In this document: positions 1-64,000 of the stretch, one piece after another
Numbering within the stretch: position 1 is the stretch's first letter
Layout of the letters: each line of letters begins with the position of its first letter
Assembly: GCF_004010195.1 (NCBI RefSeq)
Contig: NC_057718.1
Coordinates: 103,306,754 to 103,370,753, forward strand
Source: Chiloscyllium plagiosum
Lineage: Eukaryota
Direction of reading: 5' to 3'
Length of the DNA stretch: 64,000 nt
The notes under the pieces: generated by a model
What the model saw: the letters and a program-made list of their open reading frames with translations, nothing else
Databases searched by the model: none
Told to the model about the DNA's origin: nothing
Translations under genes and position numbers: made by a program

Positions 1-288
1 GATCATTGCTTCGTCTTCCTCTATTTTGGTGTTTTTGATGATTTTTAGGAATTCCTGGGTGGAGTGGATGGAGTGCTGTGACTCTTCTACTTGGTATTTC
101 AGTCTTGTGTGTAGTTCTTTGGCCAGTCTGTAAGTTGGTGTTCTGGGTACTGAGACTATAGGTCTGAGGGGGGCTCCTGGTTTATGGATTTTTGGTAGCC
201 CGTAGAATCATGGGGTGTTGGTCCCGTCGGGTTTCATTTTCTGGAATTCCGTCTTGTCTAATTGTCCGGAATTGTGTAATTTTCTTAG
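1..288 (-). mobile_element. Penelope-like element (family D), reverse transcriptase fragment, runs off the window start
   Basis: Minus-strand translation [59 protein letters not shown]...EEDEAMI contains the PLE RT motif [16 protein letters not shown], with one in-frame stop. Confidence 0.9.
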
Positions 289-625
289 GATGAAAAAAAC
301 CACCATTTCAACTGGGACAAGACATCAATCCTGGGACAGGCTGAGCAAAGACATGCCAGAGAATTCCTAGAGGCTTGGCACTCCAACCACAACGCCATAA
401 ACAAACACATAGATCTAGATACCATCTATCAACCCCTCAGAAAATGAACAGGAAATGACATCACCACAAACTCCAGGAACCCCATCCAGGAGAAAGATAT
501 AAATAGAAAGCAGGAGACAACAGCTTCGCTTCACTTGGAGGTCGCCACTGATGATGTTACCTAGCCAGGTAATGAAATGCCTGGATATCAAACCTACAGC
601 TCAGCGAGCAAACCTACACCCTAAA
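289..625 (+). mobile_element. Inverted 3' end/pLTR of the same PLE: GIY-YIG C-terminal tail plus 3' UTR
   Basis: 301-447 translates HHFNWDKTSILGQAEQRHAREFLEAWHSNHNAINKHIDLDTIYQPLRK*, typical of the PLE endonuclease C-terminus; followed by a hammerhead motif. Confidence 0.85.
545..584 (+). ncRNA. Degenerate minimal hammerhead ribozyme (PLE family D)
   Basis: cca-CTGATGA-t-gttacc/tagcca/ggtaat-GAAA-tgcc-tgg; core and stem II intact, expected GAAACGTC mutated to GAAATGCC. Confidence 0.6.
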
Positions 626-1219
626 TTAGTGGTCTCTCTTTATAAAGTAATGGATGGTGAAATTTGAGCAAAGGGGTTTTCAATCAGTTATTGGACACAC
701 GTGTAAATTTACTCACACTTACACACATCTTGTTTATGCATCATCATATTGAACCAATATAGAAACCAGTTTAATTCAAGCCATGGAGATACTTTTGATA
801 ATAAATCATTTCTGCACTGTATAGGGCTAACAAGGGATGAAAATGTCTTACTCAATTCAATGTCATAAAGAAGACTTTCCATTATTTTATGCGTGTCTTC
901 ATGGAATATCCCAGTTGCATTAGACCAAAGGGTTTAGGTTTGCAAATATGAAATCTACACTCTTACACCCCCACATAATGTTAGATATCACCTGTCATGA
1001 TGAATAGAAACAACTATTTCATAATTAACCTGCTATCTGTAATGTTTCTGTTTGTTATGAGCTAAAGGGACACCAGATTTTAATCTGTAAATGTTGAGAT
1101 ATTTTCTGGATTTTCTTTTAACATTGGGGTCACGTTGGTGTGACTTTGCAGATCTTGGTGAACTTATAAATTTGAAAGAATTTTGTCTTACGTGTACAGA
1201 TGGTCATGTTAAATGGAAA

Positions 1220-1415
1220 GTGTGTGTGTGAGAGAGAGAGAGAATATCATTTTTCCTATGAAATTAAAACAGTGATCTGGTTGTGTCTATCTTTATGTGT
1301 AAATGTCTATCTGTGTGGTTGTATCTATGTGCATGTGTGTATGTCGATGTGTGTGTATTTGTTTGCATCTGTACGTGTGTGCTTACTTGTTCATCGGTAT
1401 GTGCGTGTGCTGTGT
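1220..1415. repeat. Degenerate (TG)n/(GA)n microsatellite
   Basis: Directly visible dinucleotide-rich tract. Confidence 0.85.
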
Positions 1416-2229
1416 TAAATGTATTGCATTTTAAAACATCCAACACGCAGGTAAATGTGGCTGTCAAATCTTCTAATTAAAAATGACATCCAAGATTGTA
1501 TCTGAATATTGCAAACTACAATCCTGAAAACCACGTCACAACAAACAAACATTGTGATCTGTGAGTAGCAGTAAATAGTCTTCATCACACGCACAGCTTG
1601 ATAGCTTATGGTTACTTGCATCTGACAGTTAGTTAGATGAGACCTTATCCAGTATTTCTTTAATACCAGAGGGTGGGCTATCTTTCCCACTGAGCTTTTT
1701 TGGAGGTGTTATAAATGTTCCCTAGTGAAGCTTGAGCAATGGAAACCTCTGTAACCGATACAGACTGATGTCGTTTATGTGATGGGGGAAGGAATAAGAA
1801 ACTCTGTAAAGCCAGCTAACAGCTCCCTTGTTTCACATAAGGGTAAAGGTAATCTTAGTTTACAAATTTATTTGCATTTTTAATCTGATTTTTTTTTAGA
1901 TTTAAATTACTTTTTCAGAAAGTTGGAAAAGCCAAGTAAACCAATTTGTTTACAGCATGTGGAGGTTAGGGATTTCTGCCCCTCAGAGTTCTACTTCCCC
2001 CACTGCCATACATTTTGGGCGTATGGACTGGGACACACATTTTTGTTCCTGGCAGTTCTCCAGTTCCTCAAGCCAATGGAGAATCTTCATGAGTGACCCT
2101 ACAAATGGAGACTGTGATGGTGGGGGCGTACATTCAAATCCCCATCATGGCAGTTGAAAGAGTACAAGCTCAATGACGAATGGATCTAGCAAGTAAACTT
2201 CATCTCCACCATGGGGTCATGTTGATCAT

Positions 2230-2365
2230 CACAAGAACTCACCTCATTCACTAACATTCCTTAGGGAAGGAAACTGTCATCCTTACCTGGTATGGTCTAT
2301 GTGTGACTCCAGACCCACAGCGGTGGGGTTGATTTTTAACTGCCCTCTGAAAGCCCCTCGGTTCA
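2230..2365 (+). mobile_element. SINE family 2 fragment
   Basis: ttagggaaggaaactgtcatccttacctgg...gtgactccagacccacagc matches copies at 41780 and 52020. Confidence 0.7.
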
Positions 2366-2454
2366 AAGACATTAAGTACTGGGAAATGTTGTAAAAAAAG
2401 AATCTTGAAAATGTATTGAGGTACCTCAGAGGGAAACATACAGAGTGAACTTTA

Positions 2455-2660
2455 TATTGGTTGCAGAAAGTACCAGGATAGCTCAGCAGGTCTGACAGCA
2501 TCTGTGGAGAGAGAAACACAGATAACATTTAGAGTCCAGCATGACCCTTTTTCAAGGAGAGTCACATTGGACTCGCAACATTAACTCTTTCTCTCCCTCC
2601 ACAAATGCTTCCAGAACTTGAAAGTTTCTCAGCAGTAACTGCAGGATTTTGCCTTTATTT
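2455..2660. mobile_element. PLE family C fold-back remnant
   Basis: ctcagcaggtctgacagcatctgtggaga... and inverted ...tccacaaatgcttccagaacttg; decayed hammerhead arms in the centre. Confidence 0.65.
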
Positions 2661-3039
2661 ATATAGATTGCACTTTCTGTAATATGTAAACTGGAATGAT
2701 CTACCTGCATACCTGATGTGGAATGCTCAATTTGAAGATTGTTATAATTGTACATCAAACTTTCTCACAAGTGCTGTAATATTCAAATTGAAATATTTTG
2801 TTCATAAAACATTTGAATAAAATATATTTTTTGAAAAAAAGGTTTGGCCTTAGTAACATGTATGACCCATGAAAGAACATAGAGTGCATGTCAACAGAAG
2901 AGTTTAGTAGGGAGGGTACTGGGGCCTTTTTAAATCGAATTCCAACTGACTACCAATAGCTGCACATGTTTGATACTTTCACTTCACCTGATTGCTGTCA
3001 TCTTGAGGACATTTTGCTAGCAAGTTCTTGATGAGCTGG

Positions 3040-3390
3040 TGCATGCACGCACATACACACACACAGAAACACAGACAGATAGACACAGACAGACACCCAG
3101 GCAGAGACAGAAGTACACAGTTACATACACACACAGAAATATGCATGCACTCACACACAGATCTACACACACAGAGACAGAGACAGACATGGAGACAGAG
3201 ACAGACATGGAGACACAGACAGACACACACACACAGGCAGAAACATGCACACACATGTATTCACGCAGAGACAGTAACACTCAGGCATACACATGCAGAC
3301 ATACATAGATTTTTACAGAGACACACAGACATACATGCATTGACACACATGCAGGAACAAACACACACACGCACACACATTCACACACAC
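3040..3390. repeat. Degenerate (CA)n/(CAGA)n microsatellite
   Basis: Directly visible. Confidence 0.9.
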
Positions 3391-3874
3391 TCTCCCAAAT
3401 CCATAAGGGTATGGGGGATAGTGAAGGTAGTGGAATGGCCCAAGGTGTAACCATAACCAATAGATCCCAGACATCACAACTACCTGCCCAGTGAGCCTTA
3501 CCAGGGAGTGATACTTCATTTTCCCACCTCAGGTCAGTAGGGGATTGTGAGACCAGACATTGCTTTTTCTTGGAACAGATGGACCAATAGATTGTGCACA
3601 TAGTGCAGTGAAAGTTACTGGCAGGAGGGTTGACCCTGGTGATTTCCTGTGCCCCCTCCATCATTAGCTCATGGGCGCACTGCACATTCCTAATGCTCCA
3701 ACAGGTAACCCAAACTGAAATCAGGTAATTCACCCAAAACTTGTGTTGAACCTTGGGATCTTTGACCCATGAAACTTAACTCAACCTCAGCCACTACTTC
3801 TGGCACAAACCCAACAGAGGCTTCTACTAAGTTCCAACATTAAGTACAGCAACCTTAAAAAATGGTTCCTCCCT

Positions 3875-4435
3875 TGGGGGAGAGCAACAAAGGTTCACTA
3901 GACTACTGACTGAAATGAGGGGAGTTGTCCTGTGAGAGGTTGAGTAGACTCTGCCGATATTCCCTGGAGTTTAGAAAAATGAAAACTGATGTTATTGAAA
4001 CATGTACAAACTTTAAGGCGTTGATGTTGAGAAAATGTTTCCCTTGGCTGAGGAACCTTGAACATGGTGTCAATGTTTAGAATAAAGAGTTGATCATTTA
4101 GGATTGAGCTGAGGAGAAGTGTCCTCACTCAAAGGGCTGTGAACCTTTAGAGTTGTAGATTAGATTAGATTAGATTACTTAGTGTGGAAACAGGCCCTTC
4201 GGCCCAACAAGTCCACACCGACCCTCCGAAGAGTAACCTTGTCTACTCCAAGGTGCTGTGAATGCTCAGTCTTTGAGTATATTTAAGAGCAACATTGATT
4301 CATTTTGGGGGATCAAAAGGATAGGGAGATAATGTGGAGATTTACACTGAGGACCAGTCAAGATCTGCTTCAGTGGCAGAATAAACTGTAAGGACCAAAT
4401 AACCTATTCCTGCTCCTAATTTTTATGTTGTTATA
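3875..4435 (+). mobile_element. Old CR1-type LINE 3' fragment, interrupted by an HE1 SINE tail (4156-4238, minus strand)
   Basis: Decayed ORF2 C-terminal sequence (ggagtttagaaaaatg...gatgttattgaaacat); ends cctattcctgctcctaatttttatgtt; inserted (agatt)n-gtggaaacaggcccttcggcccaacaagtccacaccgacc. Confidence 0.7.
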
Positions 4436-5646
4436 TTACATAGAAGTTTTCCATAGATCAACTCAAGTATTGTTTTGTCCTGGGAATAATCTTTTTTGTT
4501 CTCAGAGAATCAGATAGGTGACAAAATTAGTATTTCTGCTCTTTGATTGCGGGATGATTTTAACATTTGTTCCATCTGGTTGTTCTATACATGACAGAGA
4601 CAGATCAGAATTTACAGAAATCAAGCTTTCCCCCAACAGCAGCACCAGCGCACCAACCCCCATAGCATGGGAGAACGGAAAGAATATAAAGAACTCCACA
4701 ACATCCCCTTTCGTGCAGTTCCAAACCTTTTCCTTTCGAAGTGGTACAAACCCATCCACTCTTTTTATGAGTCTATAAAAAAGTATTTACTTTGTAACAG
4801 CAAGTCGCGGTTTTGACGAGCTATGTGGAGCTCCTAACAAAGGTGACATTTGCCCTCTCTAGCTAATGTACATTGTGGGGATCTGGTGTCCAATGGTTTT
4901 ACAAACACTTCTCAGGAAAGCTGGAAAAAAGGGGTCTTGGGAGGGGTGGCAGGGAGCAGAGGTTGGGGAATAGATGGAGGTCTGCTTAATTGCTTGCTTC
5001 GGTAATTGGCATTCACTGAAGTTCTCACTGGAAACCCTTGTTTGTTTTGTCATCCCCCCACCCCCCCACCACCGTCACTCTCCTTCTCCCTCTGTCTGCT
5101 TTCCACGTCACCTTGTTTCCACAGCCCTTCGCCCCATTACGCTGAGCTGCTCTTTTGGATTAGATACAGGCAGGTCCAGTGCTAATCAGATACAGATGAG
5201 TCCAGCTCTGAAACGGTCGAAATGGGCATGGAGAGGTAGGGAGTTGTCAGTCCTGCGAAAAGAGGCTGGAATTCCTCAGCCGTAAAACTGGGATTTATCA
5301 CCATTCTCCCAGAGTCACCGCAAGCAAACTTCTGCAGGGACAAGATGGGAAGGCCAAGGCTGGGAGAGGAACATGGCACTGTGCATTTTTGCGTCTGCCT
5401 GGGGTTAGTATTTTGTAAAAGTCTAACACAAAAGGAAAAGGGGATAGACTGAAGGCGAGGTGAAGCATTGAAAGCTTACATTCCCCACTGAGGCAAATGA
5501 ACCTGCTAAAATAGATTATTTTCCTGATAGCTGTATAATTGAAACCAGAAGAGGGGATTTGATAAATTACTCGACCCTGAAGGAATGTTAGGTCATAAAT
5601 TTTCACTGCATTTTTCTCTGTTTTCTTTTTTTCTTCTTCGTTGCAG

Positions 5647-5670
5647 TAATTATCAACAAAGAAGATTCAG
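5647..5670 (+). other. Candidate 24-nt microexon
   Basis: Long pyrimidine tract ending ttgcag|TAATTATCAACAAAGAAGATTCAG|gtattt; open in two frames (IINKEDS or NYQQRRF); host gene not identified. Confidence 0.3.
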
Positions 5671-6449
5671 GTATTTTTTTTTCACTTTTGCTATGAAATA
5701 CACCTAACTCAGCATTAGGCAAATTTTCATCTGGAGGCACTAACCAAAAATAGCTTCACACGCAAGACAAACAAATCAAAGCTTTGACTCAGTCAGAATC
5801 CGGCATCTTTGGGTTTACCTGAAATTGGTCTCGTAATGTTTTTTCATGTTTTATTAAACTCCTCAGATAGAACAGGTTACCTCAGGCTCACTGTCTTCAA
5901 TCACACTTTGGATTGGATTGACTTAGAGTCATACAGCACAGAAACAGAGCCTTGCCTCAGATGCTTGTGGACTTAAGTCCAATTGCAAAATTTGAGAAAA
6001 CAAAAATCAAATAGCAGATAGTCCAACGCAGCACTAAGGGAGTGCTGCACTGCACATGCTGCTTCTGGGTAAGATGATCAACCCAGGCCTTGTCAATCCT
6101 AAATACATACACAGGAAGCCCTGAAGAAACTCAGCAGGTCTGGCAGCATCTGTGGACAGGGAGATAGAGTTCATGTCTCGGGTCCAATTTGGCTCATCTT
6201 TTGATGAAACCAGACTCGACTTGATCTTTGATCACAACATGAGCTCCAACACATACATGTTCTTAAAATAATCGTGGGTCTTGTCCATGCCTAGGATGGT
6301 CAGCTGATCTTCTCACTCTTCATTCTTTAAGGGGATGTGGGCCTCCCTGGCCAGCATACCAGTTGGCGTCCGCCCCTAATTGCCCCTTGAACCTGGTGGC
6401 TTACTTGGTTATTTCAGATGGCAGTTAAGAATTGTGGTGGGTCTGAAGA

Positions 6450-6995
6450 CCATGAGAGTATATGATATAGGAGCAGAATTAGGATATTCAGCCCATGAAT
6501 CTGTTCCACCAGTCCACCATGGCTGATATGTTTCTCAACCTTATTCTCCTGTCTTCTCCCGTAACCCTTAATCCCCTTTCGAATCAAGAACCTATCTATC
6601 TCTGTCTCAAACACACTCAATAACTTGGCTTCCACAGCCCTTTATGGCAATGAGTCCATTACAGATTCACCACCCTCTGGCTGAAGAAAACCCTCCTCAG
6701 CTCAGTTCGAAAGGGTTGTCTCTTCACTCTGAGGCTGTGCCCTCAGGTCCTAGTCTCTTCTACCAGTGGAAACATATTCTCCGCGTCCACTCTATCCAGG
6801 CCTCTCAGTATTCTGTAAGTTTCAATGGGATCCCTCTCCTCTTATCCTTCTAAACTCCATCGAGTACAGACCCAGAGTCCTCAATTGCTCCTCACATGAC
6901 AAGCCCTTCACCCCCGGGATCATTCTTGTAAACCTCCTCTGGAGTCCCTCCAAGGCCAGCCCATCCTTCCTTTGATACCAGGCCCAAAACAAGTC
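6450..6995 (-). mobile_element. CR1-type LINE 3' fragment inserted in a family-2 SINE (6325-6450 and 6995-7220)
   Basis: ORF 6414..6635 SVFETEIDRFLIRKGIKGYG is the CR1 ORF2 C-terminus; the two SINE halves flank it. Confidence 0.8.
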
Positions 6996-8219
6996 ACTTT
7001 TCGGTCAGACTGAGTCAGGATAAGCAGATTTCCTTCCCTAAAGGATATTAGTTAACTTGATGGGTTTCCACAGCAATTATGGTGAGTTCAAGGTTACCAT
7101 TCCAAACATATTAATTGGATTTAAATTTTACTACACAGACTTTGAACCTATGAACCCGGGGTATTGATTTGCTCCTCAGATTGTTATTCCGACAATTTAC
7201 CATTGCACATTACTTCTCCTAGTCACTCAATTTCACAGCTCACACTGGAATTCCCGGTTCTCAGGAATGTCAAGCAAGTTTTCCATTCAGATGAACACTC
7301 ATTGGTTCCTGCTGGAAATTGGCTGGCGGATTGTAATGGATTTGGGTTGTACACTTTGACAGATCTCGTGGCTGACAGATTCTGCCTGACCCAGTGAATG
7401 TTTCCAACATTTCTGTTTATGTTTCAAATTCTTGGCACCCACAAAGTTTTCACTTTCTGGGTTCATCTGTGGCTCAGCCACGTGCCCCTCCCAGTATCAG
7501 ACATTCTACAGTGCCCCCTCCCCAACTCCTTTTTTGAAGTTTCTACAGCAGAACTGTCAAAAGCCATTGAGATATAAGGCAAGCTTAACCAATAGCAGAG
7601 AGGGGAGGTACTTTTTCATGGACTCAGCAGAGGAAAAAGGTCATTATTGACCAAGAAACATATTACAGCACATCTGGAACCACACCAGATTCAGTGACTA
7701 TAGTGAAATCTCTAAACGGGGGATACTCGCTGTCTCTTAGTAGCACACAGTCACGTAAAGTTCCTTTATATGCAGGACTTTAACACAGCTGTTAATCTGC
7801 TTATTTTAACTAGGTTAACAACAGCGGCGAAATGCCACACAAAGAAATTTTATGTAAACCCATTAATCAGTGAGCTACGACAGGGAATTCAACTCTTTTA
7901 AGACAGCATGGCGAGATTATAGTTTCCAAACTGTGAGAAAGAGGAACAACTTTCCTGATTACCTGGAGAGCAGCTAAAAGTTGCACTGTTTAAACTCTAT
8001 AGTTTGTTTTATTTTGCCTTTCTGGGTTTTTTGTGAAGTGTCGTAAATAATAATATACGTTAGCTTTGTTTATGAAATGGTGTGACACTGAATGTACTAT
8101 TATTTTTAGTATTTAATGTGTGTTTTGGTCAGTAAAAGCTGTTAATCAATCTGCTGACAGTGCTGAGTTATTGCGAATAACACAGACTGTGTGGATGTGT
8201 AGTAGGGACAGGACCGGCA

Positions 8220-8470
8220 ATAGACGCAAAGAAACAAACACACACACAGACACAGACACACACAAGCACACACACACACACAAGCACACACACAAGCACA
8301 CAGACACACACACAAGCACACACACACACAGACAAACATAGACACAAATACAACACAGATACAAAGACATGAATACAGATACATAGACACAAATACTGAC
8401 ACAGACACACAAGCACACATAAACACACAAAACAACAGTTAGTCACAGAGAGAGAGAGAGAGAGAGAAAG
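8220..8470. repeat. (CA)n-type and (GA)n microsatellite
   Basis: Directly visible. Confidence 0.9.
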
Positions 8471-9196
8471 CGAGGGACAGAAAATGCCCAAATGCTGGTC
8501 ACCTCCCAGGGGACAAATTGATGTCAAGTTCTGCTGTCTGTCAGGATTAAATACCCATTTTGTTTTTACTAACATGTGGTTTCAGGACAAAGGATCTCAA
8601 GTTGACGAGTAAAATGCCTTAATCCCTTGCTTAATCTGAAAAGACCAGCGCTACATGGTCACACTGAGGATCCTTTCTTTTTTGCCTGTTGTTTCTCCAC
8701 ATGCTTGAACTGAGCGATGCTGGCCCATGCTTCAGGAAAAGGAGGCTTTATCAGTGAACAAATCCAGGCGCATTGTTCGCAGTCTAGCTCTTCCCAAACA
8801 TTTTCCTCCTTAATCTACTGCACTCCAAACAGGATAAATTACAGCACGGGAAAACAGATGAATATGCAGCGTCCTGCAGGACCTTGAGGCTTACACAGTG
8901 GTATGATTGGCCTTTCATCTGAAAGGGCTATAAATACACAGCCATCAATCACGGTCTCCCAGCGTTTGTTGACTATTGCTCGTAGTCATCAGGCCAAAAG
9001 GACACCAGACAAACTCAAGAAAACACATCCAGAGCTTTTGAGTGGGCAGTGGTGAAATGTTCATTTATGGCACACATCTTGTTCCCCCATCTCAGTGCCT
9101 ACTCTTCATTAGACCACAGTACTATCGCAACAGTTTAACATCACAGCACTTGACTCACCAAACCAGAGACAGCGCAATTGTAATTTTGTGTTTAAA

Positions 9197-9510
9197 GGGC
9201 GGCACGGTGGCACAGTGGTTAGCACTGCTGCCTCACAGCGCCAGAGACCCGGGTTCAATTCCCGCCTCAGGCGACTGACTGTGTGGAGTTTGCACGTTCT
9301 CCCCGTGTCTGCGTGGGTTTCCTCCGGGTGCTCCGGTTTCCTCCCACAGTCCAAAGATGTGCAGGGTCAGGTGAATTGGCCATACTAAATTGCCCATAGT
9401 GTTAGGTAAGGGGTAAATGTAGGGGTATGGGTGGGTTTCGCTTCGGCGGGTCGGTGTGGACTTGTTGGGCCGAAGGGCCTGTTTCCACACTGTAATCTAA
9501 TCTAATCTAA
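9197..9510 (+). mobile_element. Full-length HE1-type V-SINE (tRNA-derived)
   Basis: A box tggcacagtgg, B box ggttcaattcc, V-domain tgtgtggagtttgcacgttctccccgtgtctgcgtgggtttcctccggg, CR1-like tail gggccgaagggcctgtttcc, (aatct)n end. Confidence 0.9.
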
Positions 9511-10056
9511 ACTAGCTAAGGTATCTTTGTAATTCCCTTTCTAAACATTGCAGTGCTGAGCTGAAGAATGGAATACAATCACATTGGCCACGATTTCCAT
9601 CCCGAAAGGACATTAGAGACTGCAGTTGGGATTGAAAACTAGACTCCGTCATGGTGGCCATGAAAACAGTCAGAGAGTGTCACCCAAACCTTTAGGGAAG
9701 GACATTTACTGTCGACAAGCATGTTTTCACTCGTATGGGGGCCGAGAGGAAGCTGCAAGCGGGTGGGTATGGGCAATGGACAGTTGCGTAATATCATTTT
9801 GGACATTACTGAGGGAACATTCATGCAATGCTTGCAAGTTGGAGCCAGAGTGAGGCACTGCGTTACAGAAAGTTGTCAAGGGAACTTGCATAAGGCAGTA
9901 AGGAGCAGTGAACCAGGCACCCCCTCAAACCAAATGCACTGTTCAATAAGGTCACAGCCAGTTCAACCACATTCTCCTGACCTTTGCTCATGTCATTAAT
10001 TCCCTTAATGTCTAAAAGTCTCATAAACCTGTTGATCTCAGCCTTCAGTTCAGTCA

Positions 10057-10262
10057 TAGAGTTGTAGCGTCATACAACACGGAAACAGACCCTTGGGACC
10101 AACCAGTCCAACCAGTCTGTGCCGACCATATTCCCAAACCAAACTAGTCCCACCTGCCTGCGCTTGGCTCATATCCCTCCAAACCTTTCTTATCCTTATA
10201 CTAATCCAAATGTCTTTTCAATGTTGTCACTGTACCTGCATCCACCACTTTCTCTGGAAGTT
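10057..10262 (-). mobile_element. CR1/HER1-like LINE 3' end
   Basis: Reverse complement of ...ccagagaaagtggtggatgcaggtaca...gtctgtttccgtgttgtatgac, same family as 27791-28135. Confidence 0.8.
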
Positions 10263-10579
10263 CATTCACTCCAGTTCTGGCGTCTTGTTCTTCTCAGTGA
10301 TATCATTTCTAGCAGTGTAAGTGCTAATTCCTCATTTTCCATTTGTAATGACACTCTCATTTGTGAGGACTAAAATCAACATTTTGTTTTCCAAAGCCAC
10401 ATTTATTGCATTTGGTCCTTAATGTGTCCTCCAGTAAATAGCTTTCCAAAGACTAGCTTTGGTAATGTCCTCTTTACACATGCCCCACACTAGTAGCCAA
10501 GTTCTACCTCACTCTGTCTTTGTCTCTCTCTCGCTCTTTCCCAGGATTAACTCTTCATTAGCACACCATCTCATGCCTT

Positions 10580-10800
10580 CAACATGCACTCCCCTCCATC
10601 ATGGATGCAGTGTATCACTTAGATGTATAGAAACAACTCACCAAACCTTTGCTGATAACACCTTCCAAACCTGCGACTTCTACCATCCAGAGGCAGCAGA
10701 TACATGGGATCATCATTCCCTGCAAGTTCCCCTCCAAGCCACACATCATCCTGACTTAAAAATATGTTGCCGTTTCTTCAGAGTTACTGGGTCAAAATCT
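10580..10800 (+). mobile_element. L2-group LINE 3' fragment
   Basis: Encodes LQVPLQATHHPDLKICCRFFRVTGSKS, same family as 16830 and 46170. Confidence 0.7.
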
Positions 10801-11066
10801 GACATGTAAAGCCCTTCGTTTTACTGTTGGATAGTGAGGTTGACAATAAGTAGCAGAGCCTGGAGCAGGACTCCCTTGGTGGCATAGTGTGGGCTGGGAA
10901 GCCTGGACTGGGAATCTGGTGATGCAGAAGGAAAAGTTGGACTCTCTTTAAATTACCTTTTTCTGAGCTCTGATGCCTCACTGAGCTAGACCATGACTTG
11001 TTTGCATCAGTTCTGTTGCTCTGAAACCTTGTGAGGAAATGGCACCTGTCTGGATTAAGTTTTCAA

Positions 11067-11274
11067 GGAGAAAGTGAGGACTGCAGATGCTGGAGATCAG
11101 AGCTGAAAATGTGTTGCTGGAAAAGCGCAGCAGGTCAGGCAGCATCCAAGGAACAGGGGAATCGACGTTTTGGGCATCGACGTTCCTGAAGAAGGGCTTA
11201 TGCCCGAAACGTCGATTCTCCTGTTCCTTGGATGCTGCCTGACCTGCTGCGCTTTTCCAGCAACACATTTTCAG
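11067..11274. mobile_element. PLE family A fold-back element
   Basis: Inverted arms gctggaaaagcgcagcaggtcaggcagcatccaagg / ccttggatgctgcctgacctgctgcgcttttccagc; duplication acctgtctggatta at 11044-11057 and 11275-11288. Confidence 0.85.
11182..11217 (+). ncRNA. Minimal hammerhead ribozyme, intact core (family A)
   Basis: CTGAAGA-a-gggc/ttat/gccc-GAAAC-GTC; predicted cleavage after 11213. Confidence 0.75.
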
Positions 11275-12124
11275 ACCTGTCTGGATTACCACACCAACAC
11301 CCTTGTTAGTGCCAACAGGCTTTCAGAGGTTGAACTGGACACTTTTTCTTCTGCATTTTATTGATGGCAATCTGTTGTTTGACCAGCCAAGTATCAAGTT
11401 CATATTTTCTATTTGATGTTTAGTTTTGCTTGCAACTTTAACTTGTGACCTATTTAACTTGTTCTGTGCTCAACCAGGGATTCACAAAGTCACAGCATTT
11501 TCACTTTTGTGTCCTTTGCTTCTTGCAGCCATCCTCTTATGATTAGAAGGTACTAAATACAAACAAAACATGCAAAAGATCCATCAGTATGTGACAGACT
11601 AGGCCAGGAACGTCTCCAACGTGCCTGTGCAAAAGCAGCTTGACTGTTACAAGGTAAACTACGGGCTGGCTTTTCCTGTCGAGATGCTTCCTGTATATTC
11701 TGGTTTTATTTAATTTCCTTTTTAAATACATTGACAGCAGAAGAAAGTTACGACTGTTGTTTACAAAAATTGAAAATATATGTTGAATAAGTCTATCTTC
11801 CATTCTGTATTCCTGAGGGTAGACCATTTGTTGGGCCATTATAAAGGCTTAGTTCCCAGCTGAAATGAGAAGGATCTAAGGGGCAAGCTTTTCATGCAGA
11901 GGGTGGTGCATGTACATCTCTATGATTCTATGGCTCTATGACTGAAGGACTATGTCTAGGGATTGCCAGCAGGGCCCATTGAAGCCTTGACAAACCAAAA
12001 AGCCTATATCAAGTCTCCGTTAGTTTTATAATTTCAAATGTTCAAAACAAACTGTTTTTGCAGTCGCATCTCGGATTTGTCTCCTATGTTGCGGTCTCAG
12101 CACTTTTCAGAATATGTTTAATTT

Positions 12125-12290
12125 CTGGAAAAGTGCAGCAGGTCAGGCAGCATCCAAGGAGCAGGAGAATCGACGCTTATGCTCGAAACGTCGATTCTCC
12201 TGTTCCTTGGATGCTGCCTGACCTGCTGCACTTTTCCAGCAACACATTTTCAGCTCTGATCTCCAGCATCTGCAGTCCTCACTTTCTCCT
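12125..12290. mobile_element. PLE family A fold-back element
   Basis: Inverted arms, fixed end cagtcctcactttctcct, 15-bp TSD tatgtttaatttctg (12113-12127 / 12290-12304). Confidence 0.85.
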
Positions 12291-12774
12291 ATGTTTAATT
12301 TCTGCCAACTTCTGGACAATTGGCATTGATGAGTTGGGCCGAAGGGCCTGTTTCTCTCAGACTCAATTCTGTCCATCAAAGCCCGCCATTCTGGGATATC
12401 CCCAGCAATTCCAGCTTTAATGACCTCAGAGTAGAAGTTAGTGACAATGTTTGTTCAATCAGCAGTGGAGAAGCATGCAGTGTTGATACATACCACAGCC
12501 CATCCTAACTTTCATCCCCCTTCCACCCTCGTAACTCACACCCTGTCCAGCCTCAGCTATAATCAGGTGGCTTTGCTTTCATTTATCTAGATTCAATCTA
12601 AGTCTAACCTCACCCTATTGCATGTTTTGCAAGTCTTTACAAGAAGGTGGATTTTATATCGGTTATAAAAATGCAATTTTTTTTTATCCTCATGCTGAGC
12701 AATGGTAAATGGTGAATATAAGGGCACAAGCTGACAAGCCAATTTACACACAATACTTCTCTGTTTTTTTTTTA

Positions 12775-13090
12775 TTCATTTTAGGATGTGACAGTCACTG
12801 GATAGGCCAGCATTTATCCCCCAGAGGACAGTTAAGAGTCAATCATGTCACTGTGGGTCTGGAGTCACATGTAGACCAGACCAGACTGGAGAGCAGTTTC
12901 CTTCCCCAAAGACCATTAGTGAACCAGAGGGGGTTTTCCTATAATCCACAATGATTATATGGTCATCATTAGACTCTCAATTCCAGACTTTTGTTGAATT
13001 TTAAGTGATGCCATGGTGGGACTTGAACGCAGGTCCCCAGAACATTATCTGGTCTCTGCATTAATGGTATTAGCGATAAATAGCCATCAA
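12775..13090 (-). mobile_element. SINE family 2, near full length
   Basis: Reverse complement of the 41780-42113 consensus. Confidence 0.75.
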
Positions 13091-13410
13091 CCACCCCGTT
13101 TTCATTGGGATCCTGAGGTGCAAAGAGCTGCTTCTTTCTCTGAATCACCCTTCACTGGAGCAGGAAAAGGCATCTCCTGTCATTCATCACAGACTGAGAT
13201 TATTTTGTCCAGATTCTTCATTTGGATTAACAGAAACCTTAAACGCTTTGCACCCCAAGTTAAAATGAATTCAAAAAAAGTCATGCACACAGATTATGCT
13301 TCCTATCTATCACTCTTGAATGATAGTGACATCAATTGTCTGCCTGTGAACATTCTATTAAAAAGAAACAACTTGCATTTATTGAACTTACATCACACCA
13401 CTGAAAAGAA

Positions 13411-13634
13411 ATGATTCGGAGATGCCGGTGTTGGGCTGGGGTGTACAAAGTTAAAAATCACAAAACACTAGGTTATAGTCCAACAGGTTTAATTGGAAGA
13501 ACTAGCACTTGGAATGCTGCTCCTTCATCAGGTAGCTGTGCACCACAACCACCAGATGAAGGAGCGTCGCTCCGAAAGCTAGTGCTTCCAATTAAACCTG
13601 TTGGACTGTAACCTGGTGTTGTGTGATTTTTAAC
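13411..13634. mobile_element. PLE family B fold-back element with a mutated hammerhead motif on each strand
   Basis: gttaaaaatcac..ggttatagtccaacagg / cctgttggactgtaacc..gtgatttttaac; TSD actgaaaag(a/c)aat at 13400 and 13633. Confidence 0.85.
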
Positions 13635-13898
13635 TGAAAAGCAATTAAAGGTTATGGTGAGCGGGCGGGTAAGTGGAGCTGGGTCCATGAAAAGTTCAGC
13701 CATGATCTTATTGAGTGGTGGAGCAGGTTCCAGAGGCCAGATGGCCTACTCCTGCTCCTAGTTCTTACGTTCACACTGACTGCAATGGTTCAAGGAGGCA
13801 GCTGACCACCACTTTCTGAAGGGTGATTAGGGATGGGCAATAAATGCTGGCCAGTCATCAATCCCCACATCCTGTGGATTGTGGATCTTTTTAAAAAC

Positions 13899-14222
13899 AT
13901 GATTTGAAGATGCCGGTGTTGGACTGGGGTATACAAAGTTAAAAATCACACAACACCAGGTTATAGTCCAACAGGTTTAATTGGAAGCACACTAGCTTTC
14001 AGAGCGACGCTCCTTCATCAGGTGATTGTGGAGGGCTCGATCATAACACAGAATTTATAGCAAAAATTTGCAGTGTGATGTAACTGAAATTATACATTGA
14101 AGAATTGATTGTCTGTTAAGCCTTTCATCTGTTAGAATACAGTGATAGTTTCACTGTATTCTAACTGTATTCTATCTGTATCACCTTTTGGACTATAACC
14201 TGGTGTTGTGTGATTTTTAACT
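13899..14222 (-). mobile_element. PLE family B element with short inverted arm
   Basis: Same terminus atgatttgaagatgccggtgttggac; TSD ctttttaaaaaca (13887 / 14221); hammerhead at 13989-14026 on minus strand. Confidence 0.85.
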
Positions 14223-15182
14223 TTTTAAAAACAATGTACCCTTAATTCAACTGAAATATCCCAAGTGCTTCTCATGAGCAACCATTAAACAAAATTTGAC
14301 AACAAGCCACAGAAAGGGATATTTGAGCTGTTGATCAAAAGCTTGGTCAAAGAGTTAGGTTTGTACTTTGTAAAGTTTGAGCTGACTCGAGCGATTATTA
14401 TGATAAATTTAAAATGTGGTGTGTATGAAACAATCAGTCCCCTTTGTTTATGTGTGTATGAAAGCTTGTAGCTGGAAGACAAAGCAGAGATTAATGTTTA
14501 ACTCTCTAATTTACTAGATAGACCTAGCCATTCAAATGACAACTCAAACTCTCCGAATATAAATTTGTACGACAAAAGCAATACAGCTAAAATGATTACC
14601 CTCACAACAAGCGCTGAATAACAACTGAGAACAAAATTAAAAATGTCCAAACTGTCATCAGATTTTTAGTTTGCACAGCAATAGAATTAACACAGGATGA
14701 TTCACAACCCCATACTGAGTTTATAAAAACATTGATGCAGTTCATCAGAGTAACAGACTGATGGAACTCTAGGGAGTATTTGAGGCAGGAAGTCAGGTTT
14801 TGGAATGATGCTAATGCAATTATTCCTTCCCTTTAAGACAAACAGTCAGATGAATTGCAACAAATTACTTCTCGATACAATGAAAGATACTGTGTTTCCT
14901 TCTGATAGGTTACCAAAATAAACAAAGGTGTCAAACAGCCAAATTTGAATAAACTGTAATGCAGGAAATTTCCAATCCAGGAAATTTTGATCAGGCACAG
15001 AATTGCCGATCATGCATTCTCCAAAAAAAACTATTAAAGATATCAACATGTGATAGCTGACTGTTGAGATGTTAGTTTAAGCATTTCACCAACATATTGT
15101 TTTGTTCACATTTAGCACAACTCTTTGCTGTTGTGTTCAATAATTCTACTCATGATATCCTTGCTTGTTCTGTGCTTTCAAG

Positions 15183-15353
15183 GCAATGAATGCTTGCACC
15201 CCCAAGTCACTATTGATCCATGCCATCCAATCATTGACACCTCCCTGGGATTGCGGATGAGCGGATTGGTCTTCGATATGATAGAGATGACTGACAGGTC
15301 CTGTGTATGTCCTCAGATTCTGTCACATTGTATGGTGCTGGAGCTGACTAGAG
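15183..15353 (+). other. Candidate 171-nt exon (phase 1-1)
   Basis: tgtgctttcaag|GCAATG...CTAGAG|gtgagt; open reading NECLHPQVTIDPCHP...LELTR; no recognised homology. Confidence 0.25.
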
Positions 15354-15467
15354 GTGAGTGCACCACCTCCAATGGCTCAAGACTTTGTGTCTACTGACAA
15401 ACTCTGTCATGGTAAAGGGCTTTCCCAGACAAGCCTCGTCTATTTTATCAGCACTCCCAACAGTACA

Positions 15468-16610
15468 ATATTCCCCAGGGACAGTATTCCCCAGGGAAAG
15501 TGTTCCCCAGGGTCAGTATTCCCCAGGATCAGTATTTCCCAGGGTCAGTATTCCCCAAGGTCAGCATTTCCCAGGGTCAGCATTCCTCGGGGTCAGTATT
15601 CCCCAGGATCAGTATTCCCCAGGGTCAGCATTCCCCAGGAGAAAGTGAGGACTGCAGATGCTGGAGACCAGAGTTAAAACGTGTGGTGCTGGAAAAGCGC
15701 AGCAGGCCAGGCAGCATCCGAGGAGCAGGAGATTTTTGGCCAGGCAGCATCCTGCTCCTCGGATGCTGCCTGGCCTGCTGCGCTTTTCCAGCACCACATG
15801 TTTCAACTCAGTATTCCCCAGGATCAGTAATCCCCAGGGTCAGCATTTCCCAGGGTCAGAATTCCCTGGGGTCAGCATTCCCCAGAGTCAGCATTCCTCG
15901 GGGTCAGTATTCTCCAGAGTTAGTATTCCCCAGGGTCAGCATTTCCCAGAGTCAGCATTCCTCGGGATCAGCATTTCCCAGGGTCAGTATTCCCCAGGGT
16001 CAGTAATCCCCAAGGTCAGCATTTCCCAGGGTCAGTATTCCCGAGGTCAGCATTCCCCAGGGTCAGCATTCCCCTGGGTCAATAATCCCCAGAGTCAGCA
16101 TTCCTCGGGGTCAGTATTCTCCAGAGTCAGTATTCCCCAGGGTCAGCATTTCCCAGGGTCAGTATTCCCCATGGTCAGTATTCCCCAGGTTCAGTATTTT
16201 CCAGGTTCAGTATTCCCCAGGGTCAGTATCCTCCAGGGTCAGTAATCCCCAGGGTCAGTGTTCCCCATGGTCAGTAATCCCCATGGTCAGTAATCCCCAG
16301 GGTCAGTATTCCCCAGGGTCAGTGTTCCCCTGGTCAGTATTCCCCAGGGACGGTGTTCCCCAGGGTCAGTATTCCCCAGGTTCAGTATTCCCCAGGTTGA
16401 GTATCCCCCATGGTCAATATTCCCCAAGGTCAGTAATCCCCAGGGTCAGTATTCCCCAGGGTCAGTAATCCCCAGGGTCAGTATTCCCCAGGGTCAGTAT
16501 TTCTCATGGTCAGTAATCCCCAGGGCCAGTATTCTCCATGGTCAGTATTCCCTGGGGTCAGTAATCCCCACGGTCAGTATTCCCCGGGGTCAGTATTTCC
16601 TGGGGTCAAC
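15468..16610. repeat. 17-bp minisatellite (CAGGGTCAGTATTCCCC)n
   Basis: Roughly 55-60 diverged tandem units, interrupted at 15639-15808. Confidence 0.95.
15639..15808. mobile_element. PLE family A fold-back element inserted in the minisatellite (hammerhead absent)
   Basis: gagaaagtgaggactgcagatg terminus and inverted arms. Confidence 0.85.
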
Positions 16611-16829
16611 ACTTGAACTCTCAGCCAGGAATGTGTGTTACGGTATAATATATTGTGTTATTAGAAATACCTGCCATGGACTTGGGACTGATCATTTGGG
16701 CAAAAGCCACGTTTACAGGCTAAAAAATACCAATGAAAGGCAATTGATGGGACAAATTTGTTTCAAAAAGGTGCAATGCAGTTAATGTTGTATTTGAATA
16801 TGGGTTGTAGGTGCCATTGGTTGGGTTAG

Positions 16830-17025
16830 TATTTATTGCCCTGTCCCTAGTTTCCCATTGAGAAGATGGGGGTGAGCTGTCTTCTTGAACTGCTGCAGTC
16901 CACCTGCTGTGGGTTGACCCACAATGCCCTTAGGGAGAGAATTCCAGGATTTTGACCCAGTGACAGTGAAGAAATGGCGATATATTTCCAAGTTAGGATG
17001 GTGAGTGGCTTGGAGGGGAACTTGC
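16830..17025 (-). mobile_element. L2-group LINE 3' end
   Basis: ORF 16833..17027 RHFFTVTGSKSWNSLP...FKKTAHPHLL resembles the L2/CR1 ORF2 C-terminal WNSLP motif. Confidence 0.75.
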
Positions 17026-17908
17026 AAAGAGTGAGAGACATTTGTGAGACAGCGTTGTGGCAGATCATCAGCAGGCCAACGGTATCACAGCACACAGATG
17101 CGACCAAGTGACTAAAGGGAAGGTCCCCATGTTGTCAAAATGTCTCACCATTAGTTAGAAGAACTTTAACTTCTGTCCATTTTTGACTCGGGCACTGTGC
17201 AATAGTGTACATCAGACTAGGATCACCCATATCACATCAATATTGAAATGGTGTTCAATGTCTCTGCAGTCCTTTGACAAACTCGCTTGGACGATCAGTG
17301 GGCCATCCATAGGGGGCAAGGGGGCTTTCCCCTCAGCCTGCTGCCTCTGTAAAACTGCATTGTGAGTTGGAGACCGAGGGAATGCACTGAGTGAATTATT
17401 TTCAAATCAATCAGACATCACTACTCAATTCTAGCGACCATTGAAAATCCCACATTACTCTTCTCACTCATATTCGGTGCTAACCACAAACAGTTCAACT
17501 TCTATCACAACCTCTGACAAGCCAGTGAAAAATGTATCTGTTGTAAAACACAGTAGGAAATAAATAAATCCCACAAGATATCCTTTTGTCTTGGGGTCCG
17601 TGTGCCAGAGTTCCTTGGTCCCGCGTTACATTTCTGAACCTGTTAGAGATATCAGTCTATCACAGATGTTTCCTTGATAAGTGAGCTATATCCTGTCATT
17701 ATCCAAGGTTAAAGCAGCACTTAAATTATCAGGGACCTTGTGAACATGTGAAGCCAATGGCACTGAAAGAGACAATTCAAATGACCTTCAATGCCAGACG
17801 CTAATCTCAAACTCCTGCTGATGCCAAGTAGTTAGGAGTGTACATCAAGGTCCATCAAGATCTCCCTAGGTCAGTCGGTTCTAAAAGAGTTTTATATTCC
17901 TTAATCAT

Positions 17909-18062
17909 ATGATTTGGAGATGCCGGTGTTGGACTGGGGTGTACAAAGTTAAAAATCACACCACACCAGGTTATAGTCCAACAGGTTTTATTGGAAGCAC
18001 TAACTTTCAATAGCTCCAATTAAACCTGTTGGACTATAACCTGGTGTTGTATGATTTTTAAC
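17909..18062. mobile_element. PLE family B fold-back element
   Basis: Inverted arms; TSD ctt(a/g)atcatatga (17900 / 18062). Confidence 0.85.
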
Positions 18063-18192
18063 TTGATCATATGAGGTGGCAATAGAAGAGGTTACTTCTT
18101 CAGTAGGGTCGGATCGTTCCTTCAATCAAAAAGCCACACTTACATTTTCTTTCTCCTTTTATGAGATTATCATGGTTGGCCCAGCACTGATT

Positions 18193-18669
18193 CTGGATTA
18201 GTGGTGCTGAAAGAGCACAGCAGTTCAGGCAGCATCCAAGGAGCTTCGAAATCGACATTTCGGGCAAAATCCCTTCATCAGGAATAAAGGCAGAGAGCCT
18301 GAAGCATGGAGAGATAAGCTAGGGGAGGGTGGGGAGAAAGTAGCATAGAGTACAATAGGTGAATGGGGGAGGGGATGAAGGTGATAGGTCAGGGAGGAGA
18401 AAGTGAGGTCTGCAGACACTGGAGATCAAAGTTGAAACTTTATTGCTGGAACAGCACAGCAGGTCAGGCAGCATCCAGGGAACAGGAGATTCGACGTTTC
18501 GGGCACAGGCCCTTCTTCAGATAGGTCAGGGAGGACAGGGTGGAGTGGATAGGTGGAAAAGGAGATAGGCAGGTAGGACAAGTCCGGACAAGTCATGGGG
18601 ACAGTGCTGAGCTGAAAGTTTGGAACTAGGGTGAGGTGGGGGAAGGGGAAATGAGGAAACTGGTGAAGT
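18193..18669 (-). mobile_element. PLE family A-related 3' end with a nested family A insertion (18396-18520), within a family-2 SINE
   Basis: Outer TSD ccagcactgatt (18181 / 18670); inner TSD gataggtcagggagga (18383 / 18520); hammerhead motifs on minus strand at about 18250-18285 and 18490-18520. Confidence 0.8.
18488..18520 (-). ncRNA. Minimal hammerhead ribozyme core (family A)
   Basis: Reverse complement CTGAAGA-a-gggc/ctgt/gccc-GAAAC-GTC-gaat. Confidence 0.7.
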
Positions 18670-19819
18670 CCAGCACTGATTGTCCATCACTAACTGCACC
18701 TGAAATGCCAGGCTTGCTCAGCTGTTTCAGAGGCAAACTTAGAATTAGCCACATCTGGATCCCTCATCTCGGCCAGTGGGTAAGAATTGCAGATTGCTTT
18801 CCCAAAAGGGCATTAATAAGCCAGTTAGGATTTTACAATAATTGAGAGTTGGCCACCATTATATGGTCACCATGCTTTTAATCAAATGCCGTCAACCCTC
18901 ATGGAGAGATTAGAACCCCTGTACCCAGGACATAGAAACATAGAAAATAAGAATGGGAGTAGGCCACTCAGCCCATCAAACCTGCTCTGCCTTTCATCGC
19001 TGGCTATTGATTACCAGAGCGAAGTTAAGAGTCAACCAGTGGTGTGGGCCTGGAGTCACATGTACACAGACTGGGTAAGGATGAACAGGTCTCTTCCCCT
19101 AAAAGCAGGTGAATGAACAGATTTTTTACAACGGTTGATAATGGTTACATGGTCGGCTTTTATTCCAGAAGCAGAGGCAAGAGTGTGAATTACCAGATCA
19201 GCCATGGTCTTATCAAATGGTGTTGAAGGTTTGATGGGCTGACTGGCCTACCTCTGCTGCTATAGTCCTCAGCTACAACCCAAAAAGAGGTCACATGGTT
19301 GAAGGCTTTGTTTCTGGTACCATATGTGTAAGGTTGAACCAACCACTGGAGACATATGGCAGTATTTTGCTGAACTCTCGGATTCAGAACTGAACTCAGA
19401 CTGGAAACAATTAAGTTGAAACCTCCTGAAACATGTTTACTAATCTTGAAGATGCATATTTCCTTGATTTGTTCAAATGGCTAATCTTTATTCTGATTAA
19501 GCAATTGAGTCCAAAATTGTTCATATCACACTTAGAAAAAAACGCATCAACAATCCTTAATGTCAGCACATGATCTTGCATGTCTCCCTCATGAATATTA
19601 CTGTCATTAAAATAGCCCCTTGTTAAATAGCAGTGTTTCTAGTAATGGGATGGGCTAGACTTTTGAGTCCAGTTTCTTTGTTGTTAGTCCAGGTTTCATA
19701 GCAGTCTTGCCCTCCTGGATTTCCCACTGTCCACCCTTAATACAAGGGGTATCATTAACACACTACAAGATCTTTAATGGGGCTCATTCTCCAGACAGTT
19801 TTGACATCTTGCTATAGAC

Positions 19820-20870
19820 GCAAACTTGCATTCATATAGCATCTTTCAAAACTTCACAACACCCCAAAGCACTGCCGATTAAGTATTTTCTTTAAGTGTA
19901 GTCACTGTTGTAATCCAGAGAAGCCAATTTTCACACAAGTTTCTACGAACAGCAATGAGCAAATGAGCATGGAGGGGTTCCAATCCCTCCATGGGAGTTT
20001 ATGGCATTTGATTAAAAACATGGTGACCATATAATGGTGACCAGCCCTCAATTATTGTAAACCAAACCTGAGTCTTTTTTTCAGGGATGATTATAGGCTG
20101 GGGTTAACTGCCACCCATCATTTTCCATTAACAGAGAGGCCTCAGCTAAATATTTCTTGCCATGCCTTCATTGCTCAGTCCTTTGAGTATAGGAGTTGGG
20201 GGCGTCATGTTGAGGCTGTACAGGACATTAGTGAGGCCTCTTCTGGAGCACTGTGTCCAGTTCGGGTCACCTGGCTATAGGAAGGATATTATTCAATTGG
20301 AGATGGTTCAGAAAATATTGTTGCCAGGAATGGAAGGATTGAGTTATAAGGAGAGGCCGGACAGGCTGGGACCTTCTTCACTGGAGCACAGGAGGTTGAG
20401 GGGTGACCTTTAGAGGTTCATAAAATCATGAGGATGAAGAGCAAGGGTTTTTTGCCTAAGGCAGGGGAATTCAAAATTAAGGGGGTATTTTTTAAGGTAA
20501 GAGGAGAAAGATTTAAAGAGGACCTGAGGGGCAACTGTTTTACACAGAGAGTGATTCATGCGCGGAAGGAACTGCTAGAGGAAGTGGTGGATATGATTAC
20601 AGATACAGGGTTTTAAAGACATTTGGATAAGTACATGAATAGGAAAGGTTTGGAGGAGGAGACACCAAGCACAGGCAGGTGGGACTAGTTTAAGGAACAT
20701 GGTCAGTGTGGACGAGTTGGACCGAAAGGCCTTTTTCTGTGCTGTATGACTCTCTGATTCTAAGACTCCTTGAGCTTTGCTGGTGTAGCACTCCATCAGA
20801 ATGTATTGGAACGTCAGCCTAGACTTTCACCTGGGTTACAGAAATGGGCTGAAATCCACAATGACAATTG
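19820..20870 (-). mobile_element. DeuSINE-like (SacSINE1/AmnSINE-type) element split by a CR1 insertion
   Basis: aaacttgcattcatatagcatctttc...aagtgtagtcactgttgtaat and tagcactccatcag...cagcctagact are reverse complements of the family at 28380; family name assigned from memory of the consensus. Confidence 0.5.
20180..20765 (+). mobile_element. CR1/HER1-like LINE 3' fragment
   Basis: ORFs LYRTLVRPLLEHCVQF..., LEHRRLRGDL, RGERFKEDLRGNCFTQRV; tatgactct tail. Confidence 0.9.
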
Positions 20871-20926
20871 AAACTTTTATGTCTCATTGCTCCTGAGGAC
20901 ATTTCGATTCTACTTTGCATCATCAT

Positions 20927-21248
20927 GGGTGGCACATTGGCTCAGTGGTTAGCACTGCTGTCTCATAGTACCAAGGTCCCAGGTTCGATTCCAGCCTCGG
21001 GTGACTGTCTGTGTGGAGTTTGCACATTCTCCCCGTGTCTGCGTGGGTTTCCTCCAGGTGCTCCGGTTTCCTCCACAGGCCAAAGATGTGCAGGTCAGGT
21101 GAATTGGCCATGCTAAATTGCCCATAGTGTTAGGCGCATTAGTCAGAGGGAAATGGATGTGGGTGGGTTATTCTTCGGAGGGTCGGTGTAGACTGGTTGG
21201 GGTGAAGGGCCTGTTTCCACACTGTAGGGAATCTAATCTAATCTAATA
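20927..21248 (+). mobile_element. HE1-type V-SINE
   Basis: A and B boxes, V-domain, (aatct)n tail. Confidence 0.9.
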
Positions 21249-21799
21249 TATAAAATTCAACAGGGTATAGAGTGAGACAGACAGACACTGGGGAACAGGC
21301 ATCGACATCACTCAACTGGCAAAGTTATATAGGATGGCGATAAAGACAAAGATAATGGTGTGGACATAGAAACAACAAGAGGCCATTCAGCCTTTCAAGT
21401 CTGTTCTGCCATTCATTTCTATCATGATTAATTTGCATCTCAACTCCAGTGTCTTGTTAAAAGATTTTGATACATTAACATAAATAACTTTTAAAAGGAC
21501 AGTGATATAAAACTGAGGGCATCTGGAAGTCCACAGTCTTAAGTCTGAGTGTGGAATGATGCTGTTCAGCCCATGTCAGCAGCTTCCTGCTTTCCTGTGA
21601 TTGGTGAACAGTATCCAGGCAAAGACTGGAAGAAGAACCTTCAGTAAGGATAATCTCTATGACATCATCTCTCCTGTAACTGCCCCCACACCCCACCCCC
21701 ACCCCCACCCCCAGTGTTCCCTCCCCACTCCCCACCCCTGAAGGAAGCACTTGCCAGCTGGGCTGTGTATGATCAAGTTTTAAAATGCACTGTTTAGAA

Positions 21800-22095
21800 G
21801 TGGCCAGCACTGATACCTCACGGGCCAGAGACTCTAGTTCAATTCCCTTGGGGAGTTTGCACATTCTCCCCTCGTCTGTGTGGGTTTCCTCCGGGTGCTC
21901 CCACAATCTAAAGGTGTGCAGGCTTTGGTGGATTGGCCAAGGTAAATTGCCCATAGTGTTCAGGGATGTGTACGTGGGGTGTATTTGCCATGCACAAAGT
22001 GTGGTGTAGTGGGTGGGTCTGGGTGGGATGCTCTTCAGAGGGTCAGTGTGGACTCTATGGGCCAAATGGCCTGCTTCCACAATGTAGGGTTCTAA
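21800..22095 (+). mobile_element. Degenerate HE1-type V-SINE
   Basis: ggagtttgcacattctcccctcgtctgtgtgggtttcctccggg. Confidence 0.8.
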
Positions 22096-22835
22096 CGTGG
22101 ACAAAACCATGTATACCTTTAAATTTCATTTGTATTTCTGCATGTGGGTTAGGAAGACAAGGACTTAGCTTCCTTCTGTGAGTGTTGGGGCATCTGGAAA
22201 TGTATTAGCATGCATTTATACAAATAACCTGAGGTGAATAGCCTACTGCTTTAGAATAGCAAGACTAGAAGAGAGAAAGAAAAACACTGGTGTGAGTAAC
22301 TAGGTACCCTCGAGAGACACAGAGAGAAATAATTTCCCTTCAGAAAAAGAAACTAACCAAAACGCTGGGATTGTGCAGGTTTCTTTAAAATAGTAGCAGG
22401 TCACATCGTGAGAAACAGCCTGAAAGATCAACACTACAGTTCAGCTGTCTGTCTGGGACAATTAGGGGCAGGAGAAAAGAAGGCCTCCGTTGTTTTAATG
22501 ACAATAAAAAAACTCCAGAGTCATAAGGCTGTGGAAGAGTAATTCAAAAAGTCTGTGTTAAGGAATAAGTGAGCTGAGTTAGCATTTTGTTTAAGCATCT
22601 CAAGAAGGGTAAGTGTTGATGTTTGCCCAAAACAGACCAAGTGTGCAAACAGTACAGGTGACTTTGAAATACCGAAGAGTGTCCCTTCACCGAGATTTGA
22701 GTATTTGTATGGTTATTGTTGAGGGTGAAAGAGTTGAATCTTTATTTCTGATATTTGTAATAAAACTATTTCAAATAATTATTGTAAATTATATTGGCAG
22801 CTTACTATGAATATATTCAGTGATTGACTCCATAG

Positions 22836-23469
22836 TGTGATGATGTGGTCACTGTAACAGGTTATTTTGACCTGTTTTTTTTAAGAGAGATTGTAAGGCA
22901 GAGGTATGAGCTGGCTATTGAAGACCACTTGTGTAAACAGCCTGGGGGCCTTGGGTTATTTTTAATGCAGCCTGAATGGGCGTGGCCAGCTCTCACAGAT
23001 CAGGATTTCTGAGTAGCGTCCGAAGCCATTGGGGTCTCAACAGAGCTGGAAGCTTCAGTGAATATCTCGAGGCTGCTACTGATTCTGAATTTTCTTTTGA
23101 TGCTGTTTTTTCCCTCGGGGATTAGAGAACTGCATGTGAGAATCTGAGTCTAAATTATCCTCTTTGCCAAGGACTGTGTTTATGGGATGTTACTATATTG
23201 GATTAATTAATTAGTAATAGTTAATTAATAATAGTTACTGTATCTATAATTCTGTTAAGTTTCCAATAGAGTTAAGTTATTCTAAATTCCTTTTTCTTTT
23301 GTTGTATTTTAACTACAGTGTTTAAAGAAATTATGTTTTGTTTAATGTCGAGTGGTTTGACCATTCACGTTGCATCAGGCACAGGCACTTCACATTTGCC
23401 TTTAAAGTAAGGAAAGTTAGGGTCTAGGTTACCTTTTTGGAATATTTTAAGAGGGTCTGGTCCATAACA
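22836..23469. mobile_element. Solo LTR (probably Gypsy-type)
   Basis: Termini TGTGATG...CATAACA (imperfect inverted repeat, TG..CA); flanked by ATAG / ATAA near-perfect 4-bp TSD. Confidence 0.65.
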
Positions 23470-24789
23470 ATAATAATCAAAGTGCAAAACAAAATCTCAC
23501 AGTCTATCAAGCCAAGGTTTACTCTGGGATCGGATTTTTCCAGGGTTACCACCAGCTGGGACCATACCAATGCCACTTTTCATGGTCATCAACCTGAGCT
23601 TCTGATTGGCCTAAAATGTCAGGTGGTGAGGGAGACCTCAATGACAAGGCTCCTGATTGAGCGAGAAACTCACTGGACAGCACTACGGCATCAATTAGTG
23701 CTTGATACAGGGAATGATCTCACTCATGTGTTGGGGGGTTAGTCACTGTCCTGTAAGTTACCTGCCCCAACACTTGGAACAGAGGTCACTGCATAACAGT
23801 CATTGTAACTGAGCCATAGGCATGATGCTGCCATCTGGACACTGCTAGGTAGTTTTCAAATCATGTAAATAATCAGGTGCCATACTTAGAAACTTGTCTC
23901 ATTGCAGTTGTGTCCTGCAAGGTTATGGGGAAAAGGCTGGGGAATGTCTCTAAATTATGAGACTCGTATGGAGGATTGGTAAATATATAGCAATATGAGC
24001 ATAACAGTCTAGTTCTTTCTCCTTCCTGCTTTTCTAGCCTCCCCTGTATGCCCCCCCCCCCATATTTTTCCAATCACCTCCATTCTGGTCAGGACTGCCT
24101 TCTCCTCACCAAGCTCTGGGGGAAGAGATTATTTCTCTGTTTTTTTTTATTTTGAAAACGGATGAGATAAGCAACCAGTTATTCTGTGTCAATGGTGTTT
24201 AAGGAAGAATTGTTGTCTGCAAAAATAATCTTGATCACAGCTGTTTCCACGCTGTTGAAACTATTCTACTGGAAGTGGAGAGTTCCTTGATGAGGCATAA
24301 CTGAGCTTTCTGTCACATATCTAGCAACGCAAGAGTGAGAGCAATAATGAAGAAATCCTCAGCAAATACCTCTGAGGCTTCTCCCTCATAACTGACGACA
24401 TTCGTAGACAGATAAAGTGCTTAGGTAAGAGCCAGCTGTCAACCTTGGCTTGGAGCTCATACCCTGGCTACTAACACAGACGTCTGTGCAGTCAATCCAC
24501 ACTCCAGACACCGCAGCACGTGCCCTAGGCTCATGTGACAGTACAATACAATCAGTTCGGCAACTTTTCTTCAACGTGAATTGGCTATAACGTGATTGAA
24601 GAATTTAGACCGTTATTTGTAGAATGCCAACTTTACCTGTATTGGCTGTAGCGTGATTCCAGTCATATTGGTTTAAATGGTGCTGCTGTTACGCGACTTC
24701 CTTCTAACACGGTATTGCATGGGTACAGAACTGTTATGTTGTATCAGAACAGACTGTGCTGAGAGAGTGGCACATCGTGGAATCACAAA

Positions 24790-25250
24790 ATCAGAATTAC
24801 ATAAGTATTACAGTGCAGCAAGAGGCCATTCAGCCCATCGTGTCTTCACCTGGTTTCCAAATGAGTCTCAGAATTTAGAGCCATTCTCCCACCTTTCCTT
24901 ATAACCTTGCTCACTTTGCCATCTAGTTAATTATCTATTGCCCCCTCGAATGCCTCAGTTGAACCCTCCTCCAACACACTTCCAGGCATTGCATCCCATC
25001 CTGAGCTACTCCCTGAGTGAAAAGGTCTTTTCCTCATCATTCCTTTGTCTTTTGCAAATCAGTGTGAATCTGTGCTGGCTTGTTCATGATCCTTTTATGA
25101 GAGGGACCAGTTTCCCCCATCTACTCCATCCAGCATGATTTGTAAACTTCCACCAGATCTCCGCTTGGTCTTCTGCGCTCCAAGGAGAAGAGTCCCAAGC
25201 TCTGCAAATCTATCCTCACCACTGAGGTTTCTCATTCCAATAATAATGTG
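24790..25250 (-). mobile_element. Old CR1-type LINE 3' fragment
   Basis: agaggccattcagcccatcgtgtc tail and decayed ORF2 C-terminus on minus strand. Confidence 0.6.
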
Positions 25251-25354
25251 TTGCAAGCCCTATATCTGGAACTCACTGCCTGTAAGGATGGGAGAGGCAA
25301 AAAGGCAGGCAAGGGCTTAGCGGGGAAAGGTTGATGAATGAAACTGCATCCACT

Positions 25355-28135
25355 TCAATGCAGGTAGACCTGACAGGAAAGGCAGATGAACTCAGGGCAT
25401 GGTTGGGAACACGGGACTGGGATATCATAGCTATTACAAAAATGTAGCTCAGGGATGTACATGACTGGCAGCTTAATGCTATGGGATATAGATACTATAG
25501 GATGGCTAGAAAGGGAGGCAAGAGAGGAGCGGAATGGCATTTTTGGTTAGGGAGAATATTACAGTTGTATTCAGGGAGGATATTCCTGGGAGATTGTTCA
25601 GTGAAGTTATAGGAGTAGAACTTAAAAATAAGAAAGGGATGATCACCTTGTTGGGATTGTATTATAGACCCCCCCCCCAATAGTCAGTGGAAAATTGAGA
25701 AACAAATAAGTTAGGAAACTTCAGGCATCTGTAAGAAAAAATAAGGTTGTAATAGTTGGGGATTTAACTTTCCAAATATAGACTGCAATTGTCATACTGC
25801 TAAAGACTTGGATGGAGAGGAATTTGTTAAGAGTGTACAAGAAAACTTTCTTATTCAATATGTGGATGTGCCTATTAGAGAAGGAAAAATATTTGATCTT
25901 CTGTTGGGAAATAAGGCAAGGCAAGTGACTGAGGTGTCAGTGGGGGAGCACTTTGGGGCCAGTGATTATAATTCTATCAGTTTTAAAATTGTTCTAGAAA
26001 GGGATAGAACTGATCAAAAAGTTAAAGTTCATACTTGCAGTATCAAACAGGAATTTTCAAATGTTGATTGGGTGTGATAATTCGCAGCTAAAGGGATGGT
26101 TGGGAAGTCAGAGGCCTTTAAGAATGAGATAACGAGAGTTCAGAGATGGTATGTTCCTGTTAGTGTGAAGGGCAAGGCTGGTAGGTGTAGAGAATACTGG
26201 AAGAATTCTGGTTAAGAAAATGAAGGAAGCATATGTCTGGTATAAACAGCAGGGATCGAGTGAATCCCAAAAAGAATATAACGGCAGTAAGAGTACACTT
26301 AAGAAAGAAATCAGGACAATAAAAATTAGATAGCTTTGGCAAATAGAGTTAAGGAGAATTCAAAGAGATTCTATAAGTACATTAAGGGAAAAGGGATCAC
26401 TAGGGAGAGAATAGGACCCCTTGAAGATCAACATGGCCATCTATGTGTGGGACCACAGGATACTAAGTGAATATTTTGCATCAGTATTTACTGTGGAGAA
26501 GGACATGGAAGCTAGGGAATTTGGGAAAATAAATAGTGATATCTCAAAAAATGTCTCTATTACAGAAAAGAAGGTGCTGGAGGATTTAAAACACATAAAG
26601 GTAGATAAATCCCTGAGACCTGATCAGATGTTTCCTAAAACTTTGTTCTAGGGAAGAGATTGCTGGGCCCCTTGCTGTGATATTTGTATCATCAATAGCC
26701 AAAGGTGAGGTTCCGGAAGACTGGGGGTTGGCTAACGTGGTATTGTTGTTTAAGAAAGGCTGTCGGAAAAAGCCAGGGAACTATAGACCAGTGAGCCTTA
26801 CACCAGTGGTGGGTAAGTTGTTGGAGGGGATTCTGAGGGATGGTATTTACATGTATTTGGAAAGGCAAGGACTGATTAGGGACAGTCAGCATGGCTTTGT
26901 CTGTAGGATATTATGTCTCACAAACTTGACTGAGTTTTTTGACTAAGTGACAAAGAAGATTGATAAAGGTAGAGCATTGGAGAGTGTCTATATGGGCTTC
27001 ATCAAAGTATTCAACAAGGTTCCACATAGTAGACTGGTCAGTAAGGTTAGATCACATGGGATACAGAGAATGTTAGCCAAATGGATACAAAATTGACTTG
27101 AAAGTAGGAGACAGAGGGTGGTGGTGGAGGGTTGTTTTTGAACTGGAGGCTTGTGACCAGCAGTGTGCTACAAGGATCAGTGTTGGGTCCACTGCTTTTC
27201 ATCATTTATATTAATGTGAACATAGGAAGTATGGTTAGTAAGTTTGCAGATGATGTCAAAATAAATGGTGTGGTGGAGAGATTATTTCAGAGTAGAATGG
27301 GACCTTGATGGGATGGGCTAATGGGCCAAGAAGTGGCAGATGGATTTTAATGTAGATAGATGTGAGGTGTTGCGTTTTGGTAAGGCAAACCAGAGCAGAC
27401 TTGTACACTTAATGGTAAGCCCCTGGTGGGTGTTGCTGAACAAAAAGACCTAGGAGTGCAGGTGGTTACTTCCTTGAAAGTGGAGTCCCAGACAGACAGG
27501 GTGGTGAAGAAGGCGGTTGGCATGCTTGCCTTCATTGGTCATAACACTGAGTACAGGATTGGGATGTCATGTTGCAGTTGTACAGGACATTGGTGAGGCT
27601 ACACTTGGAAGATTGTGCACAATTTTGGTCACCCTTCTAATAGGAAGGATGTTGTTAAACTTGAGAAGGTGCAGAAAAGATTTACAAGTATGTTGCTGGG
27701 ACTGGAGGGCTTCAGCTATAGGGAGAGATTAAACATTTTTCCCTGGAGTGAGGTGTGACCTTCTAGAGGTTGATAAAATCATGAAGGTGCATGGATAGGA
27801 TAAATAGCCAGGGACATTTTCCTAGGGTGGGGGAGTCCAAAATGAGAGACCATAGGCTTAATGTGAAAAGGGTAAGATTTAAGAAGGACCTGAGGGGTAA
27901 TGTTTTCCTACAGAGAGTGATGCGTGTATGGAATAAGCTGCCAGAGGAAGTGGTGGAGACTGGTACAATTACAATATTTAAAAGGCTTCTGGGTGGATAT
28001 ATGAATAGGAAGGGTTTTGAGGGACATGGGCCAAGTGCTGGCAAATGGGATTGGGTTGGATTGGGATGTCTGGTCAGCGTGGATGAGTTGGACCAAATGA
28101 TTTGTTTCCATGCCGTATGACTTTATGACTCTATA
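25355..28135 (+). mobile_element. Long decayed CR1/HER1-like LINE (APE endonuclease plus RT, many stops and frameshifts)
   Basis: VIVGD-type EN motif near 25745, FLIQYVDVPIREGKIFDLLL, PEDW..ANVV.LFKKG...PGNYRPVSLT..VGKLLE, SQHGF, QGSVLGP, FADD (27243-27255), FLQRVMRVWNKLPEEVV, 3' tatgac repeats. Confidence 0.95.
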
Positions 28136-28379
28136 ACCCTCAAAGCATTTAAGAAGTATTAAATGAGCACTTGAAAAGCCAGAGCATTCAAGGCTATGGA
28201 CTGGGTGCTGGAAAATGGGATCAGACTGAATGGAATGTTTGATGATTAGCACAGACACAACAGGACGACGGATTTCTTTCTGTGCTGTAAAACTATAAGT
28301 GAGAATCATATGTCTGGACCAGCCACATTACCAAAGATCTTCCCAAATGACACAGTAAAACACTTCACACATTTTCCTT

Positions 28380-28650
28380 CTCTGGTGGAGGTGTTGGATC
28401 TATATTTGACAAAGATAAGGAGAATTCTTGAGGTATCCTCCCCAATACTTTACTCTCAGTCAACAGTGCCAAAGGTAGACTGTTGGCCACCAATTCTTTG
28501 TTCTTTTGTGGGATCTTGCTGTTCACAAATTGAGTGCTTAGTTCCTTTTTGATGCTACAGTTTCCTCATTTCAAAAAGCCCTTAATTACCTGTGAAGCAA
28601 TCTGAAGCATCTTTAGGACAGGAAAGGTGCAATACAAATGTATATTTTTA
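28380..28650 (+). mobile_element. DeuSINE-like element with L2-type tail
   Basis: tgtgggatcttgctgttcacaaattg...tgtgaagcaatctg...gaaaggtgcaatacaaatg. Confidence 0.55.
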
Positions 28651-30529
28651 TTTTGAGTTGTCAGTTGTTCCTCAGAACTCCCATCTCCCCTGATCAGAGA
28701 GATGTGAAGGGAGGGAAAGGTTACAGGAGCTGGAAATAATGTATTGTGGCCCAGGGTTGAGCAGAGAGGGAGAGAGTTGTAAAGGGGGAGCCTTGTTTTT
28801 GCTGCTTCAGTGAGATTATTTGAAGCTGTTGATTTCACAGCATCGCTGTGTTATCCTGGGGTTCAGTGGAGGTTGGTGGGGTACACTGATACTGGTAATC
28901 ACAGGAGTTACAGTTCACCTTTCCCACTGAGCTGAATAAAGACAAGCTGAACCCAAATAAGTTTATAGCACAATTGTTTAAACTCAAGTTATCCAAACAG
29001 TTCCAAAAGTGGCGCTTTGAAATAATTTTGACCTGGAGGTCCCAAGCGAAATGAGGGGAGATAAAAAAAATGATCACTCCAATTGAGAAATGAAACAAGA
29101 TCCAGAAAAATCAATACAGAAATTGTAAAAAGAACAGCATTGCACAGACAGAAGCAACCAAGCAGAGCTCAATACCTCAAACACTCTTAAAACAAAATAT
29201 CTATGACAGGAAATGTTTAAAGAGGGAGCACAATTATGGTAAATGGTGAAGAGTAAAAGCAAATGAGATCTCTCTTCCACATTTAAGCCACCATTAGATA
29301 CAAAGTGTTGAATTAAATTCATTAATTTCTCTTGTTGTATTTTGGTTTCTCATCAATAACATGAATTGTCAGAATTGAGAATAAAAGATAGGCATGTTTG
29401 AAATGAAATACTACATTGGGACACTTTCTGATATGCCCTGCTGGTATTGTTGCAGAATTCACACAAGAAGACACAGAATAAATTAATATAATTATTCAAA
29501 ATGTAGAACGAGAAAGATATAGATAAATTACAAACCTTACAACCTATTTCTTACTGACAGAGTATTGCAATGACAGCAAAAGTGTAGGCATGTTCATTAG
29601 CCTCATCCCTTTAGCTTGAGTGTCAGATTATGTTTTCTGTATTTCAACTGAAAGAATTCTATCCTCACAACTGCAGCTTGGAAAAATAACATTGTAAGCA
29701 TGAAGCAGTCTCACCTTGTCAGCCAGTAATCCCTATAGCTGTCTTTTCACCTTCACACTTTCAACCACTTCTCATTAAGCACAAAGTGAGATGTTCTTGG
29801 GTGTTGTTAGTCTCCGTGAACAGAGCCACACTACTTCCCCTCTCAGGTTTCAGCTTAATGATCGTATTTAGACACAGTGTTTATTTGTCTGAGGATTCAT
29901 TCTGCCTCAGAGTTAGCACAACTCAGCCATCCCTTGCAGAAATAAGCTGTTTGCTTCCCTTCACACGCTCTTTGAAAAAAAACCCTTCTTGTTGGGATTG
30001 ACCTGTCTGTTGTTACATTTGCAGTTGTTCAGTTCCGCACAAGATACAGATGTCGTTAAAAGGAAGAAAAGCAGTTTTCTCAGTGATATTACAAGCTCCT
30101 AACACTTGCTTGTGTTACCACTTTCCAAACAAACTTCATAATAATTATTGTCAAGCAAGGGAACACATTTCATTATTTTACACATTGGATTTATAGATTA
30201 AAACATCACTGAAACAAACATTTGTTCTATGCCTATACTATGTGGAGTTCTTGTGGGCAGGTATTGATGAATAGTTTGAGGGATAACCTTACAGGACTGA
30301 AATATAATTGTGCAGACCACATGACACCATAAACTGAGATCAAAGCTTTCGGAGTTTGTGATTATCTGTATGAAACTCAATATTGTTCCTCTGTCTATAA
30401 CTCAAGCCAATAGACTTATTTTAGTTCCTGTGAGGGTCATAACACTGCGACCCATGCTGTTTCCTCAGTCAATATGTGTTCTCCTGACTTACTTTGGGGA
30501 GCAGGAGAGCACAGCAGCATTATTTGTTT

Positions 30530-30825
30530 TTAAATCATTCAAGGGCATTGCTGGTGGGGGTAGCATTATTGCCCATCCCGAGTTGCCCTTGAGTGTGATG
30601 GTGAGTTGCCTTCTTGAACTGATGTTGTCCATGGAGTGTGGGGATACCCACAATGCCACTAAAGAGGTCATTTCAGGATCTTGAACCAGCGACAGTGAAG
30701 GAACGGTGATATATTTCCATGTCAGGGTGGTGAGTGGCTAGGAATGGAAATTGCAGGGGGTGGTATTCCCATGTAACTGTCCTTCTGGATGGTAGAAGAT
30801 ACAGGTTTGAAAGGTGTATTCTAAA
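30530..30825 (-). mobile_element. L2-group LINE 3' end
   Basis: Same family as 16830-17025. Confidence 0.7.
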
Positions 30826-30985
30826 ATAATAAATCATGTAAACATCCATGCTACGTTATTGAAACATGATAAATCCATGAGGAAGAAAAGTCAAGAGGGT
30901 TATGCTATTGGAATTGGAAGAAAATGGGTTTGAAGGAGGTTCCTGTTGTGTTATATCTCACAGTCAGTATACCTTTAAGTAATAT

Positions 30986-31076
30986 AAAGTTAAAAATCAC
31001 ACAACACCAGGTTATAGTCCAACAGGTTTAAATGGAAGCACACTAGCTTTCGGAGCGACGCTCCTTCATCAGGTGG
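30986..31076 (-). mobile_element. About 90-bp PLE family B insertion
   Basis: TSD ttaagt(a/g)atat (30975 / 31077). Confidence 0.85.
31040..31076 (-). ncRNA. Minimal hammerhead ribozyme, intact core (family B)
   Basis: Reverse complement cac-CTGATGA-a-ggagc/gtc/gctcc-GAAAG-CTA-gtg; stem I cac/gtg, palindromic AGCT stem III. Confidence 0.75.
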
Positions 31077-32952
31077 TTAAGTGATATGTTCATGATGTCA
31101 TCACTGTATAATAGCACATGACCGGAGAGTATAAAGGTCTCATCTCCTTCTTACCTTGGATCACTTGAAGCATGATACCTTACGGAAAGCATGGTGCTCT
31201 GTTGAAACTTAATGGCTTTGTATTAGCCCAGACACTAATGTGCAAAAGGAATGTAAAGACATACATCATTGTTAGTTGTAATAAACATGTGTTGGATTCT
31301 GCAATATCACGATATCCACATCCAGTTTCTTAAGCTATGGGAGGTAATATCATGCTGTTCGAAACAAACTCACACTAGCTCATGTGAGGCATATGCATTG
31401 TAAAGATTGTTGGATAGATAGGTTGAATGACCTATTAGCCAGCTGTACATTCAATCCAATTCTAGAAGAGATTAATATTTTAAAAAGGAAGAATTTTCAG
31501 GACTACAGGAGAACAGCAGGGGAGTGGGACAAATTGGATAGCTCTTAATGAGCTTCACTGGCCTCATTCTGTCCATGATAATACTAAGACATTGGATATT
31601 GAGTATTGGCATATACAAATATGCTTCATTAATGGGTGCCAGGGTCACCTGAAGCTGCATTCTAATCCCAGCTAGATGTCACAATTCATCACATTCTAAA
31701 CTCCGAAACTCTGGTAGAGGAACCAGGGGAGATGGAAAGAATGGCAGCATGGAAATGTGAAACATGGACACGAGGAAATTATCTAGCTGGTTCATCCCAG
31801 CTCCACAACTAATGACCAGGTTGTCATGGTTAACCACTTTTTCCATCCCAGAGATCACATGGATCTAGTATTATTCTGAAAGACAACAAATTAGTTTTTT
31901 GCTCATTTTGGGCTACTTTCCAGGCCAATGATGTGCCTCGATGGCTCATCCATCAAAGGTTGGGGGTAACTTGAACCTGACACATCTACTGGGAAACGAG
32001 TAGAATCAGCCAGCCCATTTGATTTAACTGTCCATTAGACTCAGTGTTCCTCACCATTCCTGACACAACTCAGACACTGTGTTTGGTGAGATTCATGAAT
32101 AAGAAATGAATTGTTGGGCACTCTGCACTTCATTTTTTTAACAATCCCCTTTCAACAATTCTGAGCTGAGCATGTCAAGTTACAAACCTTGTTTAACTGA
32201 TTAATATACCTCACATGTGAATACATCATGCATATTGTCAATATTATGTAAATATTATTTTTACAACTTTCAAAATTCATTGGCAATTTTTGAGATTGGA
32301 TTTTAAACTCTAACTGTAAATAACTTTCGTTAATGATTTGAAGCAGGAAGAAATTGAACAATTTGCAAAAGCTTAATCAACAGCAGAGATCCGGGTGGGA
32401 GTGGTATTAATTGATTCATAATTATATGAAGACACATTGGTGGCATCAGTGAAATTGTTGTTTTAATCAGGTATTGATCCTGGGCTGATGCAGTTTGTGA
32501 AAAGTGTCTGGGGCAAACATTACAGCTGATGCAAACAAGCTACCTGCTACCATCTTACTGCCTCTGCAACAAGTCCAAATAATGCAATAAGAAGGTTATA
32601 CATGCAATGGAGAAAGGGCATAGGAGGATTTACGAAGATGATATCAGAACTGAGAGTTAATAGCTACCACGGATCGATAAACAGGCTAGTCTTCCTCTAT
32701 TGAAAAGAAAACACTGTGAGGTAACCAAACAGAGGTCTAAAAAATGATGAAGGCTTGTGAGTGAATAGAAAAATGTTTCCACTTGAGGCTAGAACAAAAG
32801 TAGAAGCCATCGATGTAAGGCATTTATTAATAAATCCAACTGAGAACTCAGAAGAAACTTCTAGCAGAATGAGAGTGCGGAAATTCCTACCACAAGGATC
32901 AATTTAGGTATAAAGTATTGATGTATTTAAGGAAAGACAAGTTAAAAACATG

Positions 32953-33295
32953 GAGTGGCAGCACAGTGACTCAGTGGTTAGTGCTGCTGCCTCACAGCAC
33001 CAGGAGTTTGGGTTCAATTCCAGCCTCAGGCAACTGTCTGTATGGAGTTTGCACATTCTCCCCGTGCCTGCGTGGGTTTCCTCTGAGTGAATCATTTTTT
33101 TCCCACAGTCAAAAGATGTGCAGGTTAGATGGATTGACCATGCTAAATTGCTCATAGTGTCCAGAGATGTGAAAGGTGGGTTAATGATGGGAAATGCAAG
33201 ATTATAAGGATAGGGTAGGGGGTGGGTCAAGGGCTAATCTTTGGATGGTTGATAAACCAAATGACCTGCTTCTGCACTGTAGGGATTCTATGAAT
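32953..33295 (+). mobile_element. HE1-type V-SINE inserted in an old CR1 fragment (about 32600-33410)
   Basis: A and B boxes, V-domain; decayed CR1 sequence on both sides. Confidence 0.85.
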
Positions 33296-33789
33296 GGAGG
33301 GTTAACATGGTAGATTTGGATCAGAAAAAGCAGGAGGCTCCAATGGAGCGTAAAAACTGGCATGGATTAGTTGGGCCAAAGGGTCTGTTACTGTGCCATA
33401 TACCATTTCTAGTCCTAGGACCAAGTCTCTTGAGTAGCTGCTTGTGAGACCAATCTGAAGCTGGGAGGGTGCAATGTAAATATCCCAATTGAGAATAAGT
33501 GAAACAGAGTTGGCCCAGTTTGCTGTTTCTGTTTGAGAAGGAGCAGTGGCTCTTCCAGAGGGAAAACTGTGTACCAGGAGGAATCCTCTTCGATGCTTCA
33601 CTTTGGAGACTTTGGTTTCTAATGTCTTTTCAGTTTCCCTTCTCTCATCACACTCCCAACCACCATCAAACGGACCCCTCCCCATTCAACTTGCCCCTCT
33701 GTTACACTCAGCCTGAATTCTGGGCTTCAACCTGGAGGTCCTTTGAAAGTGCCAAAAGCCTGTGTAACAAAAAGTCATTCAATGTTGAT

Positions 33790-34720
33790 AAGAACATTAG
33801 GAGCAGTGTAGGCCATTCAGCCCTTCAAGCCTGCTCAATCAGTCAATAAAATCATTGACCTATCTGGTTGAGGCCTCAGCCCCACCTTCCCATCTGCCCT
33901 CCTCAAGTCCCTCCATCTATCAAAAAGCTTTCTCACTCAGTCTTGAATAACTTTAACGACCCAGCCTCCAATACCACCTGGGGAAAAGAATTCCACTACC
34001 CACACCCTCTCTGACAGAGGGAAAACACCTAATCTAATCGAGTTCCATTTGCCAGCACTTGGTCCATATCCTGCTAAGCCCTTCCTACTCATATAACCAT
34101 CCAGATGTCTCTTAAATGTTGTTATTGTACCAGCCACCACCACTTCCTCTGGCAGCTCATTCCATACATATACCACCCTCTGTGTGAAAAAGTTGCCTCT
34201 CAGGTCCCTTTTAAATTTTTCCCCTCTCACTCTAAAGCTATGCCCTCTAGTTGTGGACTCACCCACCCCAGGGAAAATACTTATTTATCCTATCCATGCC
34301 CTTCATAATTTTGTAAACCTCTATAAGGTCACCCCTCAGCCTCCGACGCTCCAGGGAAAACAGCCCTAGTCTGTTCAGCCTCTCCCGATAGCTCAAACCC
34401 TCCAACCCTGGCAACATCCTTGTAAATCTTTTCTGAACCCTTTCAAGCTTCACAACATCCTTCCTATAGGAATGAGGCCAAAATGACACACTAATATTCT
34501 AAATGTTGCCTAACCAATGTCCTGTAAGTCGCAACATGACCTCCCAATTCCTATACTCAATACTCTGACCAATAAAGGAAAGCATACCAAACACCTTCTT
34601 CACTATCCTATCTACCTGCGGCTCCACTTTCAAGGAGCTATGAACCTGCACTCCAAGGTCTCTTTGTGCAGCAACACTCCCTCGGACCTTACCATTAAGT
34701 GTATAAGTCCTGCTCTGATT
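33790..34720 (-). mobile_element. CR1-type LINE fragments (two stacked 3' ends)
   Basis: ORFs KDVVKLERVQKRFTRMLPGL...LERRRLRGDLIEVYKIMKG and FFTQRVVYVWNELPEEVV. Confidence 0.9.
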
Positions 34721-35370
34721 TCCAGTGACTCTTCTTCAGAACTTTTGTTTCTGATTTACAGCATTCACAGTTCTTTCAGTTTTTAATTGAGCATTTAGTT
34801 TTAATAGCTCATGTGTGATAATTATGATCCAGGACATATTTCAGGTGTCCTTGAGGTACCCAGTCCTGAAAAGTTGTGCATTTTTGTCCCAGTTTCAAAT
34901 TGAAGCTTTGCCTTTGTGCCCCAGTTTGCTGAGCGAGAATAACAAGGAAATTTGCTGAGGACATCGCATCTGGGACCTGGCCACATTCTTTGATGATTTT
35001 GAAAGACCCACAATTCACAGATTGCAGGCACATGTGAACTGGACAAAGTGAAGAGTCATTTGGACAGGACCTGATTAATTCAGGAAAACTAGCAAGGATT
35101 CATGAACAAATTGCACTTAACTGAAGTGATTGAGTTTTGTGATCAGGACACAGAGAGGGTTGTTGCAATGGGGTAGTGGGGGAGCGGTAATGCAGCTGAT
35201 TTGGTGTGAATGGACTTCCAAAAGGTGTTTGCTGAGCTGAATAACTTTAAAGACCCAGGTATTAGGCTCCAAAATGCAACCCAGAAAATAAAAGTGACAG
35301 TGTGAGTGTGAGGCTGAGTAATGGAGGAGACGTCGTGGTGTCGGGGTAATATCATTGGACAAGTAACCCG

Positions 35371-36045
35371 AAACCAAAAACAGAAATTGCTGGAAAAGCT
35401 CAGCAGGTCTGGCTACGTTTCATTTTCCCCTTGGGGACCCTGCAGGCTTCTTGACTCAATATTGAATTCAACAACTTTAGGGATTGAGCTCTCCCCAACC
35501 CCCTTACACCAGGCCTTGTTAGCACATGGTCTGCTATTACACACAACCCATTGTTCGTGTTGAAAGGTGTGGTGCTAGAAAAGCACAGCAGGTCAGGCAT
35601 CATCAGGAATGAAGGGCTTATGCCCGAAATGTCAACTCTCCTGCTCCTCGGATGCTGCCTGACCTGCTGTGCTTTTCCGGCTCCACACTCTTGACTCTGA
35701 TCTCCAGCATCTGCAGTCCTCACTTTCTCCCAATGCATTGTTAGTCTCTGTTAACAGCTCTTCACCCTCCTAGCCAGATCGTGATCCACTCCTTTATCTG
35801 TCCAACTGCTCTTCACTCTCTTTAAGCTCTATCCTTACCTATCTTCTAGTCCTTACCCCCTCCCACCCACCCTATCTTCTGCACATAAAGCAATATTTTC
35901 CTAATTACCTTCTGTAGTAAGTAAGGGTCAGTTGATCTGAAATATTAACTCTGATTTATATCCACAGATGCTGCCAGACCGGCTGAGCTTTCCCAGCAGT
36001 TTCTGTTTTTTGTTTCTGATTTACAACATCCACAGTTCTTTTGGT
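35371..36045 (+). mobile_element. PLE family C 3' end with short inverted arm; contains a nested family A fold-back (35560-35730)
   Basis: FIFPLGTLQAS*LNIEFNNFR (GIY-YIG tail) near 35418; decayed hammerhead near 35910-35950; cagatgctgccagacc terminus. Confidence 0.75.
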
Positions 36046-36149
36046 CTTTACTTAGTAATCGAGAACCGCAGGCTAATGTTCTCAGGATGTGGGTGTGAAT
36101 CCCACTGCTGCATTTGGTGAAATTGGATTTCAATAAAAAGTTAGTCAAA

Positions 36150-36421
36150 ATGATTAGATTACAGGCCCTTCGGCACAACAAGTCCACACTGACCCGCCGG
36201 AGCACAACCCACCCATACATTTACCCCTTCACCTAACACTACGGGCAATTTAGCATGGCCAATTCACCTGACCTGCACATCTTTGGACTGTGGGAGGAAA
36301 CCCACGCAGACATGGGGAAAATGTGCAAACTCCACACAGTCAGTCGCCTGAGGCGGGAATTGAACCCAGGTCTCTGGCGCTGTGAGGCAACAGTGCTAAC
36401 CACTGTGCCACCGTGCCACCC
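36150..36421 (-). mobile_element. HE1-type V-SINE nested in a family-2 SINE (35335-36565)
   Basis: Reverse complement of the 9197 element. Confidence 0.9.
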
Positions 36422-37734
36422 AATTAACAACTGTAGAGTGCTGTTAAAAACTCATCTGGCTCACTAATGTCTGCTGTCCTTACCCGTTGTAGTGTGTATG
36501 TGACTCCAGACCCACAGCAATGTGGTTGACTCTTAAGTGCCCTCTGGGCAATTAGGGATGGGTTGCAGGTGCTTTAGGCAGTGATAAATGAATTAACAGA
36601 ACAGAGAGGTGCAGTTTTTTTGTCAGATCAGAGAAAGGTAGACGTGGAAGAAGTGAAATCCTGGTGACTGAAACGTAAGGAAGCAAATCACAGCTTGCAG
36701 GTGACACAAAACTTGAAAGCATTGCGAATGATTTCAAAAGGAAATTGGATGGGGCACTTAAAGGAAGTAGACCACAAAGGGTCAGCATGGACTCAATGGG
36801 CTGAATAGCCTTCCTCAGAGACATAAGAGGCAGCTTGGACATTTTAACCAGTTAGGCTTCCTGCTGATGAGTTGCTGTGTTTGAGAGTCAATTCTGCCTG
36901 GCTGTGCATGCCTCACAATCTCAGCCTCACTTCTCATCATCTCTTTCATTCACTGGCACACTGCTGGACAGATAAAATATTGCTCCCTGCAGCTGTATCA
37001 ATGATACCCCAAGTCATTCGGTAGACATCGACACTTTATAAATTGTGCATCAGCCTATTGATTCTTGTACGCAGCTTTCTTCGTTATCAGCAACTGATTG
37101 TGTTTTCAAAAGCATACAAACGGGTCAGGCTGCTCATTTACAAGGGGCGAGAAAATGTCATTCTCTGCGCTCGAGAATATTTCACCTGACACTCTCCAAA
37201 TGGAATCAGAAACCATCAAATCCAGCGCCTCCAACGTGCTCAAGGTGCATGGCTGTACAAACCACCGGCAGGAGCTGGGTGGTGCCCAATAGCCTGGGAA
37301 TTCTCTGCGTAGCAAAAGAAAAGACTGCTGTTCAGGAATGGAAAACACTGGAACTGTATCCAAAAGGGCGAGGAGGGTGTAGTTTGATGGTGTAAATTGG
37401 ATCACTGAATCAGAGAATGGCTCTAGCACTGAAAGAGACCATTCGGCCCATCAGGTGGAATCTTCCCAGGCCCTGAATGGTGTGGGATACGGTGTGAAAT
37501 TTGTGAAAAATTGGGTGAGATATTGGGCGAGGTAGTTCGCAATACCAAGACCAAATAAAATCTCACTTTCCAACTAAGTTCAGGACGTCAAGGTGAAACT
37601 CTTGCAAGTGAGTGGCAGGAGGTCTATTATCAGGGATTCTCGCTCATTACTACCTTCATTAGTACCTAATCCCACTTCATCAATGCACGGGCTCCCATTC
37701 TCCAACCTGCACTGAATATAGACGCTGAGAATTC

Positions 37735-38045
37735 ATTGAATCGAAGAACCCCATTCAGCCCATTGAGTCCATACTAACCCTCTGAAGAGCATCCCACTCA
37801 GACCCACTCCCCAACCCTTTCCCTTTAACCCTGCGTTTCCCATGGCCAATCCACCAAAACTGAATATCTTTGGACATTTGCAGGGAAGAATGCGGAGCCA
37901 ACGTTTCGAGTTCAGTGACTCAGTTTCTGAAGAAGAGTGACTGGATTTGAAATGTTAACGCTGCTTTCTTCACCCACATGCTGCCAGACCTGTTGAGATT
38001 TTCCAGCAATTACTGTTTTTGTTTCAGATCTCCAGTTCTTTGTTT
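37735..38045. mobile_element. HE1 3' fragment (minus strand) followed by a PLE family C fold-back
   Basis: aacgtttcgagttcagtgactc / ttCTGAAGAagagtgactggattt-GAAAtgttaac. Confidence 0.65.
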
Positions 38046-38909
38046 AATTCTGGGATTTTATTGACAGCACTTACCAGTCAGGTCTGATATGAGACATTAC
38101 TTTAACATGTCAATGATAATAAGTTAAGCATTGCACAAATCATTGGTGTAAAATCTTAAAGTACTTACATGGACAGAGAAATCTGGAAACGTGTTTTCCC
38201 AAAAACAGTGAACTATTCCAACAGTAATTGACATACAGCCCAAGGAATGAATTTAAATGAATAAAGTTATTGGTGATCAAAACCTTCTGGTTGAAGAAAT
38301 GCCTCAGTGTTTAGTGATGATTATTTTTAGTTGCCTTTAAACCAACTCCTAGAAATACAAAGGCAGTCCCTACCCACTGTAAAGAGCTAATTGGATCATC
38401 AAAAATAACAACTGAACTGAGGACAGCAAAGAATTTTCTGGTTGTAGTAATGATTGAACATGTCTAAGCTCCAAAATAAACAACCACCATTAAGGTGAAA
38501 CTCTGGCCTAGAGCACTAGTTAAACTAAACAGAAGTATCTTGTAGCGGATACGAGAGTGGCGCTCAGTGACATTCCCATAATCCTCCATTCCTGACATGG
38601 AGGTCAGAACAGCAGCTTAGTGAGTGCAGCTCTCTGCTTGCTTGTCCAGACCTCTATCTCAGACACCCAGCAGCAACATCCCAACAGAAATTGGCTGGTC
38701 ATTCTCCACATCCACAGATATTGGCTTCCGACATTTGCTAGCTTCCCATCTACCTCAAATATCATTTTCCTGCACTTTGGAGCTCGGAGGAACCTCTCAT
38801 TGTGATGCTGCTGCAAGGGCACTGTGTATATTAAAGGGATATGCACTCAGCTCCCAGATTGGACCAGGCTGCATCTTGAGGCTCACTCTCTGAGTACATA
38901 TTCATTTAG

Positions 38910-39641
38910 GAGGAGAAAGTGAGGTCTGCAGATGCTGGAGATCAGAGCTGAAAATGTGTTGCTGGAAAAGCGCAGCAGGTCAGGCAGCATCCAAGGAACA
39001 GGAGAATCGACGTTTCGGGCGTAAGCTCTTCTTCGGGAATGAGGAAAGTGTGTCCAGCAGGCTAAAATAAAACGTAGATTAGATTAGATTAGATTACATT
39101 ACATTACAGTGTGGATCAGCATAGCCAATTCACCTGACCTGCACATCTTTGGACTGTGGGAGGAAACCGGAGCACCCGGAGGAAACCCACGCAGACACGG
39201 GGAGAACGTGCAAACTCCACACAGTCAGTCGCCTGAGGCGGGAAATGAACCCGGGTCTCTGGCGCTGTGAGGGAGCATAGGGAGGAAGGACTTGGGGGAG
39301 GGGCGTTGGAAATGCGATAGGTGGAGGGAGGTCAAGGTGAGGGTGATAGGCCGGAGTGGGGCAACACGACAGCTGGAGGAAGAGTGCCTCATCTTCCGCC
39401 TAGGAACCCTCCAACCACAAGGGATGAACTCAGATTTCTCCAGTTTCCTCATTTCCCCTCCCCCCACCTTGTCTCAGTCAAATCCCTCGAACTCAGCACC
39501 GCCTTCCTCTCTACCTTTTATCTTAGCCTGCTGGACACACTTTCCTCATTCCTGAAGAAGGGCTTATGCCCGAAACGTCGATTGTCCTGTTCCTTGGATG
39601 CTGCCTGATCTGCTGCGCTTTTCCAGCAACACGTTTTCAGC
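38910..39641. mobile_element. PLE family A with long inverted arms and a nested HE1 SINE (39077-39275, minus strand)
   Basis: 15-bp TSD tacatattcatttag (38895 / 39642); plus arm encodes RQLEEECLIFRLGTLQPQGMNSDF (GIY-YIG tail). Confidence 0.9.
39548..39583 (+). ncRNA. Minimal hammerhead ribozyme, intact core (family A)
   Basis: attc-CTGAAGA-a-gggc/ttat/gccc-GAAAC-GTC-gatt. Confidence 0.75.
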
Positions 39642-40101
39642 TACATATTCATTTAGCACCAGGCTGGATGCTCTCCAGCATCCCTACCTTGCCTTTTCTC
39701 CTCTTTACCCCCTTAGCCTGAAAGGTTGAAAGCTGAAAGCACTTCTGCCTTGCCTTGCCATTCAGAGCAGCCAGCAAGCCAGGGAACTGGCCATTGGTAT
39801 CAACAATCAGCAGTCATAGGAGCGGTGCAGCACCATCTTATTTCAATGTCGCACCTAAAACAACCATCAGCTGCCTGCATAGTAAACACACCACATTAAC
39901 TAAATGCCCCTGTCTCAGATCGAAAGGGGTACAATCCCCTCAGTCAAGTCCTGAGGAGGTCTTCTGTCAGTCGGAGGGGCTGGGGTGCAGTCAGTTAAGG
40001 GAACCGTGCAATATCAAGCCAGGCACAGTTCACTCCTTATAAGCGGTGGAAAGCTGAAAGTTAACACTGCACCAGCCTTGTGCCTCTACCTGCCTTACCA
40101 T

Positions 40102-40470
40102 GTTAAAAATCACACAACACCAACATGCTGTCTAGCTAACACCAATTGTTACAGTTAACCTGAGAATGCAACTCCAAAAAAAAATGTTTTGTGATTTACA
40201 CATGAAAGATGTGAAACTATCATGGTATTCGAAAAGATGAAAGACTCAACAGACAATCAAGGTATTTTTCAATGTATAATTTCGGTTACATCACACTGTA
40301 AACTTTTGCTATAAATCCTGTGCCTTACAACTGTGCCCTCCACAACCACCTGATGAAGGAGTGACACTCCGAAAGCTAGTGCTTCCAATTAAACCTGTTG
40401 GACTATAACCTGGTATTGTGTGATTTTTAACTTTGTACACCCCAGTCCAACACCGACATCTCCAAATCAT
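40102..40470 (+). mobile_element. PLE family B element
   Basis: TSD tgccttacca(t/c)g (40091 / 40470); short inverted 5' arm; terminus catctccaaatca. Confidence 0.85.
40345..40381 (+). ncRNA. Minimal hammerhead ribozyme, intact core (family B)
   Basis: cac-CTGATGA-a-ggagt/gac/actcc-GAAAG-CTA-gtg. Confidence 0.75.
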
Positions 40471-41643
40471 GCCTTACCACGGCATGTCTTCTCCTGGAAT
40501 GAGAGAAAGGAAGGGGTTGGGTGAGGTTAAACCGGCCAATAACAAAAACTTACACAATAGTTGAGTGATCAGCTTCCCAGGTGATAATATTTATTAATCC
40601 AGAATCAGTAAAGGGATTACAGCGGTTCATGAAGACAGCCCTCCACCAGCTTCTCCCAGTGACACCTATGTCCCACAGGTGAATACAAAAAGCCACCTTC
40701 ACTTGGATTTAACTGGCCGGCTGAATTTCATGAATGCAGATTCCCCATGAATGAATTGAGGGTTTTTTGTAAATCGAGGGTTTCTGCCTCTACTACCCTT
40801 TCAGACACAACCCTTCTTTAAATAACTTTCAGGCTGAAGCACTCTTACTCTCACTCCAGTCACTGACCCCTCTCCTAATGTAAATGGACCTTACCCATCC
40901 ACTCCATCCTGGCAAATTTGTACATCTTCGCCTAATCTCCCCTCAGCCTCGTCGATTATAATCTCAACTATTCCAATCTTAGCTGATAGCTGCATTTTTC
41001 CGCTTTATAGTGAGATACACGTGCTTCTTGATCAACACCCACTGAAAAGCACCATGCTAAATAAAACTGCATTATTCGAAACCCATATCCCTGCAGAAAC
41101 CGATGTAAACGTTTGCAGGATGCAAAACAAGTACAGAATTCAAACGCAACAGAATTAATATAAACACCAAAGTGAGCATGAGAATATGTAAGAACAATAT
41201 CTTTTACTTTTCTTGCCACTGCTTATGTGGAGATGGGAGACTCGTCTGGAAGGTAAAGGTTGACGGCCATCAGACTGCTCTTTTGCTGCTTTGGAAGTGG
41301 AGGCTTCAGGGTCCTTGGGGGCCAGCTTTTCAAAACTGATCCAGCCTTGAACGAGATCGGCAATGGCTAAGTGAATTGAACAAGCAGGAACTTGCCTAGA
41401 AATGTGCTAGATTGGTGACATGTTCATTCCTCTGTGCTGCTGGATGTCAGCTGAGAAATGTGTTGTATAGGACAGTAAAACTCGTGTTATGACAAAACCG
41501 TGTTATTCCAAATCCCACCAATGCCTGCCTGTATAATACAGTCAATATAATCTCGTCAAATGAGCTACCCAATTTCCATCATACCTAATCCTCCTTCCAA
41601 TTAAACCAAAGAGAGGCACAAAGAATGGTAGGGGATTTAAACA

Positions 41644-41733
41644 CTGAAGAAGGGCTTTGGCCCAAAACGTCGATTTTCTTGCTCCTCAGATGCTGCCTGA
41701 CCTGCTGTGTTTTTCCAGCAACACACTCTCAAC
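41644..41733 (+). mobile_element. About 90-bp PLE family A insertion beginning at the hammerhead core
   Basis: 15-bp TSD aggggatttaaacac (41630 / 41734); GAAA mutated to AAAA. Confidence 0.85.
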
Positions 41734-41779
41734 AGGGGATTTAAACACGTCCATTTCACTGTTACACTGGGGTGGAAAT

Positions 41780-42113
41780 GATCTGATGGTATTACCTTTG
41801 GACTATTAATCCAGAGACACAGGTAATGTGCTGGGAATCCCGCAATGGTGGATGTTGGAATTTTAATTCAAAAGAAATATGGGGTTAAATATCAAAGGAT
41901 GACAATGAATCTATTGTCTATTGTTAGGTAAATCCCATCTGGTTCACCAATGACCTTTAGGGCAGGAAATTGCCATCCTTACCTGGTCTGGTCTACATGT
42001 GACTCCAGACCTACAGCAATAAAGTTGACTCTGAAATGCCCTTTGGGCAATTTGGGATAGACAATGAATGCTGGACTAGTCAATGACACCCACATCCTGG
42101 GAATGAATAAAAA
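41780..42113 (+). mobile_element. SINE family 2 (tRNA-like head, tail shared with the L2-group LINE)
   Basis: catctggttcaccaatgacctttagggcaggaaa...gtgactccagacc...cacccacatcctgggaatgaat. Confidence 0.75.
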
Positions 42114-42592
42114 TCATTACCCAAAGCCAAAGTTGAACCCTAAATGCCTGCTTGAAAAGCTCACACATAACACATGGACGTAGTCAAGCCGAAAATAAAC
42201 ATGAGATGATGTGTTGGGTTACAGTAAAATCGCTCATTTGGGAACTGAGTCAGCTGGAAAGAAAGTAGATAAGTAAAGGACAGGTAGTGTGGATTGGCAA
42301 AAAGTTTGTCATGTTTACAAGAATTTTGTTTGAAGACATGATAACTGTTGAAGAAAGGAATTTCATGGAGGTTGGGTCTGTGGATTTTCAGAAGACATGG
42401 AACAAGATGCTGTATGGAAAGCTTACTCAGCAAGTTCTGGTGCATGGATGGATCATGTTGATTACTTGGTGCCAATTATGAGTAATACAAAATAGATCCC
42501 ATAGAATGGTTGGGGAAGACAGTGGAAGGCTAACATGACCCACACATTATTGTTAATATTAAAGCTAAGCATGAGTTCTTTTTATTCTGACT

Positions 42593-42925
42593 CATAGAAC
42601 TCCTATAGGTTGGAAGCAGGCCATTCAGTCCATATCAATCCTCTGAAGAGCATCCCAAATAGACCTACCCCAGCTATCCTATAACCCTGCATTTCCCATG
42701 GCTAACCCACCTAGCCTGCAGGTTATGGGCAATTTAGCATGGCCAATTGACCTAGCCTACACATCTTTGGAGTGTGAGAGGAAACCGGAGCAGCCGGTGG
42801 AAACCCACCCAGACACGGGGAGAATGTGCTAACTCCACACAGACAGTCGCCCGAGGTTGGAATCGAATCTGGGACCCTGGCACTCAGAGTCAGCAGTGCT
42901 AGCCACTGAGCCATTGTGCTGTGTG
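42593..42925 (-). mobile_element. HE1-type V-SINE
   Basis: Reverse complement V-domain and A/B boxes. Confidence 0.85.
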
Positions 42926-43574
42926 CCCTTCTATGCAGTGTTAGAGAGAGCATTGAGGTAATTTAATGAAAAGACAGAGAGCAGAGCAGGGAATGTTGAT
43001 TATTTTATATTAAAGGGTGGCAACCTCTGGCCAAAATGGGTCACATGTTGGTCGCAGAATCCACCTGATTTTCAGTTCAATTGCCCAACAAACACTTCAA
43101 ATCTCCTTTCACAGATAGTATCCTCCTGAGGGCTGTTTGGTGGAATATCATTCTCTAAAGTCCCTGTTTGCTTTTTAAATCCACCTGACTTTCTGTCTGT
43201 AGCAGATAACTGACTTTGTTTATTCTGTGATTTGAATGTTCTTGTAGGACATCTTCTACAGTGGTACCATCAGGGTCCTCTGTTGTATCCCATACCACAC
43301 ACAGAGTTAACCCTTTTGCTCCATCGAAATGTACCAGACTAATTTTTCTTTGCTGTTTCTAATTTAAGTTTTTGTTTGTCTCTTTTCTCCCACAGTTATG
43401 GGTCAGGATGTTGATATTTTACCTTCCAGCAACGTCAACAACCTGAGACTGTCAGTAGCTGCATCTACGATTACCTTAGATCAACAATTACCTGCCCCTT
43501 TATTTTAAGTTAGCACTGGTATTGCAAGGCCACGTCCATTGTGTTAATGTTGAGTGTGCACCTGTAGGTCAACA

Positions 43575-44397
43575 CTGAGCTGAAAATGTGTTGCTGGAAA
43601 AGTACAGCAGGTCAGGCAGCATCCAAGGAACAGGAGAATCGACGTTTCGGGCATAAGCCCTTCTTCAGGAATGAGGAAAGTGTGTCCAGCAGGCTAAGAA
43701 AAAACGTAGGGAGGAGGGACTTGGGGGAGGGGCTTTGGAAATGCGATAGGTGGAGGGAGGTCAAGGTGAGGGTGATAGGCCGGAGTGGGGTGGGGACGGA
43801 GAGGTCAGGAAGATGATTGCAGGTTAGGAAGGCGGTGCTGAGTTTGAGGGATTGACCCAGTAAGATTAGTGAGGCATGACCTGCCCCTCACAAAGCCATG
43901 CTGACTGCCTTTAATCACGCTATGCTTTTCCAAATAGTCATAAATCCTATTCCTCAGAATTCTTTCCAAAACCTTGCTGACCACAGANNNNNNNNNNNNN
44001 NNNNNNNNNNNNNNNNNNNNNNNNNNNNNNNNNNNNNNNNNNNNNNNNNNNNNNNNNNNNNNNNNNNNNNNNNNNNNNNNNNNNNNNNNNNNNNNNNNNN
44101 NNNNNNNNNNNNNNNNNNNNNNNNNNNNNNNNNNNNNNNNNNNNNNNNNNNNNNNNNNNNNNGGAGGGAGTGGTCTTTTCGGAATGCTGATAGGGGAGGG
44201 GAGGGGAATATATCACTGGTGGTGGGGTCCGTTTGGAGGTGGCGGAAATGACGGCGGATGATACGTTGTACATGGAGGTTGGTGGGGTGGTAGGTGAGGA
44301 CCAGTGAGGTTCTGTCCTGGTGGCGATTGGAGGGGTGGGGCTCAAGGGCGGAGGAGCGGGAAGTGGAAGAAATGTGGTGGAGGGCATCGTCGACTAG
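43575..44397 (-). mobile_element. 5'-truncated PLE family A spanning an assembly gap, with an internal CR1 fragment (43855-43987)
   Basis: Minus-strand LVLTYHPTNLHVQRIIRRHFRHLQTDPTTSDIFPSPPLSAFRKDHSL (PLE RT-to-endonuclease linker); TSD gtaggtcaaca (43564 / 44398); intact hammerhead at 43637-43672 on minus strand. Confidence 0.85.
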
Positions 44398-44489
44398 GTA
44401 GGTCAACAGCAAACTAACCAAAAGTACAAGGCTCCACATGGACCAGGCTTGGGTCTCAGCTCCCTCCTCCAGAACTAAGGCCATAGTCC

Positions 44490-44755
44490 AAGAATGAGGG
44501 CCTGACCATTCAGGAGAGATGTTAGGAAGCACTTGTATACACAAAGGTGGGAGATGTTTGGAGCTCTCTTCCACAAATGGCAGTAGATGCTGGGTCAGTT
44601 GTTAATTTTAAATAAATAGATAATAGATAATATTTTGTTAAGCAAAGGTATTAAGAGCTTTGGTCCAAAAGCAGGTATATGGAGTTAGCCATGACCTCAG
44701 GGAGTGGTGGAACAGTCTCAAAGGGCTGAATGGCCTACTGCCGTTCCTATGTTAA
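44490..44755 (+). mobile_element. Old CR1-type LINE 3' end
   Basis: agcaaaggtattaagagc...aagggctgaatggcctactgccgttcctatgtt tail. Confidence 0.7.
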
Positions 44756-45574
44756 CGTAACAAGCCATTGACAACTTGTGGAAAACAAGAGATGTGGCTG
44801 GATGGCTTCCAGCTCCACTGGCTCAGGCAAATAAAGGGCATCTCCAGCAACAACGTGGCAGTAAATATGGAAGTGGACCAGTGCACAAAGACTCTCAGCG
44901 TGTTCACTCACTTGAGTGGGCAATGATTTCAATGGCCGTGTCACCAAATAGTTGCTGACCACATTCCCAATGACATGTCCTGCGGCAAATTTGCTACTGG
45001 CACAAATCACCAGGTCTCCCATGTGGACCAGGATCGGAGATGATGCATGGCAGAGGACAAAAGAAATGAGAAAGGAAATTCTCTCAAAATTTTCTTTCTT
45101 GAATGAACTGATTTCACCAATTCCTGAACAAGCTATACGTTAAAAATTGCGTGTTGGTGGTGCCGCCTACTTTAAATGATTGAATGGTGTTTCGCAAGCC
45201 ATCCTGGCCCCTACAAATAATTTGGTTAATTAAGCAAAGCCACAACTTTTACGATAAGCCCCAGCCCAGTTTTATAATAATCACAGTCTCTTCCAGTTGA
45301 CTCATAAATAAAATGTTAAAGATTTTCACTGGCTCCAGGTTCTTTAACTCATAATACAGCTCCAATTATTTTCATAATTATATCAAGTGCCAGATTCAAT
45401 TGTTCTTCAATTGAAATTGCTTTTGTTTTAGTGTTTCTTTTTCAGTGATTTTGGGGGAAAATGGGTGTTTTCACCTCCTCAATTGTTCCTACAAATTACT
45501 TAGTTCATTGCTCACATCTTTTGTAAATTTTTAGGTTGTGTTTAGTCACTTGTTGGCTGACAAATTGCATACTT

Positions 45575-46428
45575 TTCATTTCCTTTAGTCTCCCATAGGA
45601 TTTGGGCGTTTATGGCAGGGTCAGCGTCTATTGCCCGTCCCTAACTGCCCCTTCAGAAGATGGTGATGAGCTGCCTTCTTGAATCGCTGCAGTCCATGCT
45701 CAACAGGTTGACACAATGGTGTTGTTAGGGAGAGAATTCCAGGATTGACCCAGCAACACTGAAGGAACAGTGATCTATTTCTAAGTCAGGATGGTGAGTG
45801 GCTTGGCTGTTTTTGCCATCTCCAGTGCTTAGATCAATGCCAGGTCAATTTCATTCATTCTTTCTAGCATTTGTTACAATTGCTTGGCTTGATAGGTCAT
45901 TTCAGAGGGGAGTCAAGGATCAGCCACTTGTTCTGGGTCTGGAGTCACCTATAGAGAAAGGACAGCATTTTCCTTCCTCAAGGAGCATTAGTGAACCAGA
46001 TGGGTTTTTAGGACAGTTCCCACTTTGTCAGTTCATGTTCACCAACTAGCTTGGATGCTTGGATCTTAGGTTGAACATATTGTTGGCGTAGAATTTGAGG
46101 GACAATAATGTATGGTTCAACAATATGACCACTATTGCACTGTTTTAAGCCTTCGTAAACCGTTTTTAGATAACATGGGAACACCACTAACTGCAAGTTC
46201 CCTCCAAGCCACTCACCATCCTGACTTGCAAATATATCGCCATACATTCACAGTCACTAGGTCAAAGTCCTGGAATTCCCTCCTATGGGCATTGTGGGTC
46301 AGCCTACGCACTTGGACTACAGCAGTTCAAGAAGGCAGCTCACCCCCATCTTCTCAAGGGCAACTAGAGACAGGGAGGAAACGCTGACCCAGCCAGCAAT
46401 ACCCATGTCCCATGAGTGGATAAAAAAA
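45575..46428. mobile_element. Two oppositely oriented L2-group LINE 3' ends (45575-45810 minus, 46170-46428 plus) around a family-2 SINE fragment
   Basis: ORF LQATHHPDLQIYRHTFTVTRSKSWNSL on plus strand; reverse-complement copy upstream. Confidence 0.75.
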
Positions 46429-46596
46429 GTTATCCGCATTGGTTGAGGTTGCTTCACTGATTTAAATTACCAAGTTGTTCCCTAAATTTGCAGATAATAT
46501 AGACAGTTTCACTGTGATTCTTTAACTGGCATAGTTCACTTTATAATGCATGTGTGAAACACCTTGAGATGCTTTATAAAAAAATCAAAAGACTGC

Positions 46597-46810
46597 AAAG
46601 TTAAAAATCACACAACGCCAGGTTATAGTCCAATAGGTTTATTTGGAAGCACTAGCTTTTGGAGCGACGCTCCTTCATCAGACAACCATCTGATGAAGAA
46701 GCAGCACTCCGAAAGCTAGTGCTTCCAAATAAACCTGTTGGGCTATAATGTGGCATTGTGTGATTTTTAACTTTGTACACCCCAGTCCAACACCGGTGTC
46801 TCCAAATCAA
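46597..46810. mobile_element. PLE family B fold-back with back-to-back hammerhead motifs
   Basis: ctccttcatcag-acaaccat-ctgatgaagaagcagcactccgaaagctagtg; aaatcaaaaga duplicated on both sides. Confidence 0.85.
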
Positions 46811-46814
46811 AAGA

Positions 46815-47020
46815 TGATGTAAATCTGAAACAAAAACAGAAATTGCTGTAAGAGCTCAGCAGGTCTGGCAGTGTCTGTGAAGAGAAATTAGAGTTAACAG
46901 TTCCGCTCCGATGACCCTTCCTCAGAACTCAGGAAGCATCACCAGACCCAAAACGTTAACTCTGATTTCTCTTCACAGACACTGCCAGACCTGCGGAGTT
47001 TTCTCAGCAACTACTGCTTG
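46815..47020. mobile_element. PLE family C fold-back
   Basis: gcaggtctggcagtgtctgtgaagagaaat / atttctcttcacagacactgccagacctgc. Confidence 0.8.
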
Positions 47021-48089
47021 AGATGTTTTGTTAGTTAAAGGCACAATTTAAATGTAAGTTGCTTTTTTTTTAAAAGTAAGGAGCCAATACTTATCCCTAC
47101 AACAACATCATTAGAAAACCTTTAAAAGACTGGTGTTGTGGGATCTTGCTGTGCACATCCCATTTCCCAGTATCCCATTCTGCTTTCAGTTGATGAGAAT
47201 GCACTAAAGTTTGAAGAATGGTATGCTGTCAATAATGGTAATGGAAGTGATGAGCCCAAGCTGCAAAGTTTAATGACTGGAAATTTTCTTGGAAATATAT
47301 TGTGTTTTACCTGTGCAGTCCCAATGAAATTCATAACCATGAATTATACCGAAAGCTGTCAAGGTGGGAGTCAAATATTGCAAAATCTCAACTTTAAACT
47401 CCATTATCCGTCAGAAAGCGAACCATCTTTCACCCTCATGGTTCATGGGATCATCTGTACAACTCTCTAACAACCTCCCTGGGGGAGCCGATATTCTTGA
47501 TCGGGGTTTTGTTTGAGTTCAGTTGTTATTGGCGTCTGTTACTTTGTGGGTATAAAAGGGCAGTATTGGTATTTTATAGCTGACAAAATTTACAAACAAG
47601 GTTAAAAATGCTCGCAGTTACATGGCACACTACACAGTCTTTTATGCTGTAAATATAGATTTGACACTTCTGACAAGAGAACAACTTCTACAAAAGTTAT
47701 GGAGCACTCTAAATGTTGGCATTTTATGGCTAATACCTTATATCAGTATTATTTCAATCACAACTTTCTTGTCCAAACTTGTGCAGTCAGTCCATAATTT
47801 CCTGTGGGAAGGACAATATAATTTATTACTGAACACGCAGTAATTCATTTGTTCTTTATGTTCTCTAAAACAAAGATCTCATGTTTAGAATGAAAGGTCT
47901 AATGTGAGTTATATTTTGTTTATGCCCTGCAAAAAAACTCTTCTTTTGTGGCTTGCCAATTTTTTCTCCCCTCCCAGTCTGTGCTACCTGATCTAACGTC
48001 CGATTAGAGGCGATTTTAACCCTGTTTGCAAGGCTGGTTTCCTCAGGTTTTGATTTTAACCAGAGTTTCAGCACGTGTGCTGGGGCCTA

Positions 48090-48235
48090 TAGAATCACAT
48101 AGCGTGGAAACAGACCCTTCGCTCCAACCAGTCCCCACTGACTATTATCCAAATTAAACTAGTCCCACCTGCCTGCAGTTGACCCACATCCCTCCAATCC
48201 TTTCCTATTCATAAATTTATTCAAATGTCTTTTTA
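48090..48235 (-). mobile_element. CR1/HER1-like 3' end
   Basis: gtggaaacagacccttcg...aaactagtcccacctgcctgc. Confidence 0.75.
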
Positions 48236-48829
48236 TAATATAATGAACAGGCTTGGAATTTCCTCAAAACCTGACATCAATCTGGTGAGAAGGAGGAGCT
48301 GGAGCAAAGAAGGTAGACTTTTGACTTTTCCTGTAGGTCAAGATGGAGAAGGTGATGTCTCTCCAGACCATAAGGTACCACTTTAACCTCCCTCATCCAG
48401 GACTTTTCCTCCCCCCCATCAGCTTCCCTGCTTCTCCTGTTCTAACTTAGAGTCCTTGAGGACCTTCAGGGATGTGTGAGCCTCAGTGATGACCATTAGT
48501 CCAACCAGAATCGTATTCAAATTTTTGGGAAGCGAATCAAGCTTCAGGAAATGTGGCATTGCTTTAAAAGGCTCCTTGAAATCGGCCTTTAAAGGGAGCT
48601 TCAAAGAATTGCAGAAATAAAGATGGGGAGCATCCTATTTCCTGACTTGATCAGATAAAAGTTTAGAACTTGAAATTCAAGCTGCTGATGGGATAGGACA
48701 TTCTTGGTGACCACACTCGCCCGAGTTAATGTCACGGTCCAAGGCCCAGAGTTTCTGCAAAAGCTTTAATGTGACTGCGATGTAATAATAACTACAGAGC
48801 TATCTATTGTTGTAAACCCTTTGTAAGAC

Positions 48830-49235
48830 CCTTTAGAACGGAGATAAGGAGAAACTCCTTCAGCCAGAGAGTGGGGAATCCATGGAATTCACTGCCACAG
48901 AAGGCTTTCGAGGCCAGGTCATTGGAGTATATTTAAGACAGAGATAGTTAGATTCTTGTTGGTTAAGGGGATCAAAGGTTACAGGGAGAAGGCGGGAGAG
49001 TGGGGTTGAGAAACTTATCAGCCAGGATTGAATGGAAGTAGACAAACAAAACTGCAGATGCTTGAATCTAAAGTAGACAGATATGATGCTGGAGAAACAC
49101 AGCAAGCCAGGCATCATCAGGAGGTGGAGAAGTCAATATTTTGGGTATAACCCTTCTTCAGGATTGGATTGAATGGCGGAGCAAACTCGATGGGTCAAAT
49201 GGCTTAATTTCTGCCTCTATTCTTGTGATCTTAGA
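48830..49235 (+). mobile_element. CR1 3' fragment with a nested PLE A-related insertion (49036-49165, minus strand)
   Basis: TSD ggattgaatgg (49025 / 49166); insertion begins just before CTGAAGA. Confidence 0.75.
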
Positions 49236-50689
49236 GCCCAAACACCAATCTGGTTCACTCGTGGCTTTCTGAGATAGGAAATTCCCCATCCTTACCTGAT
49301 CGAGCCCATGTTTGACTCTAGGCCCACTTCAATGTGGTTGGCTCATACTGCCCTGTGAAATGGCCCAGTGAACCCCTCGATTCAAGGGCAATTATGGGCA
49401 GGCAGCAAATGCTGGCCTTGCTGGCGAGGCCTACATTTCTTGAAAACAAAGTTTCTTAAAAACCCACTGCTGCTTTCCCACTTTGCTTCATGCCAAATTG
49501 TTGCCTTCCAGTGTAAGCAAGTGAAGTCCACAGGAAATTCCGGTGTGAGTTCCCGTTAATGAGGTCAGCCCGAACCCAAGGGCACGTTTCGGAGTCAGCA
49601 CTGTTTGGGATCTTCTGGACCACCTGTGCCTTCCTTTTGCAATGGCAAATTTCTTCAATGGCAGAAGAGTGGCCTCTGTGAGAATAAGGTTAGGTCATTC
49701 TATGCCACACTGTGCACTCTGAGCGCTATATTAAAACATAAAGCTCAACAAAAACTACCTTTGTACTGAGCAAACCCCAGGCTAATACTGGTCTTCCCAG
49801 TTGTCAGCCCTAGCGAATCCAGTAATCTCTCCACCAGCTGCACCAACCAGCAACATTAGCATGACAGTTAACTCATTATAAAAGCAGCCTTAAATATCTA
49901 ACATAACAGAGTCCTTTAACAAGACTTTGACTGCCTTGGTTTATATTTCCCTCTCAGTTCTATATATTTGAACTCAGCGGAGTTGCTGATACCAAATCTC
50001 TCCATGATAAGAAATAAAAGTAGATGGGAGTACAGTCTCTCTATTGCCTTGTGCAAAGACCATCAAATTCAACAGATCACCATCCTCTCATCTCTGATTT
50101 CTGCTACTACATCTACGAGGCATTGTCATAACCTTTATATATTCTGGCTAATTCAATAGTTGCCTTTTCAATTCAATCTGGAAGTTTCAGCAGTTCTGCT
50201 AAAAATATAAGTCAGTTATCTGAGTCATTCTTCATTCCTGTTCTAATATGCTTCTTTCAGTGGCTGTTTCCATTTCATTTCCATACGGGAAACTCTCGTG
50301 TCTAATTTGGAGAGCCAGAATACATTTCTATTAAACATGACATCTATCCAGGTCTTCCAGAGACAATTCAATACCAGAATTAGAATTTTAATAGAATGTT
50401 TTCCAAATATCCTCCTTCAGCCCTCAGATAAATCAAAGTATAAATATTCGCAGTACTTGTTTCAGTAGGGCACAGACCGAAATCAATAATTTCATATCTG
50501 AGACCAATAATAAAATGACCTAACTAGACAATTACTGGATATTGTTCATATCTGAGCATTTTTTTTTGTCTCAATGGCCTTATAGAATTGCACATTCCCT
50601 TGAAGTCACTAACAGCCTGAACAGTGAAATTCTCGCGAATGTCTTGTGCCAAGGTTTCTGATGTCCTGAGTTTTCATTTTCTTTAATGG

Positions 50690-51125
50690 AAACAGGGAGA
50701 GGCTGAACAGGCTGGGGCTGTTTTCCTTGGAGCGCGGTGGCTGAGGGGTGACCTTATAGAGGTTTATAAAACCATGAGGGGCATGGTTAGGGTAAATAGC
50801 CAAGGTCTTTTCCCTGGTTGGGGAGTCCAAAACTAGAGGACATAGGTTTAAGGTGAGAGGGGAAAGATTTAAAAGGGATCGGAGGAGCAACTTTTTCACA
50901 CAGAGGGTGGTACGTGTATGGAATGAGCTGCCAGAGGAAGTGGTGGAGGCTGGTATAATTACAACAGTAAAAAGGCAACTGGATGAGTATACAAATAGGA
51001 AGGCTTTAGAGGGATATGGGTCAAATGCTGGCAAATGGGACTAGATTCATTTAGGCTATCTGGTTGGCATGGACGAGTTGGACTGAAGGGTCTGTTTCAG
51101 TGCTGTACATCTCTATGGCTTTATA
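50690..51125 (+). mobile_element. CR1/HER1-like LINE 3' fragment
   Basis: ORF RGERFKRDRRSNFFTQRVVRVWNELPEEVVEAG. Confidence 0.9.
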
Positions 51126-51129
51126 AATA

Positions 51130-51735
51130 CATCCATTTCCAGATCCATAACATCACCTCACGCCCCCTTGTCAAAGCCCATCTGCTGCCGAAATCCTGTG
51201 GCCTTTTACTATTTGATGATCTCCATAAAATTTTTCAGCATCAATAAAATTAAGATCATTCAAAATTCACCAGCCCATATCTTAATTTGCACAGAGTTCC
51301 ATTCACCCACATGTTGCATTCATTGACCTATGCCTGTTCTGGAAATACATTGGTTTGAAAATTCTCATCCTTATTTACAAATCCCTCGGCATCTTTACCC
51401 AAACCAACAAAAGTAGGTCAGTCAGCCATCCCTATCTCTGCAATCTCCTTGAGCCCCATAACCTTCTGCATTATCAGTACTCCTCCAATTCTGACTTCTT
51501 GCACATTCCTGATTTTCATCATCAGCTGTCATGTCGTCAGCTTCCAATTCTTTCACTGCACTCCTCTGCCTCTGTAGCTTTTCTTTCTACTTTTAGGTAT
51601 TTACCTCTTGCATCAAGCTTCTGGTCACCTCTCCTCGTATCTCCCTACGTGGCTCAGTGTCACCCTTCACCTGATCACTGCGCCTGAAAAATATTTCACT
51701 GTCTGGAAAGTACTACACAAATGCAAGTTGTTGTT
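51130..51735 (+). mobile_element. L2 LINE 3' fragment
   Basis: KILILIYKSL...PYLCNLL motif; tail aaatgcaagttgttgtt. Confidence 0.7.
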
Positions 51736-52019
51736 TTCAGATCACTGTATTACAAAAGGTCACCGTTATAACTCAATTAGCTTTAATGCCTGGCAAAGTC
51801 CAGCATTCATAGAGTACACTCCATAGTGCAGACAACAATTATATTGCATTGTGTTATATCAGTAGTCACAATGGCATTTCAGCGTGATTTATCTAAACTA
51901 ACGAGTTTATGGTTTAGTCAGTGCTCATTAGCAACATGCATAGAAACCACAACAGAGCAACAACAAAAATCTGCGCGGTGTTGCAAACATTGTTTTTGAT
52001 GATGTTGTCATACGTGCAG

Positions 52020-52440
52020 TGATGGTGTTATAGTGGTAATGTCATTGAACTAGCAATCTAGGCATAAGTTTAAATCCAACCACAGCAGCTACAGCAAAAT
52101 AGATCATGTGTCAGTAATTGTGCCTATGGAACTACCAATTGATTGTGTAAAATCTCAGAGTCATCTAGGCCCGAAACATTAGCTTACTATCTCTCCATGG
52201 ATGCTGCCCGACCCCACTGTGATTTCCAGCATCTTTTTTTCAGTTCATCTCATTCAGTAATGCCCTTTAGGGAAGGAAATCTACTGTCCTTTCCTAGTCT
52301 GACCTACATGTGACTCCAGAACCACAATGTAACTGACTTTTAACTGCCCTCTTAAATTGCATCGCCACTCAGTTCAAGGGCAATTAAGGATGGGCATCAA
52401 ATGCTGGCCTTACCAACAACACCCACATCTCATTAAGAAA
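52020..52440 (+). mobile_element. SINE family 2 with a nested PLE C-like fragment (about 52157-52245)
   Basis: A-box-like tggtgttatagtgg, B-box-like gtttaaatcc, family body and tail. Confidence 0.7.
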
Positions 52441-53187
52441 GAAAGAAAATACTTTGATATTGTAAACCACATAAATTATTTTACTTGCATTGAAGGCAAT
52501 GGCATTAATGTGAACTGTGTCCACGGTCTTGTCTCTCCATGCAAACACAATAACGGAACAGGAGGACTGCAGGAAGCTCAGTTTATCTCACGCATGTCTG
52601 GGTCCTTAACTTTATAGGCTCTTCATGTATGGAGCAGGCTGTGTATCCCACTGTTCTCTGGTATATATCCTCCACATCAGATAGCCATATAAAGGAATTT
52701 TACAACGCTATCTCCAAGAGATCTTCTGCAAATTTCACTAGTTTCATTGAACACTGAGCAAATATTTCTCTGGCAACAAAGACAGTGTTGTAACTCATCT
52801 GTTCTGACTTTTGTTATCTCTGTGGATATCTGGCCATTACTAACATTTTTTCCACTGATAATGTAGTTTTCTCATCAGTTGAAAAATGCTATGCATTTAC
52901 CTGGGCATGGAGAATAAAAGGATTCTATGTTGTCCAGCCTCACGCTAACTGAAACCACTGTTAATTATATTACTGCATGCATTGTATAGAGCTTAGGGAG
53001 GGATGGAAGGGAGACAAGGGAGGACAGCAAAGAATGTTAGAAAAAGTCACAAACTAGATAAAACTTATTAATTTATTGGGAAAAACAATGTTACAGCAAA
53101 TGAGAAAAATATTTTGATGCAGATAAAAATTATCCTTTCATGATGTCTAAGTTAGCAAAAAAACATTGTGTGGGAGATTTTAAAAAA

Positions 53188-53355
53188 GAGTTAATGTTTC
53201 AAATCCAGCAGTGACCATTCAGAACCTTTCTGAAGAGGGTGATTGGACTTGAAAAGTTAACTCTGCTTTCTCTCCACAGATGCTGTCAGACCTATTGAGT
53301 TTCTCTAGTAGCTCCTGTTTTTGTTTCAAATTTCCAGCATCTGCACTCCTTTATT
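53188..53355. mobile_element. PLE family C fold-back
   Basis: gagttaatgtttcaaatcc / ttCTGAAGAgggtgattggactt-GAAAagttaactctg. Confidence 0.7.
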
Positions 53356-56300
53356 TTAAGAAAAAAAAATCAGTCATTTTTTTTGCCACATCTCGGAAAG
53401 TTTAATGAGTTATCTAAATCTAAATTAATGATCCCAATGTTTGTCATTTATTTGAGCCATTATTATGCATTATTGAAATATTTAGGAGGTTGCTACCTGC
53501 AAATCTATACAAACAACAAAAGAAAATATTAAATAAATTAGAAAGAAATGAAATCCAGTGACATTGATTTGTAATTTATTTTTTGTACACATAAAAGCTT
53601 GTGTCCCTTTAGTAAATGACTAGTTTGATAAATGGAGCTCCCATGTTTTCATGACATTTGTTTATTTAAGTGCAGTGTAGACAGAACATTCAGATCAAGA
53701 TCCAGCAGAAATCTTTTTTTGTGTACATTCTCTCCTACCCAGCACTATCTGTTACCACATTCCTTTTGCCTAATCTTTTCCTCTCACATAAAGTGTCCAG
53801 CTTAATCATTCAGTGTTTGCACTTAAAAAGTTATTGATGGTGGCATATATTATCTTTTCCACCCTCCGTCTTATTTGCATTTACCTGATAAAAACCTGAA
53901 GTGCCCTCTGAGCTGAAGGTAAAATACAACTGTAGCGTAACCTGAGTTAACTGATTTGGTCAAAAAAAAGTGAAAGAATTCTTTTCCTCAGCCAACATTT
54001 TGCTATTATTCATTAACGCTCAGACAAGATTAGCTCCCAGAACTGAAAGACAAAATATGAACAGTGAATGTCTGTTGTCAAAGCTTGACAAGTTGTTGCA
54101 ATATTTGTGGGCTGCTTGTAAAAGTTAAAATCAAGAGCCATATTTCACACATTAGAAAATAACATTTGCAGCAGCTTTAGCTTCCTGACTGTTTGTTTCT
54201 ATCCTTCTGTTTAAAATTACAAGATAAAATATTAAATGCACAGCTTTTATTTAGTATGTCCAATCTTTTTGGTATTCAATTGCTTTTATGTGCTTTGCCC
54301 AGAGGACTGAACTGTCACATACCATTTATTGCAACATAAAGGACCTTCGCAAAATCATTTGAGATGATAATTTATGTGTTTATGATAATCATGGAAACAG
54401 ATATATTGCATTATCAGATAAATCTGCCGTCCCTGAAAGGCACCGTCATTGTGAGACACTAAACTGAATTGTTCTCACTGAAGTTCACCCCGTAATCTCA
54501 TGCTTCATATTAGACACAGATATGGGGAGTCCTATTTCTGTCTTCACCTTTTCTCTTGCATCAGAACTTACTGTCAGGTGCTCTTCCAGGATATACTTGG
54601 ATCAATGAGGGTCTGAACATAAGTGGCTATTGTTAGTTTGAAACACGATCTTTCAGTACAAGAGATTGAGGAGGGAAAAGGATGGTTGTGCTTTTTTGAC
54701 ATTCCCTGGAACTGTTGCTATTACTACAGAGAGCAGGTGGAGGCTGGTAAGCTCTCACAGGATGCCTCATTAAAGGCTAACACAGTGACTATTATTGGAT
54801 CAGATCTCATCAGGTGGAGAGGAGCTGAGCTGGCCTAGCATGTGCTGACACCTGAGGCAGACTTGTCTGCTCTGACCTTGGTAATCAGCTGCCAAGTTCA
54901 TCCTTATTATTCCTTTTGTTGGTTCCAGCAGATCTCTGCGTTCAAAGAAATTGGGAGGGGGAGGGAGGCGGATTGTTTAAGGAGATAGAAACAGAGAGAC
55001 AAAAATTGTTAAACGGGTATGCTTCCCCTCCTCCAACTAAATTGTTCATTTCAGAATGCTGCCACACCTGGACCCTGCTCCAGACCAGGTGAGGGATCTC
55101 AATCCCATGGCATATAAATACTGGCTTTCCCTTATTCTTGCAAAATGTCCTGATGAATGCAAGATGAACAATTTGACAAAGTGTGCATTTGTTCCCCCCA
55201 CCCCTCGCCCCAGAAAGATCTTCATCAATGAATACATTTTTTGATGTCCAACAAGAGTTCAGGAATAAAAATGCAACAGTCCATATAAACACTGGTTTAA
55301 AGAAGGTTGCTTTATGATTTCAGTAACAGATTATTTTAAAAGTACATAACATGATCAAAACGGATAAAATTACATTTGGAAATGACCAATTAATTGCTTA
55401 AAATTAGCATCTGCATTAATACCAGGAAACTAAATAAAGAACAATTATTATTCTTACTAGCCCATTTTAAATTAATCACACAAATATTTTATTTTTTAAA
55501 TCGTAAAATTATTTAAGATTTTAGAACTATCAATGAAGCGTTTTATGGTATTGTTTAAACAATATCTGACAGTTTAATGGTTAATTCAAACCCTCACCAA
55601 CTTTACCTTGATGGAAGGGTTAATAATAGATTGCCTCATTTAAAATAAAGGAGACAAGAGACAAGAAACCAGGCAGCTAAATGAGAGTCGCTCTTAATAT
55701 TGGGACGTTACTGGACATTTCACTACTTGTCAACACCCAGTGGGCAGGGACAAGTGTAATTGCTTGGTGAGTTTGAGAAGGGGGAAAGAGGGAGCGTTTC
55801 TGGTCTTCACCCCCGCCCGCCAGCCACTTTACACATGAGTGTGCAGACAATAATTAAACTGAATGCATCGCGGAAACTTCACCCCTTGCCATATGTAGCC
55901 CGGTACAGCTCCATTTAGACCAGTTACTGCAAGAATTGCTTGTCACATTTTACTCACCATGTTTGACAACGACAGCTCAGACGTGTCATTTCAGTGAGTG
56001 TAACTGTAGCTGCCCCTCACGGAGACAGAGAGACACAATTTCTAGGCACCAGGGGGTGAAGAGAGCTGAAAGCGGCTCAATTAATGAGAAAATTTTTCAA
56101 CCAACCTTACGCATCTCTCTTTGCTCTTTTTTAAAACCCCGTTAACTTCGTTTCAAAACGTGGATATTTTTTCCTTGTTTATTTTTTTTCCGGGTTGTAT
56201 TTATTATTTAAAAACTAGAACCGTCACACAAAAGCTGAATTGATGTTTGTTGTAAATTCAGTTTGAGAATGGGTGACCTTTGCAGTTTCTGTGTTGACTC

Positions 56301-58097
56301 AGACAGTTCGCCAGTAGGGGGATGGACATCTGCTGTTCCACAGTAAACACGCCAAAAATAAAATCCCTGCAACCCACAAACTGGGCTTTGCAAAAACAAA
56401 AAATAAATTTCGGATTTAATTATGCTGCACGTGTTTCCCGGTTCTTTCTGCATTGCTCGCCCCCGAAGATTAGCTGTTCTTTCATTAATCCGTGTGTGTG
56501 TGTGTGTGTAAAACACAAATCCTTTGCTGAGTCGTTTTCTTCCCCAAATTATCCTCTTCCTCCCATCCCGCGACTTCCCGGTTCCACATTTGTCTGTGTT
56601 TCTAATAAATAAAACTTTAAATCCAGCGAATGCAGTCAGGCAGCGTTTGCAATTAATGACTTAGAGCGATTTAGCACCGGGCGGAAACAGATTCTGATAA
56701 ACGATTGCGATGCTGTCTGTAAATCGAAGCGAAAATCTAATTTCACGAATATCGGCTCCGTTCTACAAATGGGGACAACAGCCGAGCAATAGAACAGAGG
56801 GAAACAACTCCGGATTTATATTGTTATCGAGTTTGTTGAAGTCTCCCCCAACCCTCTGTTGTTCTCCCGGGGGGAAAGCGGTGTGTTATTTCAGGTTAGA
56901 TTTGATTTTCTACGCTGTTAGCCCCCAGCTGTCTGACGGCGCTAACCTGGAATTATTACAACAATAATTTTATTTTTGGCAGTTTGAAACGGGCTTGGCT
57001 TGCGAGGGAAATTCACACCCGTGCTCCCGACTTTACTGTGAAACCGCGGTGAGAACGAACACGCAGCGGATGAATGAATTCTCCAGCTCGTTCCCTTAAA
57101 ACACACACAGACACCTTTCCCCCTTCGGTCTGAGCATAACCAAAACAATAACTGCTTCAAAACCTTTGGAAATTCGGACAATCAGTTTGCAAATAACAAC
57201 AAAAATAACGCGATAGATTTTCCTGAAAATAACAATAGTTATTAATCTCTGTAGAATCCCTCCTTAATTTCGTTCCTAACTTTCCGGCTGGTCAAAGTTT
57301 TGATTTGAATTTCGTTTCATGCCCAGGATTTCTGTTTGTCCCCGCCACTTCTTGGCATTTTTTCGAACAGTCGTTTAAGGAAATTTGTTGAGAGTCAATC
57401 CATTTGAATTGTGTTGATGGCTAATTCCCACCCCACACCCTCGCTCTCCCCCCCCAACAGGGGTAAAGGGATAATTTGGAAGCGTTTTTTAGTTGAGGCG
57501 TCACACCGACAAGTCTGAACCGGTCGGTATCGGTTAAAGCGGGGGTTTAAAAATCACCAGGCGCTGATTTCGATTGATTAAGTACCCGCACTCAGAAATG
57601 CTGGCGGTTTGAGACGGCCGCTGTGTAAGGTTTGGACCCCGGCTATTTTGTCTGTTCAGAGGCAGGGAGTTGAACTTTCCAGGTACGGGGTAAGGGAGTG
57701 GTTTCGAGCTGCTGCAGGGCCATTTACTACGAGGGAAAGTTCTCAATCAAAGTCCATTTTTCTCTGAAAGGTGCCCCCCTCCCTACCTCCTCCCTGGCGC
57801 TGGGATAGAAACGCCGAGGGTCACCTATACAAACCGCAGAGAGACAGGACCAGGCAGGAACTCAGAGATTCAAAACTGCGGACCAGGGGGATTGTGTTTT
57901 AATAATTGCCCCCACACGCACGCTAATACCCCTCAACCCTAAAACAAAACCCTCACGGGATACATTTAGAAATTTGTTCCAACGAAATTACCTCTCAAGG
58001 AGAATAAATGATTCTAATATTTATTGGTCAGCCTGTTTTGGAGGAATATTCATAAAAGGGAAAAGTAAAGGCATTTACAGATTCATCGTTTCATCGC

Positions 58098-58330
58098 TTC
58101 TGTGTGTCTGAGTGTGTTTGTCTGTGAAATGTGTCTGTGTGTGTCTGAGTGTGTCTGTGTGTGTTTGTCTGTGAAATGTGTCTGTGTGTGTCTGAATGTG
58201 TGTCCGTGTGGGAGAGTTGGTGAATGTGTCTGTGTGTGTATCTGAGTGTGTCTGTGGGTCAGCATGTCTGTGTGTGCCGGTGTGTGTATGAGTGTGTCTG
58301 TGGGTCGGCGTGTGTCCGTGTGTATGTGTG
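58098..58330. repeat. Degenerate (TG)n microsatellite
   Basis: Directly visible. Confidence 0.9.
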
Positions 58331-59506
58331 TTAAATCCTGTACCGCCACCAAATCCCGTTTCTGTCCCCTCTCCTCTTCCCCCATCCCAGGTTGGAGAAA
58401 TAACCCAGTTAGAATGTAGATAACTCCTCTCAGTCCTGAGATACAAAATCAAACCCACCCATTGGATTGGATCGCGGGTTATTGAATCGTTTCAAGCAGA
58501 AATTAGATAGGAGTTGTTGGGGGGTGAAATGGGATTATAGTTGCTATTTTTTTCTCTCTGTTAGGAGGACAGTATTATTTACAGTTTGGTTCGTTTCTAA
58601 AGCGAGCAGCTTTCGGTATTAAAAACAAAGCAGCCCACATTTCAAAATAAAATCCCGAGCAAGGTAATAGAGAGGTCCATTAAAAATTCAACATGAATTA
58701 GACATGGTCCTGGCGGAGTTTATTAACCCGGACTAGCACCCAACACTTTATTGCACGTTCTGTATAAATTCGTAAAGAAGGTGAAGTGGGGGAAGGCACA
58801 GAGTTAGAAGACGCCAGCCTGTCGCACATAGAAAATCTTCCCGTTCCTTTTCGTTTAAGAGTTACGCTGAGGATTGAAACACAGAGAGAAGGATAAATTA
58901 ACTGGACCTTTCTCAGTGAGCTGTCCAGAATGGGGCGAGCTAACTGTCTCCTCGATCCCGACACTGTAAATGTTTCAAACCCCCGGATGGGGAACCCGAG
59001 TCATTTAAAATGCCTTTTAAAGTGCCCCATTAAGTTTGGAAATGTTTTCTGTTAACCGCTCCATTACCCTGAGAAACCTGTGCCTTTTCTCTTGTTTTTC
59101 CGTGCATTGGATTTTTCTCAAAGTCTTGGCGGATGTTTGATGGCCAGGGGCCTGCGGTGTCTGATAGTGACCAGTTAGGGACAGTGTTCAGGGGGAGAGG
59201 TGGTTTGGTTGGGGGGGGGGGGGTGGTGGGTCACTCACCGTGTTNNNNNNCCCTCCCCAGTCCCCCCCCCCCCCCCACTTCTTGTTGGAAGTTAACCTGT
59301 CCATGCCCCCTCGTTGCTGGGATCCTCCTGAGCTCACTAATCCGAAGCTGGTGCGGAGATGTTTTGGGGATTTTCCTCTCGGCCTCATTGATTGGGTACA
59401 CTTCCCCTCCCAGACCTGGCTACCATCGATCCTGCTCTCCACTTTCCTTCGGAGATAACCCAATTACAAACATCAATAAGAAGCTGACCGAGAATCATTA
59501 TCCTCC

Positions 59507-59522
59507 TGACAGTGATAGATGA
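59507..59522 (+). promoter_or_regulatory. Abutting Meis/Prep (TGACAG) and Pbx-Hox (TGATAGATGA) sites
   Basis: TGACAG 59507-59512 immediately followed by a TGATNNATKR match at 59513-59522. Confidence 0.45.
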
Positions 59523-59709
59523 CCGACCAGAAATAGGCTCTTTCTCTCCCTCTCTCTCTCTCAACAAGCTGGGAGCCCGGGGGTTTGGGGCCGGACTGAC
59601 TTATCACCAGGGAAACCGGTCACATCCAACGCAAAGGCAGCGCGATGAGAATATTAACATCATTTCCTTCTCCTTCTAGCCACAGTTTGACTTGAAAACA
59701 CAATCCTAT

Positions 59710-61020
59710 ACACTCTCACACACTCAAACACACACACACAAACACACACTCAAACATACATACAAACACCACACACNNNNNNNNNNNNNNNNNNNNNNNN
59801 NNNNNNNNNNNNNNNNNNNNNNNNNNNNNNNNNNNNNNNNNNNNNNNNNNNNNNNNNNNNNNNNNNNNNNNNNNNNNNNNNNNNNNNNNNNNNNNNNNNN
59901 NNNNNNNNNNNNNNNNNNNNNNNNNNNNNNNNNNNNNNNNNNNNNNNNNNNNNNNNNNNNNNNNNNNNNNNNNNNNNNNNNNNNNNNNNNNNNNNNNNNN
60001 NNNNNNNNNNNNNNNNNNNNNNNNNNNNNNNNNNNNNNNNNNNNNNNNNNNNNNNNNNNNNNNNNNNNNNNNNNNNNNNNNNNNNNNNNNNNNNNNNNNN
60101 NNNNNNNNNNNNNNNNNNNNNNNNNNNNNNNNNNNNNNNNNNNNNNNNNNNNNNNNNNNNNNNNNNNNNNNNNNNNNNNNNNNNGACACACACACACACA
60201 CAGCGAGACACACACACACACTCAAACACACACATTCAAACACATACTCAAACACCACTCTCAAACACACACACACTCAAACACCACTTTCACACACAGT
60301 CAAACACATGCACACTCAAACACTACTCTGAGACACATACTCTTGAACACACACACATTCAAATACACACACTCAAACACACACAATCAGACATACAGTT
60401 GAAAAATGTGGTGCTGGAAAAACACAGCAGGCCAGGCAGCATCCGAGGAGCAGGAGAATCGATGTTTCAGGCATAAGCCCTTCTTCAGGAATCAGGGCTT
60501 ATGCCCGAAACGTCGTTTCTCCTGCTCCTCAGATGCTACCTGGCCTGCTGTGTTTTTCCAGCACCACATTTTTCAACTCTGGTCTCCAGCATCTGCAGTC
60601 CTCACTTTCTCCTACAATCACACATACACTCAAACACACACTGTCAAACACATTTTCAAACACATTCATATATACACTCTCAAACATACACTTTCAGGCA
60701 CACCCTCTCAAACATACACACATGCATCCACTGTCTCACACAGCCACACTCACATCTATACATTCACACACACTCTCTCTTTTAGACATATACACATCTG
60801 TACACTCTTACACAGATTCACACCTGTACACACATGCACTGTCACAGACCGTGACACATAGATACACACATTCCCTTACACACACTCATCACATGCATGT
60901 ACTCATACACACACACATACTCACACACAAAAATACACACCCTCAAATACATACACAAACACACACTGTCAAACACATACTGTGAAATGTATAGAAAAAC
61001 ACTCGCTCTCACACACTCAC
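59710..61020. repeat. Long degenerate (CA)n tract with an N gap
   Basis: Directly visible. Confidence 0.9.
60397..60613. mobile_element. PLE family A fold-back inserted in the CA tract
   Basis: TSD acaatca(g/c)acatac (60383 / 60614); inverted arms; fixed end ctcactttctcct. Confidence 0.85.
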
Positions 61021-61264
61021 CCCCCCCGCCCCCCAGACTCCACACAGAGAGCAAACAGACCCCTCATACACGCCCAGATCCTGATGAAAACTCCTCCCAT
61101 TGTCGTGATGCTTTATTAGTCTCCCAACATAAAAGCAGTACCGAAAATTTCCAAACTGGCCCAAATAATAGTTCAGAAGCTGAGGAAAAGACAGAGGGAA
61201 TGGTGCTGGGAATATTCACAGGAAGCAGTCCTCCAACTTCCCAAGAGATGGCAGTCAAACCAGC

Positions 61265-62185
61265 AGAGAGGGATGAGAGGGGGAGAGAGAGAAAGGGAGA
61301 GAGAGAAAAAGACAGGGAGAGGGAAAGAGACANNNNNNNNNNNNNNNNNNNNNNNNNNNNNNNNNNNNNNNNNNNNNNNNNNNNNNNNNNNNNNNNNNNN
61401 NNNNNNNNNNNNNNNNNNNNNNNNNNNNNNNNNNNNNNNNNNNNNNNNNNNNNNNNNNNNNNNNNNNNNNNNNNNNNNNNNNNNNNNNNNNNNNNNNNNN
61501 NNNNNNNNNNNNNNNNNNNNNNNNNNNNNNNNNNNNNNNNNNNNNNNNNNNNNNNNNNNNNNNNNNNNNNNNNNNNNNNNNNNNNNNNNNNNNNNNNNNN
61601 NNNNNNNNNNNNNNNNNNNNNNNNNNNNNNNNNNNNNNNNNNNNNNNNNNNNNNNNNNNNNNNNNNNNNNNNNNNNNNNNNNNNNNNNNNNNNNNNNNNN
61701 NNNNNNNNNNNNNNNNNNNNNNNNNNNNNNNNNNNNNNNNNNNNNNNNNNNNNNNNNNNNNNNNNNNNNNNNNNNNNNNNNNNNNNNNNNNNNNNNNNNN
61801 NNNNNNNNNNNNNNNNNNNNNNNNNNNNNNNNNNNNNNNNNNNNNNNNNNNNNNNNNNNNNNNNNNNNNNNNNNNNNNNNNNNNNNNNNNNNNNNNNNNN
61901 NNNNNNNNNNNNNNNNNTAGACCGAGAGAGAGGGAAAGAGAAGTTAGAGAGAGAGAGAGAGAAAGACAAAGAGAGACAGAGAGAGGGACGAAAGAGTGCA
62001 AGAGAGACAGAGAAAGACAGTAAGAAAGAACAGATAGAGGGAGAAACAGAGAGAGAGATAGACAAAGATAGACAGAGAGAGAGAGGGAGACAGAGGCAGA
62101 GTGCAAAAGAGATAGAGAGAGAGTGAGAAAGAACAGAAAGAGCCAGAAGGGGAGGGAGACAGAGAGAGAGACAGAGAGAAAGAGT
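61265..62185. repeat. (GA)n-rich tract with an N gap
   Basis: Directly visible. Confidence 0.9.
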
Positions 62186-62989
62186 GAGTAGGTTTTGTTT
62201 GCTTGCTCCGGAGAGGAATTTTGAGTGAAGGGGGTAGGGGTACACAAGAACGCAGCCATTTGCAGGGGCTCCCATTCACATAAGCAATACATCTCCCCTG
62301 GGGGAGAGCTCTTGGGAGGAGAAAGGGGACGTGAGAGTGGGGGGGGTTGGAAGTGCCTCGGAACTTGTCCCTCCCTCCCCGAAGCATAGAGTCACTTAAA
62401 GAGGGGAGAGGGTGGGGAAACAGGCTTTGAGTTGGTAACAGGGAAATGTGGGGGTAGAATTTAGGGTTAGTGAGCGTGGGGGTGGGGGTGGGGAGCGATG
62501 GTGATCTGTAGCTAGGAAATGCTAGGTGGCCTCAAGGAAAGGGCATCAGTCCCAGCAAAATGTACTTAACGTGGTCCATTCAGAGAATGCAATAAGGCGT
62601 GACTGGGAACTAATCTCTGTATTTAAATGTTTGACTCAAAATTATCTGAATGAATTTTAATGGGAAAAGGAGAGATCGGTTTTCCACTGGATTCATGATA
62701 GTCTGTATCCATCCTGTTTGGGAAGGGGGGGAGAAACAGTTCTGGCACTAACAATTTTATTTAAAAAAGACAAAATGGTTTGCTTTACATTTTGAGCAGT
62801 GCTAGTTTGAGAGCTACACTCCTTGCTGAGTGGGCTGTGATCACTATCATTCAGTTACAGGGCTCCTGATCTCTCCATTGAACCAGTCCAGCCTTTTGCT
62901 GCAACACCTTGCATTTTACAAAACTAAACTGAAACAGAAAACACGAAAGAGTCACAGCAGACATGAAGCTGTACAGATGTCACATTAAA

Positions 62990-63805
62990 GGAAATGTTCC
63001 ACAAGAGATCAGTGTTGAGTCCACTGTTGTTTGTCATTTCTATAAATGGTTTGGATGAGAATATAGGAGGCGTGGTTAGTAAGTTCATGGTACTTACACA
63101 GGACTTACACAGTTCATAGTAGGGCTTTGCGAGCATTGGTGAACAGAGAGACCTAGGGGTGCAGGTACATAGTTCCTTGAAAGTGGAATTGTCGGTAGAC
63201 AGGGTTGTGAAGGAGGTGTTTGGTATGCTTGCTTTCATTGGTCAGAGCACTGAGTCTGGCAGTAAGGAGGTTAGCTGTCCAGGACATTGGTGATACTACT
63301 TTTAGAATAACGCATTCAGTTCAAGTCTCCCTGCTATTATTACATTGGAAAGATTGCAGAAAAGATGGAAAAGGATGTTGCCAGGATTGGTTGTGAGGAG
63401 AGGTTGGATAGGCTGGGATCCGTGGATCACATGAAGTTGAGGGGTGATCTGATAGAGGTTTATAAAATCATGAGTGTCATGGAAAAGGTGAATAGTGAGG
63501 GTCTTTTCCCAGGAGTCGGAGAATTTAAAACTAGAGGGCATAGTTCTAAGGCGAGAGGGGAAAGGTTTAAAAGGGATGTGAGGGCAACCTTTTCACACAG
63601 AGGATGGTGCATATGTGGAATGAGCTGCCAGAGGAAGTGGTAGGTGAAGGTACAGTTATACATTTGAAAGACATTTGGACAGGTAAATGCATAGGAAAGG
63701 TTTCAAGGGCTATAGGTTAAATGCAGGCAAATGGAACTAGTTTAGTTTGGGAAACCTGGTCAGCATGGACAAGTTGGACCGAAGGGTCTGTTTCCGTACT
63801 GGCTG
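62990..63805 (+). mobile_element. CR1/HER1-like LINE 3' fragment
   Basis: KLRGDLIEVYKIM...FKTRGHS.K.RGERFKRD; tail ggaccgaagggtctgtttcc. Confidence 0.9.
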
Positions 63806-63825
63806 ACTGTTTGAAACGTGTGTAT

Positions 63826-64000
63826 GCATTGGACAGGGTGCAGATGCTATTTACAAGAACATTGGAGAGGGAGTGGATGGTATTCATAAGAATATTAGAG
63901 AGGGTGCAGATGCTATTCAGAAGAACATTGGAAAGGGTGAAGATGTTATTCACAAAAACATTGGAGAGGGTGCGGATGGTACTCACAGGAACATTGAGGA
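63826..64000 (+). repeat. 33-bp minisatellite, runs off the window end
   Basis: At least 5 units of cattggagagggtgcagatgctattcacaagaa. Confidence 0.9.

Follow-up and report, generated by a model that had tools for sequence, protein, structure and literature searches.

Hammerhead ribozymes have been tied to Penelope-like elements (PLEs) since 2014, so the recovery of such motifs from a shark genome is an ordinary catch. As set out by Cervera and de la Pena 2014 (PMC4209133), metazoan PLE minimal hammerheads have no helix III loop and a palindromic 15.2-16.2, carry an extra base between positions 9 and 10.1 and a G10.1-C11.1 pair, and form many sequence families per genome, mostly as solo truncated copies with opposite-strand neighbours. 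The motifs that we describe here resemble them in each of these respects, and a U3-A8 core variant is common to the shark families and the Schistosoma ribozymes of that text. Shark stems are shorter, however, with 4-5 bp in stem II (families A-C) and 2-4 bp in stem I, against 7-8 and 4-5 bp in Schistosoma. Its accessible parts do not mention sharks, and the openly available literature that we searched gave no prior report of hammerheads from Chiloscyllium or of minimal hammerheads from cartilaginous fish; the few matches on Penelope elements in sharks and on twin priming appeared unrelated. In published work, metazoan minimal hammerheads showed no monomer cleavage and weak dimer cleavage (PMC4209133), or cleaved only with the element's protein (PMC11167929).

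The window analyzed here is a 64,000-nt stretch of Chiloscyllium plagiosum (GCF_004010195.1, NC_057718.1:103,306,754-103,370,753, forward strand). Of the 46 repeat arms that we catalogued in it, 30 reach the GAAA box or beyond, and 23 of the 46 have both catalytic boxes. An intact core was defined as CUGANGA, a stem II of at least 4 bp, GAAA, a palindromic pair and UH; seven are present (11186, 39552, 43668, 18520, 40350, 31072 and 14021), whereas 100 dinucleotide-shuffled versions of the window contained none. The type I order of CUGANGA box, GAAA box and NUH site is seen in these seven cores and in 90 from a 1.54-Mb genome sample. A sequence-only reading of the window had counted about 20 motif copies, a figure that is good for decayed and intact copies together because 23 arms have both boxes and 30 at least GAAA, but not for intact copies. 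All 11 motif places it cited were recovered within 0-1 base (37928 becomes 37927, and 46925 lies on the minus strand). Its expectation that standard repeat annotation would miss the motifs is supported by Rfam, which at the gathering threshold gives no match in the window, as expected for minimal cores. Overall, this is a known kind of motif and the observation is largely confirmed. No Pfam match indicated a host exon in the 127 of 156 unmasked frames submitted, a search that short exons would escape, and none of the listed database entries that contain the stretch is recorded as RNA. The features of the window are as follows; head-to-head pairs carry no strand.

16..213, minus: family D insertion, inverted RT-gene piece (5' inversion); tblastn to PLE proteins, 34-43% identity
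289..510, plus: family D, Penelope/Poseidon-type ORF, C-terminal part of endonuclease region; 91% to P0003, locus L072
548..581, plus: dead minimal hammerhead of family D, with mutations in the palindrome and at U16.1; relatives ACGU/GUC; short tail to 626
2484..2618: family C head-to-head pair, old, decayed
11066..11274: family A head-to-head insertion; its long-tailed minus arm starts at +14, its short-tailed plus arm at -3
11044 and 11275: 14-bp target duplication of the 11066..11274 insertion
11186..11213, plus: intact family A core with GUC triplet and 2-bp stem I; by prediction buried in the hairpin of that insertion
12122..12290: family A head-to-head pair without CUGA box, flanked by a 15-bp target duplication
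13411..13635: family B head-to-head pair, mutations in both cores
13993..14021, minus: intact family B core with CUA triplet and 3-bp stem I, stem II closed by G.U
15637..15813: family A head-to-head pair, tails only, within a 16-bp tandem array
17908..18064: family B head-to-head pair without CUGA box
18189..18400, minus: family A subfamily copy (CUGAUGA), native upstream kept, decayed core
18394..18520, minus: family A solo stub truncated exactly at C3; 16-bp target duplication
18493-18520, minus: family A intact core in the C3-cut solo stub, stem I absent
31044..31072, minus: intact family B core with CUA triplet and 3-bp stem I; copy begins 6-9 bases 5' of C3
35567..35730: family A head-to-head pair, incomplete cores
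35790..36040, plus: family C copy, native upstream kept, decayed core
37927..37956, plus: family C core without palindrome
38911..39077, minus: family A inverted arm, mutated core
39552..39579, plus: family A intact core, GUC, native upstream
40350..40378, plus: intact family B core with CUA triplet and native upstream, in the 40095-40475 insertion; 10-bp target duplication
40388..40393, plus: family B tail polyadenylation-signal hexamer; RNA reads show poly(A) loose ends at 40405 and at 40408
41644..41734, plus: family A solo stub from C3 with a G12 mutation; its 15-bp target duplication lies at 41630 and 41734
43641..43668, minus: family A intact core, GUC, native upstream as far as 43853
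44164..44403, minus: family A-type ORF piece (RT thumb), 74% to P0004; N gap and other repeat DNA before 43668
46596..46813: family B head-to-head pair, one mutation per core; 11-bp target duplication
46812..47019: family C head-to-head pair; decayed core 46896-46925 (minus)
49086..49166, minus: family A relative, older, decayed
53230..53258, plus: family C core without palindrome
60403..60613: family A head-to-head pair; minus core 60461-60488, palindrome CpG-decayed

Four sequence-distinct families had been proposed. Families A, B and D show no significant mutual match, but C has a tail in common with A (84% over 32 nt, E 3e-6), leaving three unrelated lineages rather than four. Helix III is, as claimed, a 4-nt palindrome (ACGU in A, C and the relatives of D; AGCU in B), lost from the window copies of C and, by the mutation already reported, of D. 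The proposal that bases after the NUH triplet pair with those before CUGANGA holds for a stem I of only 2-4 bp and fails at 18520. Stem I has 3 bp in B and D; in the main A subfamily, a U.U mismatch comes after just 2 bp. Four contiguous pairs occur in no window copy. By subfamily, it measures 4 bp in A2, C and the U3-A8 group, 3 bp in B and D, and 2 bp plus mismatch in A1 and A3; helix I of published PLE minimal hammerheads spans 4-5 bp, with 2 bp in D. virilis (PMC4209133). Several of the earlier calls of intact motifs are not supported: the 18520 copy is cut at C3, and the one at 11186, with 2 bp of stem I and only 3 native upstream bases, sits in a head-to-head insertion that folds at -164 kcal/mol. 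The suggested cleavage construct 11150-11274 is unsuitable because it includes the inverted arm. GUU triplets occur in the window in decayed copies whose palindrome is lost, and in intact cores elsewhere (5/90).

Stem II has the G10.1-C11.1 pair and the unpaired base after A9, an extra base that is missing in some C copies. Cores are conserved between families though their flanks are unalignable, and the stems covary: across nine hand-picked subfamily copies, with B rows left out, 93.6% of cells are paired versus 80.0% when shuffled, and 16 cells show two-sided changes versus 0/500 shuffles. C3-G8 is found in seven and U3-A8 in two of these nine copies; the founder subfamilies covary.

The placement of these minimal type I hammerheads in PLE terminal repeats is backed by the published definition (PMC4209133) and by open reading frames, since all four groups are linked to Penelope-like RT/GIY-YIG genes. 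As in the EN+ PLEs (Craig et al. 2021, PMC8557442; Arkhipova et al. 2013, PMC3846280), RT is followed by a C-terminal GIY-YIG domain 5' of the repeat in A, B and D; for C, a same-strand PLE ORF was found in 1 of 23 copies examined. Family A includes a GIY-YIG above the Pfam cut-off (L270) and RT relatives up to 86% identical, family B is 29% identical to a full-length PLE protein (E 3e-26) with no Pfam match, and family D has RVT_1 above the cut-off. A cysteine linker between RT and endonuclease, C-x4-C-x2-C, is present in A and B, absent in D and decayed in the single C locus; by this motif, A, B and C would be Neptune-type and D Penelope/Poseidon-type. No full-length pLTR-ORF-pLTR unit was found among 21 ORF loci examined, many with N gaps, and the window holds no head-to-tail tandem units with complete hammerheads. 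One short, decayed tandem dimer occurs at L104.

Window copies are mostly stubs of 90-130 bases, and many arms are joined head to head. Like EN+ PLEs, they combine heavy 5' truncation with an inverted 5' repeat, an optional 30-40-base tail at one end and a target duplication. Two tail ends are used, about 35 bases apart, and exactly one arm carries the long tail in 35 of 36 pairs (P 5e-10). Of 48 pairs, 26 are surrounded by a target duplication (control, 2), these duplications being 10-16 bases long. In 13 of 30 informative pairs, it is the arm with the more truncated 5' end that carries the long tail, an arrangement that fold-back copying cannot produce and that contradicts such an origin of the palindromes. 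Beyond what PMC8557442 and PMC3846280 describe, our data count the one-tail rule, contradict fold-back and reveal clustering of 5' ends at the front edge of the motif.

Of the copies that reach +5, those beginning within -14..+5 number 38/59 in young A1 and 23/31 in B. Short A copies with a CUGA box retain 0-5 native upstream bases in 71 of 88 cases. Solo copies show target duplications in 28 of 240 cases (control, 1); 20 of these 28 end within -20..+7 and none within +26..+35. Copies beginning at the cut site, the expected fingerprint of cleavage, were not found in A and are weakly represented in B (3/72 and 5/42 ends in the cut-site bin; P 4e-10 and 0.022). Family D has too few copies to show a pile-up. 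YYANWYY is the initiator consensus. A match to it whose +1 falls on -4 is present in 45/48 native upstreams of A and in all 3 of C. We considered a G excess at -5 (9/11) as a trace of the cap, but several cases derive from inverted arms or slippage and no support was counted. Splicing was also rejected as the cause: A1 has an acceptor-like sequence about 25 bases upstream, yet no ends fall at -34..-15.

We conclude that these are PLE minimal type I hammerheads of three lineages, whose stubs probably arose when the enzyme, having initiated reverse transcription in the tail, copied through to the start of an uncut RNA and ran off it; the 5'-end pile-up at the front edge of the motif likely marks that start. 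Several observations weigh against run-off. Family B has the pile-up without any initiator match (0/30), together with a minor second peak 3' of the cut site (9/59 at +30..34), and the upstream repeat was reached by 0 of 12 RT loci and 0 of 9 N-terminal loci. A template cut and then re-ligated would likewise let the enzyme pass the cut site. A weak alternative hairpin spans -14..+12 (mean -5.5 kcal/mol in A, -4.4 in B), and could halt the enzyme.

A rival account, which we consider less probable though worth weighing, has no RNA start at all: the enzyme would stall or switch template at the CUGA-box hairpin, or at a protein footprint, on a longer multimeric RNA. The presence of that hairpin in both A and B, the spread of ends across about 20 bases, the short overlaps and inserts at pair junctions, the B family's lack of an initiator and the multimeric transcripts proposed in PMC11167929 all fit such stalling. 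However, the hairpin averages only -2 to -5.5 kcal/mol while the stronger stem II produces no peak, the A ends form a sharp-edged plateau at 0-5 native bases, and this is also where solo copies flanked by target duplications end. Still less plausible, and in our estimate highly improbable, is that short master stubs gave rise to a non-autonomous family of their own, resembling SINEs or retrozymes, to which the short copies belong. Stubs do far outnumber long copies, with target duplications of their own, and animal non-LTR retrozymes (PMC7229834; bioRxiv 10.64898/2026.07.22.740005) are likewise short non-coding hammerhead repeats tied to PLEs. Yet 5' ends and pair junctions vary between copies, stubs match the same subfamilies as ORF-bearing copies, and tandem arrays are rare (the L104 dimer being the one favorable case), whereas retrozymes are defined by tandem units (bioRxiv 10.64898/2026.07.22.740005). 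Retrozymes are head-to-tail repeats, usually with canonical hammerheads and circular RNAs; shark copies are solo or head-to-head stubs with minimal cores.

The sequence-only reading had inferred a very high density of potential self-cleaving RNA; in its strong form, the dispersed copies would be a large pool of active self-cleaving RNA, acting on host transcripts. Its claim of a very high motif number is borne out by the 90 intact cores in 1.54 Mb (58/Mb), among 489 arms sampled. The window is typical rather than a hotspot (111 versus 58 cores per Mb, P 0.079). Extrapolation gives about 200,000 intact cores genome-wide, 25,000 of them with a 4-bp stem I, against published figures, obtained with a different descriptor, of about 9,000 for Xenopus and about 4,000 for coelacanth (PMC4209133). 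Nine same-strand pairs with compatible palindromes lie within 5 kb of each other in the sample, family sequences are present in a poly(A) RNA run, and B cores are slightly better kept than tails (2.9% versus 5.8% mutation, P 0.011), a gap that may reflect tail subfamily variation and ascertainment. Activity of such a pool nevertheless seems to us highly unlikely, and the abundance of self-cleaving RNA overstated. A cores decay at the rate of their tails (4.1% versus 4.6%, P 0.51), giving no sign of selection on genomic copies; the full core survives in 49/108 A copies and 18/42 B copies; stem I reaches 4 bp in only 11 of 90 intact cores; and head-to-head hairpins hold 204 of 457 A/C/B arms. 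Published monomers were inactive (PMC4209133). Poly(A) reads show no pile of starts or ends, cut site included, although such a library would lose short cut fragments. Reads of run X21 are mostly 90-95% alike to the window and so derive from other copies, possibly of another species, and are uninformative on window expression; no reads of run X22 aligned.

Reverse transcription running off an uncut RNA start agrees with the Anolis Poseidon element PAc (Frangieh et al. 2024, PMC11167929), in which the protein cuts and extends both DNA strands from two internal starts 3' of the hammerhead on an uncut RNA template. PAc and the shark families both lack RNA reads ending at the cut site. In vitro, the start sites of PAc did not differ between strands, whereas shark genomic pairs show one site per end, and the accessible main text of PMC11167929 does not mention a pile-up at the hammerhead edge. 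We propose that the endonuclease makes a staggered double cut in the target, that each DNA end primes its own cDNA, one per tail site, and that a head-to-head junction then links the two cDNAs, or a single cDNA is attached to the target. The enzyme would likely begin in the tail and run off the uncut template at the front edge of the hammerhead; in lineages A and C, the first base of stem I would be where the RNA starts. This is not the known arrangement: in D. virilis Penelope, a 75-base intron whose end corresponds to helix I (PMC4209133) begins 46 bases downstream of the start site (PMC2377424). If transcripts do begin at the first stem I base, the ribozyme would be a 5'-terminal device. 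Published work suggests that it would matter only in founder-element RNA, as a palindrome-joined dimer or with the element's protein, and that dispersed stubs are passive. More tentatively, and with rather less confidence than in run-off itself, the predicted 5'-terminal ribozyme might clip the capped first 32 bases from a transcript starting at that base, each palindromic insertion might record two primings of uncut RNA, one per fixed tail site, and the roughly 1 million arms might form a fossil map of Penelope integration.

The value of these copies lies in the data set they provide on the role of the ribozyme and on how Penelope insertions are completed, questions raised in PMC8557442 and PMC11167929. 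Their end statistics predict templates that cross the cut site uncut or re-ligated, something that ends at the front of stem I, and different start sites for the two ends of a palindromic insertion. Because the family B tail contains a working-looking poly(A) signal, B stubs may in addition end host transcripts.

A structural scan of both strands of the window, set against 100 dinucleotide shuffles, found both conserved boxes together with 4 or more base pairs of stem II at 12 places (shuffle mean 0.21), with UH added at 10 (0.05) and the palindromic pair as well at 7 (0), the last combination being what we call an intact core. All 11 hammerhead motifs cited in the sequence-only reading are present; Rfam at its gathering threshold gave zero matches in the window. 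Stem I is weaker than that reading claimed, with 3 bp in families B and D, 2 bp followed by U.U in the main A subfamily, and none at 18520, a copy truncated at C3 with a 16-bp duplication on its flanks. The proposed four sequence-distinct families hold for A, B and D, which do not align, but not for A and C, whose tails are common (84% over 32 nt, E 3e-6). We catalogued 46 arms (single repeat copies), using as references real copies that retain their native upstream DNA; 23 cover both boxes and 30 at least GAAA, and of the 16 tail-only matches some are probably fortuitous matches to flanking sequence. At 11186 the copy forms one half of a head-to-head insertion, in which two arms are inverted, with a predicted fold of -164 kcal/mol. 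Other repeat features of the window are as follows.

16-213: reverse transcriptase (RT) piece of the family D copy, inverted
289-510: endonuclease end of the family D copy
15469-16608: 16-bp tandem repeats in two blocks (about 11 and 50 copies), parted by a family A palindrome that is tail-only (15637-15813)
20447-20691, 27817-28125, 34028-34280, 50816-51115, 63515-63801: recurrent 200-300-base repeat, both orientations, which we take to be likely 3' ends of CR1-type LINEs
38911-39642: inverted structure of family A, broken near 39100-39277 by a different dispersed repeat (about 160-180 bases) also seen at 9168, 20898, 32927, 36233 and 42736
63827-63996: 33-bp tandem repeat, 5.2 copies

Family A loci encode RT and GIY-YIG domains above the Pfam cut-off, and the database protein closest to the RT is from Chiloscyllium punctatum (86%), followed by Mobula (74%), which points to a shark as host. 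In family D loci there are RVT_1 and an endonuclease region that lacks the cysteine linker. A same-strand ORF piece lies upstream in 5 of 25 family B loci (L037, L049, L050, L052, L054), with 29% identity to a full-length Penelope-like element (PLE) protein, 31% to family A and zero Pfam matches; among 23 C-like copies, one has a same-strand PLE ORF upstream and two have inverted pieces. Judged by the linker motif described in PMC8557442, A, B and C would be Neptune-type and D Penelope/Poseidon-type. In several copies (family B loci L037, L046, L049, L053, L054) a CA-rich low-complexity stretch separates the end of the ORF from the conserved 3' region.

The genome holding the window is 3.56 Gb; we sampled it as 160 segments, each 10 kb long and placed at round coordinates on large contigs only (1,543,334 non-N bases). 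The sample holds 90 intact cores (GUC 65, CUA 16, GUU 5, CUU 4), with stem I of at least 2 bp in 78, at least 3 bp in 33 and at least 4 bp in 11. This density, 58 per Mb, extrapolates to about 207,000 cores genome-wide, about 25,000 of them with a 4-bp stem I; the window's 7 do not significantly exceed this density (P 0.079). Arms with a tail total 367 for A/C, 90 for B and 32 for D, and head-to-head arrangements account for 156, 48 and 2 of them, respectively. One 10-kb stretch (L201) has 7 intact cores, mostly family B, the sole such cluster in the 160, and at L104:1386 onward decayed family C stubs (short truncated copies) form a short head-to-tail dimer, an arrangement that could form a dimeric hammerhead. 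The hammerhead-PLE association is already known; the copy number here is unusually high. With other descriptors, PMC4209133 counts about 9,000 hammerheads in Xenopus and about 4,000 in coelacanth, and PMC7229834 gives up to 120,000, apparently canonical motifs, in axolotl. Our literature search found no report of PLE minimal hammerheads in shark; a 2026 preprint (bioRxiv 10.64898/2026.07.22.740005) has one cartilaginous fish in its set, though its counts are of tandem retrozymes.

Copies end at preferred places on both sides. Tails stop at two sites after the cut site, about +60-69 and +95-100 in family A and +50-64 and +90-99 in family B, the far site adjoining the end of the reference sequences used; the anole element likewise has two start sites (PMC11167929). 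The 5' ends pile up at the hammerhead front. Counted from the core start, they fall within -14 to +5 in 38 of the 59 copies reaching +5 among young A1 copies (80 at ≥90% identity; cut-site bin 3/72; background on either side about 0.04 per 10 bases) and in 23 of 31 for B (50 copies at ≥88%; cut-site bin 5/42), family D offering only 8 usable copies. Target duplications of at least 10 bp flank 28 of 240 solo copies, against 1 in a shifted control, with the search window tied to the alignment end; among these 28 the 5' end lies at -20 to +7 in 20 and at +26 to +35 in none.

Head-to-head pairs number 103, with both arms at ≥88% identity in 48. Because a flanking duplication surrounds 26 of these 48 (control 2), each is a single insertion. 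Exactly one tail is long in 35 of 36 pairs of subfamilies A1, A2 and B, a count that leaves out 12 pairs of other or mixed subfamilies whose long tail the references do not reach. That one of two inverted repeats may bear a tail was already known (PMC3846280 and PMC8557442), and PMC3846280 interpreted the palindromes as self-priming. In 13 of 30 informative pairs the long-tailed arm has the shorter 5' end, which means that it cannot have arisen by fold-back copying of its partner. We propose that a staggered double cut of target DNA would allow two primings, each at a different tail site, that reverse transcription would run off an RNA start at stem I, and that end joining would unite the two cDNAs.

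The copies could alternatively form an active ribozyme pool. In nine copies picked by hand, after removal of the B rows and of one A relative that the aligner had put out of register, 93.6% of cells pair versus 80.0% in shuffles, with both-sided changes in three of four stem I pairs. U3-A8 replaces C3-G8 in one subfamily at six sample loci, the swap that PMC4209133 describes for Schistosoma; compensating changes between subfamilies thus keep the hammerhead fold. That subfamily (L139, L150, L181, L201, L230, L241) is related to C and has a self-complementary 4-bp stem I, and U3-A8 also occurs in one B-lineage copy. Core and tail mutate alike in family A genomic copies (44/1080 versus 193/4212, P 0.51), whereas B cores mutate less (12/420 versus 108/1848, P 0.011), a difference that polymorphism in the tail may explain. 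In family A, CpG sites are mutated at 14.8%. Decay is fastest at the CpG of the ACGU palindrome region, and the core is complete in 49 of 108 copies of A and in 18 of 42 of B. Subfamily covariation together with A cores mutating at the tail rate argues that selection acted on founder RNAs and that genomic copies are decaying. Minimal hammerheads show no monomer and low dimer cleavage in PMC4209133, or need the element's protein and are dispensable for insertion in vitro in PMC11167929.

Run-off at an RNA start has its own competitors: the pile-up might arise where the enzyme stalls at a weak hairpin covering the CUGA box, or the short copies might be a separate short family. Of 88 short family A copies that include the CUGA box, 71 retain 0-5 native bases. 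The initiator consensus YYANWYY has its +1 at -4, the first stem I base, in 45 of the 48 native upstream sequences of A and in all 3 of C. RNA read depth on family A falls from about 630 to 120 across the pile-up point, partly owing to upstream subfamily differences. Against an RNA start, family B is without an initiator (0 of 30 native upstreams), a full-length 5' end was absent at all 21 ORF loci examined, the D. virilis start site lies well upstream of the hammerhead (PMC2377424), and re-ligated RNA is indistinguishable from uncut RNA. Supplementary figure S2 of PMC11167929 plots genomic copy coverage, in which the pile-up may already be visible. A splice-acceptor-like pyrimidine tract and AG lie 2-25 bases upstream of A and C cores (for example 43690-43710, minus strand; L230; L086), resembling the D. 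virilis Penelope intron that ends at helix I.

About 2% of a poly(A) single-cell RNA run (X21), which has the species label of the best-matching DNA record, gave 2,262 reads for family B and 1,495 for A; most are 90-95% alike and hence from copies other than those of the window. They show no site of massed molecule starts or ends on A and B; since cut 3' fragments of about 30 bases are lost in such a library, these reads are no measure of cleavage. Family B depth is unbroken across the cut site, so uncut RNAs exist.

A CpG-rich segment without these repeats occupies 55800-58000 (observed/expected 0.88 in 56001-58000), and a minus-strand ATG at 55960-55958 is directly followed by splice-donor-like GTGAGTAA. 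If this ATG marks a first coding exon, the DNA to its left would be intronic in a gene on the minus strand, and transcription would read the cores of that strand at 43668, 31072, 18520 and 14021 in sense. The window at 40388-40430 and all family B tails contain a poly(A) hexamer (of 50 copies, 37 have ATTAAA and 13 AATAAA), a cleavage dinucleotide and a GU-rich downstream element, and 880 family B reads run into poly(A) at 40405 or 40408, 12-15 bases past the hexamer. Family B stubs may provide host transcripts with poly(A) sites.
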